Counted from the stretch's first letter, positions 1-64,000 are shown. The stretch: DNA of 64,000 nucleotides from Candidatus Hydrogenedentota bacterium (GCA_963668025.2 CAXXTH010000010.1:192001-256000); one strand, 5' to 3'. Made by a program: numbers and translations. The notes: generated from the sequence alone by a model not told the origin.

Positions 1-117
1 ATCACTCGCGGTTTGCGGTAATGGGCCAGGTTTGTTACATTCTGTACAAGATTTTGTGGGATTCTACCATAATCGAGCCGCATATAGCGCTGAATCCCTT
101 TGGATGCTGGGGAGACC

Positions 118-1116
<999 letters not shown>

Positions 1117-1309
1117 ACTAGTTTGCTAGGGTTTGGCTTTACCCGCCATTCCAAACGGTGGATAATTGAAAAGCACACATCAAACACGCCGTGTTGAATT
1201 TTTTCAGACACACCGGCCACAACGGGATATAGTGGCGGCCAAGGAAAATAAGGGCTATAAACCCATACGAGTGCGCTTTGCTCATCCAAAAAGAACGGTG
1301 GCTACTTGA

Positions 1310-1609
1310 GGGTGCAGCTCTGTTACTACCGATCCATTCGCCTTGCCGAGGGATAGCCGCTGCTTAGTTGGAGCCATTCTTGGGCGCGCGGATGAACCAA
1401 AATACATGGTGGATTTGCCCCACCATCTAATAACATTTGTTGTATAAAACCCCATAAACTACCTTGTTGTCATTCCCGCGAAAGCGGGAATCCAGTGCAA
1501 ATTCTCTGGATCTCCGCGTTCGCGGGGATGACAGGTAGGCGGTTTTACGGTATTTCAATACGTACGCATGATATATTCTTCCAGGAGCGGTAGTAACAGA
1601 GCTGCATCC
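1310..1609. mobile_element. MITE (non-autonomous element, ~300 bp)
   Basis: 26-bp terminal inverted repeats GGGTGCAGCTCTGTTACTACCGATCC / GGATGCAGCTCTGTTACTACCGCTCC (24/26); flanks CTACTTGA and TTACTTGA (TACTTG duplicated exactly); no ORF inside. Confidence 0.85.
1459..1538. repeat. dRS3/REP-like palindromic element nested in the MITE
   Basis: GTCATTCCCGCGAAAGCGGGAATCCAG ... CTGGATCTCCGCGTTCGCGGGGATGAC double hairpin (ATTCCC-N8-GGGAAT core). Confidence 0.8.
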
Positions 1610-1638
1610 TTACTTGAAAATATAGGAGTGAATCAACC

Positions 1639-2208
1639 ATGGAACTATTTGAAGCCATTCAGAATCGCCACAGTTATCGCGGCCCTTTCCTGGACCAGCC
1701 TGTCCCACGTGAAGATTTGCGCCGCATTGTCCATGCCGGGCTAATGGCCCCTTCGGGCTGTAATGCCCAGACCACCAATTTCGTAATCGTGGATGACGCG
1801 GCGATGGTGAAGACAATCAACCAGCTTCCCGGGGCCAACATGGCCATGCAGCAGGCGAAGGCCTATATCACGTGCATCATCGATGTGAAACCGAAAGCCG
1901 TCTACGAAAGCTTTGATTTCCAACTGGAAGACTGCGCGGCGGCAGTCGAGAACATGATGCTGGCCATTACCGCGCTAGGTTACGCCACGGTGTGGGTGGA
2001 TGGCTGGCTCCTCCAGCAAAACCGCGCACAGGTAATTGGCGAGATGCTTGACGTGCCGGAGAGCAAACGGATTCTCGTCATTCTACCCATAGGCCGTCCC
2101 GCGGAAACTCCTTCCGCGCGCGAGAAAATGCCTTTTGAATCCCGCGCATGGTTCAATCAATTTGGCAGCTCCAAATGGGTGCTCCCTCAATATGATAACC
2201 TCAATTGA
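1639..2208 (+). CDS. nitroreductase family protein (C-terminus extended by IS insertion)
   Basis: AIQNRHSYR, APSGCNAQ and AAVENMMLAITALGYATVW motifs; the last 10 codons are read from IS DNA. Confidence 0.9.
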   Translation: MELFEAIQNRHSYRGPFLDQPVPREDLRRIVHAGLMAPSGCNAQTTNFVIVDDAAMVKTINQLPGANMAMQQAKAYITCIIDVKPKAVYESFDFQLEDCAAAVENMMLAITALGYATVWVDGWLLQQNRAQVIGEMLDVPESKRILVILPIGRPAETPSAREKMPFESRAWFNQFGSSKWVLPQYDNLN

Positions 2209-3546
2209 CCCCGTGGCGGGCCACGTGTTGCCAGAACTGGTCCCAACGGCCCTCGGTCATCTCCAGCGACCTGAGCGCGATCACCGCGCTCGCGCCCGCT
2301 TCCTTCCACCGCATCCCGGAGCATGCCAGGCGTTGCTTGATCAGCGTCTTGCACGCCGCCTCCGTCACTCCGCTGCCGATGGGAAGGCGCTCCGCCGTGT
2401 GCCGCCAGTATTGCATCTTCGAGCGGTGATTGCCGAAGTAGGTGATCGCCTTGCCGAGTTCCTCGCGGCAAGCCTGGGCGCGCACGCTTGGCAAGCTCGC
2501 CTTCATCTCCTCCAGCAAGCGTCCGGCTGCGCCCCTCGTGTGCTTCAGCCGGTGACTCCAGTCCGCCTCCCACTCCCGGCGGCGCGCGCCATGACCGTGA
2601 ATCGCCTCCGCCGCCTTCCCCACGTATTCCCGCGCGTGATAGAAATCCAGCATCTGCCGGTCCGTGCGCGGCGTCAAAAACTTCCAGTTGTCCGGCGCGC
2701 CGTCGGCCAGGCCGATATACAGCGCCGCCGGGTGCCTCGCCCTCACGCGCTCCACCTCGCGGCCGAAGCGCTCGAGGAAAGTCTGCTTGCCGTACTCGGG
2801 CGATGCGCCCGCGTAGATCGTGTGCAGCCGCTCCCCGTCCTTGTCGTACAGGCTGATGGACCCGCACATCGCCTGACGCCAGCCGTCCTCCCTGAGCAGC
2901 ATGCAGGTGCCGTCCAGGCCCACGGCCACCGACGCGACCGGCCTGTCCAATTCCGGCAGCTCGTACTCCCACGTCTCCTCCCTGGCCTGCGCCAGGGCGC
3001 CCACAAAATCGCCGATCTTCTTCACATAGTCGCGCGAGATTGCGCGGCCTGTCGACTCGAGCAGGTCGCGGCGCATGACATCGGCGCCCATGCGGGAGTA
3101 TTTTCCGCTGACGATCCGGGCGTAGCGCGGCGTGGCGTTCATGACCATTCGCGCGTCCCGCTCCAGCGGGCAGAAGGTGCGCCCGCCCGTGGCGGTGTTC
3201 TGGTAGACGTGCCGCTCGACGCGGACCGGGCCGTGGGGCGTCTCGTAGGTCTGGCCGAAGCGCCCCTTGGTTTTGAAGGTGGTGGCGCCGACGCGGATGG
3301 GCGAGCCGTCTGTGTCGAAACGGGCCAGGGCCTCGGCCATGACTGCGCGCCCCACCCCGTTCAGGGCCTCCTGGACCGCCTCCTCCATATCGAGCATCGA
3401 ACCACGCAGCCTCAGCGAGAAACTCACCTCGAACGTGTCGCCGTCGCGCCTTGTCACCATCGCTGCCATCGGTCTTCCTCCGTTAAGGGTCCGGCATACT
3501 TATCGACCCGACACGAGGATTTCTTTAGCATTCTGCGGGAACACCC
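2177..3546 (-). mobile_element. ISKra4-family insertion sequence
   Basis: TIRs GGGTGCTCCCTCAATATG / GGGTGTTCCCGCAGAATG; 8-bp target duplication CTCCAAAT at 2169-2176 and 3547-3554. Confidence 0.9.
2201..3469 (-). CDS. ISKra4-family DDE transposase
   Basis: GLDGT, LADGA, LDFYHAREY and LPIGSGVTEAACKTLIKQRL...SGMRW motifs. Confidence 0.9.
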   Translation of the reverse strand: MAAMVTRRDGDTFEVSFSLRLRGSMLDMEEAVQEALNGVGRAVMAEALARFDTDGSPIRVGATTFKTKGRFGQTYETPHGPVRVERHVYQNTATGGRTFCPLERDARMVMNATPRYARIVSGKYSRMGADVMRRDLLESTGRAISRDYVKKIGDFVGALAQAREETWEYELPELDRPVASVAVGLDGTCMLLREDGWRQAMCGSISLYDKDGERLHTIYAGASPEYGKQTFLERFGREVERVRARHPAALYIGLADGAPDNWKFLTPRTDRQMLDFYHAREYVGKAAEAIHGHGARRREWEADWSHRLKHTRGAAGRLLEEMKASLPSVRAQACREELGKAITYFGNHRSKMQYWRHTAERLPIGSGVTEAACKTLIKQRLACSGMRWKEAGASAVIALRSLEMTEGRWDQFWQHVARHGVN

Positions 3547-3605
3547 CTCCAAATAGCATGAGAAATGCCGCCCGCCTTGGGCGGACTGTTTGGCCGGAGA
3601 CGAGG

Positions 3606-4649
3606 CTACTCGAATCCGAAATAGGCGTCGTTTGCGCCCAGCAGTTCGCCTGGCGCGGCGCTTGAACGGAGGAAACGGCATTCTTCCGCGGCGCAGGCAT
3701 GCGGCTGTGGGGTTCGAAGGGCATCCCAGTGCGTTTCGCCATACCAGATATCATGCAGCGGCTGCTCGAAGACATTGCCCAGTGGTTCCGCTGTGTCTTC
3801 ATGGGTGAAATTGCAGCACAAATAGACATCGCCATTGGCATCGAGCATGAGCTGGAGCGGCGTAAGCCAGCACTGGCGGGATACATGGAGCCGGTCGAGC
3901 CCTCCCGTGACGGGCATGCCTGGATATCGCTGGCGCAACGCTTGGAGCGCTTGGACGGCTTCCTCTGACTGTGCGGACGCAAGGGCGTGCGGCCCCAGGC
4001 GCACGGGCTTGAATTGAAGGGAATCGGCTCCCAGCCGGAGGGCCAATTCGGCGCAATCCCCCACTTCGGCGATATTCCGGTTATCCACGGCGATTCGAAG
4101 GCTAATACGCAGCGCCGAATGGCGTTCATTCCGCAAATCCGCCAGTTCCCGCACGTGGGCGCAAACAGCGTCAAACGAGACTTGGGAGCGTTCTTGATGA
4201 GACGCGGCATGTGCGCCGCCCAGCGCTACACGCACATACCGCGCGCTGGAAACAAGCGCTTCCGCCAACGCGCCGGTGCAATAGGCCCCCATCGTGAGCA
4301 TGCCGATAGCCAGGCCATCGGCGCTGGCCACGGGAAGCACCTCCGCCAATTCGGGATAAAGCGCCGGGTCATTCCCACCGCATAGCTCGACGCCCATGAC
4401 GCCCACGGCGCGCAAACTGGCAAGCAGCGCCATCATTCGTTGAGGCTCTAGATAACTATATACTTGGCCATCAAATTCGCGCGGTTCACACCAACGGCTG
4501 TTTTTCCGGCAGGCATGGGCCGGATAAAAGACCGCCGTTCGAGGGGGCGGCATCCGGCCATTGAGAATCATCACGGCTTCATTGAAATGAGTGAGATGGC
4601 GGTATTGATTGTAATCAAACACCCCTAATGGACCAGAAACCGTGCTCAT
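3606..4649 (-). CDS. radical SAM/SPASM-like protein with degenerate CxxxSxxC motif
   Basis: HACRKNSRWC at the radical SAM motif position, CGGNDP (GGEP-like), C-terminal SPASM/twitch CWLTP...DANGDVYLCC...GNVFEQPLHDIW...C. Confidence 0.75.
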   Translation of the reverse strand: MSTVSGPLGVFDYNQYRHLTHFNEAVMILNGRMPPPRTAVFYPAHACRKNSRWCEPREFDGQVYSYLEPQRMMALLASLRAVGVMGVELCGGNDPALYPELAEVLPVASADGLAIGMLTMGAYCTGALAEALVSSARYVRVALGGAHAASHQERSQVSFDAVCAHVRELADLRNERHSALRISLRIAVDNRNIAEVGDCAELALRLGADSLQFKPVRLGPHALASAQSEEAVQALQALRQRYPGMPVTGGLDRLHVSRQCWLTPLQLMLDANGDVYLCCNFTHEDTAEPLGNVFEQPLHDIWYGETHWDALRTPQPHACAAEECRFLRSSAAPGELLGANDAYFGFE

Positions 4650-4726
4650 GATTCACCCTGCGGGAAAATGAAACCGCGCCTGCCCATGCAGTAGCAGCGT
4701 ATTTCTGGTTCAACGCGGAAGCGAGG

Positions 4727-6190
4727 CTAGTTATTCCCAGGGAATCCGGTGAAGGGCCGTTGTTCGCGCGCCCGGAAATAGCCGAAGAAACTCTTGAGCC
4801 CATGCCATTTCGCGCGCACATCAGACATGGAACGGATGTTGCAAAGCATGCGCCACATTTGGGACGGGCGCATATAGAAACCCCGCAGCCCCTCATCGAT
4901 CAAGGCGTTGATCTCTTCCACCTTGAGCATGGGCAGGTTCAGCGTGGTGACCTGTTCATAATCTTTATCCACCCAGTCGCGCCAGTCGCAAGGAATAATG
5001 TAGCCTTGTTCACGCGCCCATGCGTAAAACTCCGTCCCTGGATACGCCACTACCCCGCTGAACTGGGCGGTGTCGATGGGCAATTCCTGTGCCAGGCGGA
5101 TGGTTTTCCGGGCCGTTTCCGGCGTTTCACCAGGCCCGCCAATCATGAAGCATCCATGGACGCGGATGCCCGCCTTGCGGGCATGTTCGGCGAAGCGCCG
5201 CATTTCCTCGACGCTGGTGCCTTTTTTCACATTGCGCAGCACCTGTTCGTCGCCGAATTCGAATCCCACGCAGAGCATGCGGCAGCCCGAACGCTTCATC
5301 AGCTTCAGGGTATCCAGGTCATTCACATCGACCCGCGCATTGGCGCTCCAGGAGATGCCGAACCGGCGCGAGATGAGGGCTTCGCATAACGCTCGAAGGC
5401 GTTCGCGGTTTGCCGGAGAGAGCAGCGTGTCATCCTCGAACATGACCTCGCGCAAATCGGGGAACAGCGACAGGTCATATTCAATTTCCGCGATCACGTT
5501 CTCGACGCTCCGGGCGCGGTATTGCCGGCCAGTCATCACTTGCGGAAGCTGGCAGAACGTACAGCGGCCCCAGCATCCACGCCCGCTGATCAACGTCAGG
5601 AACGGAAATAGCTTGCCCGCGTCGCGGTAGTCCTGGAGATCGATATGCCGCCATGCCGGGAACGGCAGGGCATCAAGCTCCTCGATGTAAGGCCGGCGCG
5701 GATTGCAGCGGTATTGCCCGCCATCCATCCAGGCGATACCCGCGCAATCTCGAAGCGCCACGCCGCTGGCCAAATCCCGCACGGTATAGTCATACTCGCC
5801 AATCGCCACGGCGTCCACCACGCCGTGGGCGCGTTTAAGCGTATCTTCCGGCTCCGCCGACACATGGGGCCCCACCAGCACGTGCTGGGCATGGACGGAT
5901 TCCCGGCACAGCGCCGCCGCGGCGATATCCGCATCAATGGAAGGCGTCGAAGCCTGGTAGATAATCAGATCCGGCGCGAAGGCCTTTATGGCGGGCAGCG
6001 CATCCGGCGTTGGGATATTCTTCGCCTGGGCGTCCAGCAGGAACACCTCATGCCCATCTGCTTCCGCGACGGCGGCGGCGATGCACAAATAATCGGGATG
6101 GCGCTGGACACGGCCCCTCGAGCGCGCGAACCAGCGCGCGGATTTCGTGAAGTCTCTTCCGAACATCGGATTTAGAAACAGAACTCGCAT
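4727..6190 (-). CDS. cobalamin-binding radical SAM protein (HpnJ/BchE-like)
   Basis: N-terminal B12-binding region (GPHVS, GEYDY), GRGCWGRCTFC, FEDDT, GFEFG, FMIGGPGET, YPGT. Confidence 0.88.
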   Translation of the reverse strand: MRVLFLNPMFGRDFTKSARWFARSRGRVQRHPDYLCIAAAVAEADGHEVFLLDAQAKNIPTPDALPAIKAFAPDLIIYQASTPSIDADIAAAALCRESVHAQHVLVGPHVSAEPEDTLKRAHGVVDAVAIGEYDYTVRDLASGVALRDCAGIAWMDGGQYRCNPRRPYIEELDALPFPAWRHIDLQDYRDAGKLFPFLTLISGRGCWGRCTFCQLPQVMTGRQYRARSVENVIAEIEYDLSLFPDLREVMFEDDTLLSPANRERLRALCEALISRRFGISWSANARVDVNDLDTLKLMKRSGCRMLCVGFEFGDEQVLRNVKKGTSVEEMRRFAEHARKAGIRVHGCFMIGGPGETPETARKTIRLAQELPIDTAQFSGVVAYPGTEFYAWAREQGYIIPCDWRDWVDKDYEQVTTLNLPMLKVEEINALIDEGLRGFYMRPSQMWRMLCNIRSMSDVRAKWHGLKSFFGYFRAREQRPFTGFPGNN

Positions 6191-6309
6191 AGCGCCGGTA
6201 TTCTAGCATGCCGGGCCTGGCCCGCGCCTCTTGTTTGAATGGGGTGGAAATATGCTGGCGAAGAGCAGGCGTTCCGCTAAGGCAATCGAACTAAAAACAA
6301 CCCCGAGTT

Positions 6310-6378
6310 GGCCTCAAGAGGCACAAGAAACGCAAAAATAAATGCATTTTTGCGTCTTTTGCGCTATTTGTGGCTCAT
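6310..6378. repeat. imperfect palindromic intergenic repeat
   Basis: GGCCTCAAGAGGCACAAGAAACGCAAAAA ... TTTTTGCGTCTTTTGCGCTATTTGTGGC hairpin with ~9-bp internal periodicity. Confidence 0.55.
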
Positions 6379-6586
6379 TCTCAGGAAATGTGGGGAGTGG
6401 CATTTCAGAAAGGTTTGGACAAACAAACACAAATGCTCTGCTCAGATGGAAAAGCACTGCATTTTTGATGCAATTGCCGAAGCGTCCTGCACTTGAACCA
6501 GCGGGCGCAAAACCGTACCTTGTAATGTATGAACAAAAAGCCGTGGGGTGCGGCTATCCAAAACATGAGGGAGGAGAGTTTGGCGT

Positions 6587-7180
6587 ATGGCCTATTCGAA
6601 ACGCTTGGTGGACGCCTTTGCGATGGCATTTGAGTTGCACGACGGCCAGCAGCGCAAAGGCTCTGATATTCCATATATCACCCATCTGATGGGCGTAGCG
6701 GCATTAGTAGGCGAATATGGCGGAACGGAAGACCAGGTCATCGCCGCGCTCCTGCATGACGCGGTGGAAGATCAGGGCGGCCCGGTCACGCTGTCCTTGA
6801 TTCGCGATGAATTCGGCGATCTCGTGGCGCAATATGTGTATGCATGCAGTGATTCCGACACCTTGCCGAAACCGCCTTGGCGCGAGCGCAAGGACGCCTA
6901 TCTGGCCCGCCTCGCCAGTGAGCCGCCGGATGTGCGGCTGATTAGCGCCGCGGACAAGCTGTTCAATACGCGCTCGATGTACCGGGACTTGAAAGAGATG
7001 GGCAACAGCCTTTGGGAGCGTTTTCATGGAAAACGCGATGGGACGCTTTGGTATCTCAAGGAATGCCTGCGCGCCTTGAGCGATGGATGGAATCATCCTA
7101 TCTTGGAGGCCTTTGAAGAAGCGCTGGCGGCGTTATACGAGGAAGCGGAACGGCATACGCCGGGCCGCCATACCTCGTAA
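6587..7180 (+). CDS. HD-domain hydrolase (small alarmone hydrolase/Mesh1-like)
   Basis: HDGQQRKGSDIPYITH, AALLHDAVED, ADKLFN motifs; no synthetase domain. Confidence 0.88.
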   Translation: MAYSKRLVDAFAMAFELHDGQQRKGSDIPYITHLMGVAALVGEYGGTEDQVIAALLHDAVEDQGGPVTLSLIRDEFGDLVAQYVYACSDSDTLPKPPWRERKDAYLARLASEPPDVRLISAADKLFNTRSMYRDLKEMGNSLWERFHGKRDGTLWYLKECLRALSDGWNHPILEAFEEALAALYEEAERHTPGRHTS

Positions 7181-7327
7181 TCCCATAAGCGGAGGGCGCC
7201 TCTTTTTTCCCGATATCAGAGATGAGGGCAAATTCATATCGTTCTGTTGGGTGCTCTCGTGCGCCATATAAGAGGATTCAACGTTTCCTTTCGACATCAT
7301 GCGGATTGGCCACGCACTTCAGGCGCT

Positions 7328-7549
7328 TCAAAGCTGTTGTTGCAGATCACTTTCAAAAGATGCGAAGAGAGAACTCATTTGTTCCGTGACGGCTTCTGAA
7401 TTTTGGAATTCATCAATGACACCCATCTGGACCAGGATATCGCCTAAAAGTCCTCCTTTCTGGTGTTGCAGGAATAAGGCCGCCCCAAGCTGTATTTTGC
7501 TGATTGCTTCGTGTTCAATGAGGATCTCGCCGAGCATCTTCGCACCCAT
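7328..7549 (-). CDS. small stand-alone MshEN-like protein
   Basis: Tandem xLGxILxxxxxI motifs (MLGEILIEHEAI...Q...LLGDILVQMGVI); GGAGG RBS upstream. Confidence 0.65.
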   Translation of the reverse strand: MGAKMLGEILIEHEAISKIQLGAALFLQHQKGGLLGDILVQMGVIDEFQNSEAVTEQMSSLFASFESDLQQQL

Positions 7550-7747
7550 AGCCCACCTCCTCTAGCAAGCTTACCCATAGACTTGCATCTATATTATATC
7601 TCTAAAAAAGCGTTTTGCCAAGTGGTTTATTCCTAAAAATGCACCCATGGAAGCATTTTAACGGAAAACTTTCCTTCCTCGCGCAATGGATTCCACCTTA
7701 AACTATTAAGGCCTACCGGCTCTTTCCTTGCCTTCAACGCAGGGGCT

Positions 7748-7789
7748 CAAAAAACCAATGGGGCAAGCCCCGTATCGAGGCTTGCCCCA
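7748..7789 (-). terminator. intrinsic terminator after the PEP-CTERM gene
   Basis: 11-bp stem TGGGGCAAGCC/GGCTTGCCCCA followed by a T-rich tract on the minus strand. Confidence 0.75.
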
Positions 7790-7819
7790 GGTAAATGTTG
7801 TCTATGGCGGGAAACGAGA

Positions 7820-8584
7820 TTATGCGATAGAGCGTTTGCGGAAGCGCCGGACTACGAGCGCCGCGATGCCAAGGCCCAGAAGCGACATGGTGGCGGGCTC
7901 GGGCACGACTACTGTCTTCACATTTGAAATCATCAGCACCAAGTCATTGTAATCGTTGTCGGTGCCGTCCTCGAAGGCCAGCATATAGGTGTCTGGATCT
8001 GGGGTCTCGATGACCAGCATGCGCAATAAGCTGCCGGTGTTGAGCGCTTGCTCGGAATAGGAGTAGACGCCTGCGGGGCTCTCATTATATAATCCGAACT
8101 CGCCATCCAAATCCGGAATCGTCGCGGTAAATGTAGACCAGTCAATCCCACGTCGCGGATTATATGTCTCGGTATATTGATCGGCCGGAATCGTAAACAA
8201 TTCGGTAAGCGTCAGCGAATCCGTCGTGCCCACCGGTTGATACGTCCCAAGCTCCTCGGAATTCCATGCTTGCTTTTCAAGCACGGTTACGACCGAGTCA
8301 ATTCCGCCTTCGCCAAGGGTGAAGGTTTGCGCATTTACCTGCTGCAATTCACTACTGCTTGTTAACAACTCGCTGGGCTCCGAGGCAAAGTACTCGTTGT
8401 AAATCTCATACAGATTGAGTTCCCATGTGGAACCGGGCCATTGATTCGTTGCGGCTTCCTGGGCTGTCTGGGCGCGCCACTCGTCACTGATGGCTGCAGG
8501 CGTCCAGATGTCGGCGAATGCGGCATTAGCCAGCAACAGACTGGCGAGCGCTAAGCTCAGGCTTAATGTATGCTTTCTCATCAT
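7820..8584 (-). CDS. PEP-CTERM surface protein with DUF4114-like domain
   Basis: Signal peptide, FEDGTDNDYNDLV motif, C-terminal VPEPATMSLLGLGIAALVVRRFRK; start placed at the ATG after GGAGGAG. Confidence 0.9.
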   Translation of the reverse strand: MMRKHTLSLSLALASLLLANAAFADIWTPAAISDEWRAQTAQEAATNQWPGSTWELNLYEIYNEYFASEPSELLTSSSELQQVNAQTFTLGEGGIDSVVTVLEKQAWNSEELGTYQPVGTTDSLTLTELFTIPADQYTETYNPRRGIDWSTFTATIPDLDGEFGLYNESPAGVYSYSEQALNTGSLLRMLVIETPDPDTYMLAFEDGTDNDYNDLVLMISNVKTVVVPEPATMSLLGLGIAALVVRRFRKRSIA

Positions 8585-8647
8585 TTTCTCCTCCGTACTC
8601 CCTTGATGGGATGCAAACTTGTTCAAGGCTGAATTATGTAAATAGAT

Positions 8648-8664
8648 AACAAGAAGCATGCCAA
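8648..8664 (-). promoter_or_regulatory. putative sigma54 promoter of the PEP-CTERM gene
   Basis: TTGGCATGCTTCTTGTT resembles TGGCACG-N4-TTGC but has GT instead of GC at -12. Confidence 0.45.
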
Positions 8665-8874
8665 TTTTCATAAAATGCATTTAAACCTATATGGGTAAAA
8701 GGTTTACATGCGATTTACGCTTTTGGAGGATTTGATCAAGCGGGAAGGCCTGGAGCAGCAGGAATACGGAGTGTTTATCACATTCGCTACCACATTATTC
8801 AAAAAAGAATAATGTATGATCAGGGCAAGCGGACCAGGCAGTCTGCTTACCCTGAAAAAAGTTATCGCCGGGTG

Positions 8875-9741
8875 CTATCCATTACTGACAAGCCCTAGGT
8901 TTTCAGCGAAACGCCGGAAAAAGCTGGCGCTGCGCGTGGTTGGGGCCGCTGCGCGCTGATGGATGAGGCGCACGGCGAGTTCCTCGACACTCCGGCTCGC
9001 GGGCGCGGTGGGAAACTTGAGCAAGAAGGGATAGGTTTGCATGACACTGCGCGAGACATGCGGATCCCGTGGCACACATCCTAGGTAGGCGGGTTTTCGC
9101 CCCAGATATTGCTGGGCCACAACGCGGAGCTTATCCGCCACGGCTTGGCCTTGCTGCTCGTTGAGGGCCATGTTGACGACGATGTGGATAACAGCGTCTT
9201 CACGGCTCTGATAAATTGTTTTGATCATGGCGTACGCATCCACGATGGACGAAGGTTCTGGCGTGGTCACGATGAGGACTTCATCGGCCGCCGTAGCAAA
9301 TGAAACCGCATTCTGGCCGATGCCGGCCATGGTGTCGATAATGACAAAATCATGGCTGTCTTGGAGTTCTTCCAGGCCGTTGAGGACATTCTGTCGGGCG
9401 CGCGGGCCGAGGTCGGCGATCTTCGATATGCCGGAGCTGCCAGGCACGACATAAATGCCGCCCGGCCCTTCGACCAAGATCTCGAGGATATGCTTTTCCC
9501 CGGTGACGACTTGCTGCAAGTTATAGAGCGAGTTCAACCCGAGGAGCACCTCGACATTCGCCAAGCCCAGATCCGCATCGAGGACAGCGGTGCGCATCGC
9601 TTCCGATGCCAGGGCAATAGCCAAATTCACGCTAAGGCTGGTTTTCCCTACGCCGCCCTTGCCGCCCGAGACGGCGATGACCCGGGCGCTATCCCACTTT
9701 TCGCGCATCATTTCCCGCAGATGTTCAGCTTGATCGTTCAC
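8875..9741 (-). CDS. flhG: flagellar number regulator FlhG/FleN (MinD-like ATPase)
   Basis: N-terminal DQAEHLR, GGKGGVGKT, DADLGLAN, TPEPSSIVDAYA; directly after flhF. Confidence 0.93.
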   Translation of the reverse strand: MNDQAEHLREMMREKWDSARVIAVSGGKGGVGKTSLSVNLAIALASEAMRTAVLDADLGLANVEVLLGLNSLYNLQQVVTGEKHILEILVEGPGGIYVVPGSSGISKIADLGPRARQNVLNGLEELQDSHDFVIIDTMAGIGQNAVSFATAADEVLIVTTPEPSSIVDAYAMIKTIYQSREDAVIHIVVNMALNEQQGQAVADKLRVVAQQYLGRKPAYLGCVPRDPHVSRSVMQTYPFLLKFPTAPASRSVEELAVRLIHQRAAAPTTRSASFFRRFAENLGLVSNG

Positions 9742-11182
9742 GCTTGTTTATCCCTTCCACCACGAGGCTGGCCATTGCATCCGGCTGGGCGGTGCGGATG
9801 TCATTTGGAACATCCTGCCCCACGCTCAGGTAGCTGGCCGGCCATCCGGTTTCCATTACTATGGCCAGCATCGCGCCGAACTTGCGCGTTTCATCCAGTT
9901 TTGAAAACAAAATCGAGGTCGGCTTCAGGCAGCGGAAATTTTCAACCGCCTGGCACAAGTCATCGAGCTGCGCGCCCACTGGGAGCGCCAGAATCACCTC
10001 ATGCGGCTGGGCGACGGAGAGTATCGAACGCACTTCCTGCAAATGCCGTACATTGAACTGGCTGCCGCCGGGCGTATCCACCAGCACCAGCTCATAGTCG
10101 CGGAAGACGCGCAACGCTTCGGCCATCTCGCGGCCATCATTAACGACTTTCATGGGGAGCCCCACAATATCCGCATACACTTTGAGCTGCTGGGGCGCTG
10201 CGATGCGGTAGGTATCCGAGGTGATGAGCGCCACGCGGGCATGGCGGCGCAAGGCATAATGGGCCGCCAGTTTGGCGAGATTGGTGGTTTTTCCGACGCC
10301 GGTGGCGCCCACGAAGGCCACCACTTTGCATGTTCCTGGCGTGAGTTCGATGCCTCCCGTGACCGTGATGCGGCGGGCCACTTCGGCGCGCAGGCGTTCC
10401 GTAAAAGCCTGCTGGCTTTGAATCACCGGCAGGCTGCATTCGCGATATACTTTGCCTAGAATTGACGCAGCCAGCTTGCGCGGCACGCCTCGGGCAATCA
10501 AATCCCGGTAATACGGGGATACTTCAGCGGGCAGGCCCGCGCCTGGCGTTTCGGCGACGAGCATATCGAGGCCTTCCCGGATCTCCCGCAGCTCACGCCG
10601 CATGATCTCCAGCGGATCATCCTCTTGCTGCGGCCGTTTGAAGGGGAGCACATCCGAGGCGGGCTCCACTGCGGGAGCAGCTTGGCCGCGTCCGCCGGCA
10701 AACGCGGAGGGATTAGCGCCTGGGCTGGCGGCTTGGGGCTTCGCGGCGGATTCACGCAATTCCGCACGTATGGTGCGCGCCGTGTGCAAATCCTCTGTGA
10801 ACGTGCTGCGCTGGGCCGCCTCTTGAATCTTCCGCTGGAAGTGGGCGATGGTGCTGCTGATGCGTTCATCACTGCCGACGGCGTTCATGGCGGGCGTGGC
10901 GGCGCTGGCAACCGATGCGCTTGTTTCCAAATTTTCAGTAGCCGTGGACCGGTTTTCGCGGGCATACTTGCGTTCAGCGGCGCTCAATTTGCGGCGCTGG
11001 GTTCCTTCATCACAGGTGGACACCGTCAGTTCCACCCGTTTGCGTCCCAGAAATCCCAAGATTCCCCCTTCCTTTACCTGCGCGGTGCGCAGTACTACGG
11101 CGTCAGGCCCCAGTTCGCGGCGCATGGCGTCATAGGCGTCATTCAATGTGGCTCCGCGTATTTTGTGAAATCTCTGCCCCAT
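9725..11182 (-). CDS. flhF: flagellar biosynthesis SRP GTPase FlhF
   Basis: ELGPDAVVL N-terminus, GATGVGKTT, DTYRIAA, DTPG, SKLDET, GQDVPNDI. Confidence 0.93.
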   Translation of the reverse strand: MGQRFHKIRGATLNDAYDAMRRELGPDAVVLRTAQVKEGGILGFLGRKRVELTVSTCDEGTQRRKLSAAERKYARENRSTATENLETSASVASAATPAMNAVGSDERISSTIAHFQRKIQEAAQRSTFTEDLHTARTIRAELRESAAKPQAASPGANPSAFAGGRGQAAPAVEPASDVLPFKRPQQEDDPLEIMRRELREIREGLDMLVAETPGAGLPAEVSPYYRDLIARGVPRKLAASILGKVYRECSLPVIQSQQAFTERLRAEVARRITVTGGIELTPGTCKVVAFVGATGVGKTTNLAKLAAHYALRRHARVALITSDTYRIAAPQQLKVYADIVGLPMKVVNDGREMAEALRVFRDYELVLVDTPGGSQFNVRHLQEVRSILSVAQPHEVILALPVGAQLDDLCQAVENFRCLKPTSILFSKLDETRKFGAMLAIVMETGWPASYLSVGQDVPNDIRTAQPDAMASLVVEGINKRERSS

Positions 11183-11183
11183 A

Positions 11184-13262
11184 TCACACTTTCACTTGGC
11201 CTTCGCTCTCCAGTTTCACCCCAGGATCAATTTCGTTGTAAGACAACACGATTAATTTCGGCATATGGCGCTCGACGATGCGGCGGAAATAGCGGCGCAC
11301 TTGAGCGGACGCCAGCACAATAGGATCTTGGCCCGCTAAAACAAGCGATTGCACCGCATGCACGGTCGCACGTGCAATCGCGTCGGCGCGCACAGGTTCG
11401 ATGGGCACGTATTCGCCGGTTTCGGACTGGCGTACGGCGTTGAGGATCTCGCGTTCGAGTTCCGGTGCTAACGTCACTATATGCAGCATGTTTTCATCAT
11501 CGGAATATTCGGCGCAGATCTGGCGCGCCAACGCATGGCGGACATACTCCGCCAGTAATTCCGGGTCGCGGGTGCGCGGCCCAAAATCCGCCAGCACCTC
11601 GAGGATCACCTCGAGATTGCGGATGGACACCCGCTCACGCAGGAGTATTTGCAACACTTTTTGGACTTCTCCCAGCGAAAGGATGCCCGGAATCAGTTCA
11701 TCGACCACGCTGGAGGCGCTTTCTTTGACGGTGTTAATCAAATTCTGGGTATCTTGCCGGGTGAGTAATTCCGCCGAATAATTGGTGATGATTTCCGTCA
11801 AATGCGTGGCGAGGACTGCGCTGGGCTCGACGATGGTGTAGCCCAGGCGCTCGGCGCGATCCCGCTGGTTTTTTGCCACCCATACCGCTTGAAGGCCAAA
11901 AGCGGGTTCCGTGGTCGCCGTTCCCTCGATGGGCTCCTCTGCCAAGCCGGGATTCATCGCAAGAAAATGGTTCGGCAGCAATTCATAATGGGCGACTTCC
12001 GCGTCCCGAAGCTTCACGCTATATTCATTGGGCCGTAGGCGCATATTATCGACGATGCGCACCACCGGTACGATGATGCCCATTTGGGTGGCCATTTTTT
12101 GGCGTATGTTTTGGATGCGCGTCAACAGGTCGCCGCCTTGCTTTGGATCCGCGAGAGCGATAAGGCCGTAGCCCAGTTCGATTTTTAGCGGATCAACCGC
12201 GAGCAAGTCTTCGGTGCGGGCGGGGCGCTCCGCCTCGGGCGCTTTGGCTGCGGCCGTTTCTTTGGCCACTTTGACGGCGAACTCACGTTCAAAAAATTTT
12301 TTGCTCTGATAGGCCAAAATACCCAGCGAAATGGCTACCAGCATAAAGGGTACGGTAGGCATGCCCGGCACGATCCCGAAGATGCCCAGCAATACCGCGC
12401 TGACGCCCAACGCCCGAGGATACCGCATGAGCTGCTGGCTCAATTCCGCGCCCAGGTTATCTCCAGAGGCCGTGCGGGTGACAATCAAACCTGCCGCAAT
12501 CGAGATAATCAATGCCGGGATCTGCGACACAAGGCCATCGCCCACGGTCAAGGTGGTGTAGAGGCGCGCCGCGTCGATAGGTTCGCGGCCTTGCATGACG
12601 ACGCCGATGATCAATCCGCCGATGATATTCACTATGGTGATGATGACCCCGGCAATCGCGTCGCCGCGTACGAACTTCGTGGCGCCGTCCATAGCCCCGT
12701 AGAAATCGGCTTCCCGCTCGATGCGGCTGCGCCGTTCGCGGGCCTGGGCTTCGGAGATGAGTCCCGCATTCAGGTCGGCGTCAACGCCCATCTGTTTGCC
12801 GGGCATGGCGTCCAACGTGAACCGTGCCGCCACTTCCGAGATGCGCGTAGCGCCACGGGTGATCACCACGAATTGAATAATGACAAGAATCGAGAAAATG
12901 ATGATTCCAACGACATAGTTGCCTCTGGTGACGAAGTTGCCGAAGGCATCGATCACCAGCCCCGCATCGCCTTCCGATAAAATAAGGCGCGTCGATGCGA
13001 CATTAAGGCTGAGCCGGAATAAGGTCAAAATAAGCAACAGGGATGGGAAAGCAGCGAATTCGACCGGATGCACCATATAAATACAGCCGAGAAGCACAAC
13101 CACACTGATCGAGATATTAATTGTCAACAACAGATCCAGCACCAATTGCGGGATCGGGATCACCAATACCACGAGAATGGCCATGACACAAACCGCCAGT
13201 GCGATGTCCTGGTTGTGCGCCAGCATCGCGAACGGCCGTGATATGGTTTGAGGAGCTGCCAT
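11184..13262 (-). CDS. flhA: flagellar export gate protein FlhA
   Basis: FHIPEP motifs RISEVAARFTLDAMPGKQM and FYGAMDGATKFVRGDAIAG. Confidence 0.97.
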   Translation of the reverse strand: MAAPQTISRPFAMLAHNQDIALAVCVMAILVVLVIPIPQLVLDLLLTINISISVVVLLGCIYMVHPVEFAAFPSLLLILTLFRLSLNVASTRLILSEGDAGLVIDAFGNFVTRGNYVVGIIIFSILVIIQFVVITRGATRISEVAARFTLDAMPGKQMGVDADLNAGLISEAQARERRSRIEREADFYGAMDGATKFVRGDAIAGVIITIVNIIGGLIIGVVMQGREPIDAARLYTTLTVGDGLVSQIPALIISIAAGLIVTRTASGDNLGAELSQQLMRYPRALGVSAVLLGIFGIVPGMPTVPFMLVAISLGILAYQSKKFFEREFAVKVAKETAAAKAPEAERPARTEDLLAVDPLKIELGYGLIALADPKQGGDLLTRIQNIRQKMATQMGIIVPVVRIVDNMRLRPNEYSVKLRDAEVAHYELLPNHFLAMNPGLAEEPIEGTATTEPAFGLQAVWVAKNQRDRAERLGYTIVEPSAVLATHLTEIITNYSAELLTRQDTQNLINTVKESASSVVDELIPGILSLGEVQKVLQILLRERVSIRNLEVILEVLADFGPRTRDPELLAEYVRHALARQICAEYSDDENMLHIVTLAPELEREILNAVRQSETGEYVPIEPVRADAIARATVHAVQSLVLAGQDPIVLASAQVRRYFRRIVERHMPKLIVLSYNEIDPGVKLESEGQVKV

Positions 13263-13267
13263 TTTTT

Positions 13268-13302
13268 GGGTCTAGGGTCTCGGGTTTAGGGTTTAGGGTT
13301 TC
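13268..13302. repeat. five-unit heptamer tandem repeat (GGGTYTM)
   Basis: GGGTCTA GGGTCTC GGGTTTA GGGTTTA GGGTTTC, immediately upstream of the flhA start. Confidence 0.8.
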
Positions 13303-13389
13303 GTAACTACCATTCTCTTTCGTTTCATCGTATTTTTAAAAAATGCTCAGTGTTATTGACGCTTATCCGTGAAATTTTTGTGCATACAT

Positions 13390-14607
13390 TTATATCGGCG
13401 CTCCGAGATTTGGACTTCGAGACCCGAAATCAAGGCCTCGAGCGCCAGCCCCCGAAGGCCGCGTCCCGCGTTTCGGAGCTTGCGCCTTGCGCCCAGCGCC
13501 TCGGTAATTGGGCCCGAGGAAACGCATCCGCTCGCGGACCTTGTCGGCGCGGCGGTCAATGGCGTACACGAACCGCAACACTTCCGCCACGGTGCGGAAA
13601 AGGGACTCGGGAACCGGCTGCCCTACCTCGACGGTGCGGAAAAGGGCGCGGGCCAGTTCTGGTTTTTCGATCACCGGCACATGGTTTTCGGTGGCGATTT
13701 CACGGATGCGCTGGGCAAGAAGGCGTGCGCCCTTGGCGATCACGGTAGGGGCGTTCATATTCGCCATGTCGTACCGCAATGCGACGGCGTATGTCGTGGG
13801 GTTTGTCACCACGACATCCGCTTTCGGGACATCTTTCATCATGCGCTGCATGGCCATTTGGCGTTGAATATGGCGCACGCGCTGCTTGATGCGCGGGTCT
13901 CCTTCCATCTGTTTCGCTTCTTCGCGCGCCTCTTGCGTCGTCATCTTGAGGTCTTCTTCGTAGCGCCAGCGCTGGAAACCGTAATCCATAAGGCCCAGCG
14001 CCAGCATGACCAAGGCGATCCGGAACCAAAGGAGGACCGCGATATCTCCCATGACCTTCACTATCCCCAATGGCGCGAGCTGGGAGAGGAGCAGCATTTC
14101 GGGCCAGCGGTTGCGCAGGGTGAGATAGACGACATAACTAATCAATAGGAGCTTGAGGACGGATTTCACCAGCTCAAACAACGAGCGCACGCTAAACATG
14201 CGCGCCAATCCCGGTATGGGATTGATTTTCTCAAATTTTGGCGCGATGGCGGATGGGGCAAAAAGGAAACCTACCTGGAATATACACGCAAGAACTCCCG
14301 CAAGCAGCATGAATCCCATGAACGGCAGGGCAAGACGGGCTAATAAAAAGAGGGCGTTGAATCCGGTATCCACAGCGCCGCCCACATTGTCATAGCCGCT
14401 ACCGGGTTGTCCGAAATAAATCCGCGCCATGGTGACCATATCTCTCAGGATAGGCATCCCGAGTACGCGCATGGCCCCCAGCGCGGCAAATAAGGCCAGC
14501 GCGGACGAGAGGTCTTGGCTCTTGACCACGTTGCCTTTTTCACGGGCCTTTTGCCGCTTGATCTGCGACGCAGGCAGTGATTTTTCGCCGCCGGATTCCT
14601 CGGGCAT
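13390..14607 (-). CDS. flhB: flagellar export switch protein FlhB
   Basis: KAREKGNVVKS, EGDPRIK, NPT(T) autocleavage motif, LARALF. Confidence 0.95.
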   Translation of the reverse strand: MPEESGGEKSLPASQIKRQKAREKGNVVKSQDLSSALALFAALGAMRVLGMPILRDMVTMARIYFGQPGSGYDNVGGAVDTGFNALFLLARLALPFMGFMLLAGVLACIFQVGFLFAPSAIAPKFEKINPIPGLARMFSVRSLFELVKSVLKLLLISYVVYLTLRNRWPEMLLLSQLAPLGIVKVMGDIAVLLWFRIALVMLALGLMDYGFQRWRYEEDLKMTTQEAREEAKQMEGDPRIKQRVRHIQRQMAMQRMMKDVPKADVVVTNPTTYAVALRYDMANMNAPTVIAKGARLLAQRIREIATENHVPVIEKPELARALFRTVEVGQPVPESLFRTVAEVLRFVYAIDRRADKVRERMRFLGPNYRGAGRKAQAPKRGTRPSGAGARGLDFGSRSPNLGAPI

Positions 14608-14608
14608 G

Positions 14609-15379
14609 TCAGGTCATTCCATTCACAAGCGTTGCTACATTTTCAAACATGCTGCTAAACATGCCGTCCACGGCATATATGTAAATCTCGATGACACATA
14701 CCGCCATAATGAGCGCCAAGGCCACGGTAACCGGATAACCTACCGAAAAGAGATGGATTTGCGGCACCACGCGGCTCATTAGCCCCATGGTGAGATAGGC
14801 CAGCAAGAGCGCCCCAGCCATGGGAGCCGCGATGAGCAGGCCATCCACGAACATCGCTTGGCCCCAGCGCGGCACTTCCTGCAATAGTTCGGGGCGCATC
14901 GCAAAGGCTCCCAGCGGAATCGTTTCAAACGTGTCCGTGAGACTCCAGATCATGACGTGGTGCCCATCAATGGCCAACAAGAAAAGGGCGGCCAGCAAGT
15001 AAAAGAAAAAGCCGAATACGGGCACTTGGGTTTCCATGGCCGGATTGTAGACATTCGCCATGCCGAATCCGCTTAACATGTCGATGATCTGGCCCGCCAC
15101 TTGGATGGCGGCGAATACAATCGTCATGACAAAACCGATGGCCAATCCGATCAACAGCTCATTCATTCCCATGAATGCAATCGTAACCATCTCATTCGGA
15201 ATAGGCGCTTGTTCAGGAAGGAGCGGCGTGATCAGCATGGCCGTCATGGCGGCAAATCCCGCCTTGCCCATCATCGGGAAATTGTTCGAACTCAATACTG
15301 GCGCAGTCAATAAGAGGCCCGTGATGCGGACCATCACTAGCATAAAAACTTTAAACACCTCCAACTCGAAGATTTGCAC
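14609..15379 (-). CDS. fliR: flagellar export protein FliR
   Basis: Multi-TM protein, AGQIIDMLSGFG, SRVVPQIHLFSVGYP; operon position. Confidence 0.93.
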   Translation of the reverse strand: MQIFELEVFKVFMLVMVRITGLLLTAPVLSSNNFPMMGKAGFAAMTAMLITPLLPEQAPIPNEMVTIAFMGMNELLIGLAIGFVMTIVFAAIQVAGQIIDMLSGFGMANVYNPAMETQVPVFGFFFYLLAALFLLAIDGHHVMIWSLTDTFETIPLGAFAMRPELLQEVPRWGQAMFVDGLLIAAPMAGALLLAYLTMGLMSRVVPQIHLFSVGYPVTVALALIMAVCVIEIYIYAVDGMFSSMFENVATLVNGMT

Positions 15380-15388
15380 CCTGCACCT

Positions 15389-15658
15389 CTATTGAATCAG
15401 TGCTTCGGCCCCACCGAACATCTCCGCCGTGAACGCCAGTATGGTCGAGATCATAAACGGCATGAACAGCGCAAACGTGATCATAACGACCACTATCTTG
15501 GGGACGAAGGTGAGCGTGATCTCTTGTACTTGAGTCACCGATTGAAACAAGCCAATGACAACGCCGACCACCATGCCCGAAATCAACATCGGCGCAGAAA
15601 GCAGCAATGTGATCCACATGGCTTGTTGTCCCAGATAAATTACCGTTTCTTGATTCAA
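15389..15658 (-). CDS. fliQ: flagellar export protein FliQ
   Basis: GLFQSVTQVQEITLTFVPK motif, 89 aa, TTG start after AGGAGG. Confidence 0.95.
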   Translation of the reverse strand: MNQETVIYLGQQAMWITLLLSAPMLISGMVVGVVIGLFQSVTQVQEITLTFVPKIVVVMITFALFMPFMISTILAFTAEMFGGAEALIQ

Positions 15659-15729
15659 GAACCAGCCCCTCCTGACGCCTGGCGCGCCGATGAGCCGCCA
15701 CGCTCCGCTACCCCGCGTGCCTCATCACG

Positions 15730-16040
15730 CATGAAGATACCACAACATATTGATGGTGTCAATGAGAAAATGCCCAGAATTTGGGATTTTACAAAAAATA
15801 CCCCCACGGAATGTGGTGTCCTTCAAAACGCGCCCACCCCGAACGGCTCAAATCCAACGATGTCATTTTTAAATACGAAATATACTAATTATGTTAAAAG
15901 TTATCGGGAGGGCTTTATACGATTCTATTCCGCAACACAACCACCGCATGAAGCAAAAGCGGTTTTTGAACCAGGAAAGAATGAAGACGGGCAGGGCGGA
16001 ATATGCGTGTAGAAATTGTGTGTAGTTCGCACTACTATCT
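15730..16040. repeat. 311-bp direct repeat, copy 1 (promoter-bearing)
   Basis: Near-identical to 16999-17309, from CATGAAGATACC to GCACTACTATCT. Confidence 0.92.
15734..15762 (-). promoter_or_regulatory. sigma70-type promoter upstream of fliQ
   Basis: TTGACA-N17-TATCTT with extended TG on the minus strand. Confidence 0.75.
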
Positions 16041-16172
16041 GTCAACTGGAATCCGGAAAGGTGTCTCGAAGAGACAGCCCGACACAGCCCAGGGCCGCTG
16101 CTCAAATCCCATAGAACCCCGCCCTGCCGAGTTCAACGAAGGACTCCCAAGCCAAAGTGCTACAAACCATCG

Positions 16173-16982
16173 CTATTTTTCAGTATTGCCTTCCTGCTGT
16201 GGAGCCTTGTAGCCGGGCTCGCGTTCATTGCGATGTCGAACTGCGCTGTTGAAGAGCCAATCGCACTCAGGTAGCATGTCTGGAGGAAGATCCTTTTTAC
16301 TTTTGAACAGAGTAATGGCGCGGTCACTTCCCGATGCGGCAAAGGAATCCAAAGCCATAAGTCGCATGTGATGGCGGAAACTCTCCGGCGTATCATTATT
16401 CTGACACGCAGCAGGATTTCTTGCTATCCAGTAGTTCTCAGTAGCCATTTCTTCAAGGAGATCAAGCGTGGCGTCATCTGCATATGCAAGACGCCCGAGA
16501 CACAGGATAGCATTGTGAAGAATATGCCATTCGTCATAGCTCATGTTTTGTTTGAGCGGACGATCAATGACTGCTTTCAGAACTGATATTCCCCTGGAAT
16601 CGCCAGAACCTGCCAACACCCACATGGCTGAGACAACGGTCCTCTGAGGAGTCTTCTCGTCGTTAATGAGCTTAGTCAAATACGGAATAATGTCACGGTG
16701 TGCATATTCCTTCGTAATCACTTTCCCGAAGTCTTCGTCGACGTACATCGCTCCTGTAAAGCGATTCAATAGCATTTCACTTTCGGCGTCTGACAATGGT
16801 TGAACACCGGTATCGGACGACGGACTCTGCACCGGTGCGCTTGTACTCTCTGCCGGTGCGGTCTCGGCACTTGCTTCTTCTACCAGGTATAATAGGCATA
16901 CTACATAAATGCAGATGCCTGCGGCTCTTGCCCAATTTGAGCTGCTGCAATTCTGCTGAATCGATGGTCGAAAACTGTTCAT
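16173..16982 (-). CDS. exported hypothetical protein with HEAT-like repeats
   Basis: N-terminal hydrophobic segment; helical AMWVLAGSGD, AILCLGRLA and ALDSFAASGSDRA repeats; AAGGAG RBS; AT-richer than neighbours. Confidence 0.65.
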   Translation of the reverse strand: MNSFRPSIQQNCSSSNWARAAGICIYVVCLLYLVEEASAETAPAESTSAPVQSPSSDTGVQPLSDAESEMLLNRFTGAMYVDEDFGKVITKEYAHRDIIPYLTKLINDEKTPQRTVVSAMWVLAGSGDSRGISVLKAVIDRPLKQNMSYDEWHILHNAILCLGRLAYADDATLDLLEEMATENYWIARNPAACQNNDTPESFRHHMRLMALDSFAASGSDRAITLFKSKKDLPPDMLPECDWLFNSAVRHRNEREPGYKAPQQEGNTEK

Positions 16983-16998
16983 CCCTTATCTCCTTACC

Positions 16999-17309
16999 CA
17001 TGAAGATACCACAACATATTGATGGCGTCAATGAGAAAATGCCCGAAATTTTGGATTTTGCATAAAATACCCCCACGGAATGTGGTGTCCTTCAAAACGC
17101 GCCCACCCCGAACGGCTCAAACCCAACGAGGTCATTTTTAAATACGCAATATACTAATTATGTTAAAAACTATCGGGAGGGCTTTATACGATTCTATTCC
17201 GCAACACAACCACCGCATGAAGCAAAAGCGGTTTTTGAACCAGGAAAGAATGAAGACGGGCAAGGCAAAATATGCGTGTAGAAATTGTGTGTAGTTCGCA
17301 CTACTATCT
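16999..17309. repeat. 311-bp direct repeat, copy 2 (promoter TTGACG-N17-TATCTT at 17031-17003)
   Basis: Near-identical to 15730-16040. Confidence 0.92.
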
Positions 17310-17351
17310 TAAAATATTGTTTTTTTGCAAAGATTTTTATGGAAGCCTTTA

Positions 17352-17593
17352 CATATCAAATAGTTACGGCCTGTTCCTACAAGAAATAAGGTTTATCTTG
17401 AATCCTGTTTCACGCAAAGCCGCTAAGCCGAAAAGGTCTATAGAAGATTAACGACAGGAATATCCCCGCAAATCCCCTATCCGAATGGCAAATAACAATG
17501 CCATTGAAACCAGATCGAGATGATTTATTCGCGTTCATTCGCGTCTATTCGCGGTTAAAAAACAGCCCATTTGGCTGCGGCCTTTCCGCGCTG
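17352..17593. repeat. mosaic intergenic repeat (IHF-like box plus shared modules)
   Basis: CATATCAAATAGTTACGG also at 48192; 17406-17556 homologous to 29623-29750; ATTCGCG triplet and TTGGCTGCGGC...CCGCGCTG also at 48312-48378. Confidence 0.75.
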
Positions 17594-17620
17594 CGCTATT
17601 ACATCCAATCCTGGAACGCT

Positions 17621-18730
17621 CTAGATTTTCTGATCAAAAATGGATTTGGGCCCGGAGGAACCGTACGCTGCCGGATCGGGCAGGTTCTTCTCATACACCT
17701 CGACGCCATGTTCGGTGCGCAGTTTTTCGACCATCTTGGCGTAAAGCATGCCCGGCATAAGCACGGGTTTGGCTTGTTCAAAGGACATGGGCGATTGATC
17801 TTCGACCCGGGTGATTTTACATACCAGGAACGAATCGGGTATCTGCACTTCCGTCACCTGCCCCTGGGCGTCCGTCTGCGCGCCGCCCCATCCGCGAATG
17901 AAGATAGGCCCGATGACATCGCCGGTGCGTGCGCCTTCGGCCTTTTCCCAGAACGGCCCGAATTTGGCCATGGCGGAGGGGTCTTTACGGATGGGCGCAC
18001 GAAGCGGGAAACCCGTCCCGGCCATGGCATATTCCGTGGCGAGGACGGCCACCTGCTCTCCGGCGCGCAGGCGTTCCCGCGCGCCAGTGGCCAGCGCACT
18101 GGCTCCATCCTGGCGGGTGGGAAAATAGATGCCATCAAATTCCACGGTTTCAGGATTCACCAGCGAATCCTGCTGCATGTCATATTCTTCCTGCAATTCG
18201 GCATCGCTGACCTGTATGCCGCCTTCTTCGGCCTGCTTGCGCGCTTCAAACGCCAATGCCGCTTCACCTTGGATGCGCAAATAGAGCTGGTCGATTCGCG
18301 ATTCGCGCTCCTGCTCGTAATACATAATCTCTGGGTCTGAGAGAGGTGGGTCCATGGTGCGGCCTTGCTCCATGGCGATCTTGTATTTGGGATACATCGC
18401 GTCGAACCGCTGCGCGGCGTATTCGCGCGGCACTTTGATCTTGCCTTCGCTCTCCAGCCGTTTCGCGAGTTCCGCTTTGACCTTGTCGTCGATGTAGGTA
18501 TTCAGCACTCGAAGCAGATCGCCGCGCGTGCTGATATTAGGACGTTCCTCGGGCTGCATGTCGCGCAGCACTTTGTTGATATCGGCCCGGCGGATGGGAA
18601 CGCCATCGAGCGTGGCCACGACAATGCGGTCGGAATCGGCCAGCCAGCCGCATCCCGCGTAGCAGCACATCAGCCATGCAAAAGCCGCCACGGGTTTCAA
18701 CCATCTGCGCGCGGAACAATCAGCCAGCAT
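17621..18730 (-). CDS. SurA/PrsA-like peptidyl-prolyl isomerase/chaperone, probable lipoprotein
   Basis: Lipobox-like YAGC, VVATLDGVPIRRAD, IQVSDAELQEEY, parvulin-like region, SFEQAKPVL. Confidence 0.75.
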   Translation of the reverse strand: MLADCSARRWLKPVAAFAWLMCCYAGCGWLADSDRIVVATLDGVPIRRADINKVLRDMQPEERPNISTRGDLLRVLNTYIDDKVKAELAKRLESEGKIKVPREYAAQRFDAMYPKYKIAMEQGRTMDPPLSDPEIMYYEQERESRIDQLYLRIQGEAALAFEARKQAEEGGIQVSDAELQEEYDMQQDSLVNPETVEFDGIYFPTRQDGASALATGARERLRAGEQVAVLATEYAMAGTGFPLRAPIRKDPSAMAKFGPFWEKAEGARTGDVIGPIFIRGWGGAQTDAQGQVTEVQIPDSFLVCKITRVEDQSPMSFEQAKPVLMPGMLYAKMVEKLRTEHGVEVYEKNLPDPAAYGSSGPKSIFDQKI

Positions 18731-18832
18731 GTGTATCTCCTGTTACAAACGGTGCGCTTAAAATGACATTATCAACAGCTTCCAGTGTAGCATTCAACAC
18801 GGAAACGCGCCAACTGAATGATGGGGGATGCG

Positions 18833-18901
18833 CCGGATTTTTTCACCACAGAGACACAGAGATGCACAGAGATACGGATTAATCTAGTTTATACAGTAAA
18901 A
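18833..18901. repeat. ACCACAGAGACACAGAG-family repeat, left unit
   Basis: Direct repeat of 20016-20081 (40 bp identical); inverted match to 19981-20013. Confidence 0.88.
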
Positions 18902-18946
18902 TGGTTTTTGCTTCTAAATTCACAGGCCAAGCGCGTTCACCCCCAT

Positions 18947-19912
18947 TTATAAGGCTTCTTCTTTCGGCATCGTTGCCTCGAACGGCAGCGTCGCACGGAT
19001 AGTGGAGGCCAATTGATCAATGGCTTCTTTCGGCTTGTCGTGATCCCACACCACGGTCTGGCAATAATTCGTATCGAAATGGGGCCTTTTCGTGGGATCG
19101 TTGAATACATCCTCCCGGCAGCTATATATGACCGGCTTGCCCAGGCCTTCCGCGTAACCGGCCTCCCAATACGCGCCTTGGTTGCTGTGGGTCAGATCCG
19201 CGATTACAAACCGCGCCATGCGAATCGCCACGCGAATGTGGTTGTCAATCAATCCGGCTTCAGGATTCTCACGAATATCCTGTAACCGAAATCCCGTTTC
19301 CGCCACTACAGGCTTAAAGGTCTCGATAATGAAGTCCTGGTCTTCTCGATGTTCCTCTTTGAACGACATGGCCAAAAATGCCGTTTTCCCAGAAGCTTTG
19401 CCGCGCTTCAGTTCTTCGTAGCGCTGCCAGCCTTCGATGGTAAGACGCCCGCCAGTTGCTTGGGGAGTGACGCCAGATTCTTCTACCAGAGCAAATCGTT
19501 GAGCTTGTTTCACGATGTAGTATACATCATCTTCGGAAAAAGCTCCTAGTTTTGCCCGTAGATGTTGTGCCGGAATTCGCTCAATATTGCCTGGATTGTT
19601 TTCGAATTCCCTACCTAAGTAATATATAAAATTATTCAACTGTTCATTTGGTGTTGGAAGACTCTCCTTTTCAACATTTTCAACTGTTTCTTCCGTAATG
19701 AGAAGAGTGCCTGCAGAGCGTTGAGATTTCCATGCATAGTGGCTAAGGCAAACAACACTTAAGGGAGATAAGTTATTAAGATTGATTTGGGCATTCCGTA
19801 AGATATCGTAAGTGCCACAGTTCGGGCATATGTATCGATACCCAAAATAATCGGAACGATTGATTTTTGTGCTTTTTTCTTTACGCAATGGGCAAGAAGC
19901 ATCGTGTTCCAT
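18947..19912 (-). CDS. Zn-ribbon plus nucleoside 2-deoxyribosyltransferase/TIR-like domain protein
   Basis: N-terminal CPL...CPNCG; C-terminal AFLAMSF...FVIADLTHSNQGAYWEAGYAEGLGKPVI; AGGAG RBS before ATG 19912. Confidence 0.75.
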   Translation of the reverse strand: MEHDASCPLRKEKSTKINRSDYFGYRYICPNCGTYDILRNAQINLNNLSPLSVVCLSHYAWKSQRSAGTLLITEETVENVEKESLPTPNEQLNNFIYYLGREFENNPGNIERIPAQHLRAKLGAFSEDDVYYIVKQAQRFALVEESGVTPQATGGRLTIEGWQRYEELKRGKASGKTAFLAMSFKEEHREDQDFIIETFKPVVAETGFRLQDIRENPEAGLIDNHIRVAIRMARFVIADLTHSNQGAYWEAGYAEGLGKPVIYSCREDVFNDPTKRPHFDTNYCQTVVWDHDKPKEAIDQLASTIRATLPFEATMPKEEAL

Positions 19913-19980
19913 TCCATTTCTCCTTTTTGGTGTTATGACCGCCATTGTTACCGATCTGGATTTCCAAATATCCGCTCTCT

Positions 19981-20104
19981 TCTCTGTGCCCCTCTGTGTC
20001 TCTGTGGTGAAAATTCCGGATCATTCACCACAGACACAGATATGCACAGAGATACGGATTAATCTAGTTTATACAGTAAAAAGTCTTTGTGTCTTCGTGG
20101 CGAA
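19981..20104. repeat. ACCACAGAGACACAGAG-family repeats, right side (inverted arm plus complete hairpin unit)
   Basis: CTCTGTGTCTCTGTGGTGAAAA, then TTCACCACAGACACAGA...CTTTGTGTCTTCGTGGCGAA. Confidence 0.85.
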
Positions 20105-20114
20105 CAAAAAAATC

Positions 20115-20873
20115 TCACCGTTTGCGCGGTTCGAGCCAGAGCATGCAGCGGTAGGGCGCGCCGATTTGGATGCGCGCCAGGAGCGGCGCTGCTAATCGTA
20201 GTATCGCTTGGAACACGGTGTTGCCACGTCCGGGCCATCCGCACATCAGCACGCGCCACATCCATGCCCACAGCCACAGCGGCGCGTTGCCTTGCCGTGT
20301 GGCGCAATGGTCCGGGGCGGCCGCGGTGAGGCATTCCCGCAGGGCGTCCGGCTCGGGCAACCCTTGGGCGGCATGTTCCTCGAACCAATGCAGCGAGCCG
20401 CCGGTGTAGGCGCGATACGCATCGCGCACTGCCCGTTCCGCCGCCAACGCACCCGGCCCGGCGGGGAAGGCGAGCACCGCCACGCCGTCCGGCTTGAGCA
20501 GGCGCACCAGTTCACATGCCGCGCGAAGGCGCGTTTCTGGCGGAAGGTGTTCGAAGGTGTCCACGCAAACGATCACGTCGAACGAGGCGTCCAGGAACGG
20601 CAGCGCGGTGATGTCCGCCACGGCGGCGCACACACCCAGCGCGCGGCGCGCGGCGCGCAAATGGTCCATGGCGAGGTCCACGGCGATGGGACGGCACGGC
20701 GCGAACCGGGCCAGGCCGTTTTCATTCGCACCCACTTCGAGGACGCGCGCGCCGGGCGTGAGGCGGGGCCGCAGGCGGCGCGCGATGGGGCCATACCGGA
20801 GGAGCCAGTCGGGATATCCCCGGCCGTCCTTCTCCGCATACGCGCGGAGCCAGCGGTTCATGCGTTCACGCAT
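20115..20873 (-). CDS. class I SAM-dependent methyltransferase
   Basis: VLEVGAN, ADITALPFLDASFDVIVC, LLKPDG; GGAGG RBS; overlaps the flippase stop. Confidence 0.85.
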   Translation of the reverse strand: MRERMNRWLRAYAEKDGRGYPDWLLRYGPIARRLRPRLTPGARVLEVGANENGLARFAPCRPIAVDLAMDHLRAARRALGVCAAVADITALPFLDASFDVIVCVDTFEHLPPETRLRAACELVRLLKPDGVAVLAFPAGPGALAAERAVRDAYRAYTGGSLHWFEEHAAQGLPEPDALRECLTAAAPDHCATRQGNAPLWLWAWMWRVLMCGWPGRGNTVFQAILRLAAPLLARIQIGAPYRCMLWLEPRKR

Positions 20874-22455
20874 GGCGCATCCTCCTAAGCCATGCGCCCA
20901 GCACCGGCACGCGGCCCAGTCCGAGGGTCTCATCGAGAAAAGCGTAGTCGAAAGCATCGAGGAACGGCGTCATGCGCACGAGGAGGAGATAGAGGGGCCA
21001 ATACACAACGGTGGCGGCGATGAGGAGCCCCATCGAGGGTATAAAACCGGCGGCCTCGGGCATGCTGCGCGTCCAGATATCGAGGGACGCGCAGCCGATG
21101 AAGCCCGGCAGCGACGCCAGGGTGGGCCACATCGCCGCCACGCGCAGCAGTTGGCTGGGGCCAACGCCCAGCTCCGGTTTCAGCGCCCACGCGAACCATG
21201 CCCAGGAAAGGAACATGGACACCGCCGTGCCAATGGGAATGCCCCAGAAGCCAATCACCAGGACAAGGCCGATGGTGAGGACGATATTCGAGACGGTGGC
21301 GATGACGCCCGCGATCATTTGGAGGCCGGCCCGGCCTTTGCCCAGCACGACGCTGACGCCCGCGCCCGGCAGGATGTTGGCCACATAGCCGAAGGCGATG
21401 ATACGCAGCACCCACGCCGACACCTCGTGTCCCGGCCCCATCCAGGCGCGCATGAGGAGGCTCGCGCAGCCCACGGTGAACAGGACCAGGGGCATTGTGA
21501 TGGCGGCGAGGTATTTGGTCGAAATGAGGTACATGCGCGCCAGGGCTTCCTCATCGCGGCGGGCATCGAGCTGCGATGCGGCGGGAAGCAGGGCGCTCAC
21601 GAGCAGCGTGGGCACTTGCCGCATTTTGCTGGCCAGATCGACGCCCAGCTTGTAGAGTCCCGCCAAACCCAGCGCGCCCGACAGGAAGAATGCGATCAAC
21701 ATATCTGTTTCAAACATGATGACATTCGACAGCCGCGACACTTGGGCGCGCCAGCCGAAGGCGAACAGGCGCTGGAATGTGGCGCGCTCGACATGGCGCA
21801 AGCCCAGGCGAAGCCCAGGCGCGAGCCGGAACGCCAGCCAGGCGCTCCCTAATGCGTAGGCCGCGAAGGCGAGGGCGTTGGCGCATAAGAGGCCGCGCAG
21901 GCCATATCCGGCTTGCAGGAAGAAGACTGTAGCGGCGATTTTGACCAGCGACGACACGAAGCTAACCAGATTGGTGAGGCCCATGCGCTGCAAGCCCGTC
22001 GGGATGGCGGCCAGCGGCGCAATCACATTGCCCGCCACGAACAGTAGCAGCGCCCCGCGAAACAGGAAGAGAGCCTCGCTGGTGCGGGCGGCGTCGAGTT
22101 TGCCGAAATGCTGGAACAGGGCGGCCACGTAATGCATCAAGGGCCAGCCGATAGCCACGAGCAGGACGCCCAAGGCGGAATACAGGAAAAATCCGGTGCT
22201 GGCCACGGCGGACAAGGCGTCCCGTTCATCCCGGGCCGCGTGTTCGGAGATGTATTTAACATAACTGCTGCCAATGCCCAAATCGAGCAGGGCCACATAC
22301 GAGATGAACAGAAAGGCGATGCCCCAGAGGCCGTAGCCTTCCTGGCCCACGCAGTCGAAAATATACCGCGTGAGCACGAGGGTGCTGAGGGCGTCCCACA
22401 GACGCCCGGCGGCGTTGTACATGGTGTTTCTGGCAATAGTCTTGCGGAGCGACAT
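20866..22455 (-). CDS. polysaccharide flippase (Wzx-like, MOP superfamily)
   Basis: IARNTMYN N-terminus, GQEGYGLW, LLDLGIG, many TM helices. Confidence 0.88.
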   Translation of the reverse strand: MSLRKTIARNTMYNAAGRLWDALSTLVLTRYIFDCVGQEGYGLWGIAFLFISYVALLDLGIGSSYVKYISEHAARDERDALSAVASTGFFLYSALGVLLVAIGWPLMHYVAALFQHFGKLDAARTSEALFLFRGALLLFVAGNVIAPLAAIPTGLQRMGLTNLVSFVSSLVKIAATVFFLQAGYGLRGLLCANALAFAAYALGSAWLAFRLAPGLRLGLRHVERATFQRLFAFGWRAQVSRLSNVIMFETDMLIAFFLSGALGLAGLYKLGVDLASKMRQVPTLLVSALLPAASQLDARRDEEALARMYLISTKYLAAITMPLVLFTVGCASLLMRAWMGPGHEVSAWVLRIIAFGYVANILPGAGVSVVLGKGRAGLQMIAGVIATVSNIVLTIGLVLVIGFWGIPIGTAVSMFLSWAWFAWALKPELGVGPSQLLRVAAMWPTLASLPGFIGCASLDIWTRSMPEAAGFIPSMGLLIAATVVYWPLYLLLVRMTPFLDAFDYAFLDETLGLGRVPVLGAWLRRMRHA

Positions 22456-22724
22456 GGAATCCCTACCTGTTATTGTTTGGCACGATATCACGGCGGTTGC
22501 AGGAATGGAAATAAAGCAGGCTGAATTTGCGAGAATGGCTTCTCCCGCAGCCAGGATGCGCATGATATTCAAGTTGAGAGAAATAGGCTGGTTTCGCACC
22601 AAACACCATATTGGCGCCGGGATGCATTGTTTGATGTATTAGCGAGCTTAATTTTTTAAAATGCTTGCAAAGTGCGCTACAAGCTCAAAGGGGCATGAGT
22701 ATTGAGTTGGAGGATAACAAAGCC

Positions 22725-23120
22725 ATGCGGTTAGAGCATGAATTGCCGGAAGCTATCGATCAATGGGGCTGGAAATACCACCATGTAGGGGTGCCCACCA
22801 CGCAGAAAATGCCTGGCGAACGATATATTCCTCAATTCAAGTTTTTTGTTTCCGGTTTCAGCACAAGCCCGTTTGGTGTCGAGTGGATGCGGTTCGAAGA
22901 AGACAGCCCAATTGACGCCTTGATTCAAACCGTGCCGCACATCGCCTTTGAAGTGGATAATATCGAATACGAAGTAATGTCCCGATGTTTAAGAATCATA
23001 GTAGAGCCAAATGCGCCGTCTCATGGCATCCGGGTGGCCATGGTGGAACATAATGGCGCGCCTATAGAACTAATCGAATTTGTTAAACATGTAAAGGCCG
23101 CCGAAGAAAGGCTTCTCTGA
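22725..23120 (+). CDS. VOC/glyoxalase-fold protein
   Basis: YHHVGVPT, PHIAFEVD and GAPIELIE motifs; GGAGG RBS. Confidence 0.75.
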   Translation: MRLEHELPEAIDQWGWKYHHVGVPTTQKMPGERYIPQFKFFVSGFSTSPFGVEWMRFEEDSPIDALIQTVPHIAFEVDNIEYEVMSRCLRIIVEPNAPSHGIRVAMVEHNGAPIELIEFVKHVKAAEERLL

Positions 23121-23271
23121 ATTCACATTTGAATGGAGGAACAAGGACATTACCCCTGGTTAGCCGCCCCATATGAGACGGCAGCGGCGAAAATCGGGCA
23201 TGAAAAGCATTGATTTTCACTTGGGAAAAGATAATATAGATAATCCGGCAGTGATTTTGTATGAAAATTTA

Positions 23272-23287
23272 TGGCACGTGAATTGCT
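23272..23287 (+). promoter_or_regulatory. sigma54 (-24/-12) promoter of degP
   Basis: TGGCACG-TGAA-TTGCT, a perfect consensus match. Confidence 0.8.
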
Positions 23288-23391
23288 CATATAGCCGCAA
23301 GGCGTTCATAGAGCCTATAATGCGCTATTATAAACGATAGCCCGCGCAGCCGGAGGCCCGGGCAAATGAAACCGAAAAACAGGTAACGAGA

Positions 23392-24912
23392 ATGGAGAAT
23401 ACCATGAAAACGATGTATCGAAGCCATTGGAAGTTATGGGCAAGCGCGCTTCTCGCCGTGGGCATGCTCGCTCTTCCCGCCGCTGCGCAGGTAGATCCGG
23501 TGGCGACAGCCAAGGCCGTGAGCACGGCCTTCGCCCAAGTCGCGGAGAAAGCCTCGCCTGCAGTGGTGTTTATCGAAGTGGACGCGGAAGCGAATACGCA
23601 GCAAATGCCGCAGGGCATGGACCCCGGTGATTTATTCGAGCGCTTCTTTGGCCCTGGCATGCCCAATGGGCCGTGGCGCCAATTGCCGCAAGGCCGTGGT
23701 GAACAGCAAAACGAGCAGCAGAACGAGCAGCAATCCAACCGGCTGGTGCCCTATGGCCAGGGAACCGGCTTCATCATCACCCCGGATGGCTACATTATTA
23801 CGAACCACCACTTGGTGGGCGACGCCAAGCGCGTCCGCGTGAAGCTATCCGATGGGCGTGAGTTCGAGGCGAAGATCATCGGCTCGGACGCGGATACGGA
23901 AGTGGCCTTGGTCAAGATTGAAGGCGATGCTCTGCCGACGCTCCCCCTGGGTGATTCCGATAAGCTGCTCGTGGGCGAATGGGTGGTGGCTATTGGCAGC
24001 CCCTTCGGCCTCTCCCATACGGTGACGACCGGCATCGTGAGCGCCAAGGGCCGGGGCAATGTCGGCATCGTGGACTATGCCGATTTTATCCAGACCGATG
24101 CGGCGATTAATCCGGGCAACTCGGGCGGCCCGCTCGTGAACCTCGATGGCGAAGTGGTGGGCGTGAATACGGCCATCTTGAGCCGTAGCGGCGGCTCGAT
24201 GGGCATCGGTTTCGCCATTCCATCCAACATGGTCAAATACGTCAAAGACCAGCTCATCGAGAAAGGTGCGGTCACGCGCGGCTTCCTGGGCATCGGCATC
24301 CAAAACCTGACTCCCGAATTGGCCCAATGGTTCGGCATCCAGGAAGGCAACGGCGTGCTGGTGTCTGAAGTGTCGCCAGGCTCGCCCGCTGAAAAAGCCG
24401 GCATCCAGCGTGATGATGTGGTAATCGAATACGAAGGCGTTCCCGCGAAGGAAATAGGCTCGTTCCGCAGCCGGGTCGCCAGCACGGCCCCTGGCACAAG
24501 CGTGAAGATTGTACTGATGCGGGGCGGCGAGCGGATGGAAAAGACCATCGAGATCGGCGCGAAGACAGGTAGTGACGCGGAACCGGGCACAGGGGCTGAA
24601 GCAGACGGCGCATCCGCCGCATCACAAGTCCAGCTCGGCATCCGGGTCGACAATTTGACCGATGATTTGGCCCAGCGCCTCGGGTTTGAAGGAGAATCCG
24701 GCGTCATAGTGACGCAGGTGGATCCTACGTCATCGGCGGCGGCCTCGGGTATCAAGCAAGGCACATTGATCCAGGAAGTGAACCGCCAGCCGGTACACAA
24801 CACGAGCGAATTTGAAGCCGCCATTAAGAATTCCGATGGCAAGAAGAGCGTGTTGTTGCGCGTCAAAGACGGTGAAATTTCACGTTATGCCGCGATCGAG
24901 ATCAGCAAATAA
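23392..24912 (+). CDS. degP: DegP/HtrA periplasmic serine protease with two PDZ domains
   Basis: Signal peptide, TNHH, QTDAAINPGNSGGPL, two PDZ domains. Confidence 0.93.
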   Translation: MENTMKTMYRSHWKLWASALLAVGMLALPAAAQVDPVATAKAVSTAFAQVAEKASPAVVFIEVDAEANTQQMPQGMDPGDLFERFFGPGMPNGPWRQLPQGRGEQQNEQQNEQQSNRLVPYGQGTGFIITPDGYIITNHHLVGDAKRVRVKLSDGREFEAKIIGSDADTEVALVKIEGDALPTLPLGDSDKLLVGEWVVAIGSPFGLSHTVTTGIVSAKGRGNVGIVDYADFIQTDAAINPGNSGGPLVNLDGEVVGVNTAILSRSGGSMGIGFAIPSNMVKYVKDQLIEKGAVTRGFLGIGIQNLTPELAQWFGIQEGNGVLVSEVSPGSPAEKAGIQRDDVVIEYEGVPAKEIGSFRSRVASTAPGTSVKIVLMRGGERMEKTIEIGAKTGSDAEPGTGAEADGASAASQVQLGIRVDNLTDDLAQRLGFEGESGVIVTQVDPTSSAAASGIKQGTLIQEVNRQPVHNTSEFEAAIKNSDGKKSVLLRVKDGEISRYAAIEISK

Positions 24913-24934
24913 AAGTGAATGTATTCGCGGTGCG

Positions 24935-24972
24935 CACGGGAGAGGCCGTAAATGGCCTCTCCCGTGTAGTTT
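24935..24972 (+). terminator. intrinsic terminator of degP (intron target site)
   Basis: 13-bp stem CACGGGAGAGGCC/GGCCTCTCCCGTG; its T-tract is split by the intron. Confidence 0.85.
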
Positions 24973-26867
24973 GTGTGCCAAGCATGGCGCGGATCTAAGG
25001 GGTGTAAGTCCCCTGCAAGCCCTGATGGTGGGAATTGCTAGCCAAGAGCAAGGGCGTCGCCGCGAGGCGGGGTCTGGAGGAAGCAGGAGGCAAAAGTCGG
25101 ACTCGACGCACAGAAACCGGATAGAAGGCCGGGGTGGCGGGGCAAGCCAGCAATGGATGGCGACGCCCAATAACCATTCGGACACACACCTTGGTAAATC
25201 CGGCGAGGCCCGGCGGAAAGAGGCGCGTCTTACCTTGGGAGACCTGTTCATCTGTCTGGAAGAGCCAGACTAGCGGGATGGCAACATGTCGCGAGGGGTG
25301 GGCAGGAGTCAGCCGAGGCCATAATACCCGCAAGGGGAAGGGCCGAATCGATCATTCAAGGAGCAGCATTGAACGTCTCGTGGGATAGGGAGCGGCAGGA
25401 AGTAGCAGGTTGCCAGATGGAGTTCCCACTGGAGTCGGCTTGCCACGGCGCAATCGGAGAAGGCGGAACCGAATCGGATGCGTTCGAGGCGCGGCAACTA
25501 TCCCCGGCGGCGAACAAGAGGCGAGCCTTGACGCAAGACTTGATGGAACGGGTCGCGAGTCTTGCGAACCTGACGGAAGCGGTACGCCGGGTGCAACGGA
25601 ACAAAGGCGCGGCGGGTGCGGACGTCATGAGCGTACGCGACCTGAAGCGTTGGTTTCCGGAACACTGGCGGGGACTGCAAGAGGAACTGACGGCAGGGCG
25701 CTACCGTCCCCAACCGGTGTTGGGAGTGCAAATCCCCAAGCCGGGCGGGGGGATGCGGCAACTGGGCATTCCGACGGTGGTGGACCGAGTCGTGCAACAA
25801 GCGCTCTTGCAGGCTCTCGAACCGCTTCTAGACCCGGCCTTCTCGGAAAGCAGTTATGGATTTCGTCCAAGGCACAATGCACATCAGGCGCTGCGGCAAG
25901 CCAGCACGTACGTAAGCGAAGGCCGCTGCATTGTTGTGGACATGGACCTGGAAAAATTCTTCGACCGGGTCAACCACGACATCCTGATGGCGCGCGTGGC
26001 GCGGCACGTGTCAGACAAACGCGTACTCCGACTCATCCGCTGGTTTCTTGAAGTGGGCATGATGCAGAACGGCGTATGCATCGAACGATACGAAGGGACC
26101 CCGCAAGGCGGTCCTCTATCGCCGCTGCTGGCCAACCTGCTCTTGGACGACCTGGACAAGGAGTTGGAGAAACGAGGGCATCGTTTTTGCCGCTATGCGG
26201 ACGACTGCAACATTTACGTGCAGACGATACGCGCGGGAGAACGTGTCCTGACATCGGTCACGCAGTTCCTTGAGGGGAAGCTGAAACTACGGGTGAACCG
26301 CGAGAAGAGCGCGGTGGCGTTCGTGGGAGAGCGGAAATTTTTGGGTTATCGCTTGCTGGGTGGGGGGCGATTGGGCATCGCGCCCAAGAGCCTCGACCGG
26401 GCGAAAGACCGCATCCGCGACATCACGCGACGCAACCGCGGCGACGCCAAAGTGCGCCAGATGATTGAGGAGCTCAACAGCTTCCTGAGCGGCTGGATAA
26501 CCTACTATCGGTTTGCCGAAGCAAAGGGCCATCTGGAACGCCTCGGGGAATGGATGCGGCGCAAACTGCGCTGCGTCATCCTCAAACGCCTCAAGCGCAC
26601 GAAAACCATAGCGGACTTCCTTAGAAAACTAGGCGTGCCGCAATTTCAGGCGTGGATACTCGCAGGGTCCGGGAAGGGCTGGTGGCGCAAAGCGGGGAGT
26701 CCTCCCGCGCAACACGCCATGGACAAACAATGGTTCGCGAAACAAAAACTGATAGACCCGGTTCAACGGTACGAAACGTTCAAAAATGACCGAAACCGCC
26801 GTGGTACCGAGCAGGTATGCCCGGTGGTGTGAGAGGGGGGGGACCGTGAGGAACCCCCCTACTCGAT
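24973..26867 (+). mobile_element. group II intron, class C (IIC)
   Basis: 5' GTGTGCC...CATGGCG, domain V AACCGCCG...CGGTGGT, domain VI ending CCTACTCGAT; inserted just after a terminator stem. Confidence 0.92.
25369..26832 (+). CDS. ltrA: group II intron reverse transcriptase/maturase (no endonuclease domain)
   Basis: RQLGIPTVVDR, SYGFRP, DLEKFFDRVNHD, GTPQGGPLSPLLAN, RYADD, maturase domain; true start uncertain. Confidence 0.95.
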   Translation: MNVSWDRERQEVAGCQMEFPLESACHGAIGEGGTESDAFEARQLSPAANKRRALTQDLMERVASLANLTEAVRRVQRNKGAAGADVMSVRDLKRWFPEHWRGLQEELTAGRYRPQPVLGVQIPKPGGGMRQLGIPTVVDRVVQQALLQALEPLLDPAFSESSYGFRPRHNAHQALRQASTYVSEGRCIVVDMDLEKFFDRVNHDILMARVARHVSDKRVLRLIRWFLEVGMMQNGVCIERYEGTPQGGPLSPLLANLLLDDLDKELEKRGHRFCRYADDCNIYVQTIRAGERVLTSVTQFLEGKLKLRVNREKSAVAFVGERKFLGYRLLGGGRLGIAPKSLDRAKDRIRDITRRNRGDAKVRQMIEELNSFLSGWITYYRFAEAKGHLERLGEWMRRKLRCVILKRLKRTKTIADFLRKLGVPQFQAWILAGSGKGWWRKAGSPPAQHAMDKQWFAKQKLIDPVQRYETFKNDRNRRGTEQVCPVV

Positions 26868-26881
26868 TTCGGCAGGCATCA

Positions 26882-27775
26882 TTACCGCACTATCTTGGGG
26901 AGCCGTTTTAATTCTGGAGCAAATACGCCGAAATGATTCCCGTTGACGCGCTCAGTGCCGGGCTGGCCGAGATGAATCGGCGTATTGAGCACCTTGAATT
27001 CGCCATTATGCCGCCGCACAACGAGCGCCGTGGAACCGCCCCCATCCAGGTTCAGCGCGGAATCGCTGCCAAGCCATGCCATCCAATCGGCCATTTCCTT
27101 CGTCGTGGCTCCCACGCTATATAGAGGCTGGCGTCCATCCATGACGGCCAGATACAAGTAGCGCCCCTCTTTGGAGACCCCCGCCGCCGTGCGCGGATGC
27201 CGGGTATCTTCTTGGCCCACGTTTTGTCCTTTTTCCAACAGCATGTTAAAACCGCCTACGGCCTCCGTCACTCCTGCCGTATCGAACGGCGGCGCGGACA
27301 CCCGCGCCTGGTTTCCTGGTCCTATCAGCAACGCGCCATATTCATTCTGCGATGCTGAAACCGGTTCTCCATGGGAGATGTGCAGCCCGATGATGTCCGT
27401 AGGCAGCCCTTCTTCGTTGCGCACGGGATCAAATGGCGAAGCATTCACCGCGAGCGTGCAGTTATACTTTTTCAAAAAAGTGCTGGTTTTCATGCCGTCC
27501 GTCTCGCCGGGAGTATCGCCATTGGACGGCGTGGCCAGAAAAGAGATTCCCGGCTGCTGCAAATCGATGCGCACCGCATACACGGCTTGTAGCGGGTCGT
27601 TGCTCTTGATCTGGGCAAACTCGACCCCTTGGTAGAGCGGTTTCCAGTCCGGGCCTCCGGTAACAGGCCCATTGGGCAGCACCATAGTGGATGCGCCCGT
27701 GATACAGCCCACGGCGGCGCACACCAAGCCTAGCAGCATAAACAAGAAAATGGGGCGGAAAGATGTTCGTTTCAT
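26882..27775 (-). CDS. phosphodiester glycosidase family (NAGPA/DUF2233) lipoprotein
   Basis: Lipobox AVGC, AVNASPF, RHPRTAAG, ALNLDGGGST. Confidence 0.88.
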   Translation of the reverse strand: MKRTSFRPIFLFMLLGLVCAAVGCITGASTMVLPNGPVTGGPDWKPLYQGVEFAQIKSNDPLQAVYAVRIDLQQPGISFLATPSNGDTPGETDGMKTSTFLKKYNCTLAVNASPFDPVRNEEGLPTDIIGLHISHGEPVSASQNEYGALLIGPGNQARVSAPPFDTAGVTEAVGGFNMLLEKGQNVGQEDTRHPRTAAGVSKEGRYLYLAVMDGRQPLYSVGATTKEMADWMAWLGSDSALNLDGGGSTALVVRRHNGEFKVLNTPIHLGQPGTERVNGNHFGVFAPELKRLPKIVR

Positions 27776-27791
27776 TAACTTTGCTCCTCCT

Positions 27792-29432
27792 CTATTTCAC
27801 CTTTTTGGAAGCGCCCGGCGCTTCCGGCAGGTACAACGCACTGGGATGGACGGCATCCATATAGACCGTATTATGCGCCACGCGGAGATTACCCGGCGAG
27901 GGGAAATCATCGCCCGTATTGGGATTCACCTCGAAGCGCGGGTGGTTGCTGCTGGAAACATGCACGCCGATGCGGTGGCCTTTGTTGAATACCAGGCTGA
28001 TGGACCACAAATCGATGTCGAGCGCGCCCACTTCGCCCGGCGCCAGCGGTTCAGGCTGCTGGAATCCGTTACGGAACTTCACGCGCTGGATGCTGTCGAG
28101 CATGAGGAACTCGCGTCCATCCGGGTAGATATCAACGAGCTTGGCCGTAAAATCCGTGTCGGGTGCGTCTGAAGATACATACAGGCGCACTCGCACGCGC
28201 CCCGTGGCCTCGATAGGCGTATCGAGCGGTTCCGTGGCGAATTTGAGCACATCCGCGCGCTCGCCTATGGCGTGCTGGTCTTTGGGGCCTGCCTCGATGA
28301 GCAGATTAGCTCCACCAAGAGTGGGGCAAGGATTGGCCGGATCAAAGGCATACGACAGGCTTGAAGTTTTCTCCATGGACGCATCCGCCGATAACCGCCC
28401 ATCCGCAGACAGGTAATAGGGCGTTTCAACCGTCGAAAAAGGCGGCCAGGCGTCCGCGGTGCGCCATTCATTGCCCGGAGCTTGCGGATCGTCCACATCC
28501 CCCAAGGTGTAATACCGCACCGCAGGCAGTTCCATGATTGTCTCTGGCTGGCCCGTAAGCCAGGCTTGGAGAAACGCGCCAGCTTGGCCATTGAAATCGA
28601 ACATGGAATTCTCCGGCAGTTTCAGGTCGCCAGCTTCCGGTGCGGGCGAATGGGTCCATGGCCCCATGATGAGTTGTTGATGGCCCCGTGCGCCTTCGCC
28701 GCCCTGTTCCTGGCGTGTTTTGAAGTTATTAATCGTTCCTTGTTGGAAAATATCCCACCAGCCCCCGACGTGGATGCCGGGCGCGGTGATCCGGCCCGCC
28801 TGTGCCTCGGCGTCATACCCGGCCCAGAACGCGTCGTCCGTGGGGTGGCTTTTCCAGAGGCCAATCATCTCGCTGCACTCCACGGCATTGAGCCAGCCCT
28901 CACATAAGGATTTGCGCCAGACGCCGCCTTGGTAGGCCAGTTGGCCGTAAAACTTGGATGGGGCCACAAGAATGGCCTGGGCGGCTAATCGCGGTTCGGC
29001 GGGGGCCATGAGCATTTGAGTGATGCCGAGGGCCGAGGCCCCATATGTGGCGGCTTTGCCATTACACCATGGCTGTTCGAGAATCCAGCGGACCGTATCC
29101 ACGCCATCTTGCAGTTCGCCCCAGCCGTCCGTGGTGAAGATATGGTCTTCCCCCTCGCTCGAACCGCGCCCGCGCGTATCTTGGATGACATAGGCCGCAC
29201 CAAAGGCGCTGGCTATTTGCGCCATGGATTTGTCGCGCCCATACACCGTGCGCGTGAGCACCACGGGGAAAGGCCCCTTGCCCGGTGGCAGTAAACAATC
29301 CGCCGCCAAGCCCACCCCATCGCGCATGGGGATGAGGGTGAACTGGGATTTGGGTCGAGTCAAATACCAAAATAGGACGCACGCCGCCAGCAACAAAAAA
29401 ACAATGGCTGCCCCAATGCGAAATATGTACAT
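27792..29432 (-). CDS. CocE/NonD family alpha/beta hydrolase (peptidase S15-like)
   Basis: IPMRDGV, QDTRGRGSSEG, GASALG, GGWWD, GPWTH, GHRIGVHVSSSN. Confidence 0.9.
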   Translation of the reverse strand: MYIFRIGAAIVFLLLAACVLFWYLTRPKSQFTLIPMRDGVGLAADCLLPPGKGPFPVVLTRTVYGRDKSMAQIASAFGAAYVIQDTRGRGSSEGEDHIFTTDGWGELQDGVDTVRWILEQPWCNGKAATYGASALGITQMLMAPAEPRLAAQAILVAPSKFYGQLAYQGGVWRKSLCEGWLNAVECSEMIGLWKSHPTDDAFWAGYDAEAQAGRITAPGIHVGGWWDIFQQGTINNFKTRQEQGGEGARGHQQLIMGPWTHSPAPEAGDLKLPENSMFDFNGQAGAFLQAWLTGQPETIMELPAVRYYTLGDVDDPQAPGNEWRTADAWPPFSTVETPYYLSADGRLSADASMEKTSSLSYAFDPANPCPTLGGANLLIEAGPKDQHAIGERADVLKFATEPLDTPIEATGRVRVRLYVSSDAPDTDFTAKLVDIYPDGREFLMLDSIQRVKFRNGFQQPEPLAPGEVGALDIDLWSISLVFNKGHRIGVHVSSSNHPRFEVNPNTGDDFPSPGNLRVAHNTVYMDAVHPSALYLPEAPGASKKVK

Positions 29433-29622
29433 TAATGGACTCTCCCATATCTACTGTGGCCGCTACGATTAACCTAATGGAACGGCATAACACGGTTTAT
29501 TCTCGTCTACCTTAGCGTTCTTAGCGGTTTTGTGCGAGTATAAATTGGATGGGCGTCCTGATGGTAGTACAGAGTACAATAATCTGAAAAGTGCCGCTGT
29601 TACTCAAACTTCTATAATAATA

Positions 29623-29750
29623 TGTTTCACGCAAAGCCGCGAAGACGTAAAGATTTTCGAGGACTAACGGCAGGAATACCTCAGCACCTCCTATATCTGA
29701 ATGGTAAAAAACACCATATCGAGATGACTCATTCGCGTCCATTCGCGGTC
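29623..29750. repeat. mosaic intergenic repeat, copy of 17406-17556
   Basis: TGTTTCACGCAAAGCCGC...AACG.CAGGAATA...TATC.GAATGG...ATCGAGATGA...ATTCGCGTCCATTCGCGGT. Confidence 0.75.
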
Positions 29751-29757
29751 AAGGAGC

Positions 29758-31353
29758 CTATCTAAATTCGAGGCCGAATATCTCGGCTTCTTTCAAGTCG
29801 AACCGCAGCACTACATCTTCATCAGGAGCCAATCCCAAGGTGTCGTGCTCTTTCCAGCACACGGCGGCCCAGTGCATATCTCCGAACAAAGAGGCGGCGT
29901 TCTCCATCTCCCGTCCGGGAATCGCTTCACCGGTGCTGCGATACGCCGCCACGCGGATATATCCGCCCCGCCGGGTCTTGGCGTTGATATACAAGCGTAC
30001 GCCCGGAGGCAGCACGGGGATGGTCTCGAATTGCCCTGACTGCTCTGCTTGGAGTGATATTAATCGTCCTTGCGGCCACCGCGCATATCCTGTCCGGCGT
30101 TGCGCCTTGACACGGGGATATTTGTGGGGCACGTTGAATCCCGTGTATGGCAGCACCCAGTCGCCGTTGGGCATCTCCGTCAGATTGGGGTGGGTATACA
30201 CGCATCCGCCATTCCACTGGCCGAATGCGCCGGTTTCTAGTATCGGCTCCTGTGACGCGTACTGCCATAGCAGGCCATCGTGGCTGGTGGCCAAGGCGAT
30301 CCAGGTCTCGTCGTGATGGCATAAATCCCATACCGCTGGGAACATCAGATGATGTTCAGGCGCGCCTGGGATGGTGGTATAACAGTTGGTGTACAATACT
30401 TCGGACGGGCGCATGGCTGGGCTGGCCTGCAAGGCTGCCTCCGGCAGAGAGAAATGCTCGAACTGATTGCCCCTCGCGATGCCCACCGACCGGCGTGCGC
30501 TGTTGAATGTGTCGCCCGCCGAGTACGGCCTGCCTCGCTCCGAGCGGGGCAAGTCCGCGTAATCCCGGGTATAGAGTACATATTCGCCTAGATTTGCGTT
30601 GAACGTGCAGACCAACTGGGTGTCGCAATGGGTGATCACCAACGGCGTGTCATACTCCCGCCATGCAATCCCGTCAGGTGAAACGGCTCCCCGCACGCCC
30701 ATCACCATATTTACATCCGTGCGAAACGCCCGGACGTCTATATCTTCTGGCCAGCGCTCCTGGTAGCGCGCCGCTTGCCCGGGGCTCCATGAGTTGCATT
30801 CCGCCACGAGTTTATACCGTTCCTCCGGCGTGCCCATGGGATCGCGAAACACTGAGCACCCACCCCCTATGAAACAGGATGTTTGGAACACGATGTTATT
30901 TTCTTTCGATGAATCATGTTCGATCTGCATGCACTTTGGGGCGCGCCAATGGTATCCATCATCCGATTCACGGTAGGTAATGTAATGATTTGGCCGCTGG
31001 CCCGGTTTGAAAATCTGTAAATCACCCCAGCCCGTGGCGATCCACGCCCGGTATAGTCCGTCTTCCCGGAACAACGTGCCCATGGCACCCTCGCGCTCCC
31101 ATGGTTTGTCTAGTTGCAGCACATTTTCCTCCAGCTCCGCCGGATATGCCTTCAAACAAATACCCCAGGGATTGCATGCCTCCGGCAGGAGTTTGGCGTC
31201 ATATGGACCTTCTTCGCCCACTACGCTCACATCCGCATTTGCCGTATTCCGCCATCGCGAGAACCCCTGGCTCACAAAGAAATAGTTCGTGAAGACGATG
31301 CGGTTTCCCAGCAGCTCATATGGAACGCCTGAGAGCTTTCTCCTTGCGCACAT
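29758..31353 (-). CDS. putative beta-propeller glycoside hydrolase-like protein
   Basis: Asp-box-like SDDGYHW, SPDGIAW and SHDGLLW repeats, PWERE, C-terminal beta-sandwich; no signal peptide. Confidence 0.6.
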   Translation of the reverse strand: MCARRKLSGVPYELLGNRIVFTNYFFVSQGFSRWRNTANADVSVVGEEGPYDAKLLPEACNPWGICLKAYPAELEENVLQLDKPWEREGAMGTLFREDGLYRAWIATGWGDLQIFKPGQRPNHYITYRESDDGYHWRAPKCMQIEHDSSKENNIVFQTSCFIGGGCSVFRDPMGTPEERYKLVAECNSWSPGQAARYQERWPEDIDVRAFRTDVNMVMGVRGAVSPDGIAWREYDTPLVITHCDTQLVCTFNANLGEYVLYTRDYADLPRSERGRPYSAGDTFNSARRSVGIARGNQFEHFSLPEAALQASPAMRPSEVLYTNCYTTIPGAPEHHLMFPAVWDLCHHDETWIALATSHDGLLWQYASQEPILETGAFGQWNGGCVYTHPNLTEMPNGDWVLPYTGFNVPHKYPRVKAQRRTGYARWPQGRLISLQAEQSGQFETIPVLPPGVRLYINAKTRRGGYIRVAAYRSTGEAIPGREMENAASLFGDMHWAAVCWKEHDTLGLAPDEDVVLRFDLKEAEIFGLEFR

Positions 31354-31437
31354 GCAATAGTTCCCTTCTGCATCAAACTTATGATGAACAATTCTGGCTG
31401 GCCTTTCTTGGGATGTTTTTTCCCTAGTGGGGACAAT

Positions 31438-31486
31438 ATATCAAAATATGATTCAAAAGTCATCTAAAATATTACATATGTTGCAT
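31438..31486 (+). promoter_or_regulatory. candidate AraC/RhaS-type operator A (divergent region)
   Basis: ATATCAAAATATG-N14-TAAAA-N11-TTGCAT; same geometry as three other sites in the locus. Confidence 0.6.
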
Positions 31487-31610
31487 TTCCGCTGGCTCGT
31501 GTCTGATGAGGGTCTTTGCGGGAAGCCGCGATGAATTTGAGCATCCAATTGCGCTATACTGGTTTTTCAGACGTGGAAGCGTCATAAATATGAGGCAGGA
31601 TGTACGACTC

Positions 31611-32519
31611 ATGAATTCCGGCAACACGAATCAAACCACGGTGCCTGTCATGCGGCTCCAGCGGTATGAACGTTCCCATCGCATAGAAGTGGAAGCAGGC
31701 TATCCCTTCGCTGAGCTGTGTGGATATCTGCCAGTCATCGACCTCATAGAGCTTCGCCAGTGGGATGTCGTGCGGAAATTCCCCCGGCACAGCCACGATG
31801 ATTTATTTCATTTGGACCACTTTCTGGATGGAGAAGGCACTTATGTGATCAATAACCGTCTCAATCCGATTGAGAAAGGGCATTTCTACTTTATTCCGCC
31901 CCATGTGCCCCACCAAGTAAAGGTGGCGGAAAGTAGCACGTTGATCCATCTATCAGTAAAATTTAGTTGTCCGGGGCTTGATTTTGACGCCATCCCTACT
32001 CTTTTCGCGCCCGAGCCGGAAGTGGCCCAGCGTGTGCAAGACACCTTAAGAGCGGCAGCCGAGCTTCTTTTCGATGATGAACGCCAGTTCATGCTTGCGT
32101 CCCTCATGATGGCCCAGGCATTGGCGGCTCTTCACCTCGCAGCTCAAGAAACGGGTGAGACGGTAAATGAACACATCCGCATTGTCGCCGCGAAGCGTTT
32201 CATGGAGGAGCATTTCGCCCAGCATATTACGCTCGATGATATCGCCCAAGCGGCGGGAGTGGGAGGGCCCCATCTGTGCCGTGTGTTTAGAAAAGAAACG
32301 GGCCAGACACCCTTTGAATTCTTGAGAAAAATCCGGATTGATTGCGCCAAATACTGGTTTTCCCAAACCGATGAAAAACTCGCCGATATCGCGGTGTATA
32401 CCGGGTTCGGCTCTTCCCAGGAAATGAATCGCGCTTTCCGTAAACTGACAGGTATGAGCCCTCGCCCATACCGCCAGATGCTGCTGAACATAAGCGCCGC
32501 CCCCTCTGAGCCAGCGTAA
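31611..32519 (+). CDS. AraC family transcriptional regulator (cupin plus double HTH)
   Basis: PRHSHD cupin, ITLDDIA, HLCRVFRKETG, GFGS...RAFRK; start chosen by alignment with the 47074-47982 paralog. Confidence 0.92.
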   Translation: MNSGNTNQTTVPVMRLQRYERSHRIEVEAGYPFAELCGYLPVIDLIELRQWDVVRKFPRHSHDDLFHLDHFLDGEGTYVINNRLNPIEKGHFYFIPPHVPHQVKVAESSTLIHLSVKFSCPGLDFDAIPTLFAPEPEVAQRVQDTLRAAAELLFDDERQFMLASLMMAQALAALHLAAQETGETVNEHIRIVAAKRFMEEHFAQHITLDDIAQAAGVGGPHLCRVFRKETGQTPFEFLRKIRIDCAKYWFSQTDEKLADIAVYTGFGSSQEMNRAFRKLTGMSPRPYRQMLLNISAAPSEPA

Positions 32520-32562
32520 GCGGATCCGGCTGTAAAACAAGCCGCATGCGCACCTGCTTGCG

Positions 32563-33600
32563 TTATCGAACCGCAAGGTCGTATAACGCGAGTAAATTCT
32601 CCGTAGGCACGTCATCGGTTAAGTTTTGGCATGCCATGAGGATATAGCCGCCTTGTTCCCGGCCCAACGATGTATATGCGCGGCATTCGGCGCGGACTTC
32701 CTCTGGTGTGCCGAATGGCAGAGTCTGCTGTACGTCGACGCCTCCATGAAAAGCCAATTGCCCGCCGAATTCGGCAACGAGATCCGGCAAATACATGCCC
32801 GAGGCCCTTGCCTGCACCGGATCAAGAATATCCACGCCATCCGCTATCAAACTCGGAATTAACGCGTGAATGGAGCCGCACGAGTGGAACATGACCCGGC
32901 ATCCATAATCATGGGCTAGATCGAAAAAGGCCTTTTGCGGGCCGCGAAAAAACTCTTGCCACTGCGCGGGCGACATGAGCAAGCTGGCTTGTGTGCCGTA
33001 GTCGTTTCCGAAATAGGCGATGTCCAGCATGCCGCCGCATGCATCCAAGTAAAGGCGGGTAACTTCCAGGTAGTATGCAACCACATGGTCCACAAGGGCA
33101 TGGACCAGTTGCGGCTGCACCAGCATCCAAGCCAGCAGATTTTCTTCTCCTATCATCCATCCCACTTCATGGAAGAATGGGCACCACGGCGAGCCATAGG
33201 TGGCATGCCGGCCATGGAATTGGGCGCACATTTTCCGAATGCCTGAATAATCCAGCGCCGCCGGATCTGGCCAATTGTGGGCGTGGATATCGTCCAGCGT
33301 GGCGCCATCCTGAAAAGGATAGATGGTTTCCATCGCGATATTGGATGTGTTCTGCTTCGTCCGGACCCCAAACCGGGACCGGACGAAGCCATCCTCTTCA
33401 AGTGTTGGCGGCGGGCAGAGTTTCGCATGGGAAATGCGCCGCATATCCACTTCGAGCGCTTGCAACAATTCCTCTTCACTATGCACGCCCAGACGCTCCA
33501 TGAGCCGTGGAGTGACATTTCCCTTCGCCAGATAATCCACTGGCGCACGGTCCACCGGGCGGTGTTCGATAGCGGCCAATACCCGTTCCCGTTCCGTCAT
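32563..33600 (-). CDS. uroporphyrinogen decarboxylase/MtaA-CmuA family protein
   Basis: MTERERV...DRAPV, GNDYGTQ, FHSCG, GGVDVQQTLPFGTPEEV, GGYIL...VPTEN. Confidence 0.88.
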   Translation of the reverse strand: MTERERVLAAIEHRPVDRAPVDYLAKGNVTPRLMERLGVHSEEELLQALEVDMRRISHAKLCPPPTLEEDGFVRSRFGVRTKQNTSNIAMETIYPFQDGATLDDIHAHNWPDPAALDYSGIRKMCAQFHGRHATYGSPWCPFFHEVGWMIGEENLLAWMLVQPQLVHALVDHVVAYYLEVTRLYLDACGGMLDIAYFGNDYGTQASLLMSPAQWQEFFRGPQKAFFDLAHDYGCRVMFHSCGSIHALIPSLIADGVDILDPVQARASGMYLPDLVAEFGGQLAFHGGVDVQQTLPFGTPEEVRAECRAYTSLGREQGGYILMACQNLTDDVPTENLLALYDLAVR

Positions 33601-35855
33601 TATGGTTTTTCCTCAAGGTCCACCACGAGCATTTCATGCTCGTCAATTTGGGGTATGGTTACGCGCACATAACCTTGTTCCGTTTCGACTTTAGGCTCAG
33701 CTCCGGAAGGAACGATGGCCATGTGCTTGATCGCGGCAGGCAAACGCAGCGTGACATGGGCGTCATGAATGGGCGTGATTTCATCTAGCGTGTCCCGCTG
33801 GCTGCGTTCAAATAATCGCGTGGACATGGGGGGAAGGTTCAACAGATGGACCACCATGCGCTGATGTTCGTTCTGCCAGAAGGCGTTGCTGATGATCTGC
33901 GCGGGCGCTTCGACTTGCACCGGCGGCGGAGACAGTTGAATGAGTGAAGTGAGGATATGTTTGATCGAGCGGTATGGCGACTGGTAGTAACCTTGGGTCA
34001 CGTCGTCACATATATAGATGGCCTCGCCTGCTCCTATCCGATTGCGCACGATGGCCGGTTTGCCTGCGAGATCCGGCGCGGGTGCGAGGTAGGATTTGCC
34101 GGTTTCTGTAGCGAGCGCTTCCGCGCCCGGGAGCGCGCTGATCAGCGTCCGGCGCGTTTGCCAGGTGAAGCCGGGCAAGCCGTTGTTCAGCGCGGGCACA
34201 GACAACTCACGCGACCAATGCGGCGGTTCCAAATCCGTCTTATTCAAGGTGTCTTCGTAATGCGCGCCGAACAAATCGCCCAACCGGAAATCGTTCTGGC
34301 GGTTGCCCCACTCGTCATACAACGAGGTTTCATACGTGGCGATGATGCGCCCGCCTTCCTTGACATAGGTTCGAATGGCCTCGCAGGCCTCCGTGCTCAA
34401 ACAGGCCACATTGGGAAGCACCACCACCGGGAAGCGTTTCAACTCTTCCACGGTGAGCGTGTTGTCGAATAGATGGGCGTATTGCACATGCCCGGCCATG
34501 AGAATGGATACTAAGCCGAAGAAGGACTCCGTGAAGAGCCGGTCCGTGTTCCGGGGCTGATCTTCGCGGCGCTGCCGGAGCCCCCAAAAGTCGCGCGTGT
34601 TATTGCTAAGCACCACGCCGCAATACGGAACCCGTTCGCCGCCAAAATAGGCCTCGCGCGCTTTCAGTGCGGCATTGATTTGAGTATACATCTCCGGTTG
34701 TACGGCCGTGCCGGTGTGGACGCCGCCTTCCAGCCAAATTTGGCTGCCATACGTGAAGGCGCTCAATGCCGACATGCGCAATCCTAGCCCATCGCTGGGC
34801 GTATTGAGATTCCAAAGCGGTATGTGGGTGGATTCCGTGAACGTAGGCTGCCACATGTCGCATCGAATCGGATTCATGTCGGATGACATGGAAAGCCAGA
34901 ATGGCGTGTTTTGCGCTGGATTGCTAGGCTCGAGCCGGGCGTGGTTCGATGCGCCAATCACCAAGGGAAAGCGTGACAGAGGCACGGCTTCCCGCCAGCG
35001 GTTCCAGGAAAGGGGGGCAAACTGGCCTCCATGGTCGGCATCCGACACCAGCGGCGTCGTGAAATGCGTGTTGAACGAGAGGCTCACATGGGGATATTCG
35101 GCGCGCACTTGTTCGGCGACCCATGCGCCATTGGCGATATGCCGGTCATAACGCCAGCGGACCCAGCGGCGAAACGCATCTGATTCCCAGTCTTCAGTCA
35201 TGGGCCAATCCAAACCAGATTCTCTCTTCCAATCGGCAGCGCCATGGGCGAACGGCTCCCCCACTTGGTTATAGGATTCCATGCTGAAGCCATCGAGCCA
35301 GAGGCCGTCGGCTCCCAGCGCGCAGATTTCCTTGAGCGCCTGTACAAACAATTCCCGAAACTCCGAATCGAGTGACGCCAAGCGATATCCTGTGCGGTCT
35401 TCCCGGTCCCGGGGGGCATTGGGGTCGAAGCTGGCCGCCTGCCCGGGTGGAATATCCGCATACCGGGGATCTTTGGTGAACATGACTACAGGCGCATAGA
35501 CAATGACCCGGACGTTCTCGCGATGGCAGGCTTCGATGATTTGTTTTAAGGTATCCGGTTTAAAATTCCGCCATTCCGCGAAGGGGAAATATTTGGAAGG
35601 ATAGGTCGCGCCCCAGTCGTCGTCGAGGCCATGCACCATGACTGCGTTATAATCATGTTCGCGAATGACGGACATGAAGGCTTCAATATTGTTAGAGACC
35701 AGCGTGTGCGTCGCACCCAGCATACGCAGCTCATGCTTCGGGGAATAGGCTTCAGCCAGTTCCGATTCTGGCGACGCCCAGGCCAGGCTAGTAAGCACAA
35801 GAAAGGATATTGCCCATATCCTTGCCGCCAGCCCGAGATTCTGATGATTCCACAT
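33600..35855 (-). CDS. secreted TIM-barrel glycoside hydrolase-like protein with GH42-type trimerisation domain
   Basis: Signal peptide, YPSK, IIEACHRENVRV, ADGLWLDG, LPNVACLS...YVKEGG...TSLYDE. Confidence 0.75.
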   Translation of the reverse strand: MWNHQNLGLAARIWAISFLVLTSLAWASPESELAEAYSPKHELRMLGATHTLVSNNIEAFMSVIREHDYNAVMVHGLDDDWGATYPSKYFPFAEWRNFKPDTLKQIIEACHRENVRVIVYAPVVMFTKDPRYADIPPGQAASFDPNAPRDREDRTGYRLASLDSEFRELFVQALKEICALGADGLWLDGFSMESYNQVGEPFAHGAADWKRESGLDWPMTEDWESDAFRRWVRWRYDRHIANGAWVAEQVRAEYPHVSLSFNTHFTTPLVSDADHGGQFAPLSWNRWREAVPLSRFPLVIGASNHARLEPSNPAQNTPFWLSMSSDMNPIRCDMWQPTFTESTHIPLWNLNTPSDGLGLRMSALSAFTYGSQIWLEGGVHTGTAVQPEMYTQINAALKAREAYFGGERVPYCGVVLSNNTRDFWGLRQRREDQPRNTDRLFTESFFGLVSILMAGHVQYAHLFDNTLTVEELKRFPVVVLPNVACLSTEACEAIRTYVKEGGRIIATYETSLYDEWGNRQNDFRLGDLFGAHYEDTLNKTDLEPPHWSRELSVPALNNGLPGFTWQTRRTLISALPGAEALATETGKSYLAPAPDLAGKPAIVRNRIGAGEAIYICDDVTQGYYQSPYRSIKHILTSLIQLSPPPVQVEAPAQIISNAFWQNEHQRMVVHLLNLPPMSTRLFERSQRDTLDEITPIHDAHVTLRLPAAIKHMAIVPSGAEPKVETEQGYVRVTIPQIDEHEMLVVDLEEKP

Positions 35856-35899
35856 GACTCAAGACCTCCAAGGTTATAGGATAGCGCTTGTTTCGCTCC

Positions 35900-35972
35900 C
35901 GTAGCATGGGCGTCTCGCCCATGTGGCGATGGCTTATGACGTTTGCGTCATGGGCGAGACGCTCCTGCTACG
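35900..35972. repeat. GTAG-type REP doublet (REPIN-like)
   Basis: GTAGCATGGGCGTCTCGCCCATG and an inverted copy CATGGGCGAGACGCTCCTGCTAC. Confidence 0.85.
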
Positions 35973-35999
35973 TTCCGCTGTTTTTGCTGGATGGAAGCT

Positions 36000-36071
36000 A
36001 TCTTGGCATAAACAAGAAAATTAGTCAATAGTTGTGTGTTTTTTATTAACATAAAATTCTATGGTTGATAT
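36000..36071 (-). promoter_or_regulatory. candidate operator and promoter P2 (GH42-like/UroD genes)
   Basis: ATATCAACCATAG-N30-TTGACT-N17-CAAGAT (weak -10). Confidence 0.55.
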
Positions 36072-36089
36072 ATGTTCGGTCCAATACAT

Positions 36090-36126
36090 AAAACAAGGGC
36101 CGCAGCTTACAATGTAGCCGCGGCCC
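36090..36126 (-). terminator. terminator after DUF1559 gene A
   Basis: GGGCCGCGGCT...AGCTGCGGCCC stem followed by TTGTTTT. Confidence 0.65.
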
Positions 36127-36148
36127 GTTAAATTTTAGAAGGATGGAC

Positions 36149-37219
36149 TTATCCCATTCCGCCCATGGCCCACATGTCGCGGGACATGTCAATGGCCAGA
36201 TTGACTTTTCCATTACTCGGCTGGGGTTCATTCCAGACCGGATGTCCACTGCCGAACCGGACCCACGATACATGGCCGTCCATGTAGAGCACATTGGAGC
36301 CGCCGGGGCTATGGTTGAAGGCGACAATACCGGAGGACATGTTGGCTAAAGAGTTCAGTGAATTGCCCCAAGCGTCCCACATGACAGCAAGCGTGCTTTG
36401 CCCCACGGAGCCGGAAGCCGGATTGTTGATATCCGTGATGAAGAATCGCTCGACACCTTCCCGCAGCCGGTGGATGCTCTTTGGCAGCGGTGAACCATCG
36501 GCATCTACATATTGGTCATACGTAGACGGAATCGTGAGGTCTTCCGCGCCATGATGAGGGAAATGTACAATGCCGTATTTCCAGTTCTTGGGACATCCGG
36601 CCGCAGCCACGTTAGCCGTGCTGATGGTGGTTGTATCTATCGTAGTGCCCCGCATGCTCATGCGGAACATGGCACCTACTTGCGAAGAAGTCTGGCAGGC
36701 GTACGGCACATATAAGTACGAAACGGGGAACGACAAGACGGAGTGGAGGCATGCTTCTTCCGCTTCATCGGTGCCTTTGGTGGAAGTATCATCGCGGATA
36801 TATTTCACATATTCCTGGATGTCTTTTTCTGTGAAATTGGGGAATGAACCTTTATCGGTCGTCCACCATCCGTAGGTGTCAGAAAAGTCACTACGTGGAT
36901 CTGAAGGACAGGTTTTGATGTTCACATCATTCCAATAATCTGGATATAACGATGCGCTGTCCAGGCCGCACATCGATTCCGAATCCGCGGGGATATACTG
37001 CATGCCCTGTGGAAAAGCCGCACCTTTGGCTTCGCCCGCGTACATTTTGAAGATCACGCCGAATTGTTTCAGATTGCTGCTGCATGACGCCCGCCGCGCC
37101 GCTTCACGGGCGCGCGCCAATGCGGGTAAAAGAATGGCCGCCAAGATAGCGATAATGGCGATAACGACCAGGAGTTCAATCAATGTGAATCCCTGGTTGT
37201 GCTTCCGTCTCTTGCGCAT
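36149..37219 (-). CDS. prepilin-type N-methylation/DUF1559/H-X9-DG protein A
   Basis: [58 protein letters not shown]. Confidence 0.93.
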
Positions 37220-37326
37220 TAGAAAATCCTCCTCATCTAATTGTGGAAAACCCTCGTTTATTGACACCCTCCTGTGGGCTCTCTAGCTGGCGCGGCCGCA
37301 CCCAGCATAAGGCCCAGCATGCGGAT

Positions 37327-37398
37327 ATTATGGCATGCTGGGCCTTAAAAGTCAATGAATATGTTTTTTTATCTTCATTTTGATTCATGTATTGATTT
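37327..37398 (-). promoter_or_regulatory. candidate operator and promoter P1 (DUF1559 gene A)
   Basis: AAATCAATACATG-N14-TAAAA-N11-TTGACT-N17-CATAAT. Confidence 0.65.
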
Positions 37399-37430
37399 GT
37401 TTGCGGCGTGTATCATTGGTTTCCATATGT

Positions 37431-39590
37431 TTATGGCATGCTCGCAGTGGGCGCGTTTCCCGGAGCGAATAGGATCTTTATTATCGTTGACACGGGATCA
37501 GATTCGAGCCCAGCCAGTTGAAGCGCCAGCCGTTCGCCGTCTTGCTTGAAGGCAATCGGCGTGTTGCTGGGGAAAACGGATACGCTTGCCACGGCCTGGG
37601 AAATGGAATGTAACTCGATTGATTTCCGGCCATTAAGCCCTATTTTACCTCGTGGATTCTTTAGAATATGCAGATATAACGTATCTCCCTTCGCCACGGC
37701 ATAGCCCCAATCGCCGGATAACGTGGGCACGGGTTTGGTTCCCTTTATCGCGTCGAGACGCGGATGGAGCCACTCGCCGATTTTCACATGCATCTCTTCA
37801 CGGCCAAAACCGAAGCTGTGGTCGAGATCGCAGATGTATCCCTCGCCAATGAGGGAGACCAGGACCCGGAGCCACTCCTGCGGGTCTTGATAATCCGGCT
37901 CGCCTGGCTTGCGATTCGCGGCGCGTTCGGTGCCGTCCCACATTGCCCAAGTAAAGGGATAACGCCAGGTAGCGACGGGCATGTATTTGGGATTTCGGGC
38001 GCACTGGTTTTCCGGCCAGCGGGTCCAATACGGATCCGAGTCGTTGCTGCCTTCCACGGACACGACATCCGCGTCGCCCACGCAGTATCCGATATCCGGG
38101 TAACTCGCCAGGTTGGGCATCACAATACATGCTGGCGCAAGGGTTTTGATCAGGCTATACATGGCGTCGAAATTCCAGTCATATTTGTCTTCATGCAGAT
38201 GATGCGCGCCGTCCAAATAAAGCGCCGCAGGCTGGTATTCGACGCATAATGCCTGGAAGTGGGCGTGCAAGGCGTCCAGATAGGCGGGCCATAAGGTGAA
38301 GTCCTTTTCTTTTTCAAAGGCTAATGAGATGTTGTCGAACAGGCCCACATAGCTGCCAAAACGGACGCCCTGCTCGTGGAACGCTTTTACATATGCGCTC
38401 ATATCTTGGTGGTTGGAGAGTTTGCCGCCCAGTTTTTCGGCTACATCGGCGCTGTTTTTCAGCTTGTCCGCATCCATATTTCCGGGCCAATTTTCGGGAA
38501 GGATGAACCAGCCGGTGGTCGGATAGGCGAACGCATAGCCCTCTTGCGCCAGCATTTCCGCCTGTTGCACGGGATCGCCGTGGGGATAACCATATCCTTT
38601 CACGCCGTGGATCAGGCCGCCCAACTTGCCTTCTTCCATCCATTTCGTGACACGCGTATTCACCTTTAACATGAAATCATGGCAGGCGCTGGCGCCCGTT
38701 GCATCTTGCACCAAGATGCGGAAGGGGATTTCGCCTGTCGCATATCCGCTCACGCCGAGCAATTCGCCTTCCACGCCATCCATATATAAGCCGGAAGGAA
38801 GCGGAGTGGCGGAGGCTGCTTTCCACTGATACGGCGGCGTGCCGCCCGTGGCCATGAAGCGGAAAGGAGACGCGCTGGGTACGCGGTTTTCCGGCTTGGC
38901 GCCGTTGATTTCCAGCCAGACATACGGAAGCCCGGCGTAGGCCGTAGGCAAGGCATTGGTTGTAATACGCAATTCCCCATCCGGCGGCTCGGTGGCATAT
39001 TCAAGGCCGTCAACGGGCTTTCCGTCTTCGGTTTCCAGAGCGGCGTAAAAGCCCCAGACGCCTTTTCCGTTTTGGACCTTGAGCAGGAGGCGGTTCCAAC
39101 CTGTGTTGAGTTTGCCGCTGATGTGGCTGCTGTCGCGTTCGAGCGTGCGCATCAGGCTGTATTCAGAATGTAGAAGCTGTCCGTTCAGCCATACGCGGCA
39201 GCCATCATTTGAACCGATTGCGATTTGGACGGGCTGCTCGATAGGGCTCCATACGTAGACATGGGCATATGCCGCACGCATGTCTGTTGGCTCACCGGGG
39301 CTGCCGGACCGTACGGCGTTAAAGAAGGTATACAAATCCACATAGTCATCCAAATTCCTGCAATATAGGCGGTCGTCGCAGAGGAGCCAAGGCTTTCCAT
39401 CGGACGCCGTATCGATTCTTGGGGCCACGGATGCGGCGTCAAAAGGATCTTGTTCAAATGCGGCATTGTCTTTGCAGGAAAATGTGCCGCAGACAAGCCA
39501 AGTATTGATGCGCCGCTCCAGCGCCATAGCGGGTTGGACGCTCGATAGGAGCATAAACAAGAGGATAATTGATACAACCATTCGCTTCAT
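37431..39590 (-). CDS. secreted PA14-like/Ig-like/GH29 (alpha-fucosidase)-like multidomain protein A
   Basis: Signal peptide; WLVCGTF...GSNDG...GWNRLLLK lectin-like domain; GGTPPYQW...LPSGL Ig repeat; YQPAALYLDG barrel; WG...LYLH C-terminal domain. Confidence 0.65.
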   Translation of the reverse strand: MKRMVVSIILLFMLLSSVQPAMALERRINTWLVCGTFSCKDNAAFEQDPFDAASVAPRIDTASDGKPWLLCDDRLYCRNLDDYVDLYTFFNAVRSGSPGEPTDMRAAYAHVYVWSPIEQPVQIAIGSNDGCRVWLNGQLLHSEYSLMRTLERDSSHISGKLNTGWNRLLLKVQNGKGVWGFYAALETEDGKPVDGLEYATEPPDGELRITTNALPTAYAGLPYVWLEINGAKPENRVPSASPFRFMATGGTPPYQWKAASATPLPSGLYMDGVEGELLGVSGYATGEIPFRILVQDATGASACHDFMLKVNTRVTKWMEEGKLGGLIHGVKGYGYPHGDPVQQAEMLAQEGYAFAYPTTGWFILPENWPGNMDADKLKNSADVAEKLGGKLSNHQDMSAYVKAFHEQGVRFGSYVGLFDNISLAFEKEKDFTLWPAYLDALHAHFQALCVEYQPAALYLDGAHHLHEDKYDWNFDAMYSLIKTLAPACIVMPNLASYPDIGYCVGDADVVSVEGSNDSDPYWTRWPENQCARNPKYMPVATWRYPFTWAMWDGTERAANRKPGEPDYQDPQEWLRVLVSLIGEGYICDLDHSFGFGREEMHVKIGEWLHPRLDAIKGTKPVPTLSGDWGYAVAKGDTLYLHILKNPRGKIGLNGRKSIELHSISQAVASVSVFPSNTPIAFKQDGERLALQLAGLESDPVSTIIKILFAPGNAPTASMP

Positions 39591-39622
39591 AAACCATTCT
39601 CCTTTGTTTATTTTTTACAATC

Positions 39623-41983
39623 TTAGAGCGTGATTTGGCCTTCTGATGGAGATGCCGCGCTTCCGTTGACATACACCGATTCGAGAAATGAAAAAGGCGG
39701 CATATGCAATATGACGGCGGACGGTTGTTGCCGCGTGGGCGGCTCCACGGTTATTTCCAGCCTGTGTTCATCTTCACTAATCTCCGCTTTGAGCGACAAC
39801 GGGCCGAATGCGGAAGGCACATGCTGCCAATCGAATCCGCCGTTTTTGAAAAATGCCAGCGGCAGCATGCGGAGCAGATGGAGTTCATCTGTCTGATCTT
39901 CAATGGCGGCGTTCATCGTGAGCTGGATGAAGGTGAATTGGGAGAACACCGTGCCCGAAATGCCTTCCCGGGTTTCTGTTCCGCCGAAAGTCTGTTGGGA
40001 AGCGCCAGCGGCAAGGAGTCCATACAGCCCCATGGAAAACCGTTCGCGTTCGCCGAGTTCGAGGGAATGGTAGATATTCCAACTATAACAAGGCTCGCAG
40101 GAAGAGATTTCCCGGTCCAGCACCGCCGCTTGGGCATGGTTGGAATATGGTCGGTACAACCGCCATTGCGGGCCTTCCCGATACCAGCGCACACTGGCCC
40201 GCATGATGGGATCATCCGCCGCCATCAAACCCGCCCAGGCCAGGACCATGGGGCCTGTGTCCAAATAGAATGCGTGCTTGAGCGACGCAGGCAGCGCCTC
40301 GCCAGGCGAAGTGGGGATAAGCGGGACTTTTTCACCATTGGGAGCTGTCCAGGTGGGTGCGGAGGCTACGGCCTGGCGCAGAATGCGCTGGAATGTTTCG
40401 CGGTACTCTCTCGCCCAGGCATCGAGTGTTTCCCAACGCGGATCGCTGAGGCGTTTCAACAGCAATACGGTGGTTGACAGGCCCTTGTATGCCCATGCGT
40501 CGTTCCAGGTCTGCTGTTCCTCCGTCATGGCGTCATTGGCCACTCCAGCAGGCAGCAGCCCTTTTATGCCGTTGTGCAAGGTATTGAGGCGGGCTTCTTG
40601 AATCCACTCGCAGCCTCGGACGAGCGGTTCGAGCCATTTGTCGAGAAAGGCCGGGTCCATGCTGAGCAAGCCGTGGAAGCCCGCCGCATACAGAATAGCG
40701 CCATGGTCGGACAGCCAATCCACGGCCTTGTAGCGGGGATCATTGCCAAAATAACCGGGATGTTTTTCCAAATGCCGGCTTGGCGGTTTCACCGCGCCTT
40801 GGGCCTTGCGGAAAATTTCGAGATAAGAGGCCACTGCATCGCCATACCCCAAACGCTCCAGGGCCGCCATTTGCAGCGCTTGCGCCGTGGGCCAGATGCC
40901 TTGATACGAGTATCCGCCCGTGAGCAAGGCCGGATCGCCGATTTGCGGATGGCGTTCAGAGACCATGAAACTCAACGGCGCGTAATGGTCGAGATGTGCT
41001 TGCACATATGGTTCGGGAACATGTATGGACGTGGAAGTCTGCAACTGCCTGGCCCAGAACGTCTTGGTTTCCGAGAGCGCGCCCTCGAATCCTAGCGCTA
41101 GTTCGCTGGCCATTGTTTCGTCGTCTTCCTGGCGGAAGGGGAGCAGCACATCGAAGAACGCCCCCTTCCGGCATGGCATGCCCACCATGAGATGCTCGAA
41201 CAGTATGGCCGGCTTCGCATATTCAAAGTTATCTTCGAGAAAGCGTTTGATGGGAATCCATGTAACAGCGCATTCGCCTTTCGGTTGGGCTGGAATCGCC
41301 AGGCGGTTGCGGCGCCCGAATTCTTGATTCATGGCGCGCAGGAATCCTGGCCCGCTCAAATCGGCAGGCCCGGCATAATCCAGCGGCAGGGGATAAAACG
41401 GTGGTTTGTTGAACAGAATGATGTTGTTGAACGCATCCATGCTTGTCGAGATATGATCATTCTGCGGCGTAAGCACTACAGTCAGGCGGTCTACATCATT
41501 CAAAATATCTACAACATCCTTCACTGTAAAACGGAGCCAAAGGAAGAGCGGTTCATCGCCTCGCTTTGTTGGACGCCCGCCCTGCACGTGGGCGAATTGG
41601 CGCTGTTCGAACAACACTTCGCCTGACGCTTTCTCGACAATCAGCACGGGGGCTTTTGAATCCGCCCAACTACACCGGTGCTGTCCATCGGGATACCGGC
41701 CACGGCGGACATGGTAGGATGCATTCTCATGGGATACACTGCCGCCAAGATAGAATTGGGGCGTTAGCGTGAAGCCCATGAGCTGGTCTTCTGGAAACGC
41801 CCGCCGGTTGAAACCGTACGCGCCATATGCGGATGCCGCAATGGCTCCATCATAAAAGACATTGAATTCATAGAGGCTGTCCCGCCAGGAAAGGGTATTC
41901 CAGATCCCACGCTGGTCTGGCCATTCTTGCAATGCGCGTGCGGCATCCCATTCAATGGATGTGGTGTGTTGCATGATATTCAT
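39623..41983 (-). CDS. six-hairpin (alpha/alpha)6 glycosidase-like protein
   Basis: YQGIWP, GLLPAG, WNDAWAYKGL, LHLLRMLP, PSAFGPLS; no signal peptide; start uncertain (41983 or 41974). Confidence 0.6.
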   Translation of the reverse strand: MNIMQHTTSIEWDAARALQEWPDQRGIWNTLSWRDSLYEFNVFYDGAIAASAYGAYGFNRRAFPEDQLMGFTLTPQFYLGGSVSHENASYHVRRGRYPDGQHRCSWADSKAPVLIVEKASGEVLFEQRQFAHVQGGRPTKRGDEPLFLWLRFTVKDVVDILNDVDRLTVVLTPQNDHISTSMDAFNNIILFNKPPFYPLPLDYAGPADLSGPGFLRAMNQEFGRRNRLAIPAQPKGECAVTWIPIKRFLEDNFEYAKPAILFEHLMVGMPCRKGAFFDVLLPFRQEDDETMASELALGFEGALSETKTFWARQLQTSTSIHVPEPYVQAHLDHYAPLSFMVSERHPQIGDPALLTGGYSYQGIWPTAQALQMAALERLGYGDAVASYLEIFRKAQGAVKPPSRHLEKHPGYFGNDPRYKAVDWLSDHGAILYAAGFHGLLSMDPAFLDKWLEPLVRGCEWIQEARLNTLHNGIKGLLPAGVANDAMTEEQQTWNDAWAYKGLSTTVLLLKRLSDPRWETLDAWAREYRETFQRILRQAVASAPTWTAPNGEKVPLIPTSPGEALPASLKHAFYLDTGPMVLAWAGLMAADDPIMRASVRWYREGPQWRLYRPYSNHAQAAVLDREISSCEPCYSWNIYHSLELGERERFSMGLYGLLAAGASQQTFGGTETREGISGTVFSQFTFIQLTMNAAIEDQTDELHLLRMLPLAFFKNGGFDWQHVPSAFGPLSLKAEISEDEHRLEITVEPPTRQQPSAVILHMPPFSFLESVYVNGSAASPSEGQITL

Positions 41984-41999
41984 CTCCAGTGAATCAATG

Positions 42000-44294
42000 T
42001 CATTTAGAACTGGAAGAAGCCGCCGTGGCTGGTTCCATCTCGATGGCGATAATCGTATCAATGTCATCTACAACGACGCGTTGCATATTGATGATGAGCT
42101 GGCTGTCTTCGATACGAAAGTCCAAATTCATGCCCAGAGGCTCTTGATACACGCGGGTGGCATTTCCTGCGATAGGCCCCACTTTCATTTCGCGTTGCAG
42201 GCCTTGCGCGAAGCCGCGCCCATCGAGCAAACCGGCCATGTTTTCTGGAAGGCCCCGGCTTGATTTTCCTTCGAATCCATATTTTCCGCGTGGATTGTGC
42301 AAGATGTGCAGATAGAGCGTGTTGTTCTTGATGACGTTATATCCCCACAGATCCTCTTTGAGCGGCCCGGGGCGCGTGCCTTCGAGGGTATGGAGCCTTG
42401 GCTTGAGCCATTCGGCCAGGCGCATGCGTTCCGAATGGGTGTAGCGGTCCGGCCATTCCGAATGGTCGAGATTGCACATCACACCCTCGCATGCCATGGA
42501 AACCACCACGCGCGCCCATTCTTCCCAATGAAAATATTCACCGTGATGCAAAAACGCCTGGTCCGTATTGGGGAAGCGCCAAGTTTCATCGGAGAGCTTT
42601 TTAGGGCTATAGCCTTTTTGGCCGTTTGGCCAGCGGCCCCAGCGCCAGTCGAGCGTCTCCGCGCCTTCACTCTCACACACGAGGGCGTCGATATCGCCTA
42701 AGCCGTACTCGATATCCGTTCCAGCATTCGCGAGCACCAAGCATTCCGGGACGAACGTTTTGATCATGCTATACAGGGCGTCTAGCTCATGATTTCCTCG
42801 AGGCTTGCCTGCCTTGAAATCGCTAAAAATCACATTCGCCCCGTCGAACCACATCACCGCCGGGCGGTAGGCAAGGCACAGTTCCTCGACTTGCGCCAGG
42901 CGCACATCCATGTAGCGCGGGAAATTGCTGGCGTAATCATCACCCCCCAGCCCATTGTTTTCGCTTTCAATAAAAGGATAATAAAAGCCCGCGCGCATAT
43001 CGCGGGCGCGCAGGGCATTGGCCAGAGGCCCCACCAGATCACGTGAGGCGTTCTGTTCCCAGTCTGCGCCGGTGGATTTCCCCGCTGAATTGGGGATATC
43101 TGTGGGCCAATAAGCGTTGCCTCCGTCGTTTTTACTCATCATTGCCGCATAAGAATAACCTGCCGCCGCCATCAACGAGGCCTGCCGTTCCGGATCGCCC
43201 AGCCAGGCTTTGCCATTCGGGCCTGGCATGTTGTGAATAAGCGCCCCAAGCCGGGCGTGTTCATGCCAGGCATTAGGCCGCTCCAACACGCTGATCGCCA
43301 GATGCGCCTGGGCGTTCGATCCGGTGGAATCCGTGGCTTCCACGGTGAACTGCGCTTCCTGTATGTGGGCGCAAACGCCTTGGAGTTCGCCTTCTGCCTC
43401 ATCCAAGGTAAGGCCGTCCGGCAGCGCCCCGCCGGTGATGCGCCAGCGATACGGCGGCGTTCCACCTGCCGCCATGAACCGGAATGGCGATGCGGAAGGA
43501 TTATTGGATTCGATCTCGGCGAGGGTGTTTGTACGTTCGGCTTCGGGGATATTCAAGGCAAGCCACACATACGGCCATTCCGAATATCCGCGCGGCATGG
43601 TGTTTGTGGTTATCTCAAGCGGGCCGTTAGGAGGTTTCGTGGCATACTCGAGCCCGTCCATGGGCGCGCTATCTGGATGGCGGATGCTTGCATAGAAGCC
43701 CCACACGCCATACGCATTCGCGATTTTGAGTAGAAGCCGGTTCCAGCCTGCTTCCAACGTGATGGGCGTCCGGTCTTGCCCACGGGCGGCTTGGCGCAGT
43801 TTGCCTTCCACGGAGGCCACCTTCGTATCATTCAACCAGGCTTGAAAGCCGTCATTCGAGCCCACCCATAATTCGCATGCCTGTTGCTCTGGGCTCCATA
43901 CATAGACATGCGCATACGCCGCCACCCATTCATTTGGCCCGCCAGGGCCGCCTTCCCGTTTTGGATGGAAGAAGGTATATAGGTCGTTGTAATCATCTAG
44001 ATTCCGGCAATACAGCCGATCATCAAACATCCGCCATGTCCGCCCACCGGCTTTGCCGCCTTCTAGGGGGGATTGGGCGTCTTCACCCAGATCATCGCGG
44101 TCGAATCCAGCGTAATCCGTGTTGTCAAAGGGCCCTGCCACGAGCCAGGTATTGATGGCGCGCGGCGGTGTTGCCGCGCCTTCGGCCTGCCATGAAACTA
44201 AGCATATGGTGATGAACAGCGAAATGATACAAAAAGGATAGCGTGGTGATCCCGGTATTCCCGGTTTATGAAGCACCCATGAAGACAGCAGCAT
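42000..44294 (-). CDS. secreted PA14-like/Ig-like/GH29-like multidomain protein B
   Basis: Paralog of 37431-39590 (shared DDRLYCRNLDDY, SASPFRFMA.GGTPPY, LYLHIL.NPRGK); YRPAVMWFDG. Confidence 0.65.
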   Translation of the reverse strand: MLLSSWVLHKPGIPGSPRYPFCIISLFITICLVSWQAEGAATPPRAINTWLVAGPFDNTDYAGFDRDDLGEDAQSPLEGGKAGGRTWRMFDDRLYCRNLDDYNDLYTFFHPKREGGPGGPNEWVAAYAHVYVWSPEQQACELWVGSNDGFQAWLNDTKVASVEGKLRQAARGQDRTPITLEAGWNRLLLKIANAYGVWGFYASIRHPDSAPMDGLEYATKPPNGPLEITTNTMPRGYSEWPYVWLALNIPEAERTNTLAEIESNNPSASPFRFMAAGGTPPYRWRITGGALPDGLTLDEAEGELQGVCAHIQEAQFTVEATDSTGSNAQAHLAISVLERPNAWHEHARLGALIHNMPGPNGKAWLGDPERQASLMAAAGYSYAAMMSKNDGGNAYWPTDIPNSAGKSTGADWEQNASRDLVGPLANALRARDMRAGFYYPFIESENNGLGGDDYASNFPRYMDVRLAQVEELCLAYRPAVMWFDGANVIFSDFKAGKPRGNHELDALYSMIKTFVPECLVLANAGTDIEYGLGDIDALVCESEGAETLDWRWGRWPNGQKGYSPKKLSDETWRFPNTDQAFLHHGEYFHWEEWARVVVSMACEGVMCNLDHSEWPDRYTHSERMRLAEWLKPRLHTLEGTRPGPLKEDLWGYNVIKNNTLYLHILHNPRGKYGFEGKSSRGLPENMAGLLDGRGFAQGLQREMKVGPIAGNATRVYQEPLGMNLDFRIEDSQLIINMQRVVVDDIDTIIAIEMEPATAASSSSK

Positions 44295-44407
44295 ATACTC
44301 ATCTCCTTTACGTAAGATTTGATAAGAAGATTTCCGGCTGGCGTGTTCGATTTAGAGGCGCTGCATGCCCGGGGGGGCATGCAGCACGCCATAATGAGGG
44401 ATTGTGT

Positions 44408-45478
44408 TTAACCCATGCCGCCGCAAGCGTACATGAACCACGATACTTCACGCCCTTGATTGGAGGATGTGCTGTTGGCAGGCTCATTCCAAATGGGGAA
44501 CCTCGAACCGAACCGAACAAACTCGACATGGCCGTCCATATAGAGGACATTCGAGCCGCCCGGGAGATGGTTGAATAAGGGCACCGCATTGATTGCGCCT
44601 TCGCCGACGGAGCCCCAGGAATCCCACATCACCGGAATGACACTTTGCCCTGACGAGCCTGATGCGGGGTTATTGATGTCCGTGATGAAGAAGCGCTCGA
44701 TGCTTTCCTTGAGGCGGTGAATGGTGGACGGCAGCGCGGAGCCATCTTCCTCGGTGATCCCTTTCACGCGCGAGACCATGCTGGGCGAACTCAGGCTGAT
44801 GCTGTTTTCCCATACTTCCGGCCAGTAATGGGATGTTAGCCATTTTTGGGGGCATCCGGCGGCGCGGAAATTGGAGAGGCCTTGCGGATTGTAGCCGTAT
44901 TTATCGACGGCGACATTGGCGGGGCCGCCTCGCAGCACGATTGATAGCTGCGTGGCCGTTCTGCAAGCAAACGGTATGTAGTGGTACGAAAGGGGGAGCG
45001 AGAGCAGCAGATGGGTACAGTCGTGTTTGTCATCGGTGGTCGAATTGGTGGATTGCACGTATTTAAGGTATTCCGCCATATCGTCATACTGCAAATTCGG
45101 GAACGAGGATTTATCGCTGGTGTACCATCCCCATGAATCCTCTAAGTCCGCCCTAGAATCAGATGGGCAGATCATGATGGCTGGGTCATTCCAATAATCT
45201 GGATATAGCGAATCGCTTCCCACCCCAAATAACACGCGCTGAGCGGGATTGTAAGAAGACGCGGGGGGGAAAAGGTCTTTATTTTCACTCGCGTACATTT
45301 TGTAAATGATGCCCCATTGCTTCAGATTGCTGGAGCATGAGGCCCGGCGGGCCGCCTCCCGCGCCCGCGCCAATGCGGGCAGCAGGATCGCCGCTAAGAT
45401 GGCGATGATGGCGATCACCACAAGCAGCTCGATCAAGGTGAAGCCGCTGGCCGTCTTTTTTCGTGGTTTATTCTGCAT
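44408..45478 (-). CDS. prepilin-type N-methylation/DUF1559/H-X9-DG protein B
   Basis: [14 protein letters not shown]..., [41 protein letters not shown]. Confidence 0.93.
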
Positions 45479-45567
45479 TGCTTGCCTCCTCGTTGTTGAG
45501 GGATGATGAAAACGGACAATAAAGAATTGGCGCTTATATCAACTATATTCTTATTATGGCTTCCTAG

Positions 45568-45596
45568 AGGCGGACACGCGAATACCGTGTCCGCCT
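45568..45596. other. intergenic hairpin (possible mRNA stabiliser or partial terminator)
   Basis: 11-bp stem AGGCGGACACG/CGTGTCCGCCT with no U-tract on the coding strand. Confidence 0.55.
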
Positions 45597-45609
45597 ATTG
45601 GCTAATGGA

Positions 45610-46647
45610 CTACTTGCGGTATTTACGAACAGCGGCTGCCGCCATCGCGCTGGCGAGGGCCGCCATGCCCAGCATGGTCATCGCGGGGAGTTCCGGGCCG
45701 CTGCCGGGATAAGATGCGTTGTCGTTTGGATCCGTGCCGGCGTCCACTTCCGCGCCGTCTTCATACCCATCGTCATCGGAATCCGCATCGTTCGGGTCTG
45801 TGCCCGTGTTGGTGGGGCTGACATACACACCCGTGTCCGTTTCCACTTGATCTTCAAGGCCGTCGTCATCGGAGTCGACGGGGCCTGCCGTGTATTCCAC
45901 CTCGAGCATGGGCCTGCTCTCGGTTGCGGATTGTGCGGACACTTCATCCACCATGCCGATAAAGGTGTCATTGGCGAAGGCATTGAGCAATTCGGGGCCC
46001 GCGCCAAGGATGAATCCAGCATCTATGACCGTTCCATCCAAAATACCTTGGAGATATGCAATGCCAGCCGCCGTGAATTCAAGGACTACTTCCGGCTCCG
46101 TATTGTAATCCACGCCTGACTGGACTGTTGCTTCGGCGATGACATCAGGCAAGGCGTTGTAGGCATCAAAAGCGGGCGCAAGCGGATGGCTCGATGGCCA
46201 TAAGCCCGCCATGGTGCAGCCGGTATGGGGCCAGCATGCCACCTCGCTCATTTGTGAAAATCGCGCTTCTGATTCGTTCCATCCGGCGTTGTCGGAATGT
46301 AAACGCCACGCGAGGAAGGTATGGGGCCATGGCCAAGTGCTCTGATCGCCGCCAATCCGCGCCATGTGGACACGCAAGCGGGCTGAGGTAATGGAGGAGC
46401 TGGACGAAATCGCGGAAATGTCATACCGCATCAATGCGAATCCGGGATGATCGGTGTTCGACCATGCTTCGGCCACTTGGCAATACCCTTCGGAATCTCC
46501 GAAGACGGGCAAGCCCTCGCCCACGGTGGAGCATGCATGATCATAGCTCGCATCGGGCAAAACACCCGCCTGGAATTGAATCACATCAGCCGCAGCGGCT
46601 GTCGTAACCACTGCCATTATGGTTAACATCAGCAGTTTGTGTTTCAT
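45610..46647 (-). CDS. surface protein: DNRLRE-like domain, TSP3-like Ca-binding repeats, C-terminal sorting signal
   Basis: Signal peptide; ALMRYDIS...ITSARLRVH...RPMLEVEY; DSDDDG repeats; tail GPELPAMTMLGMAALASAMAAAAVRKYRK. Confidence 0.75.
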   Translation of the reverse strand: MKHKLLMLTIMAVVTTAAAADVIQFQAGVLPDASYDHACSTVGEGLPVFGDSEGYCQVAEAWSNTDHPGFALMRYDISAISSSSSITSARLRVHMARIGGDQSTWPWPHTFLAWRLHSDNAGWNESEARFSQMSEVACWPHTGCTMAGLWPSSHPLAPAFDAYNALPDVIAEATVQSGVDYNTEPEVVLEFTAAGIAYLQGILDGTVIDAGFILGAGPELLNAFANDTFIGMVDEVSAQSATESRPMLEVEYTAGPVDSDDDGLEDQVETDTGVYVSPTNTGTDPNDADSDDDGYEDGAEVDAGTDPNDNASYPGSGPELPAMTMLGMAALASAMAAAAVRKYRK

Positions 46648-46832
46648 GGTTATTATTTCCTTTCTACGTTTTTTCGCCCTTTCCATCAAGCCTTATAGAA
46701 TCACTTTGCTGAGTACATGGGTGTTGTTTTATCGTGCGCAATGAATGTGTAGCCATTTAAGTAATACATACCCAAAATCGGTTGTTTTAAAGATAAGCCC
46801 TCCTGCCTCGGTAATCCGCCACCATGAAAGCC

Positions 46833-46904
46833 AATGTACCATAGGCCGGCTAATTTGTAAATAAAAAAATTGTTTTAGTGTATAAACAGAGCATATTTTG
46901 ATAT
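46833..46904 (-). promoter_or_regulatory. candidate operator and promoter P3 (head of the locus)
   Basis: ATATCAAAATATG-N14-TAAAA-N11-TTTACA-N17-TACATT. Confidence 0.65.
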
Positions 46905-47073
46905 TCATGCATATAGAGGCGCTATCCGCAGGGAGGCTGGAACAAGAAATTTTGGAGAAATTGGATCGGGGGAGGATAACACTTACGACATTGAATGGCG
47001 GGATAGGCGTTTGATATGAATGAATATCCAGCCGGAATGCACCATGCAGCGCGGTGGGTTTTATTAGCTGCGA

Positions 47074-47982
47074 TTATTCGTTTTCGGAAGAATCCTCGAA
47101 TTTTTTGCAGAGCTTACGGAACTGGCGCGGGCTCATCTTATCCATTTTGCGGAAGGCCCGGCCCATTTCTTGCGCAGTGCCAAATCCGGTGTATTGGGCG
47201 ATACTCGCCAGCCTTTCTTCCGTTTGAGAGAGCCAGTACTTTGCACAACTGAGCCGGATATTGCGCAAATACTCGAACGGCGTTAATCCGGTTTCATGCT
47301 TGAACACCCGGCATAAATGGGGGCCGACGACGCCAGCTTGCCGGGCAAGATCATCCAATGTGATGTGCTCCGCGAAATGTTCTTCCATATATCGTTTCGT
47401 CACCACAACATGCACATGTTCACGGGCGGTTTGCTGTGTTTCCGCGGCCTGCCGATGCAGCTCAACCAATGCTTGCGCCAGTTGCAGGGAGCCTGTTAGC
47501 GTTTGCCGTTCGTCATCAAACAACAATTCCGCGGCCGATTGAAGCAGTGTTTGTACATGCTTGGCCGCCGCAGGCTCCGGCGTGATCACTTTTGGAAGGT
47601 AGCTGGGGTCCAAATCGGGATAAAGGAATTTAATGGATAAATGGACCATGTTGCTGCCGGGTGCGATGTTGAGCTGATGAGGCGTTTGAGGCGGCACGAA
47701 ATAAAATGCGTTTTTAGCGATGGAATAGAGGCGGTTGCCAATCATATACGTGCCTTGTCCATCTATAAAATGGTCGAGGTGGAATAGGCATTCATGTTCG
47801 TGCCTGGGCAGTTTGCGCACCACGTCCCATTGGCGCAGTTCAATCAAATCAATCACCGGCAATGCGCCTTCCAGATGGGGCAGTGAAACGGCTTGTTCTG
47901 TACGCTCGGTAAGTTGCGGGCGCGAAAAACGAAGCAAGCGCATGACGGGTGTTTTTGTTTCATTGGCGCGGTTAATTTTCAC
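47074..47982 (-). CDS. AraC family transcriptional regulator (paralog of 31611-32519)
   Basis: Shared LPVIDLIELRQWDVVRK, AAELLFDDERQ and MEEHFA.HITLDD segments. Confidence 0.92.
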   Translation of the reverse strand: MKINRANETKTPVMRLLRFSRPQLTERTEQAVSLPHLEGALPVIDLIELRQWDVVRKLPRHEHECLFHLDHFIDGQGTYMIGNRLYSIAKNAFYFVPPQTPHQLNIAPGSNMVHLSIKFLYPDLDPSYLPKVITPEPAAAKHVQTLLQSAAELLFDDERQTLTGSLQLAQALVELHRQAAETQQTAREHVHVVVTKRYMEEHFAEHITLDDLARQAGVVGPHLCRVFKHETGLTPFEYLRNIRLSCAKYWLSQTEERLASIAQYTGFGTAQEMGRAFRKMDKMSPRQFRKLCKKFEDSSENE

Positions 47983-48191
47983 GAGTAATCCGGCTCCTAC
48001 TGCTATTATTGGTGATTTGTCTAGGCTTTCGCTCTATTCGCATCGATTCATATCTTAGGGCTTGTGGGGCGATTCGTCAAAAAAAACATGGTCATGAGTG
48101 TTGCCCCACCACTCAATGGAACGGAATACCAATGTGCTACTGTACTGTCTATATGCTGTTTTCTTGCGAAGATTTTGCATAGAATTCAAAT

Positions 48192-48378
48192 CATATCAAA
48201 TAGTTACGGGATATGTTTTCCGCCCTGATCGGTGGGGCAAGCCCCACCCTACAACTCGCATGGGCGAGACGCCCATGCTACGGGAGTTGCAAATAGCATG
48301 TTAGAGGATATATTCGCGTTCATTCGCGTCCATTCGCGGTAAAAAACGAAACACTTTGGTTGCGGCTCTGCCGCGCTG
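48192..48378. repeat. mosaic repeat: IHF-like box, two GTAG-REPs, ATTCGCG module
   Basis: 48230-48280 matches the reverse complement of 59252-59302 with one mismatch; other modules shared with 17352-17593. Confidence 0.85.
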
Positions 48379-48472
48379 TGTATTTTGTGGCCTCAAAATC
48401 CGCTTATGCGAAAGGGGCAGTCTATATATTTCACCAGAAGGCACGAATGCTCTGAGCGAGGTATAACCGCGA

Positions 48473-49561
48473 TCAAAAAACCTGGTTTTCTCCTAAGCTC
48501 TCCCGGATGTGCATATAGGAGGTGAACCTCAATGGGGCGATCTGGCCTGCTTCGTACGCTTGGCGCACTGCGCAGTCTGGTTCTTTCCCGTGGGAACAGT
48601 CCCGGAAGCGGCAATGTGCGGTAAGAGCGGCGATTTCTGGGAAATACACATCTAGCTCGCCGGGCGATACGCCCCACAATCCGAGCTGGCGGATTCCGGG
48701 CGTATCAATGATCTGGATGCCGCCTTTCAGGTGGTAAAGCCGGGATGCGGAAGTGGTATGCCGGCCCTTGCCGGTGATTTCGCTGACGCCTCCCGTATCC
48801 AGTTCGAGATCCGGCTCGATGGCATTCAAAAGCGAAGATTTCCCCACGCCGCTTTGGCCTGCCAGCACGCTGGTCTTGCCTTCAAGTGCCGCACGAAAAG
48901 CATCGATTCCCTCGCCTGTTTGGCAGCTCGAGCGTATCACCGGCAAACCCAAGTCTTCATAATTTCGTATGGACTCCGGTTCCGCGCCGGGCAAGTCGCT
49001 TTTATTTAGGCATAATACGGTGGACACGCCTCCGAACTCGGCTGCAATAAGATAACGGTCCACGACGCCCGGCTTAAATCGTGGCCGTGTTTTCGCCGCT
49101 ACGACCACCAACTGGTCTATATTGGCCGCGAAAACCTGCTCCCGCTGGCGTTCGATGGCCGGGCGGCTCAGCTTGGTGTGGCGCACGCGGACAGCAATAA
49201 CGATGTTTTCGCCGTCCCGTTCTTCGATTACGACCCGGTCGCCCGGTGCGAGGAAGGATGTCTTCCCATCCGTCAACGCTTCTTGCACCCGGCAAAGGCG
49301 CTCTATTCCGTCTACTTCCACGAAGGCCAGCACGCCGTATGGAGACACCACTAGGCCATTGGCGGGTCCTTCTGTAAAGCAGGCGGCGCAATCGAAGCTC
49401 TCTTCAACGGGCGCGCCCACGCCTGTTTCACGCCCACGGACGCGGCGCGGCTCCCGCGACGCCGTGTCTACATCGTGTTCGGCGTCCCATGCCCGTTTGC
49501 GTATCCGTTTGCGTTGTTTCCCTTTACCTTTTGCCATAAGTGATAGTTCGTATTCCTCCAT
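48473..49561 (-). CDS. rsgA: ribosome small subunit-dependent GTPase A
   Basis: NKSD, GQSGVGKSS, GRHTT, DTPG, CRFRDCSHGKEPDC zinc finger. Confidence 0.96.
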   Translation of the reverse strand: MEEYELSLMAKGKGKQRKRIRKRAWDAEHDVDTASREPRRVRGRETGVGAPVEESFDCAACFTEGPANGLVVSPYGVLAFVEVDGIERLCRVQEALTDGKTSFLAPGDRVVIEERDGENIVIAVRVRHTKLSRPAIERQREQVFAANIDQLVVVAAKTRPRFKPGVVDRYLIAAEFGGVSTVLCLNKSDLPGAEPESIRNYEDLGLPVIRSSCQTGEGIDAFRAALEGKTSVLAGQSGVGKSSLLNAIEPDLELDTGGVSEITGKGRHTTSASRLYHLKGGIQIIDTPGIRQLGLWGVSPGELDVYFPEIAALTAHCRFRDCSHGKEPDCAVRQAYEAGQIAPLRFTSYMHIRESLGENQVF

Positions 49562-49705
49562 CTTTTATCCGTTTTCACTCGCATGAGGATAGCATATCTG
49601 TTTCTAGGTTGCTGTTTATTAAACGAGCAGTTCCTGCGGCGCTATCGCGCCATAGCGGCGGCAAATGCGGCGCAGGCTTTGCCCATGGTTATACATGCGA
49701 GCAGG

Positions 49706-52048
49706 TCATTTTTTGCTCTTGGGTATATCTGGGTACAGCAAGTCGCGGCACTCGGGGCAGATCGAGTGGGTGAAGCGCGCTTCGGAATGGGCGGAGATAT
49801 ACAGTTCAATGCTGCTCCAATAACCTTGATCATTGCGTATTTTTTTGCAGTTGGCGCAAATGGGCAGGAGGCCTTGGAGCGTGTTGACCTGGGCAAGGGC
49901 TTCGCGTAATTCACCTATCAGTTTTTCCCGTTCGAGTTCAGCCTGTTTGCGCGCCGTAATATCTTCGATTATGCCGTCAATGGTTTCCGTGTGGTTTTCT
50001 GGATCTTGAATGATGGAGGCGGTTATGGATGCCCAGAGCGGCGTATGGATATCCCGTTGCATCAGCACTTCTTCCCGCACAACGCTTCGTTCGGCCTGGA
50101 GCTTTTGTAGAAACCGCACGCCATCGCTGGGCTCATGGAAATACCGGCCATCACCGGCGGCCAGCACAACCCCCATATCACTCGCGCCGAACATGGACTC
50201 GATAGCGGGATTGGCGACCGGATTCCCCCCCTCTGGGGTGATAGGAGCACGAAAGATGCCTACAGGCAGGTTTTGAACCAGGTCGCGATACCGCTTTTCG
50301 CTGGCGCGCAAGGCCTTTTCGGCAGCTTTGCGGGCAGTAATATCACGGACGAACGCCCAAAAGCCTTTCGGCTGGTTTTCTGCATCGCACATCAGGTAAA
50401 CCTGCACCTCGACCGGGAAAATAGTACCATTCTTGTGATAATACGTTTTTTCGTAAATTCGGGAGTAGCCGCGCGCGAGCACTTCGTCTCGCGTGATGGC
50501 CCTCTCCATGTCGTACCATTCGGGCGGTGTCAGTTTTTCGTACGAAACCTCGAACAGCTCTTCTTCTGAATATCCAGTCATCTCCAGAAAGGCGGGATTA
50601 AACTGGGTGAAGCGACCTTCCAGGTCCGTGGAGACCAGCCCATCCAAGTGGTTGTTGTATAAAGTCCGATATTTATGCTCAGACATCCGCAGTGCGGCTT
50701 CGGTTCGAGTGCGCTCTTTGATTTCTTGCTGGAGCTGATTGTTGGTTTCGGCCAGGCTTTGGGTGCGTTGGGCCACCAAACTCTCGAGTTCTCCGCGGTA
50801 GCGGCGGAGCTCTTCTTCCCGAAGCTTGTGTTCCGTGATGTCGCGCCAGAGGACATAAAGCACTTCACGCCCGTGCAGGGAAATGAGGGTAAGCGAGACA
50901 TCGGCGGTGAATAGTTCGCCATCCATGCGTTTATGCAGCCACTCGAAACGATGAAAGCCGCGTTCGCGGGCCAGTGCGATCATTTCCAGGGCTTTTTCTA
51001 GTGAGTTTGCACCATCAGGCTGCATTTCGGGGGAAACCGAGAACGGTGTTAACTGCATGGCTTCATAGCCGTTTGGAAGATGGAGCATTTGCGCAGCCGA
51101 TTCGTTGCAATCGGTAAATATACCATCATCGAAAATGAGGATAGCGTCATCCGACCGATGGAACACCTCGAGGAATTTGCGTTCGCTTTCTTGCAAGCGC
51201 TCGATTGTCTTGCGATGCTCCGCTATTTCTTCTTGAAGCTGAGAGAGTGTCACGCGCAGCCGGCTGGTCATCGTGTTAAACGCGCGGCCCAGATCGCCTA
51301 ACTCGTCGTAGCGTTTCACCGGAGCGTCATGCTCGAGATCGCCGCCCGCCACCCGGTTAGCGGCATTAGTCAGTTCCATGAGGGGCGTGGCGAAGGCATG
51401 GCCCAAAAAGCGTCCGCAAAATATGGACAAGAAGATGACTACGCCAAAAGAGCATACTGCCGCCGCTAGGTGGGAAAGATGGCGTTTGCGGGCGAAGGCG
51501 GTGTCGATAGATAATTCTATCGCCACTACGCCTTCTTGTTTGCCGTCGGCGTCCAGAATGGGAGCATATCCGCGCAGCCAATCACCATGTGCGTCGTGAT
51601 AATAATTTGGCGCTACAGTAGGTTTAAGAATAGTGGCGATATGCGCCTCAAGCCAGTCGTCATCATATTCACGCCCTGGCAAGGCGCCTTCGGAGGTATT
51701 TTTAACGCCTGTAACCGCATGAACTACACGGCCATCCGGGGTTTCCCGGTATGTGCCCAAGAACCGGAAGCTGTTTCCTTTTTTTTCTTGAATCTGGTTC
51801 AGCCGTTTTTGAGTTTCGTGGTAGGCGGGAGTTTGAGCATCTTCAGGCTCATCAAAGGCCGCATGCGCCGCCGCATCAATTTGCAGGGCTTGCACGGCTA
51901 CGACATCGAGCAAGCGGTCGCACAGATCCTGGCGTATTTCGGCTCGAACATATGCGTACAACGCCGCAGCCAGCAGCGAGGCCATAAGGATGGCCAGCCC
52001 CGCGAAAAAAAGACTCAGTTTGGTGGCGACGTTGAGCCGGGCTATCAT
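49706..52048 (-). CDS. membrane sensor: periplasmic domain, HAMP, three PAS domains, C-terminal CxxC...CxxC domain
   Basis: Two TM helices, DELGDLGRAFNTM, three PAS domains ending RDIT/EDIT, tail LLPICANCKKIR...FTHSICPEC; no kinase or GGDEF domain. Confidence 0.85.
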   Translation of the reverse strand: MIARLNVATKLSLFFAGLAILMASLLAAALYAYVRAEIRQDLCDRLLDVVAVQALQIDAAAHAAFDEPEDAQTPAYHETQKRLNQIQEKKGNSFRFLGTYRETPDGRVVHAVTGVKNTSEGALPGREYDDDWLEAHIATILKPTVAPNYYHDAHGDWLRGYAPILDADGKQEGVVAIELSIDTAFARKRHLSHLAAAVCSFGVVIFLSIFCGRFLGHAFATPLMELTNAANRVAGGDLEHDAPVKRYDELGDLGRAFNTMTSRLRVTLSQLQEEIAEHRKTIERLQESERKFLEVFHRSDDAILIFDDGIFTDCNESAAQMLHLPNGYEAMQLTPFSVSPEMQPDGANSLEKALEMIALARERGFHRFEWLHKRMDGELFTADVSLTLISLHGREVLYVLWRDITEHKLREEELRRYRGELESLVAQRTQSLAETNNQLQQEIKERTRTEAALRMSEHKYRTLYNNHLDGLVSTDLEGRFTQFNPAFLEMTGYSEEELFEVSYEKLTPPEWYDMERAITRDEVLARGYSRIYEKTYYHKNGTIFPVEVQVYLMCDAENQPKGFWAFVRDITARKAAEKALRASEKRYRDLVQNLPVGIFRAPITPEGGNPVANPAIESMFGASDMGVVLAAGDGRYFHEPSDGVRFLQKLQAERSVVREEVLMQRDIHTPLWASITASIIQDPENHTETIDGIIEDITARKQAELEREKLIGELREALAQVNTLQGLLPICANCKKIRNDQGYWSSIELYISAHSEARFTHSICPECRDLLYPDIPKSKK

Positions 52049-52265
52049 GGATTTATGTCACCTGTTCCGTGTAATTTGCCAACCTTATGTTTACATACGC
52101 TAGGCGACATTATGGGTGCGGTTATCCCATAGTTCAAGGTGGGTGTTTGTTTTACGTTGCATGGAGTTGCATGCGGAACGGGAGAGATGCACTATACATT
52201 ACGATGGCGGGAGCCACGGCGGCGCGTTGCGCTAATGCTGGAACGTGTTATAGGAAACGAAACCC

Positions 52266-52661
52266 ATGAACCATACGGGAAGGCCGGAAAGTAAGAAGGA
52301 ATATGCTATTCAGCTTCACCTTTTGCTGGATGAGGCGCAAGCCCATATTCGCACGCATCCCGAGAAACGTGAAGCGGTTCTTGAACGATTGCGCAAGGAT
52401 ATCGAGGATTTGGACGAGGCATATGCGGAAGCCAATTATGAGCAAAGCGCTCACTTTGAAGAGGAAACCTATTTCCAAAAAACGGGCGTCCGGCGTCCCT
52501 TCGCCCAACTGCGCCATTTCCTGCGAACGCGTGTAGCGGAGTTGCGTGCTGGCCGGGTCTCGACTATTTTGCGGCTAAGCCCCATTGAAAAGACGCTTCT
52601 GGATGAAACCGCCCAGCGGTTTATTGACAGCGGCCAAGGCGATGACAAATTGATGACATGA
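52266..52661 (+). CDS. hypothetical protein
   Basis: 131-aa helical ORF adjoining the next gene. Confidence 0.55.
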   Translation: MNHTGRPESKKEYAIQLHLLLDEAQAHIRTHPEKREAVLERLRKDIEDLDEAYAEANYEQSAHFEEETYFQKTGVRRPFAQLRHFLRTRVAELRAGRVSTILRLSPIEKTLLDETAQRFIDSGQGDDKLMT

Positions 52662-52678
52662 TTCATATGGAGAGTGTA

Positions 52679-52993
52679 ATGTCCAAAGTGCGGGTTGATG
52701 CGGGGATTTGCGGGTTTGCCACCACGATTACCGCAAGTTCGGTGGATGCGCAGCATATAGATTTGGTATTCGATTCATTATGCCCGCATGTTGTCCAGGC
52801 GGCTCAGGAGTTGACACATGCGGATGCATATGCCGAGTTGTTTGTAAAGCCCCATGAGTCGGCCATATACCAAACGCTCTCGAAGCACCTGCCGCATTCT
52901 GGCTGCCCGTTGTATTGCGCTGTCTACAAAGCAATAGAAGTGGCGGCGGGACTGGCCCTTCCACGAGATGCTTCCATCCATATCGAAAAATAA
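52679..52993 (+). CDS. small Cys-containing protein (DUF6951-like)
   Basis: VDAGICGF, SLCPHV, HSGCP...KAIEVAAGLALPRD. Confidence 0.7.
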   Translation: MSKVRVDAGICGFATTITASSVDAQHIDLVFDSLCPHVVQAAQELTHADAYAELFVKPHESAIYQTLSKHLPHSGCPLYCAVYKAIEVAAGLALPRDASIHIEK

Positions 52994-53014
52994 CCAAGCA
53001 AGTCTAGAACAAAT

Positions 53015-53647
53015 ATGGATAATGCTGCTTCTGAATTCTTACTACAAAGGATGAATATGCCCGATCCGCGAACAGAGAAATGTGTGTTGCGCGCCAAGAT
53101 GCGGGCGGCCAGGCGGGCGTTGCCGCCAGAAGAATATACCGCACGGAGCCAGGCGGTAGCCGAAAGGCTGGTGGCATTGCCGGAATGGCGCTTGGCCCCG
53201 GCAGTTCTTGCGTATGCCGCATCGAAAGACAATGAGGTGGACACGCGCCCGATTGTTGAAGCGCTTCTGGCGGAAGGACGCAGTGTATACACACCCATTG
53301 CCGCAACGGATGGAATGATGCAGTGGTCGCGATTGGCCGCTTGGGGAGAACTCGAACCGGCTCGTTTTGGGATTCTCGAGCCCAAGCCCAACTGCCGCCG
53401 CATTGAGCCGGTTCCGGAGGGGAGCCTTGCGCTTGTGCCGGGCCTTGCCTTTACGCGCAACGGATACCGGATTGGTTTTGGCGGCGGCTATTATGATGTG
53501 TTCCTTTCGCATTTCGATGGTTTTTCCGTTGGGCTGGCGTTTGATATGCAACTGTTGGATTCGCTTCCCATAACGGAGCATGACCAGCCTGTAGACGCCG
53601 TAGTGACGGAAACGGCGGTGTATTACCAGTGTAAAGACAAGGGCTAG
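53015..53647 (+). CDS. 5-formyltetrahydrofolate cyclo-ligase
   Basis: EVDT, FGILEP, LVPGLAF...RIGFGGGYYD, HDQPVDAVVTE; start uncertain. Confidence 0.92.
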   Translation: MDNAASEFLLQRMNMPDPRTEKCVLRAKMRAARRALPPEEYTARSQAVAERLVALPEWRLAPAVLAYAASKDNEVDTRPIVEALLAEGRSVYTPIAATDGMMQWSRLAAWGELEPARFGILEPKPNCRRIEPVPEGSLALVPGLAFTRNGYRIGFGGGYYDVFLSHFDGFSVGLAFDMQLLDSLPITEHDQPVDAVVTETAVYYQCKDKG

Positions 53648-53709
53648 ATTGTACATGGCATGGCATTTTTATTGGCCCGTTTAGTTACAAGCAAGAAGAG
53701 GGGATAGGG

Positions 53710-54219
53710 ATGGATATGCGGCGCTTTTTATTGTTAAAGACCGTATGGATTGCACTCGCGTTATTAACGATCTGTGCGGATATCATCACTGGCCCTTATA
53801 TTCAGTTTCCGATACTTTTTCTTATCCCGATCTGTGGAGCCGCTTGGTTTGGGCATCCCAGGCTGGCATATGGCATGTCATTGATTATGCCGATGGCGGC
53901 CGCGGAGATCATCATGCCTGGGGTGACAGGTGTTTGGACTCTGCCTATTATTATTACAAATACGGTGGTACGTATGTTTGTATTACTGGCATTCTCGTAT
54001 ATGCTGAGCCGCATTGCCGAGCAAAACCGTTCGCTGGCCAAGGAGGTCAAATTGCTGGAAGGCCTTTTGCCTATTTGCAGTTTTTGTAAAAAGATCAGAA
54101 AAGAGGACGGTTCTTGGGAACAAATTGAAGCATATGTTTCTCATCGCACGGATGCGCGGTTTTCGCATGGCATATGCCCAGAATGCGCAAAAACGAATTA
54201 CCCCGACATTTTCAAGTAG
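53710..54219 (+). CDS. four-TM membrane protein with C-terminal CxxC...CxxC domain
   Basis: TM helices followed by LLPICSFCKKIR...FSHGICPEC. Confidence 0.8.
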   Translation: MDMRRFLLLKTVWIALALLTICADIITGPYIQFPILFLIPICGAAWFGHPRLAYGMSLIMPMAAAEIIMPGVTGVWTLPIIITNTVVRMFVLLAFSYMLSRIAEQNRSLAKEVKLLEGLLPICSFCKKIRKEDGSWEQIEAYVSHRTDARFSHGICPECAKTNYPDIFK

Positions 54220-54348
54220 TTGCGTGTATTCTTTTGTGTATTCTTCCTACAAGCCTGGAGTCAATCTCGTTTCGTTCAGATTGGCCTGCTGGAATTGGTT
54301 TTGATGCAGTCGTGTATATAGTTTTTTTAACGGATAAGGAGAGGTTTC

Positions 54349-54795
54349 GTGATTTTAGATTTAGTGCGAAATTGGCGTTCATATGCGTGGCCTCATTCCG
54401 GTTTTGAGGCGGCGTTTGCGTTCATCGAATCGGTGGAGTCTTCGCTGCCTGATGGCAAATATGCCATTGATGGCGAGAATGTGTATGCGATGGCGCAGTC
54501 GTATGAAACGAAACCGGTTAGCGAGAAGGGATTTGAAGCCCATCGGGTGTATGCGGATATTCAGCTTCTGCTGGCGGGCCAGGAATCTCTTTTATGGGCT
54601 CCTGAATCAACGCTGGTGGAAACCACGCCCTACATATCCGATGTGGCGTTTTACGCCATGACGCCCAGCGCCTCGCAGGTTGTGCTCGAACCGGGACTAT
54701 TCTGCATGTTGCGCCCCCAAGACGCTCATGCGCCGAGTCTGGCGTATAAAGCGCCATGCGCGGTGCGAAAAATCGTGGTGAAGGTGCGTGTCTAA
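54349..54795 (+). CDS. YhcH/YjgK/YiaL (NanQ-like) family protein
   Basis: DGKYAIDG, FEAHRVYADIQ, PQDAHAP, RKIVVKV. Confidence 0.9.
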   Translation: MILDLVRNWRSYAWPHSGFEAAFAFIESVESSLPDGKYAIDGENVYAMAQSYETKPVSEKGFEAHRVYADIQLLLAGQESLLWAPESTLVETTPYISDVAFYAMTPSASQVVLEPGLFCMLRPQDAHAPSLAYKAPCAVRKIVVKVRV

Positions 54796-54825
54796 ACACC
54801 CGCTTCCTTGTGGAGAAATAACAAT

Positions 54826-57800
54826 ATGGACCCCGAATTGAGCAGCACACGACATTCACCTCGCCAGAAGGGGCGTTTATGGTGGTGGGCCGCCGTGGGC
54901 GCGGCGGGTTTTGCTCTTTTCCTTGTGCTATATCCGCGCGCGTTTCCCGAAGCGAAGATGGATATCCGCGTGGGTCGTGCGGAAGCGCTGGAGCTTGCAC
55001 GCAGCTTCCTAGACGCGCGTGGATACGATCTTACCGGCTGCCGCGAGGCGGTATGTTTCTCTGGAGATGAGGATAGCAAGAGCTTTCTCGAGAAGGCGCT
55101 TGGCTCGAAAGGAGCTGAGCGCCTGATGGAGCGTCCGGTCAACATTTGGTATTGGTTCTGCCGCTTTTTCACTCCTGGCCAGGAAGAGGAATATCGAGCG
55201 GCTTTTTCGCCCCAAGGCGGGCTGGTGTATTTTTCCCACATCATTCCAGAAACCGCCCCTGGCGCATCCGTGCAAGAATCGGAAGCCCTGGGCGCCGCCG
55301 AATCGTTCCTGCGGGATGTGGTTCATCAAGACCTTACACAGTATGACCGTATCGGCGGTGAGCAGATAGAGCGGCCCAACCGTTTGGATTATAGGTTCAC
55401 GTGGAAGCGCCGCGATATCGATGTCGATGGGGCGACATACCGATTCTATGTCGCCGTGCAAGGGGATGCGGTGGGGGGATATGGCGAGCATCTCGATATC
55501 CCGGAAACGGCGCAGCGCCAAATGGCCACCGAGGCCGCGCGGCGGGGCGCTCTGATGCAAGCCGCCGGATTGATGAATTACGCCCTCAATATCGCGGTGG
55601 CCGTGGTCTTTTTCCTTATGCTGCGTTTCGGCCATATGCGCTGGCGCTTTGGCGCCGCGGCGGCATCGTTGCTGGTGGCGCTTATCGCATTGAGTTACAT
55701 TAATAACTATCCTTTATCTTGGCTGAGCTATCCTACTACCCAGTCGGAACGGGCCTTCATAGGCGGGCAATTTCTTGAGTTCGCAGGTTCGGCGCTCTCC
55801 ATCTTTCTGCGCATCGGCCTGCTCGCCATGGCCGCCGACGCCTTGGGCCGTATGGTCTTCCCGAGGCGGGCCCCTGTCTCCTTGCTGTTCTCCCCCCAGT
55901 TATGGCGTTCCCGCGAGTTCATGACGGCATGTATCGTAGGCGGCGGGCTGGCGATGCTTCATGCGGCGTATGTGTCCATATTCTATCTTGCAGGCGAGCA
56001 GGTGGGAGTCTGGGTGCCCCTGGATTGGCCGTATAATGAGTTGCTGAGCACGCCAATGCCTTGGCTTGAACCCCTTACCACGGGCTTATGGGCGGCCCTG
56101 CGCGAGGAACTGCTCTACCGCTTATTCGCCATCGCCCTGCTGCTACGGCTCACGCGTACGCGCTGGCTCGCGGTCACGCTTCCCGCCATATTGTGGGGAT
56201 TTTTGCATAGCAATTATCCTCAAGATCCCATCTATATTCGCGGTTTGGAGCTCACCTTGGTGGGCGTGGTTTATGGCATGGTGTTTTTACGGTATGGCTT
56301 TTTCGCCACGTTTATTTCCCATTACACCTATAACGCCTTGGCGTCGGGCCTCGTGCTGGTGCGCAGTGAAAACCTATATTTCCGCATTTCTGGGATTGTG
56401 GTGATCGGGCTTATGTTTCTGCCTGCGCTTCCGGGGCTTTGGGCACTTATGCGCGGCAGGCGGTTGCTGGATGCGGAGGCCCTTATTACATCGGAACAAG
56501 ATACGCCGCCGCACCTGTTTGGCAAGCTGAATCTGGCCTATTGCATATGCACGTATGCGCCATATAAAGCCCTATCTCGCCGCGCCCTCCGCATCGCGGC
56601 TGTCTGCGCCATCGCAGGCGCGGTTATACTGGCGCTTATTCCCATCCAGCCGCCCCGTTCGTGGCCGATTTTCGAGGTGAACCGCTGGCAGGCCGGGCGC
56701 ATCGCGGACAGCTACGCCGAGTCGCAAGGCATACCGGTGAACGAATACCGGCGGGTGATTCATGCCGTTGGCGCACCTGATTTCCTGGATGAGGAATCGA
56801 ACGAATGGGATTACTTGTACCAGCATGCATCACATGAGGAATATGAACGCCTTGTCCGCGATTATATGCAAGAGCGCTTTGGATGGAGCGCCTATTACAT
56901 GCGCCCGGGAGATCCGCAGTCGTATGGCATTCTAGTGTCCCGTGATGGCCGGGTTGAGAGCATGAACAGCACCCTTCCGGAAGAAGCCCCCGGCGCGCGC
57001 TTGAGCGCGGAAGAAGCCCAATCCATCGCGGAGGCCTATTTGCGGGATGTGCAGGGTATCGATTTGGCGCAATACCAGCTTGCGACAACCAGCACCCGCG
57101 AACAGCCAAACCGGACCGACCACTATTTCTTTTGGGATAGCGTTCAGGAGCGCGTGGCGGACGCCCCTTGGCGGCTCGGCGCATGTGTCCAAGGCGATGC
57201 GGTGCGGATGTATTATCCTCCCGAATTGAAAGTGCCGGATGAATGGCTGCGGCTGCGCAGTGAAGAGCATCTGCGCGACAAGCTGCTGCAAGGGCTGGCG
57301 ATGGCGCTTGGAACCCTGTTGGTTTTGGGCGTCTTGTTGTTATGTGTCCGTTTTTTCATGTTGCATACCTTGGATTGGCGCGTGACCATGGCGGCGATGG
57401 CGCTGGTCTTTGTTGTCTGGATGGCGATGTGGCTGAATGCGCTCCCTGTTTTTTGGGAAGGAGCTTCCCCAAACACGCCGCCTATGCTGTATGCCTTTCA
57501 AAAGCTGTCCGGCGGCGCACTATCGCTCTTTGGGGCCGTTGCGGTCTCGGGCGGCCTTGCCGCATTCTGTGATGCGGCTTTCCTCCGTGCGTATCCGGGC
57601 GTCCATCCCCTCATGCATTGGTTCGGCGTCTCCTGGCAGCCCGATGCGCCGGGCGCTCCGCCGTCCCGCCTGCCCTTATGCCGGGCATGGGGCGAGGCCA
57701 TTGTAACCGGGCTCTCGCTTGCGCTGGCCCTGGCGGCGGCGTTTTACGTGGTTCAAGCCGTGGAGCGGGAGATGCTCGCGCCGATGCTGGCCTCTTTCGA

Positions 57801-58335
57801 GCCAGGCCCGGACGCCCTGCCCAAGGCGCTATTCGAGCGCTCCGTGCATGAACATGCGCCCCTCATCCGCGCTATAGGCGGTTTCGACTGCACCGTTCCC
57901 GCCATCGAGATGGCGGGAAAAGCCATTTACGCCGGAGCGGGCGCTGGTTTTTTGCTGCTATTGGGGGCCGCCGCCTATAAAAAAGTATTCAAAGCGCGCC
58001 GATGGCCGCTGCATGCGGGGTATTGGACGCTGGCGGCGCTGTTGATGGGAGGGAATATCATCGAGAGCGCCAAGCCTTTGGCGGATGCCGCGGCGTCGTG
58101 CATCCTCGCGGCCGCCGTATACGGCATTTTGTATGTGGGCCTTACCCGCTTTCTGCGAGACCGCTTGGCCGCTTATTTCGTTTGTATCGCCACCCTCGCA
58201 TTGCTGGCGCAGATGCTGCTATTGCGTGTGTCGCCGGATACCTGCCTGCAAGCGAATTGCCATGCCCTTGCAGCGGTTCTATGCTTTCTATTCATACTAG
58301 GCTCCTACTGGTCGAAACGGAGGGAAGAGTTTTGA
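54826..58335 (+). CDS. large CPBP (CAAX/Abi) intramembrane metalloprotease with internal duplication
   Basis: REELLYR, WGFLH and SHYTYNA motifs; two copies of an extracytoplasmic PE.APGA...RPNR.D domain. Confidence 0.82.
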   Translation: MDPELSSTRHSPRQKGRLWWWAAVGAAGFALFLVLYPRAFPEAKMDIRVGRAEALELARSFLDARGYDLTGCREAVCFSGDEDSKSFLEKALGSKGAERLMERPVNIWYWFCRFFTPGQEEEYRAAFSPQGGLVYFSHIIPETAPGASVQESEALGAAESFLRDVVHQDLTQYDRIGGEQIERPNRLDYRFTWKRRDIDVDGATYRFYVAVQGDAVGGYGEHLDIPETAQRQMATEAARRGALMQAAGLMNYALNIAVAVVFFLMLRFGHMRWRFGAAAASLLVALIALSYINNYPLSWLSYPTTQSERAFIGGQFLEFAGSALSIFLRIGLLAMAADALGRMVFPRRAPVSLLFSPQLWRSREFMTACIVGGGLAMLHAAYVSIFYLAGEQVGVWVPLDWPYNELLSTPMPWLEPLTTGLWAALREELLYRLFAIALLLRLTRTRWLAVTLPAILWGFLHSNYPQDPIYIRGLELTLVGVVYGMVFLRYGFFATFISHYTYNALASGLVLVRSENLYFRISGIVVIGLMFLPALPGLWALMRGRRLLDAEALITSEQDTPPHLFGKLNLAYCICTYAPYKALSRRALRIAAVCAIAGAVILALIPIQPPRSWPIFEVNRWQAGRIADSYAESQGIPVNEYRRVIHAVGAPDFLDEESNEWDYLYQHASHEEYERLVRDYMQERFGWSAYYMRPGDPQSYGILVSRDGRVESMNSTLPEEAPGARLSAEEAQSIAEAYLRDVQGIDLAQYQLATTSTREQPNRTDHYFFWDSVQERVADAPWRLGACVQGDAVRMYYPPELKVPDEWLRLRSEEHLRDKLLQGLAMALGTLLVLGVLLLCVRFFMLHTLDWRVTMAAMALVFVVWMAMWLNALPVFWEGASPNTPPMLYAFQKLSGGALSLFGAVAVSGGLAAFCDAAFLRAYPGVHPLMHWFGVSWQPDAPGAPPSRLPLCRAWGEAIVTGLSLALALAAAFYVVQAVEREMLAPMLASFEPGPDALPKALFERSVHEHAPLIRAIGGFDCTVPAIEMAGKAIYAGAGAGFLLLLGAAAYKKVFKARRWPLHAGYWTLAALLMGGNIIESAKPLADAAASCILAAAVYGILYVGLTRFLRDRLAAYFVCIATLALLAQMLLLRVSPDTCLQANCHALAAVLCFLFILGSYWSKRREEF

Positions 58336-58474
58336 GTTGGAGATTCCAGTGCGGCCGCCCGGCGGACCTGGTGGAAAAGGAAGCCTCGCGAAATCCGTGG
58401 CGTAAACACGAGATTCAACGCATGAGGTGATCTCTAGAGCCTGATATCATGGTTTCAAATGATAAACATAACCG

Positions 58475-59251
58475 ATAGGGGTAGGGAAGGCCGTTGGCCG
58501 GTCTCCCCTCCCTCCGAACCGTACGTGCAGATCTCCCGCATACGGCTCTCCAGTTGGTGGTCTTACCTCTTGGAGGATTGGCGAGCGGTTTCATAGGCTT
58601 TTGTAAGCTGAAAAGACCTATGGCCGCCAAAGTAAGCATTAGCTCAGTATTGATGGTCTGCTTATCCATCAAGCTGAACCATCGCCTTCCTTTCACCCCT
58701 TGTTTCAGGGCCGCCAACATGGGTTCCGTCCAGACGCAAGGACCGCTCGCTTCCAGTAGGGGCGGTTATCTCCGGCATGTTTAGAACTGCTTGCGCGGTT
58801 CACTGGTGACGGTTGTATTTCCTCGCATTCCGTACTCACCCATCCACCTTCCTACCGCCCTTCGCTCCACGCCCATTACGGCGTTTCCTCGCTACTATGG
58901 CGGCTCTGACTGCCGTTGGGTGGCTTCTCGCCTGCTTACTCCCAGCGGCTCTCACTGCTTCATGTACCCTGCCTTCCTGACCATTCCGTCTCCAACCACC
59001 CCATGTTCCCCCGCCATCGCTTTTGCACACGACCCCTCAGCGTGACCGGTTATTTCTAGGCTTCGCCATTTCCCAGCAGGCTCGCCGGAGCATCAGGCCG
59101 AATCGAGTTCGTTATCCTACGGACTAGTCATTCGCCTTCCGTTGCTCTCCACCCCGCCTCGCGGCGACGCAGTTACGGTCGGCTACAGGCCGGAGCGTGC
59201 ATGCCTGAAGAGGACTCACACCTCTCGGACAGCGTACACTCGCAGTCGCAC
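58475..59251 (-). mobile_element. ORF-deleted group II intron (777 nt) inserted in a REP
   Basis: 5' GTGCG; domain V GAGAGCCGTATGCGGGAGATCTGCACGTACGGTTC; domain VI ending CCCTAT; only fused RT ends remain. Confidence 0.9.
58500..58720 (-). pseudogene. remnant of group II intron RT
   Basis: N-terminal GVKGRRWFSLMDK joined directly to C-terminal GLFSL...NWRAVCGRSARTVRREG. Confidence 0.8.
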
Positions 59252-59302
59252 TAGCATGGGCGTCTCGCCCATGCTAGTTGTAGGGTGGGGCTTGCCCCAC
59301 CG
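59252..59302. repeat. GTAG-REP pair (first GTAG split by the intron)
   Basis: (G|)TAGCATGGGCGTCTCGCCCATG and GTAGGGTGGGGCTTGCCCCACC. Confidence 0.85.
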
Positions 59303-59420
59303 CTGGAGTTTCTACCTTTTTTGGGCGAGGTGGACACGCTTTTTCTCTTGCCATCGCACAGCTTATCGTCTTTGTCGTAGCTTCCCTTTCGCCGAATAGG
59401 CCGGTCATTGAAAAGATATA

Positions 59421-59449
59421 TTGACATACCGACTCGTTTGTGCTACAAT
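59421..59449 (+). promoter_or_regulatory. near-consensus sigma70 promoter inside the outer IS
   Basis: TTGACA-N17-TACAAT with extended TG, followed by a GGAGG RBS and ATG 59478. Confidence 0.8.
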
Positions 59450-59507
59450 CTTGTCAGCTAGGCAGGAGGGCAGCACCATGAATGACGAATTGCGTGACAC
59501 GATTCTA

Positions 59508-60745
59508 GTACTCCGTAAGTCCTAAAAGGCTGAATAAAAAAGTGTATCTTGCCGATATATCCAGAGGGAGGAATGGGTCTTTCCTTTGGAGGATAACGGC
59601 AATGCCCACAAAGCGATACGTGGTTCGGTTGACAGAAGAGGAGCGCCAGCAACTCCATGGCTTGGTAAGCAAGGGCAAGGCGGCGGCATACAAAATCAGG
59701 CATGCCAACATCCTGCTCAAGGCGGATTGCGACGGGCCGAATTGGAAGGACGAACAGATAGCCGAAGCCTTTGGCTGCCACCGCACCACGGTGGAAGAGG
59801 TGCGCAAGCGGCTGGTTACGCAAGGCATCGAATCCGCCCTGGGCCGCAAGAAGCGGAAAACGCCGCCGACCCCGCGCCGACTCGACGGCGACGCCGAAGC
59901 CCGGCTGGTTGCCATCGCCTGCGGAAAAGCTTCGGAAGGCCGGGCGAAATGGACCATGCGGCTCTTGGCGGACAAACTGGTGGAATTGGGGATCGTGGAT
60001 TCGGTCTCGCACACGACCGTCTGGAAGACGCTTAAAAAAACGAACTCAAGCCGCACTTGCGGAAATGCTGGGTGATACCGCCGAAGCAGGATGGCGAGTT
60101 CGTGGCGGCGATGGAAGACGTACTTGAAGTCTATAAGCGCGGCCGGAACCGAGAGTATCCGCTGGTGTGCATGGACGAACAACCGACGCAGCTCTTGAAG
60201 GAGACGCGAACGCCCTTGCCCGCCGAACCTGGGGAACCGGCGAAACACGACTACGAATACGAGCGCAATGGCACAGCGGCGAACTTCATGTTCACCGCGC
60301 CATTGGAAAACTGGCGGCGGGTGAGTGTGCGGGAGCGCAAGACGAAAATCGATTGGGCACAGGAAATCCGCCAGCTTGTCGATACGGATTTTCCCGAGGC
60401 GTCAAAGATCGTGCTGGTGATGGACAACCTGAACACGCACACGCCGGGGGCGCTATACGAGGCGTTTGCGCCGCAAGAGGCGCGCCGAATTCTGGAGCGG
60501 CTGGAGATTCATTACACGCCGAAGCACGGGAGTTGGCTGAACATGGCGGAGATCGAGTTGAGCGTGTTCACGCGACAGTGCCTGGACCGGCGCATGCCGG
60601 ATCTGGCGACGTTGCGTTCGGAGGCGGTTGCGTGGAACACGAGCCGGAACGATTCGGGGATAGGTGTGGATTGGCACTTCACAACCTCCGACGCCCGGGT
60701 AAAACTAAAACGGCTTTATCCCTTAATTAAGGGCTGACAAGGTAC
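59508..60745 (+). mobile_element. IS630-family insertion sequence
   Basis: TA duplication at 59506-59507 and 60746-60747; imperfect GTAC... inverted ends. Confidence 0.9.
59602..60737 (+). CDS. IS630 transposase (two ORFs, probable -1 frameshift)
   Basis: ORF A HTH (WTMRLLA) and ORF B in the -1 frame (CMDE, MDNLNTH, SWLNMAEIE); A7 run at about 60034-60040. Confidence 0.9.
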
Positions 60746-61049
60746 TAGAGGCTATGGAAAAAGGGCTTGAGGCGCAGCTTCGGGCGGTGCGCCGTCTGCG
60801 TAAGGGGGAAGAATCCAGGGAGGAGCCACGACCCAGAACAAGTATGTCGCAAGTAGATATGGCATATGACATACTCTTGAGGGCCGCTCATCCCCTTCAT
60901 GTCAATGAGATCCTGAGTCGCATTCATGCGGTCTTCGGCATTACGGTGGACCGGGAAAGCCTGGTGTCTTCCCTCACCAAAAAGGTGGCTCGGGAAGACC
61001 GCTTTGTCCGCGCGGACAAGAACACCTTCGGACTCAAAGGAGGCAAGCG

Positions 61050-62429
61050 ATGAGTCTTTTACACGAATGGCTCAACGTTACCGAGCGCTGGCGCGATGCT
61101 TTTGCCCAAGAGCGCACCACCGTGCGTGCGGTGCGGCAGGGACTTGGGTCACTGGTCTGTTTGGGGCGGCGCACAATCACGCGGACCCTTTGGGCCTGTG
61201 GTCGCGAGAATCTGCCGTGGCAGGCTGAATACCACATGTACGGCCGCGCCAAGTGGGACCCCCAGCAGCTCTTCGACCCTATTTGGGAAGGAGCCCTGCC
61301 CCAGTGTGAAGACCCGCTTGTAGGCGTCGCCGTCGATGATACCAAGCTGCACAAGACCGGCCGGTGCATTGTCCAGGCTTTTCATCAGCGCGACCCCCTG
61401 TCCCCGCCGTTCCACACCAATCTCATTCTGGGCCTGCGTTTCCTGCAGGCCTCCCTTCTCGTACCGCTTCACCAAGGCGGCGCCTTTAGTTGCCGCGCCT
61501 TGCCCGTGCGTTTCGAGGAGTCTTCCCCCGCCAAGAAGCCTGGCAAGCGCGCAAGCGAGGAGGAGTGGATGGCGTACAAGCAGCGCCGTAAAGAGAAGAA
61601 CCTTTCAACCCATTGCGTGGCGATGATGGACTCCTTGCGCGCATCCCTCGACGCCGTCGGCGCCAGGGAGAAAACCTTGGTCATGGCCCTCGACGGCAGC
61701 TTTTGCAACCAGACCGTCTTCGGCGCTGAACGCGACCGCACCCACCTCATCGCCCGTGCCCGCAAGGACGCAGTCCTATGCTTTGGCGCTCCAGAGGGTT
61801 CGCGGCGTTTCTATGCCCAAGAAAAATTCACCCCCGAGCAAGTACGCCAGGACGATAGCATCCCCTGGAAGACTACGAAGCTATTCTACGGCGGCAAACG
61901 CCGCAAGGTCCGCTACAAGGAAATCAAGACCCTCTACTGGCAAGGCGGCGCGCGCCGTCTTCCCCTCCGCCTTTTCGCTATCGCTCCCACCCCCTACCGC
62001 AAGCGGAAAAGCAGTAAGCTTTATTACCGGCAACCAGCCTACCTTCTTTGTACCGACAGGGTTCACGCCGCACAGAGGCTGCTCCAGATCTACTTCGACC
62101 GCTGGCAGATTGAAGTCAACCATCGCGAGGAAAAGGACACCTTGGGCGTCGGACAAGCTCAGCTCTGGAACCCCAATGCCGTACCCAAGCAGCCCCCGCT
62201 TGCCATCGCCGCCTACAGCGCATTGCTACTGGCCGCCATAAAAACCTTTGGCCCCGAACGAAATAGTGCATACGCCCCGCTGCCACGGTGGCGAAAACAC
62301 GCCACACGCCCATCGTGCCTCGCTCTCATCACTCTATTGAGAAAAGAGATGGACGAACAGCCCCATTTGCTCCGTCCACTCGGCATAGAAACCTCCAGAG
62401 CAACAATGGCAAGCGCCGCGGCTGCTTGA
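61050..62429 (+). CDS. IS4/IS701-superfamily DDE transposase
   Basis: VDDT, LDGSF and YREK motif YFDRWQIEVNHREEK. Confidence 0.85.
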   Translation: MSLLHEWLNVTERWRDAFAQERTTVRAVRQGLGSLVCLGRRTITRTLWACGRENLPWQAEYHMYGRAKWDPQQLFDPIWEGALPQCEDPLVGVAVDDTKLHKTGRCIVQAFHQRDPLSPPFHTNLILGLRFLQASLLVPLHQGGAFSCRALPVRFEESSPAKKPGKRASEEEWMAYKQRRKEKNLSTHCVAMMDSLRASLDAVGAREKTLVMALDGSFCNQTVFGAERDRTHLIARARKDAVLCFGAPEGSRRFYAQEKFTPEQVRQDDSIPWKTTKLFYGGKRRKVRYKEIKTLYWQGGARRLPLRLFAIAPTPYRKRKSSKLYYRQPAYLLCTDRVHAAQRLLQIYFDRWQIEVNHREEKDTLGVGQAQLWNPNAVPKQPPLAIAAYSALLLAAIKTFGPERNSAYAPLPRWRKHATRPSCLALITLLRKEMDEQPHLLRPLGIETSRATMASAAAA

Positions 62430-62438
62430 TAATGGAGA

Positions 62439-63449
62439 TAGGGCTATCCGCTTGACTCAAGCGAACACCACATGTTGTTGTCTGAGTCACCTTTTCCCTC
62501 CTCGAATGTCGTCGCCTGTCACGGGGCCGACCTGCGCGGCCTGTTGCATCAGCCGATAGAACAGCTTTCCCCGCGAACGCGACGTTCGACTGTTGAAACG
62601 GAAAGTGAACTCGTCCAGGTAGTAGTCAAGATGAGATGGGCGAACTGCTCCTTGGTGTGTGCCGCCAAGCCATCGTTTCAACAAGGACGCCACGCGATGG
62701 GCCAACGGTAACAGGTTGTCGCCGACTTCAGCCAGGGGCCGCACTTTTTCATGCACGTATCCCTTGCTGCTCACAGTAGCATACCCCGTCCATCCATCCG
62801 TATTCACAACGCTTCCCGGTTCGATCATTTCCTGCATAGCAAAGCCTAGACTGGCAGCGGAAGCATCGGGAACCCGGAAAAGCCGAATACGGCCCACATG
62901 CCTGCCTTCATCCTCCACCGCAATCACCACCAACGTTTTTCCCGCCGCCCCTCGTCCGCGTTTGCCCGGCCGCTCACCGCCAATGTATGTTTCGTCCACT
63001 TGCACTGTACCGGAGAGCCGGTCGCGGCCAGGACGAACCATGGCTGTTCGCAGCTTATGCAACCATATCCAAGTCGTCTCGTACCGCGAAAGCCCCAATA
63101 CACGTTGTAGACCAAGCGCGCTCACTCCCTGTTTCTGGCTGACCACGTACCACATGGCCCGAAACCAAAGCCGCAAGGGCTTCCGGGTATCCTGAAAGAT
63201 GGTTCCAGCAGTAACTGACGTCTCATATCCGCAGGCTTTGCAGTGCCACAAGCCCCTCTCGGTAGTCCACGCACCGGGGTGCTCGCACCTCGGGCAACGA
63301 AACCCGTCCGGCCAGCGGACCTCGGCCAAATACTGGCGGCAGGCAACCTCCGTCGCAAAGCGATCCTCGAACTCCAGGACTGTCTCCGGGTAATTCTCCA
63401 TGCCCAGATACTACATGTTGTGCCCACTTGACTCAAGCGGATAGCCCCA
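62439..63449 (-). mobile_element. IS1595-family IS (ISSod11-like)
   Basis: TIRs TAGGGCTATCCGCTTGACTCAAG / TGGGGCTATCCGCTTGAGTCAAG; 8-bp duplication AATGGAGA. Confidence 0.9.
62487..63401 (-). CDS. IS1595-family transposase
   Basis: CPRC...CKAC zinc ribbon, VDETYIGG, TDGW, YLDEFTFRFN. Confidence 0.93.
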   Translation of the reverse strand: MENYPETVLEFEDRFATEVACRQYLAEVRWPDGFRCPRCEHPGAWTTERGLWHCKACGYETSVTAGTIFQDTRKPLRLWFRAMWYVVSQKQGVSALGLQRVLGLSRYETTWIWLHKLRTAMVRPGRDRLSGTVQVDETYIGGERPGKRGRGAAGKTLVVIAVEDEGRHVGRIRLFRVPDASAASLGFAMQEMIEPGSVVNTDGWTGYATVSSKGYVHEKVRPLAEVGDNLLPLAHRVASLLKRWLGGTHQGAVRPSHLDYYLDEFTFRFNSRTSRSRGKLFYRLMQQAAQVGPVTGDDIRGGKR

Positions 63450-63571
63450 AATGGAGAAACTCCAGAGCATGGCCTTTGGACGTGGTCATAGGGCCTGTGG
63501 CTCAGCCTGTTTGAGCCCATCGGCATCCCCTACACTCGTGTTGTTCCGCAACACCAAGGAAGGAGATGCCA

Positions 63572-64000
63572 ATGAGTCGTTTCCGCAAATTATCACATGC
63601 GATATGGTATTGCCAATATCACATGGTATGGGCGCCCAAATACCGCTACCGGGTTTTGACGGGACCGGTGGGCAAGGAGGTCTACACCTGTATCCAAATG
63701 TTCTGTGGGCAGCAAGGATGCGGGGTGCTCGAATTGAATGTACAGCCCGAGCACGTGCATTTGCTTGTGATGGTTCCGCCAAAGGTGTCGATATCGGATC
63801 TGGCGGGCATTTTGAAGGGGCGTACGGCGATCCGGATATTCAAGCAGTTTCCGCATTTGAAAAAGAAGCCCTATTGGGGCAATCATTTCTGGGCGCCTGG
63901 GTATTGCGTGGATACCGTGGGGCTTAACGAAGAAATGATCCGCAAGTACGTGAAGTTCCAGGAAGAAGCGGAACGTCACGATGAACAGCTAAAATTGAAG
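63572..64000 (+). CDS. tnpA: IS200/IS605 Y1 transposase TnpA (runs off the window end)
   Basis: Read from the sequence (not in the ORF track): MSRFRKLSH...YHMVWAPKYR...EHVHLL...LKGR...FWAPGY...IRKYV. Confidence 0.92.
   Translation, partial: MSRFRKLSHAIWYCQYHMVWAPKYRYRVLTGPVGKEVYTCIQMFCGQQGCGVLELNVQPEHVHLLVMVPPKVSISDLAGILKGRTAIRIFKQFPHLKKKPYWGNHFWAPGYCVDTVGLNEEMIRKYVKFQEEAERHDEQLKLK

Follow-up and report, generated by a model that had tools for sequence, protein, structure and literature searches.

The polysaccharide utilization loci (PULs) of Bacteroidota occur in dozens per genome, each with a private specificity gene, and combine a local regulator, a surface binding protein and exported as well as cytoplasmic glycosidases with a TonB barrel, plug and SusD. 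Planctomycetes, verrucomicrobia and their relatives take up large glycans through the outer membrane by a route other than SusC/D. In Akkermansia, the type IV-like pilus encoded by MUL2 (amuc_1098-1102) has been linked to glycan attachment and uptake (PMC13174399); it is one core machine, and that paper does not describe a set of locus-specific pilins. According to the accessible part of PMC4471445, class III signal-peptide proteins serve as sugar receptors in the bindosome of Sulfolobus, a monoderm archaeon, and according to that of PMC5394234, dextran binds to pili-like fibres of planctomycetes, the fibre proteins being left without a name.

In these phyla few protein families are as large and as little explained as the DUF1559 proteins (PF07596, SBP_bac_10). 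The accessible parts of the sources describe them as pilin-like, expanded in Planctomycetes and frequently encoded beside signal-peptide genes (PMC8567305), with 68 paralogs in Planctopirus (PMC10632474), and as PVC-exclusive (PMC4807772), whereas the genome studied here probably belongs to Hydrogenedentota. We found no link of DUF1559 to glycans or CAZyme loci in the literature covered (most subscription journals and supplements lay outside it).

The cluster described here lies at 29758..47982 of the window, the 64,000-nucleotide stretch of DNA that was analysed, and unites predicted glycosidase genes with two AraC genes, two pilin-like genes and a gene for a tail-anchored surface protein. 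All 11 open reading frames of a preliminary description were found where it had placed them, their main starts are preceded by plausible ribosome-binding sites, and the computed clustering of the genes exceeds chance. The features are the following.

29758..31353, minus strand: cytoplasmic five-bladed beta-propeller plus beta-sandwich protein, GH43/GH32-like fold (AF2, Foldseek)
31438..31450, minus strand: AT-rich 13-bp site within the promoter region between the divergent AraC1 and propeller genes, candidate shared operator, identical to 46892-46904
31611..32519, plus strand: AraC-family regulator 1, cupin and HTH_18 (Pfam, ribosome-binding-site context, 60% identity to AraC2)
32563..33600, minus strand: UroD/MtaA-fold cytoplasmic enzyme (PF01208, E 3.6e-16)
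33600..35855, minus strand: exported GH151-like glycosidase with GHL6 barrel, GH42 trimerisation domain and C-terminal sandwich (Pfam, PDB)
36149..37219, minus strand: DUF1559/H-X9-DG prepilin-type protein a (PF07963, PF07596, TIGR02532 and TIGR04294 over cut-off)
37431..39590, minus strand: exported protein with N-domain, Ig and GH29-like barrel, paralog a (He_PIG, Alpha_L_fucos)
39623..41974, minus strand: cytoplasmic six-hairpin-glycosidase-like protein of an unnamed family (ESM Atlas features)
42000..44294, minus strand: exported protein with N-domain, Ig and GH29-like barrel, paralog b (Alpha_L_fucos, 52.1 bits)
44408..45478, minus strand: DUF1559/H-X9-DG prepilin-type protein b (the same four families over cut-off)
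45610..46647, minus strand: tail-anchored surface protein, 132 bp upstream of pilin b
46892..46904, plus strand: the other copy of the 13-bp site, candidate shared operator, ahead of the operon that encodes the surface protein and a pilin
47074..47982, minus strand: AraC-family regulator 2 (Pfam)

The locus resembles a Bacteroidota PUL in its local regulator, surface binding protein and exported and cytoplasmic glycosidases. It differs in that TonB barrel, plug and SusD are missing from both locus and genome, that the product of the private gene is a prepilin, and that the surface protein has a tail anchor where a lipoprotein would be expected. The glycan-utilization-like character proposed in the preliminary description was borne out, those of its own refutation tests that were run left the claim standing, and the locus very probably serves carbohydrate use. 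The proposed paralogy was also confirmed, with 60% identity for the AraC pair, 52% for the prepilin/DUF1559 pair and 37% for the Ig plus GH29-like pair. As had been noted, no TonB, ABC or MFS gene lies inside: transporter, TonB and porin families gave no match among the 11 genes. The open reading frame of AraC1 opens at 31506, the likely start being at 31611. The 13-bp site occurs exactly twice in the 6.15-Mb genome, both times within the locus, and a further copy with 2 mismatches lies in a paralogous promoter; the site was picked post hoc, and 48 of 1000 shuffles also share some 13-mer.

Four of the five proteins called glycosidase-like in the preliminary description were supported by fold or family, the six-hairpin one only weakly. 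That some are secreted holds in the sense of predicted Sec export (signal peptides recognized by eye and with a crude script), not of release from the cell. The 33600..35855 protein had been labelled GH42-like, but the catalytic domain PF02449 gave no match, Pfam detecting GHL6 (35.8 bits, cut-off 35), GH42M and a weak GHL10 only. Its top PDB match was the alpha-L-fucosidase 6tvk (E 2.7e-7), which we take to be a GH151 enzyme, and the GH42 identity was abandoned in favour of a GH151-like one. Alpha_L_fucos (PF01120, cut-off 25.2) was matched by GH29-like paralog b with 52.1 bits and by paralog a with 22.2 bits, the latter below the cut-off. In an alignment with human fucosidase 7pls, paralog b retains the nucleophile Asp motif (WFDG vs WSDG), whereas the His pair is substituted (SKNDGG where 7pls has TKHHEG). 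The His-His pair is part of the GH29 fucose pocket. The usual pair is absent from the GH29-like proteins, which we do not call simply fucosidases. The PA14 label given to the pair rested on resemblance and had no match in Pfam.

Pfam and sequence searches alone left the propeller and the 39623..41974 protein without a name, and single-sequence PDB searches with them gave nothing useful. The locus includes three glycosidase-like families without a name. The propeller gene is divergent from AraC1, and its claimed likeness to glycosidases was upheld by structure prediction: the AF2 model (pLDDT 94.4) has GH43 8hcj as best Foldseek match (E 1.8e-10), followed among the top matches by endo-arabinanase 8ic1, GH32 enzymes and the GalNAc deacetylase 6n1a. 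It has 277 homologs, and among the 120 matches listed none carries a catalytic Pfam family; a paralog of 87% identity adjoins another DUF1559 locus (C10:1174337). For the 39623..41974 protein language-model features (ESM Atlas 0.98, recognition 3187) point to a six-hairpin glycosidase fold, a lead which we treat as such: it has 537 relatives, weak six-hairpin GH Pfam matches were obtained for 3 of 44 relatives, and its sequence profile had no match in the PDB. The UroD-fold enzyme, one of 28 paralogs, is possibly a corrinoid methyltransferase-like protein; it scored 66.4 bits against TIGR01463 (MtaA/CmuA), not reaching the cut-off of 235.4.

The surface protein consists of a signal peptide, a putative CBM96-like domain, a TSP3 stalk (Pfam) and an LPxxxxxG-TM-basic tail. 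The CBM96 assignment is a lead from ESM Atlas (0.95 to CBM96 clusters); the domain's only Pfam match was PF24517 (13.2 bits, cut-off 26, E 0.083), and a word-based homolog search retrieved only the protein itself. Complex prediction for pilin b (residues 36-356) and this domain gave 0.15 (mark 0.32), which is no answer. A pilin gene is the immediate neighbour of 21 of the 51 tail-anchored surface proteins that the genome encodes (21 of 55 pilin units); 20 of these 21 are on the pilin's strand, and the other 30 have no adjoining pilin. A phylum-wide cassette of pilin and anchored protein was rejected, the pairing being rare in relatives (2/52 units; 2/44 by the generic tail pattern). All four pairs of homologous anchored proteins adjoin unusually similar pilin heads (0.46-0.94 vs a mean of 0.35); co-variation of heads and anchored partners had p 0.34 in the first test (56 heads, loose homology cut) and p 0.0004 in the repeat (65 heads, stricter cut), the latter weak as it is based on only 4 pairs. 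A sister cluster (C10:258.5-264.5 kb) is devoid of pilins but includes a paralog of the GH29-like proteins and an anchored protein with a CBM96-like domain.

The two locus pilins exceed the cut-offs of PF07963 (40.2 and 33.5 bits, cut-off 21.2), TIGR02532 (35.2 and 30.2, cut-off 16.3), PF07596 (30.3 and 38.8, cut-off 23.3) and TIGR04294 (24.3 and 26.8, cut-off 19); the start of pilin a is an ATG at 37219 supported by a ribosome-binding site. They have a class III signal peptide (G-FTLIE), and across 120 homologs the N-terminal helix is nearly invariant and E5 invariant. A prepilin peptidase candidate, identified by motif, is present in the genome. The AF2 model of pilin b (pLDDT 89.7, helix 15-65) suggests a pilin core interrupted by a variable insert of ~200 amino acids, and the conservation profile of the heads likewise distinguishes variable insert from conserved core. 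In VIA-align the top 15 rows were all pilins (Z 2.5-4.0, rmsd 3-5), PilA4 with Z 4.0 over model 10-329; ComP was one of the structural matches (Z 3.3). For the head, no PDB match reached E <=0.001 in Foldseek (best E >=0.8) or Z >=5 in VIA-align, which is no proof of a new fold; the whole model was searched, and the periplasmic-binding-protein fold was not among its matches. ComP of Neisseria is a pilin acting as DNA-uptake receptor on a type IV machine, in which respect it resembles the reading proposed below; it is, however, one small pilin, whereas the diderm studied here encodes 65-69 paralogs that carry a large insert and for which no fold was matched. The bindosome subunits, in the accessible description, are sugar-binding proteins of a monoderm, unlike the DUF1559 heads, which have no matched fold and belong to a diderm.

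These 65-69 DUF1559/H-X9-DG pilins were counted in a genome 93.75% complete, and the pilin profile has 13-145 matches in each of the 24 genomes tested. The predicted neighbourhood enrichment was found: within 4 kb of pilins glycosidases made up 32/310 genes and AraC/LacI/GntR/DeoR regulators 21/310, each against 1/133 among controls sampled genome-wide rather than within accessory islands. Counted per stretch, GH genes occur at 26 of 51 DUF1559 stretches and at 1 of 16 controls (p 0.0012). For sugar-catabolic genes the difference was not significant (24/310 vs 6/133, p 0.30). Since 12 of the 51 stretches have no sugar-related gene within 4 kb, the family probably serves more than glycans. The preliminary description had the pilins standing in place of SusC/SusD or a transporter. 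Its first half agrees with the absence of PF00593, PF07715 and PF07980 matches from the 93.75%-complete genome, in which the search controls were positive; across the phylum, TonB barrels over the cut-off occur in no more than 13 of 61 genomes, 1-3 in each. The second half fails as a general statement: ABC, MFS or SSS sugar importers occur at 12 of 51 other DUF1559 stretches, and inner-membrane sugar importers are enriched near pilins (21/310 vs 1/133), so that passage of the outer membrane is the only step in which the pilins could stand in. Three pilin units immediately or almost immediately precede genes for sugar ABC binding proteins, and the order pilin, SBP/permease fusion recurs in genomes G031 and G010; the order regulator, pilin, enzyme also recurs in other genomes, where a regulator adjoins the pilin in 18 of 44 units.

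Our preferred but tentative reading, to which we give somewhat less than an even chance, is that the DUF1559 pilins are substrate-specific minor pilins for glycan capture and import on a shared retractable pilus. A breakdown product sensed by AraC1/2 would induce the locus through the one shared candidate operator, and the CBM96-like protein would hold the glycan at the surface in a SusE/F-like manner, if the weak fold lead is right. After cleavage of the class III signal peptide the DUF1559 proteins would enter a type IV filament, most likely that of the MUL2-like system at C17:1558-1592 kb (machine at C17:1584-1592 kb), the conserved helix and H-X9-DG strands forming the predicted pilin core and the variable insert presumably binding substrate. 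PilT retraction, for which the machinery is present, could draw oligomers through the secretin into the periplasm, where the three exported GH29/GH151-like enzymes would trim them; an ABC/MFS importer encoded elsewhere would then take them up, and the propeller, six-hairpin and UroD-fold enzymes would complete breakdown in the cytoplasm.

This reading is favoured by the absence of TonB/Plug/SusD while pilins are universal in the 24 genomes, by the enrichment of glycosidases, regulators and importers around pilins, by the pilins that immediately or almost immediately precede sugar ABC binding proteins, and by 18 of 56 pilin units that have no exportable cargo in the co-oriented run (crude signal-peptide script). 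The genome contains secretins and 9 PilT-family ATPases over cut-off, the gene of one of them immediately preceding a DUF1559 gene; its PilM and a secretin at the C17 pilus locus match Amuc_1101 and Amuc_1098 best among the models, and the Amuc_1101-like PilM occurs in one copy in 24/24 genomes. These ATPases, the conserved PilM and the predicted pilin core with its variable insert speak for import, as do the precedents of ComP, the Sulfolobus bindosome and dextran on planctomycete fibres. One pilin gene is preceded by a CxxC...RGPP leader with CruR spacing, also in favour; in Bordetella, as far as the accessible part of the source goes, the CruR leader controls a TonB importer (PMC9426467). 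Against it stand the scores of the MUL2-like genes, far below the family cut-offs (Amuc_1101 276 vs 650, Amuc_1098 139 vs 750 bits), the weak pilin fold match, the sugar-free stretches together with the non-enriched catabolic genes, and the rarity of surface-protein pairing in other genomes.

The head of ~290 residues, probably large for pilus packing or secretin passage, also tells against import and would fit capture alone, with the pilins as substrate-specific adhesin tips that keep the cell attached to a particle or polymer; enzymes displayed on the cell or released from it would cut this material, and the products would enter via ordinary porins. Six AlgE-type barrels and one FadL-like barrel offer such an alternative entry (BBP2 and OprB porins were searched for and not found), anchored proteins accompany many of the pilin units, and MUL2 has been described as likely for attachment (PMC13174399). 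We nevertheless consider capture alone rather unlikely: the porins are 19.9 kb or more away from the nearest pilin, where their contig has one at all, several pilins are in small-sugar operons whose enzymes are all cytoplasmic and which also encode ABC importers, and the CruR-type leader indicates importer-style control. If DUF1559 proteins were instead private pseudopilins by which a shared T2SS exports the adjoining enzymes or tail-anchored proteins, the two complete T2SS operons, the position of both locus pilins directly upstream of large exported enzymes and the large exported or anchored proteins in the run of 28 and 27 of 56 units, respectively (same crude script), would be explained; the T2SS operons and exported proteins fit export as well as import. 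The similar heads beside homologous anchored proteins agree with such an adaptor but are explicable by co-duplication alone, and the cargo-free units, the pilin-less sister cluster and the anchored proteins without adjoining pilin make it improbable.

A head tethered by its prepilin helix to the inner membrane, binding oligosaccharides in the periplasm and passing them to importers, enzymes or signalling without any filament, would account for the proximity of ABC binding proteins and regulators, for related heads fused to membrane proteins without a prepilin motif, and for the fractionation of Tuwongella DUF1559 proteins unlike plain pilins, as stated in the accessible part of PMC8567305. Near-invariance of the helix, E5 included, exceeds the need of a simple anchor, and in the model the strands conserved at the C-terminus fill out a pilin-like core, so we regard the tethered head as decidedly improbable. 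Mere hitch-hiking of an expanded family inserted into CAZyme-rich accessory islands, without a part in glycan use, could produce the sugar-free stretches and would be favoured by our choice of whole-genome controls; it is highly improbable in view of the tight co-oriented spacing, the anchored neighbours almost all on the pilin's strand, the regulator, pilin, enzyme order recurring across genomes, and the grouping (support 95) of the two locus pilins with the pilin that has a homologous CBM96-like gene next to it.

The genome is a clean case, with no TonB receptors, ~65-69 pilins, a measured enrichment, retraction motors and a candidate machine. More tentatively than capture and import as such, we suggest that Hydrogenedentota, and by extension PVC, may have a pilus-based alternative to Sus, in which dozens of locus-specific DUF1559 pilins share one retractile machine and their inserts, in the genomic and regulatory slot of the TonB receptor, are the receptors that pull glycans and other nutrients through the secretin. 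If this is true, DUF1559 genes would mark substrate loci as susC/D pairs do, and the family would be a source of new glycan binders.

The locus (window 29758-47982) covers 18 kb and, according to ORF calls on the window, comprises 11 genes, 10 of them on the minus strand. The AraC, prepilin/DUF1559/H-X9-DG, Ig + GH29-like and URO-D genes claimed in the preliminary description were matched by Pfam and NCBIfam, as were GHL6/GH42M and TSP3 domains, and in agreement with the same description neither database matched a transporter gene among the 11. In the direction of transcription AraC2 is followed by the tail-anchored surface protein, DUF1559 pilin b, GH29-like b, a six-hairpin-like protein, GH29-like a, DUF1559 pilin a, a GH151-like enzyme and a UroD-fold protein; the beta-propeller gene comes last, on the far side of the plus-strand AraC1.

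45610-46647 (-), tail-anchored surface protein
44408-45478 (-), DUF1559 pilin b
42000-44294 (-), GH29-like b
37431-39590 (-), GH29-like a
36149-37219 (-), DUF1559 pilin a
32563-33600 (-), UroD-fold protein

A 13-bp site has exactly two copies in the genome, one per end of the locus and both in promoters; because some shared 13-mer was present in 48/1000 control shuffles, the paired sites may be taken as a modest hint of co-regulation. The locus is a real glycan-utilisation-type locus, PUL-like in its working, yet it is no SusC/D PUL. REP-like hairpin repeats were noticed at 48259-48286 and, inside the locus, between the pilin a and GH151-like genes (35896-35972). Elsewhere in the window, a group II intron reverse transcriptase/maturase (25369-26832) has apparently near-identical copies in the control loci L062 and L064 (L numbers denote stretches of the genome cut out for scanning, C numbers its contigs), and a PEP-CTERM protein lies beside flagellar export genes (7820-15379; FlhG/FlhF/FlhA/FlhB/FliR-like by eye). 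On contig C10 the window takes up positions 192001-256000. Type II CRISPR genes (cas9, cas1, cas2) were seen in L063:5246-9624.

The AF2 model of the beta-propeller was confident (pLDDT 94.4), and since its best Foldseek matches, one of them a deacetylase, comprise GH43, GH32 and related five-bladed enzymes, several reactions are compatible with it. The six-hairpin-like protein is putatively so named, from Atlas features and weak matches in 3/44 relatives. GH29-like b keeps the nucleophile motif and has Asn-Asp at the position of the fucosidase His-His, a pair which we take to have a role in fucose recognition, so that, judged by its sequence, plain fucose is probably not its substrate. At a distance of 20 kb lies a sister cluster (L003:5528-11513, C10:258527-264512) that has no DUF1559 gene; it encodes a true GH29, an anchored protein of the CBM96-like/PASTA type and the third of the Ig+GH29-like paralogs. 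The propeller/AraC module recurs in L010 (C10:1174337-1182345), with identities of 87% and 75%, next to another anchored protein and another DUF1559 pilin. The UroD/MtaA-fold family has 28 genes in the genome, the one in the locus included, several of them in sugar loci; the methanol-cobalamin methyltransferase MtaB is likewise encoded.

DUF1559 proteins are an expanded pilin-like family, whose function is given as unknown in the available portions of the sources (PMC8567305, PMC10632474, PMC4807772). A link to CAZyme loci was not found in the literature covered, most subscription journals and supplements being outside that coverage. In the source genome (6.15 Mb, 93.75% complete, 4380 genes by our own gene caller) a motif scan detected 65 paralogs in 46 clusters, and a profile raised the number by 4 to 69. 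All 310 genes at most 4 kb from a pilin, leaving out the locus itself, were scanned with Pfam, together with 133 of the 173 genes of random regions more than 20 kb from pilins (of the remainder, 17 were short genes belonging to L073, which were set aside, and 23 were not scanned). With functional classes assigned by hand (E up to 1e-6), glycosidases/esterases amounted to 32/310 near pilins vs 1/133 in the controls (p 1e-4; p 3e-5 with the short L073 genes as negatives; p 0.004 for genes of at least 400 aa). For AraC/LacI/GntR/DeoR regulators, and likewise for sugar ABC/MFS/SSS parts, the counts were 21/310 vs 1/133 (p 0.007); the enrichment beside CAZymes and AraC/LacI regulators, which the preliminary description had pointed to as informative, was thus found genome-wide. 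Catabolic enzymes were not significantly enriched near pilins (24/310 vs 6/133, p 0.30). Because genes of one locus are not independent, counts per stretch are safer than counts per gene: a GH was present in 26/51 pilin vs 1/16 control stretches, and any of GH, regulator or importer in 32/51 vs 2/16. No sugar gene lay within 4 kb in 12/51 pilin stretches. Seven further genomes of the phylum contributed 40 loci, taken as top-scoring matches rather than at random; in these a sugar-type regulator directly adjoins 18/44 pilin units, and an importer 3/44.

A DUF1559 gene is split into two ORFs at C6:73345-74437, and another at C18:488982-490053. DUF1559-like heads without the prepilin motif occur at C12:107303-111870, C3:125484, C22:149214 and C10:118527, some being fused to N-termini that by eye are sigma/anti-sigma-like or peptidase-M56-like. 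Genes for a glycyl radical enzyme and the corresponding activase (L029:10085-12007) directly follow a DUF1559 gene, under a LacI-type regulator.

The AF2 model of the pilin, built on 120 homologs (pLDDT 89.7), has an N-terminal helix of 50 residues and found only weak pilin matches with Foldseek. In VIA-align the top 15 rows were all pilins or pseudopilins, with a low best Z (4.0) and about 120 aligned residues spread over model positions 10-329. We read the model as a predicted pilin core with an insert of about 200 residues between the helix and the C-terminal H-X9-DG strands. Because conservation is high in the helix (0.89-0.97) and in two late motifs (0.84-0.89) and is 0.2-0.4 in much of the insert, we read the protein as a constant assembly part with a variable head.

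A profile seeded with 45 hand-picked tails from this genome, which were picked by motif with pilin distances visible, matches 51 of its proteins (tail [LVM]P[VA]xG, hydrophobic helix, basic residues), and in 21 of the 51 cases the gene is the next neighbour of a pilin gene, the strand being shared in 20 (odds ratio 33). None of 18 anchored proteins tested matched NCBIfam sorting-signal models; an exosortase is encoded in the genome. Stalks are of TSP3-repeat or PASTA-domain type. For the anchored protein of the locus a CBM96-like domain is suggested (Atlas 0.95, Pfam E 0.083), and the protein's homolog on C9 adjoins a pilin that groups with pilins a and b (support 95, quick tree). Homologous anchored-protein pairs stood next to similar pilin heads in 4/4 cases, which co-duplication alone could explain. 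Since only 2/52 units in other genomes have the pairing, it is either lineage-specific or the profile, built on one genome, does not travel.

OmpA, OEP and LpxK indicate a diderm envelope. The lack of SusC/SusD claimed for the locus extends by profile search to the whole 93.75% complete genome, in which TonB barrel, plug and SusD had no matches. A TonB barrel above cut-off occurs in 13 of 61 genomes of the phylum (completeness 90% or more), one to three per genome. The pilin profile had matches in all 24 genomes tested (13-145 per genome, matches not being copy numbers). Six AlgE-type barrels, none lying within 19.9 kb of a pilin, and a FadL-like barrel speak against a simple missing-importer account.

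Above cut-off the genome has 7 secretin matches, 7 PilB/GspE and 9 PilT-family ATPases, one pilT lying immediately upstream of a DUF1559 gene. By gene order and NCBIfam, two T2SS operons and one PilMNOPQ operon were recognized, as was a cluster of 33 kb (PilB, PilT, PilB, PilC, pilins, PilM-like, secretin). The cluster resembles MUL2, the Akkermansia type IV-like pilus locus (amuc_1098-1102) that is tied to glycans (PMC13174399); its PilM and secretin have Amuc_1101 and Amuc_1098 as best models, both below cut-off. The Amuc_1101-like PilM is single-copy in 24/24 genomes, and 18/24 have a second, ordinary PilM at the E-value used. These systems are candidate machines for the DUF1559 proteins, should the proteins use one at all. 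The MUL2-like cluster also contains a 2607-aa GspK-like protein (L191:11129-18949) and a 2214-aa exported ORF missing from the gene-caller set (C17:1577139-1583783). Most of the nine ATPases above the TIGR01420 cut-off (PilT/PilU family; e.g. C17:1075771, 1560405, 788392; C3:52624; C9:155118; C8:70001) are distant from pilus operons, and two have an N-terminal extension of about 140 aa.

Planctomycete fibres are described as binding dextran (PMC5394234), and ComP and the bindosome as receptors of pilin type (PMC4471445); also among the sources are PMC5352709 and PMC2754498. Export, with the pilins as adaptors, is suggested by the large exported protein included in 28/56 pilin units and by the presence of two T2SS; we consider an export adaptor unlikely. 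In favour of import, a crude script detected no exportable cargo in 18/56 units. Also counting for import are ABC binding protein genes directly downstream of pilins, with a pilin-to-fusion order kept in three genomes, and a CruR/DUF2946-like leader ORF (L039:8550-8984, C22:8810-9244) directly upstream of a DUF1559 gene. This leader (CxxC-44 aa-RGPP, 1/69 pilin genes) fits CruR leaders, which control a TonB importer (PMC9426467). Among the other readings, adhesion only, without import, appears rather improbable, a tethered periplasmic binder or sensor would be a decidedly unlikely role, and mere hitch-hiking of the pilin genes is very hard to credit. The co-location of DUF1559 pilins and glycan genes was measured; as for their mechanism, which we infer, a role in capture and import is the reading we hold, tentatively, as possible though short of probable.
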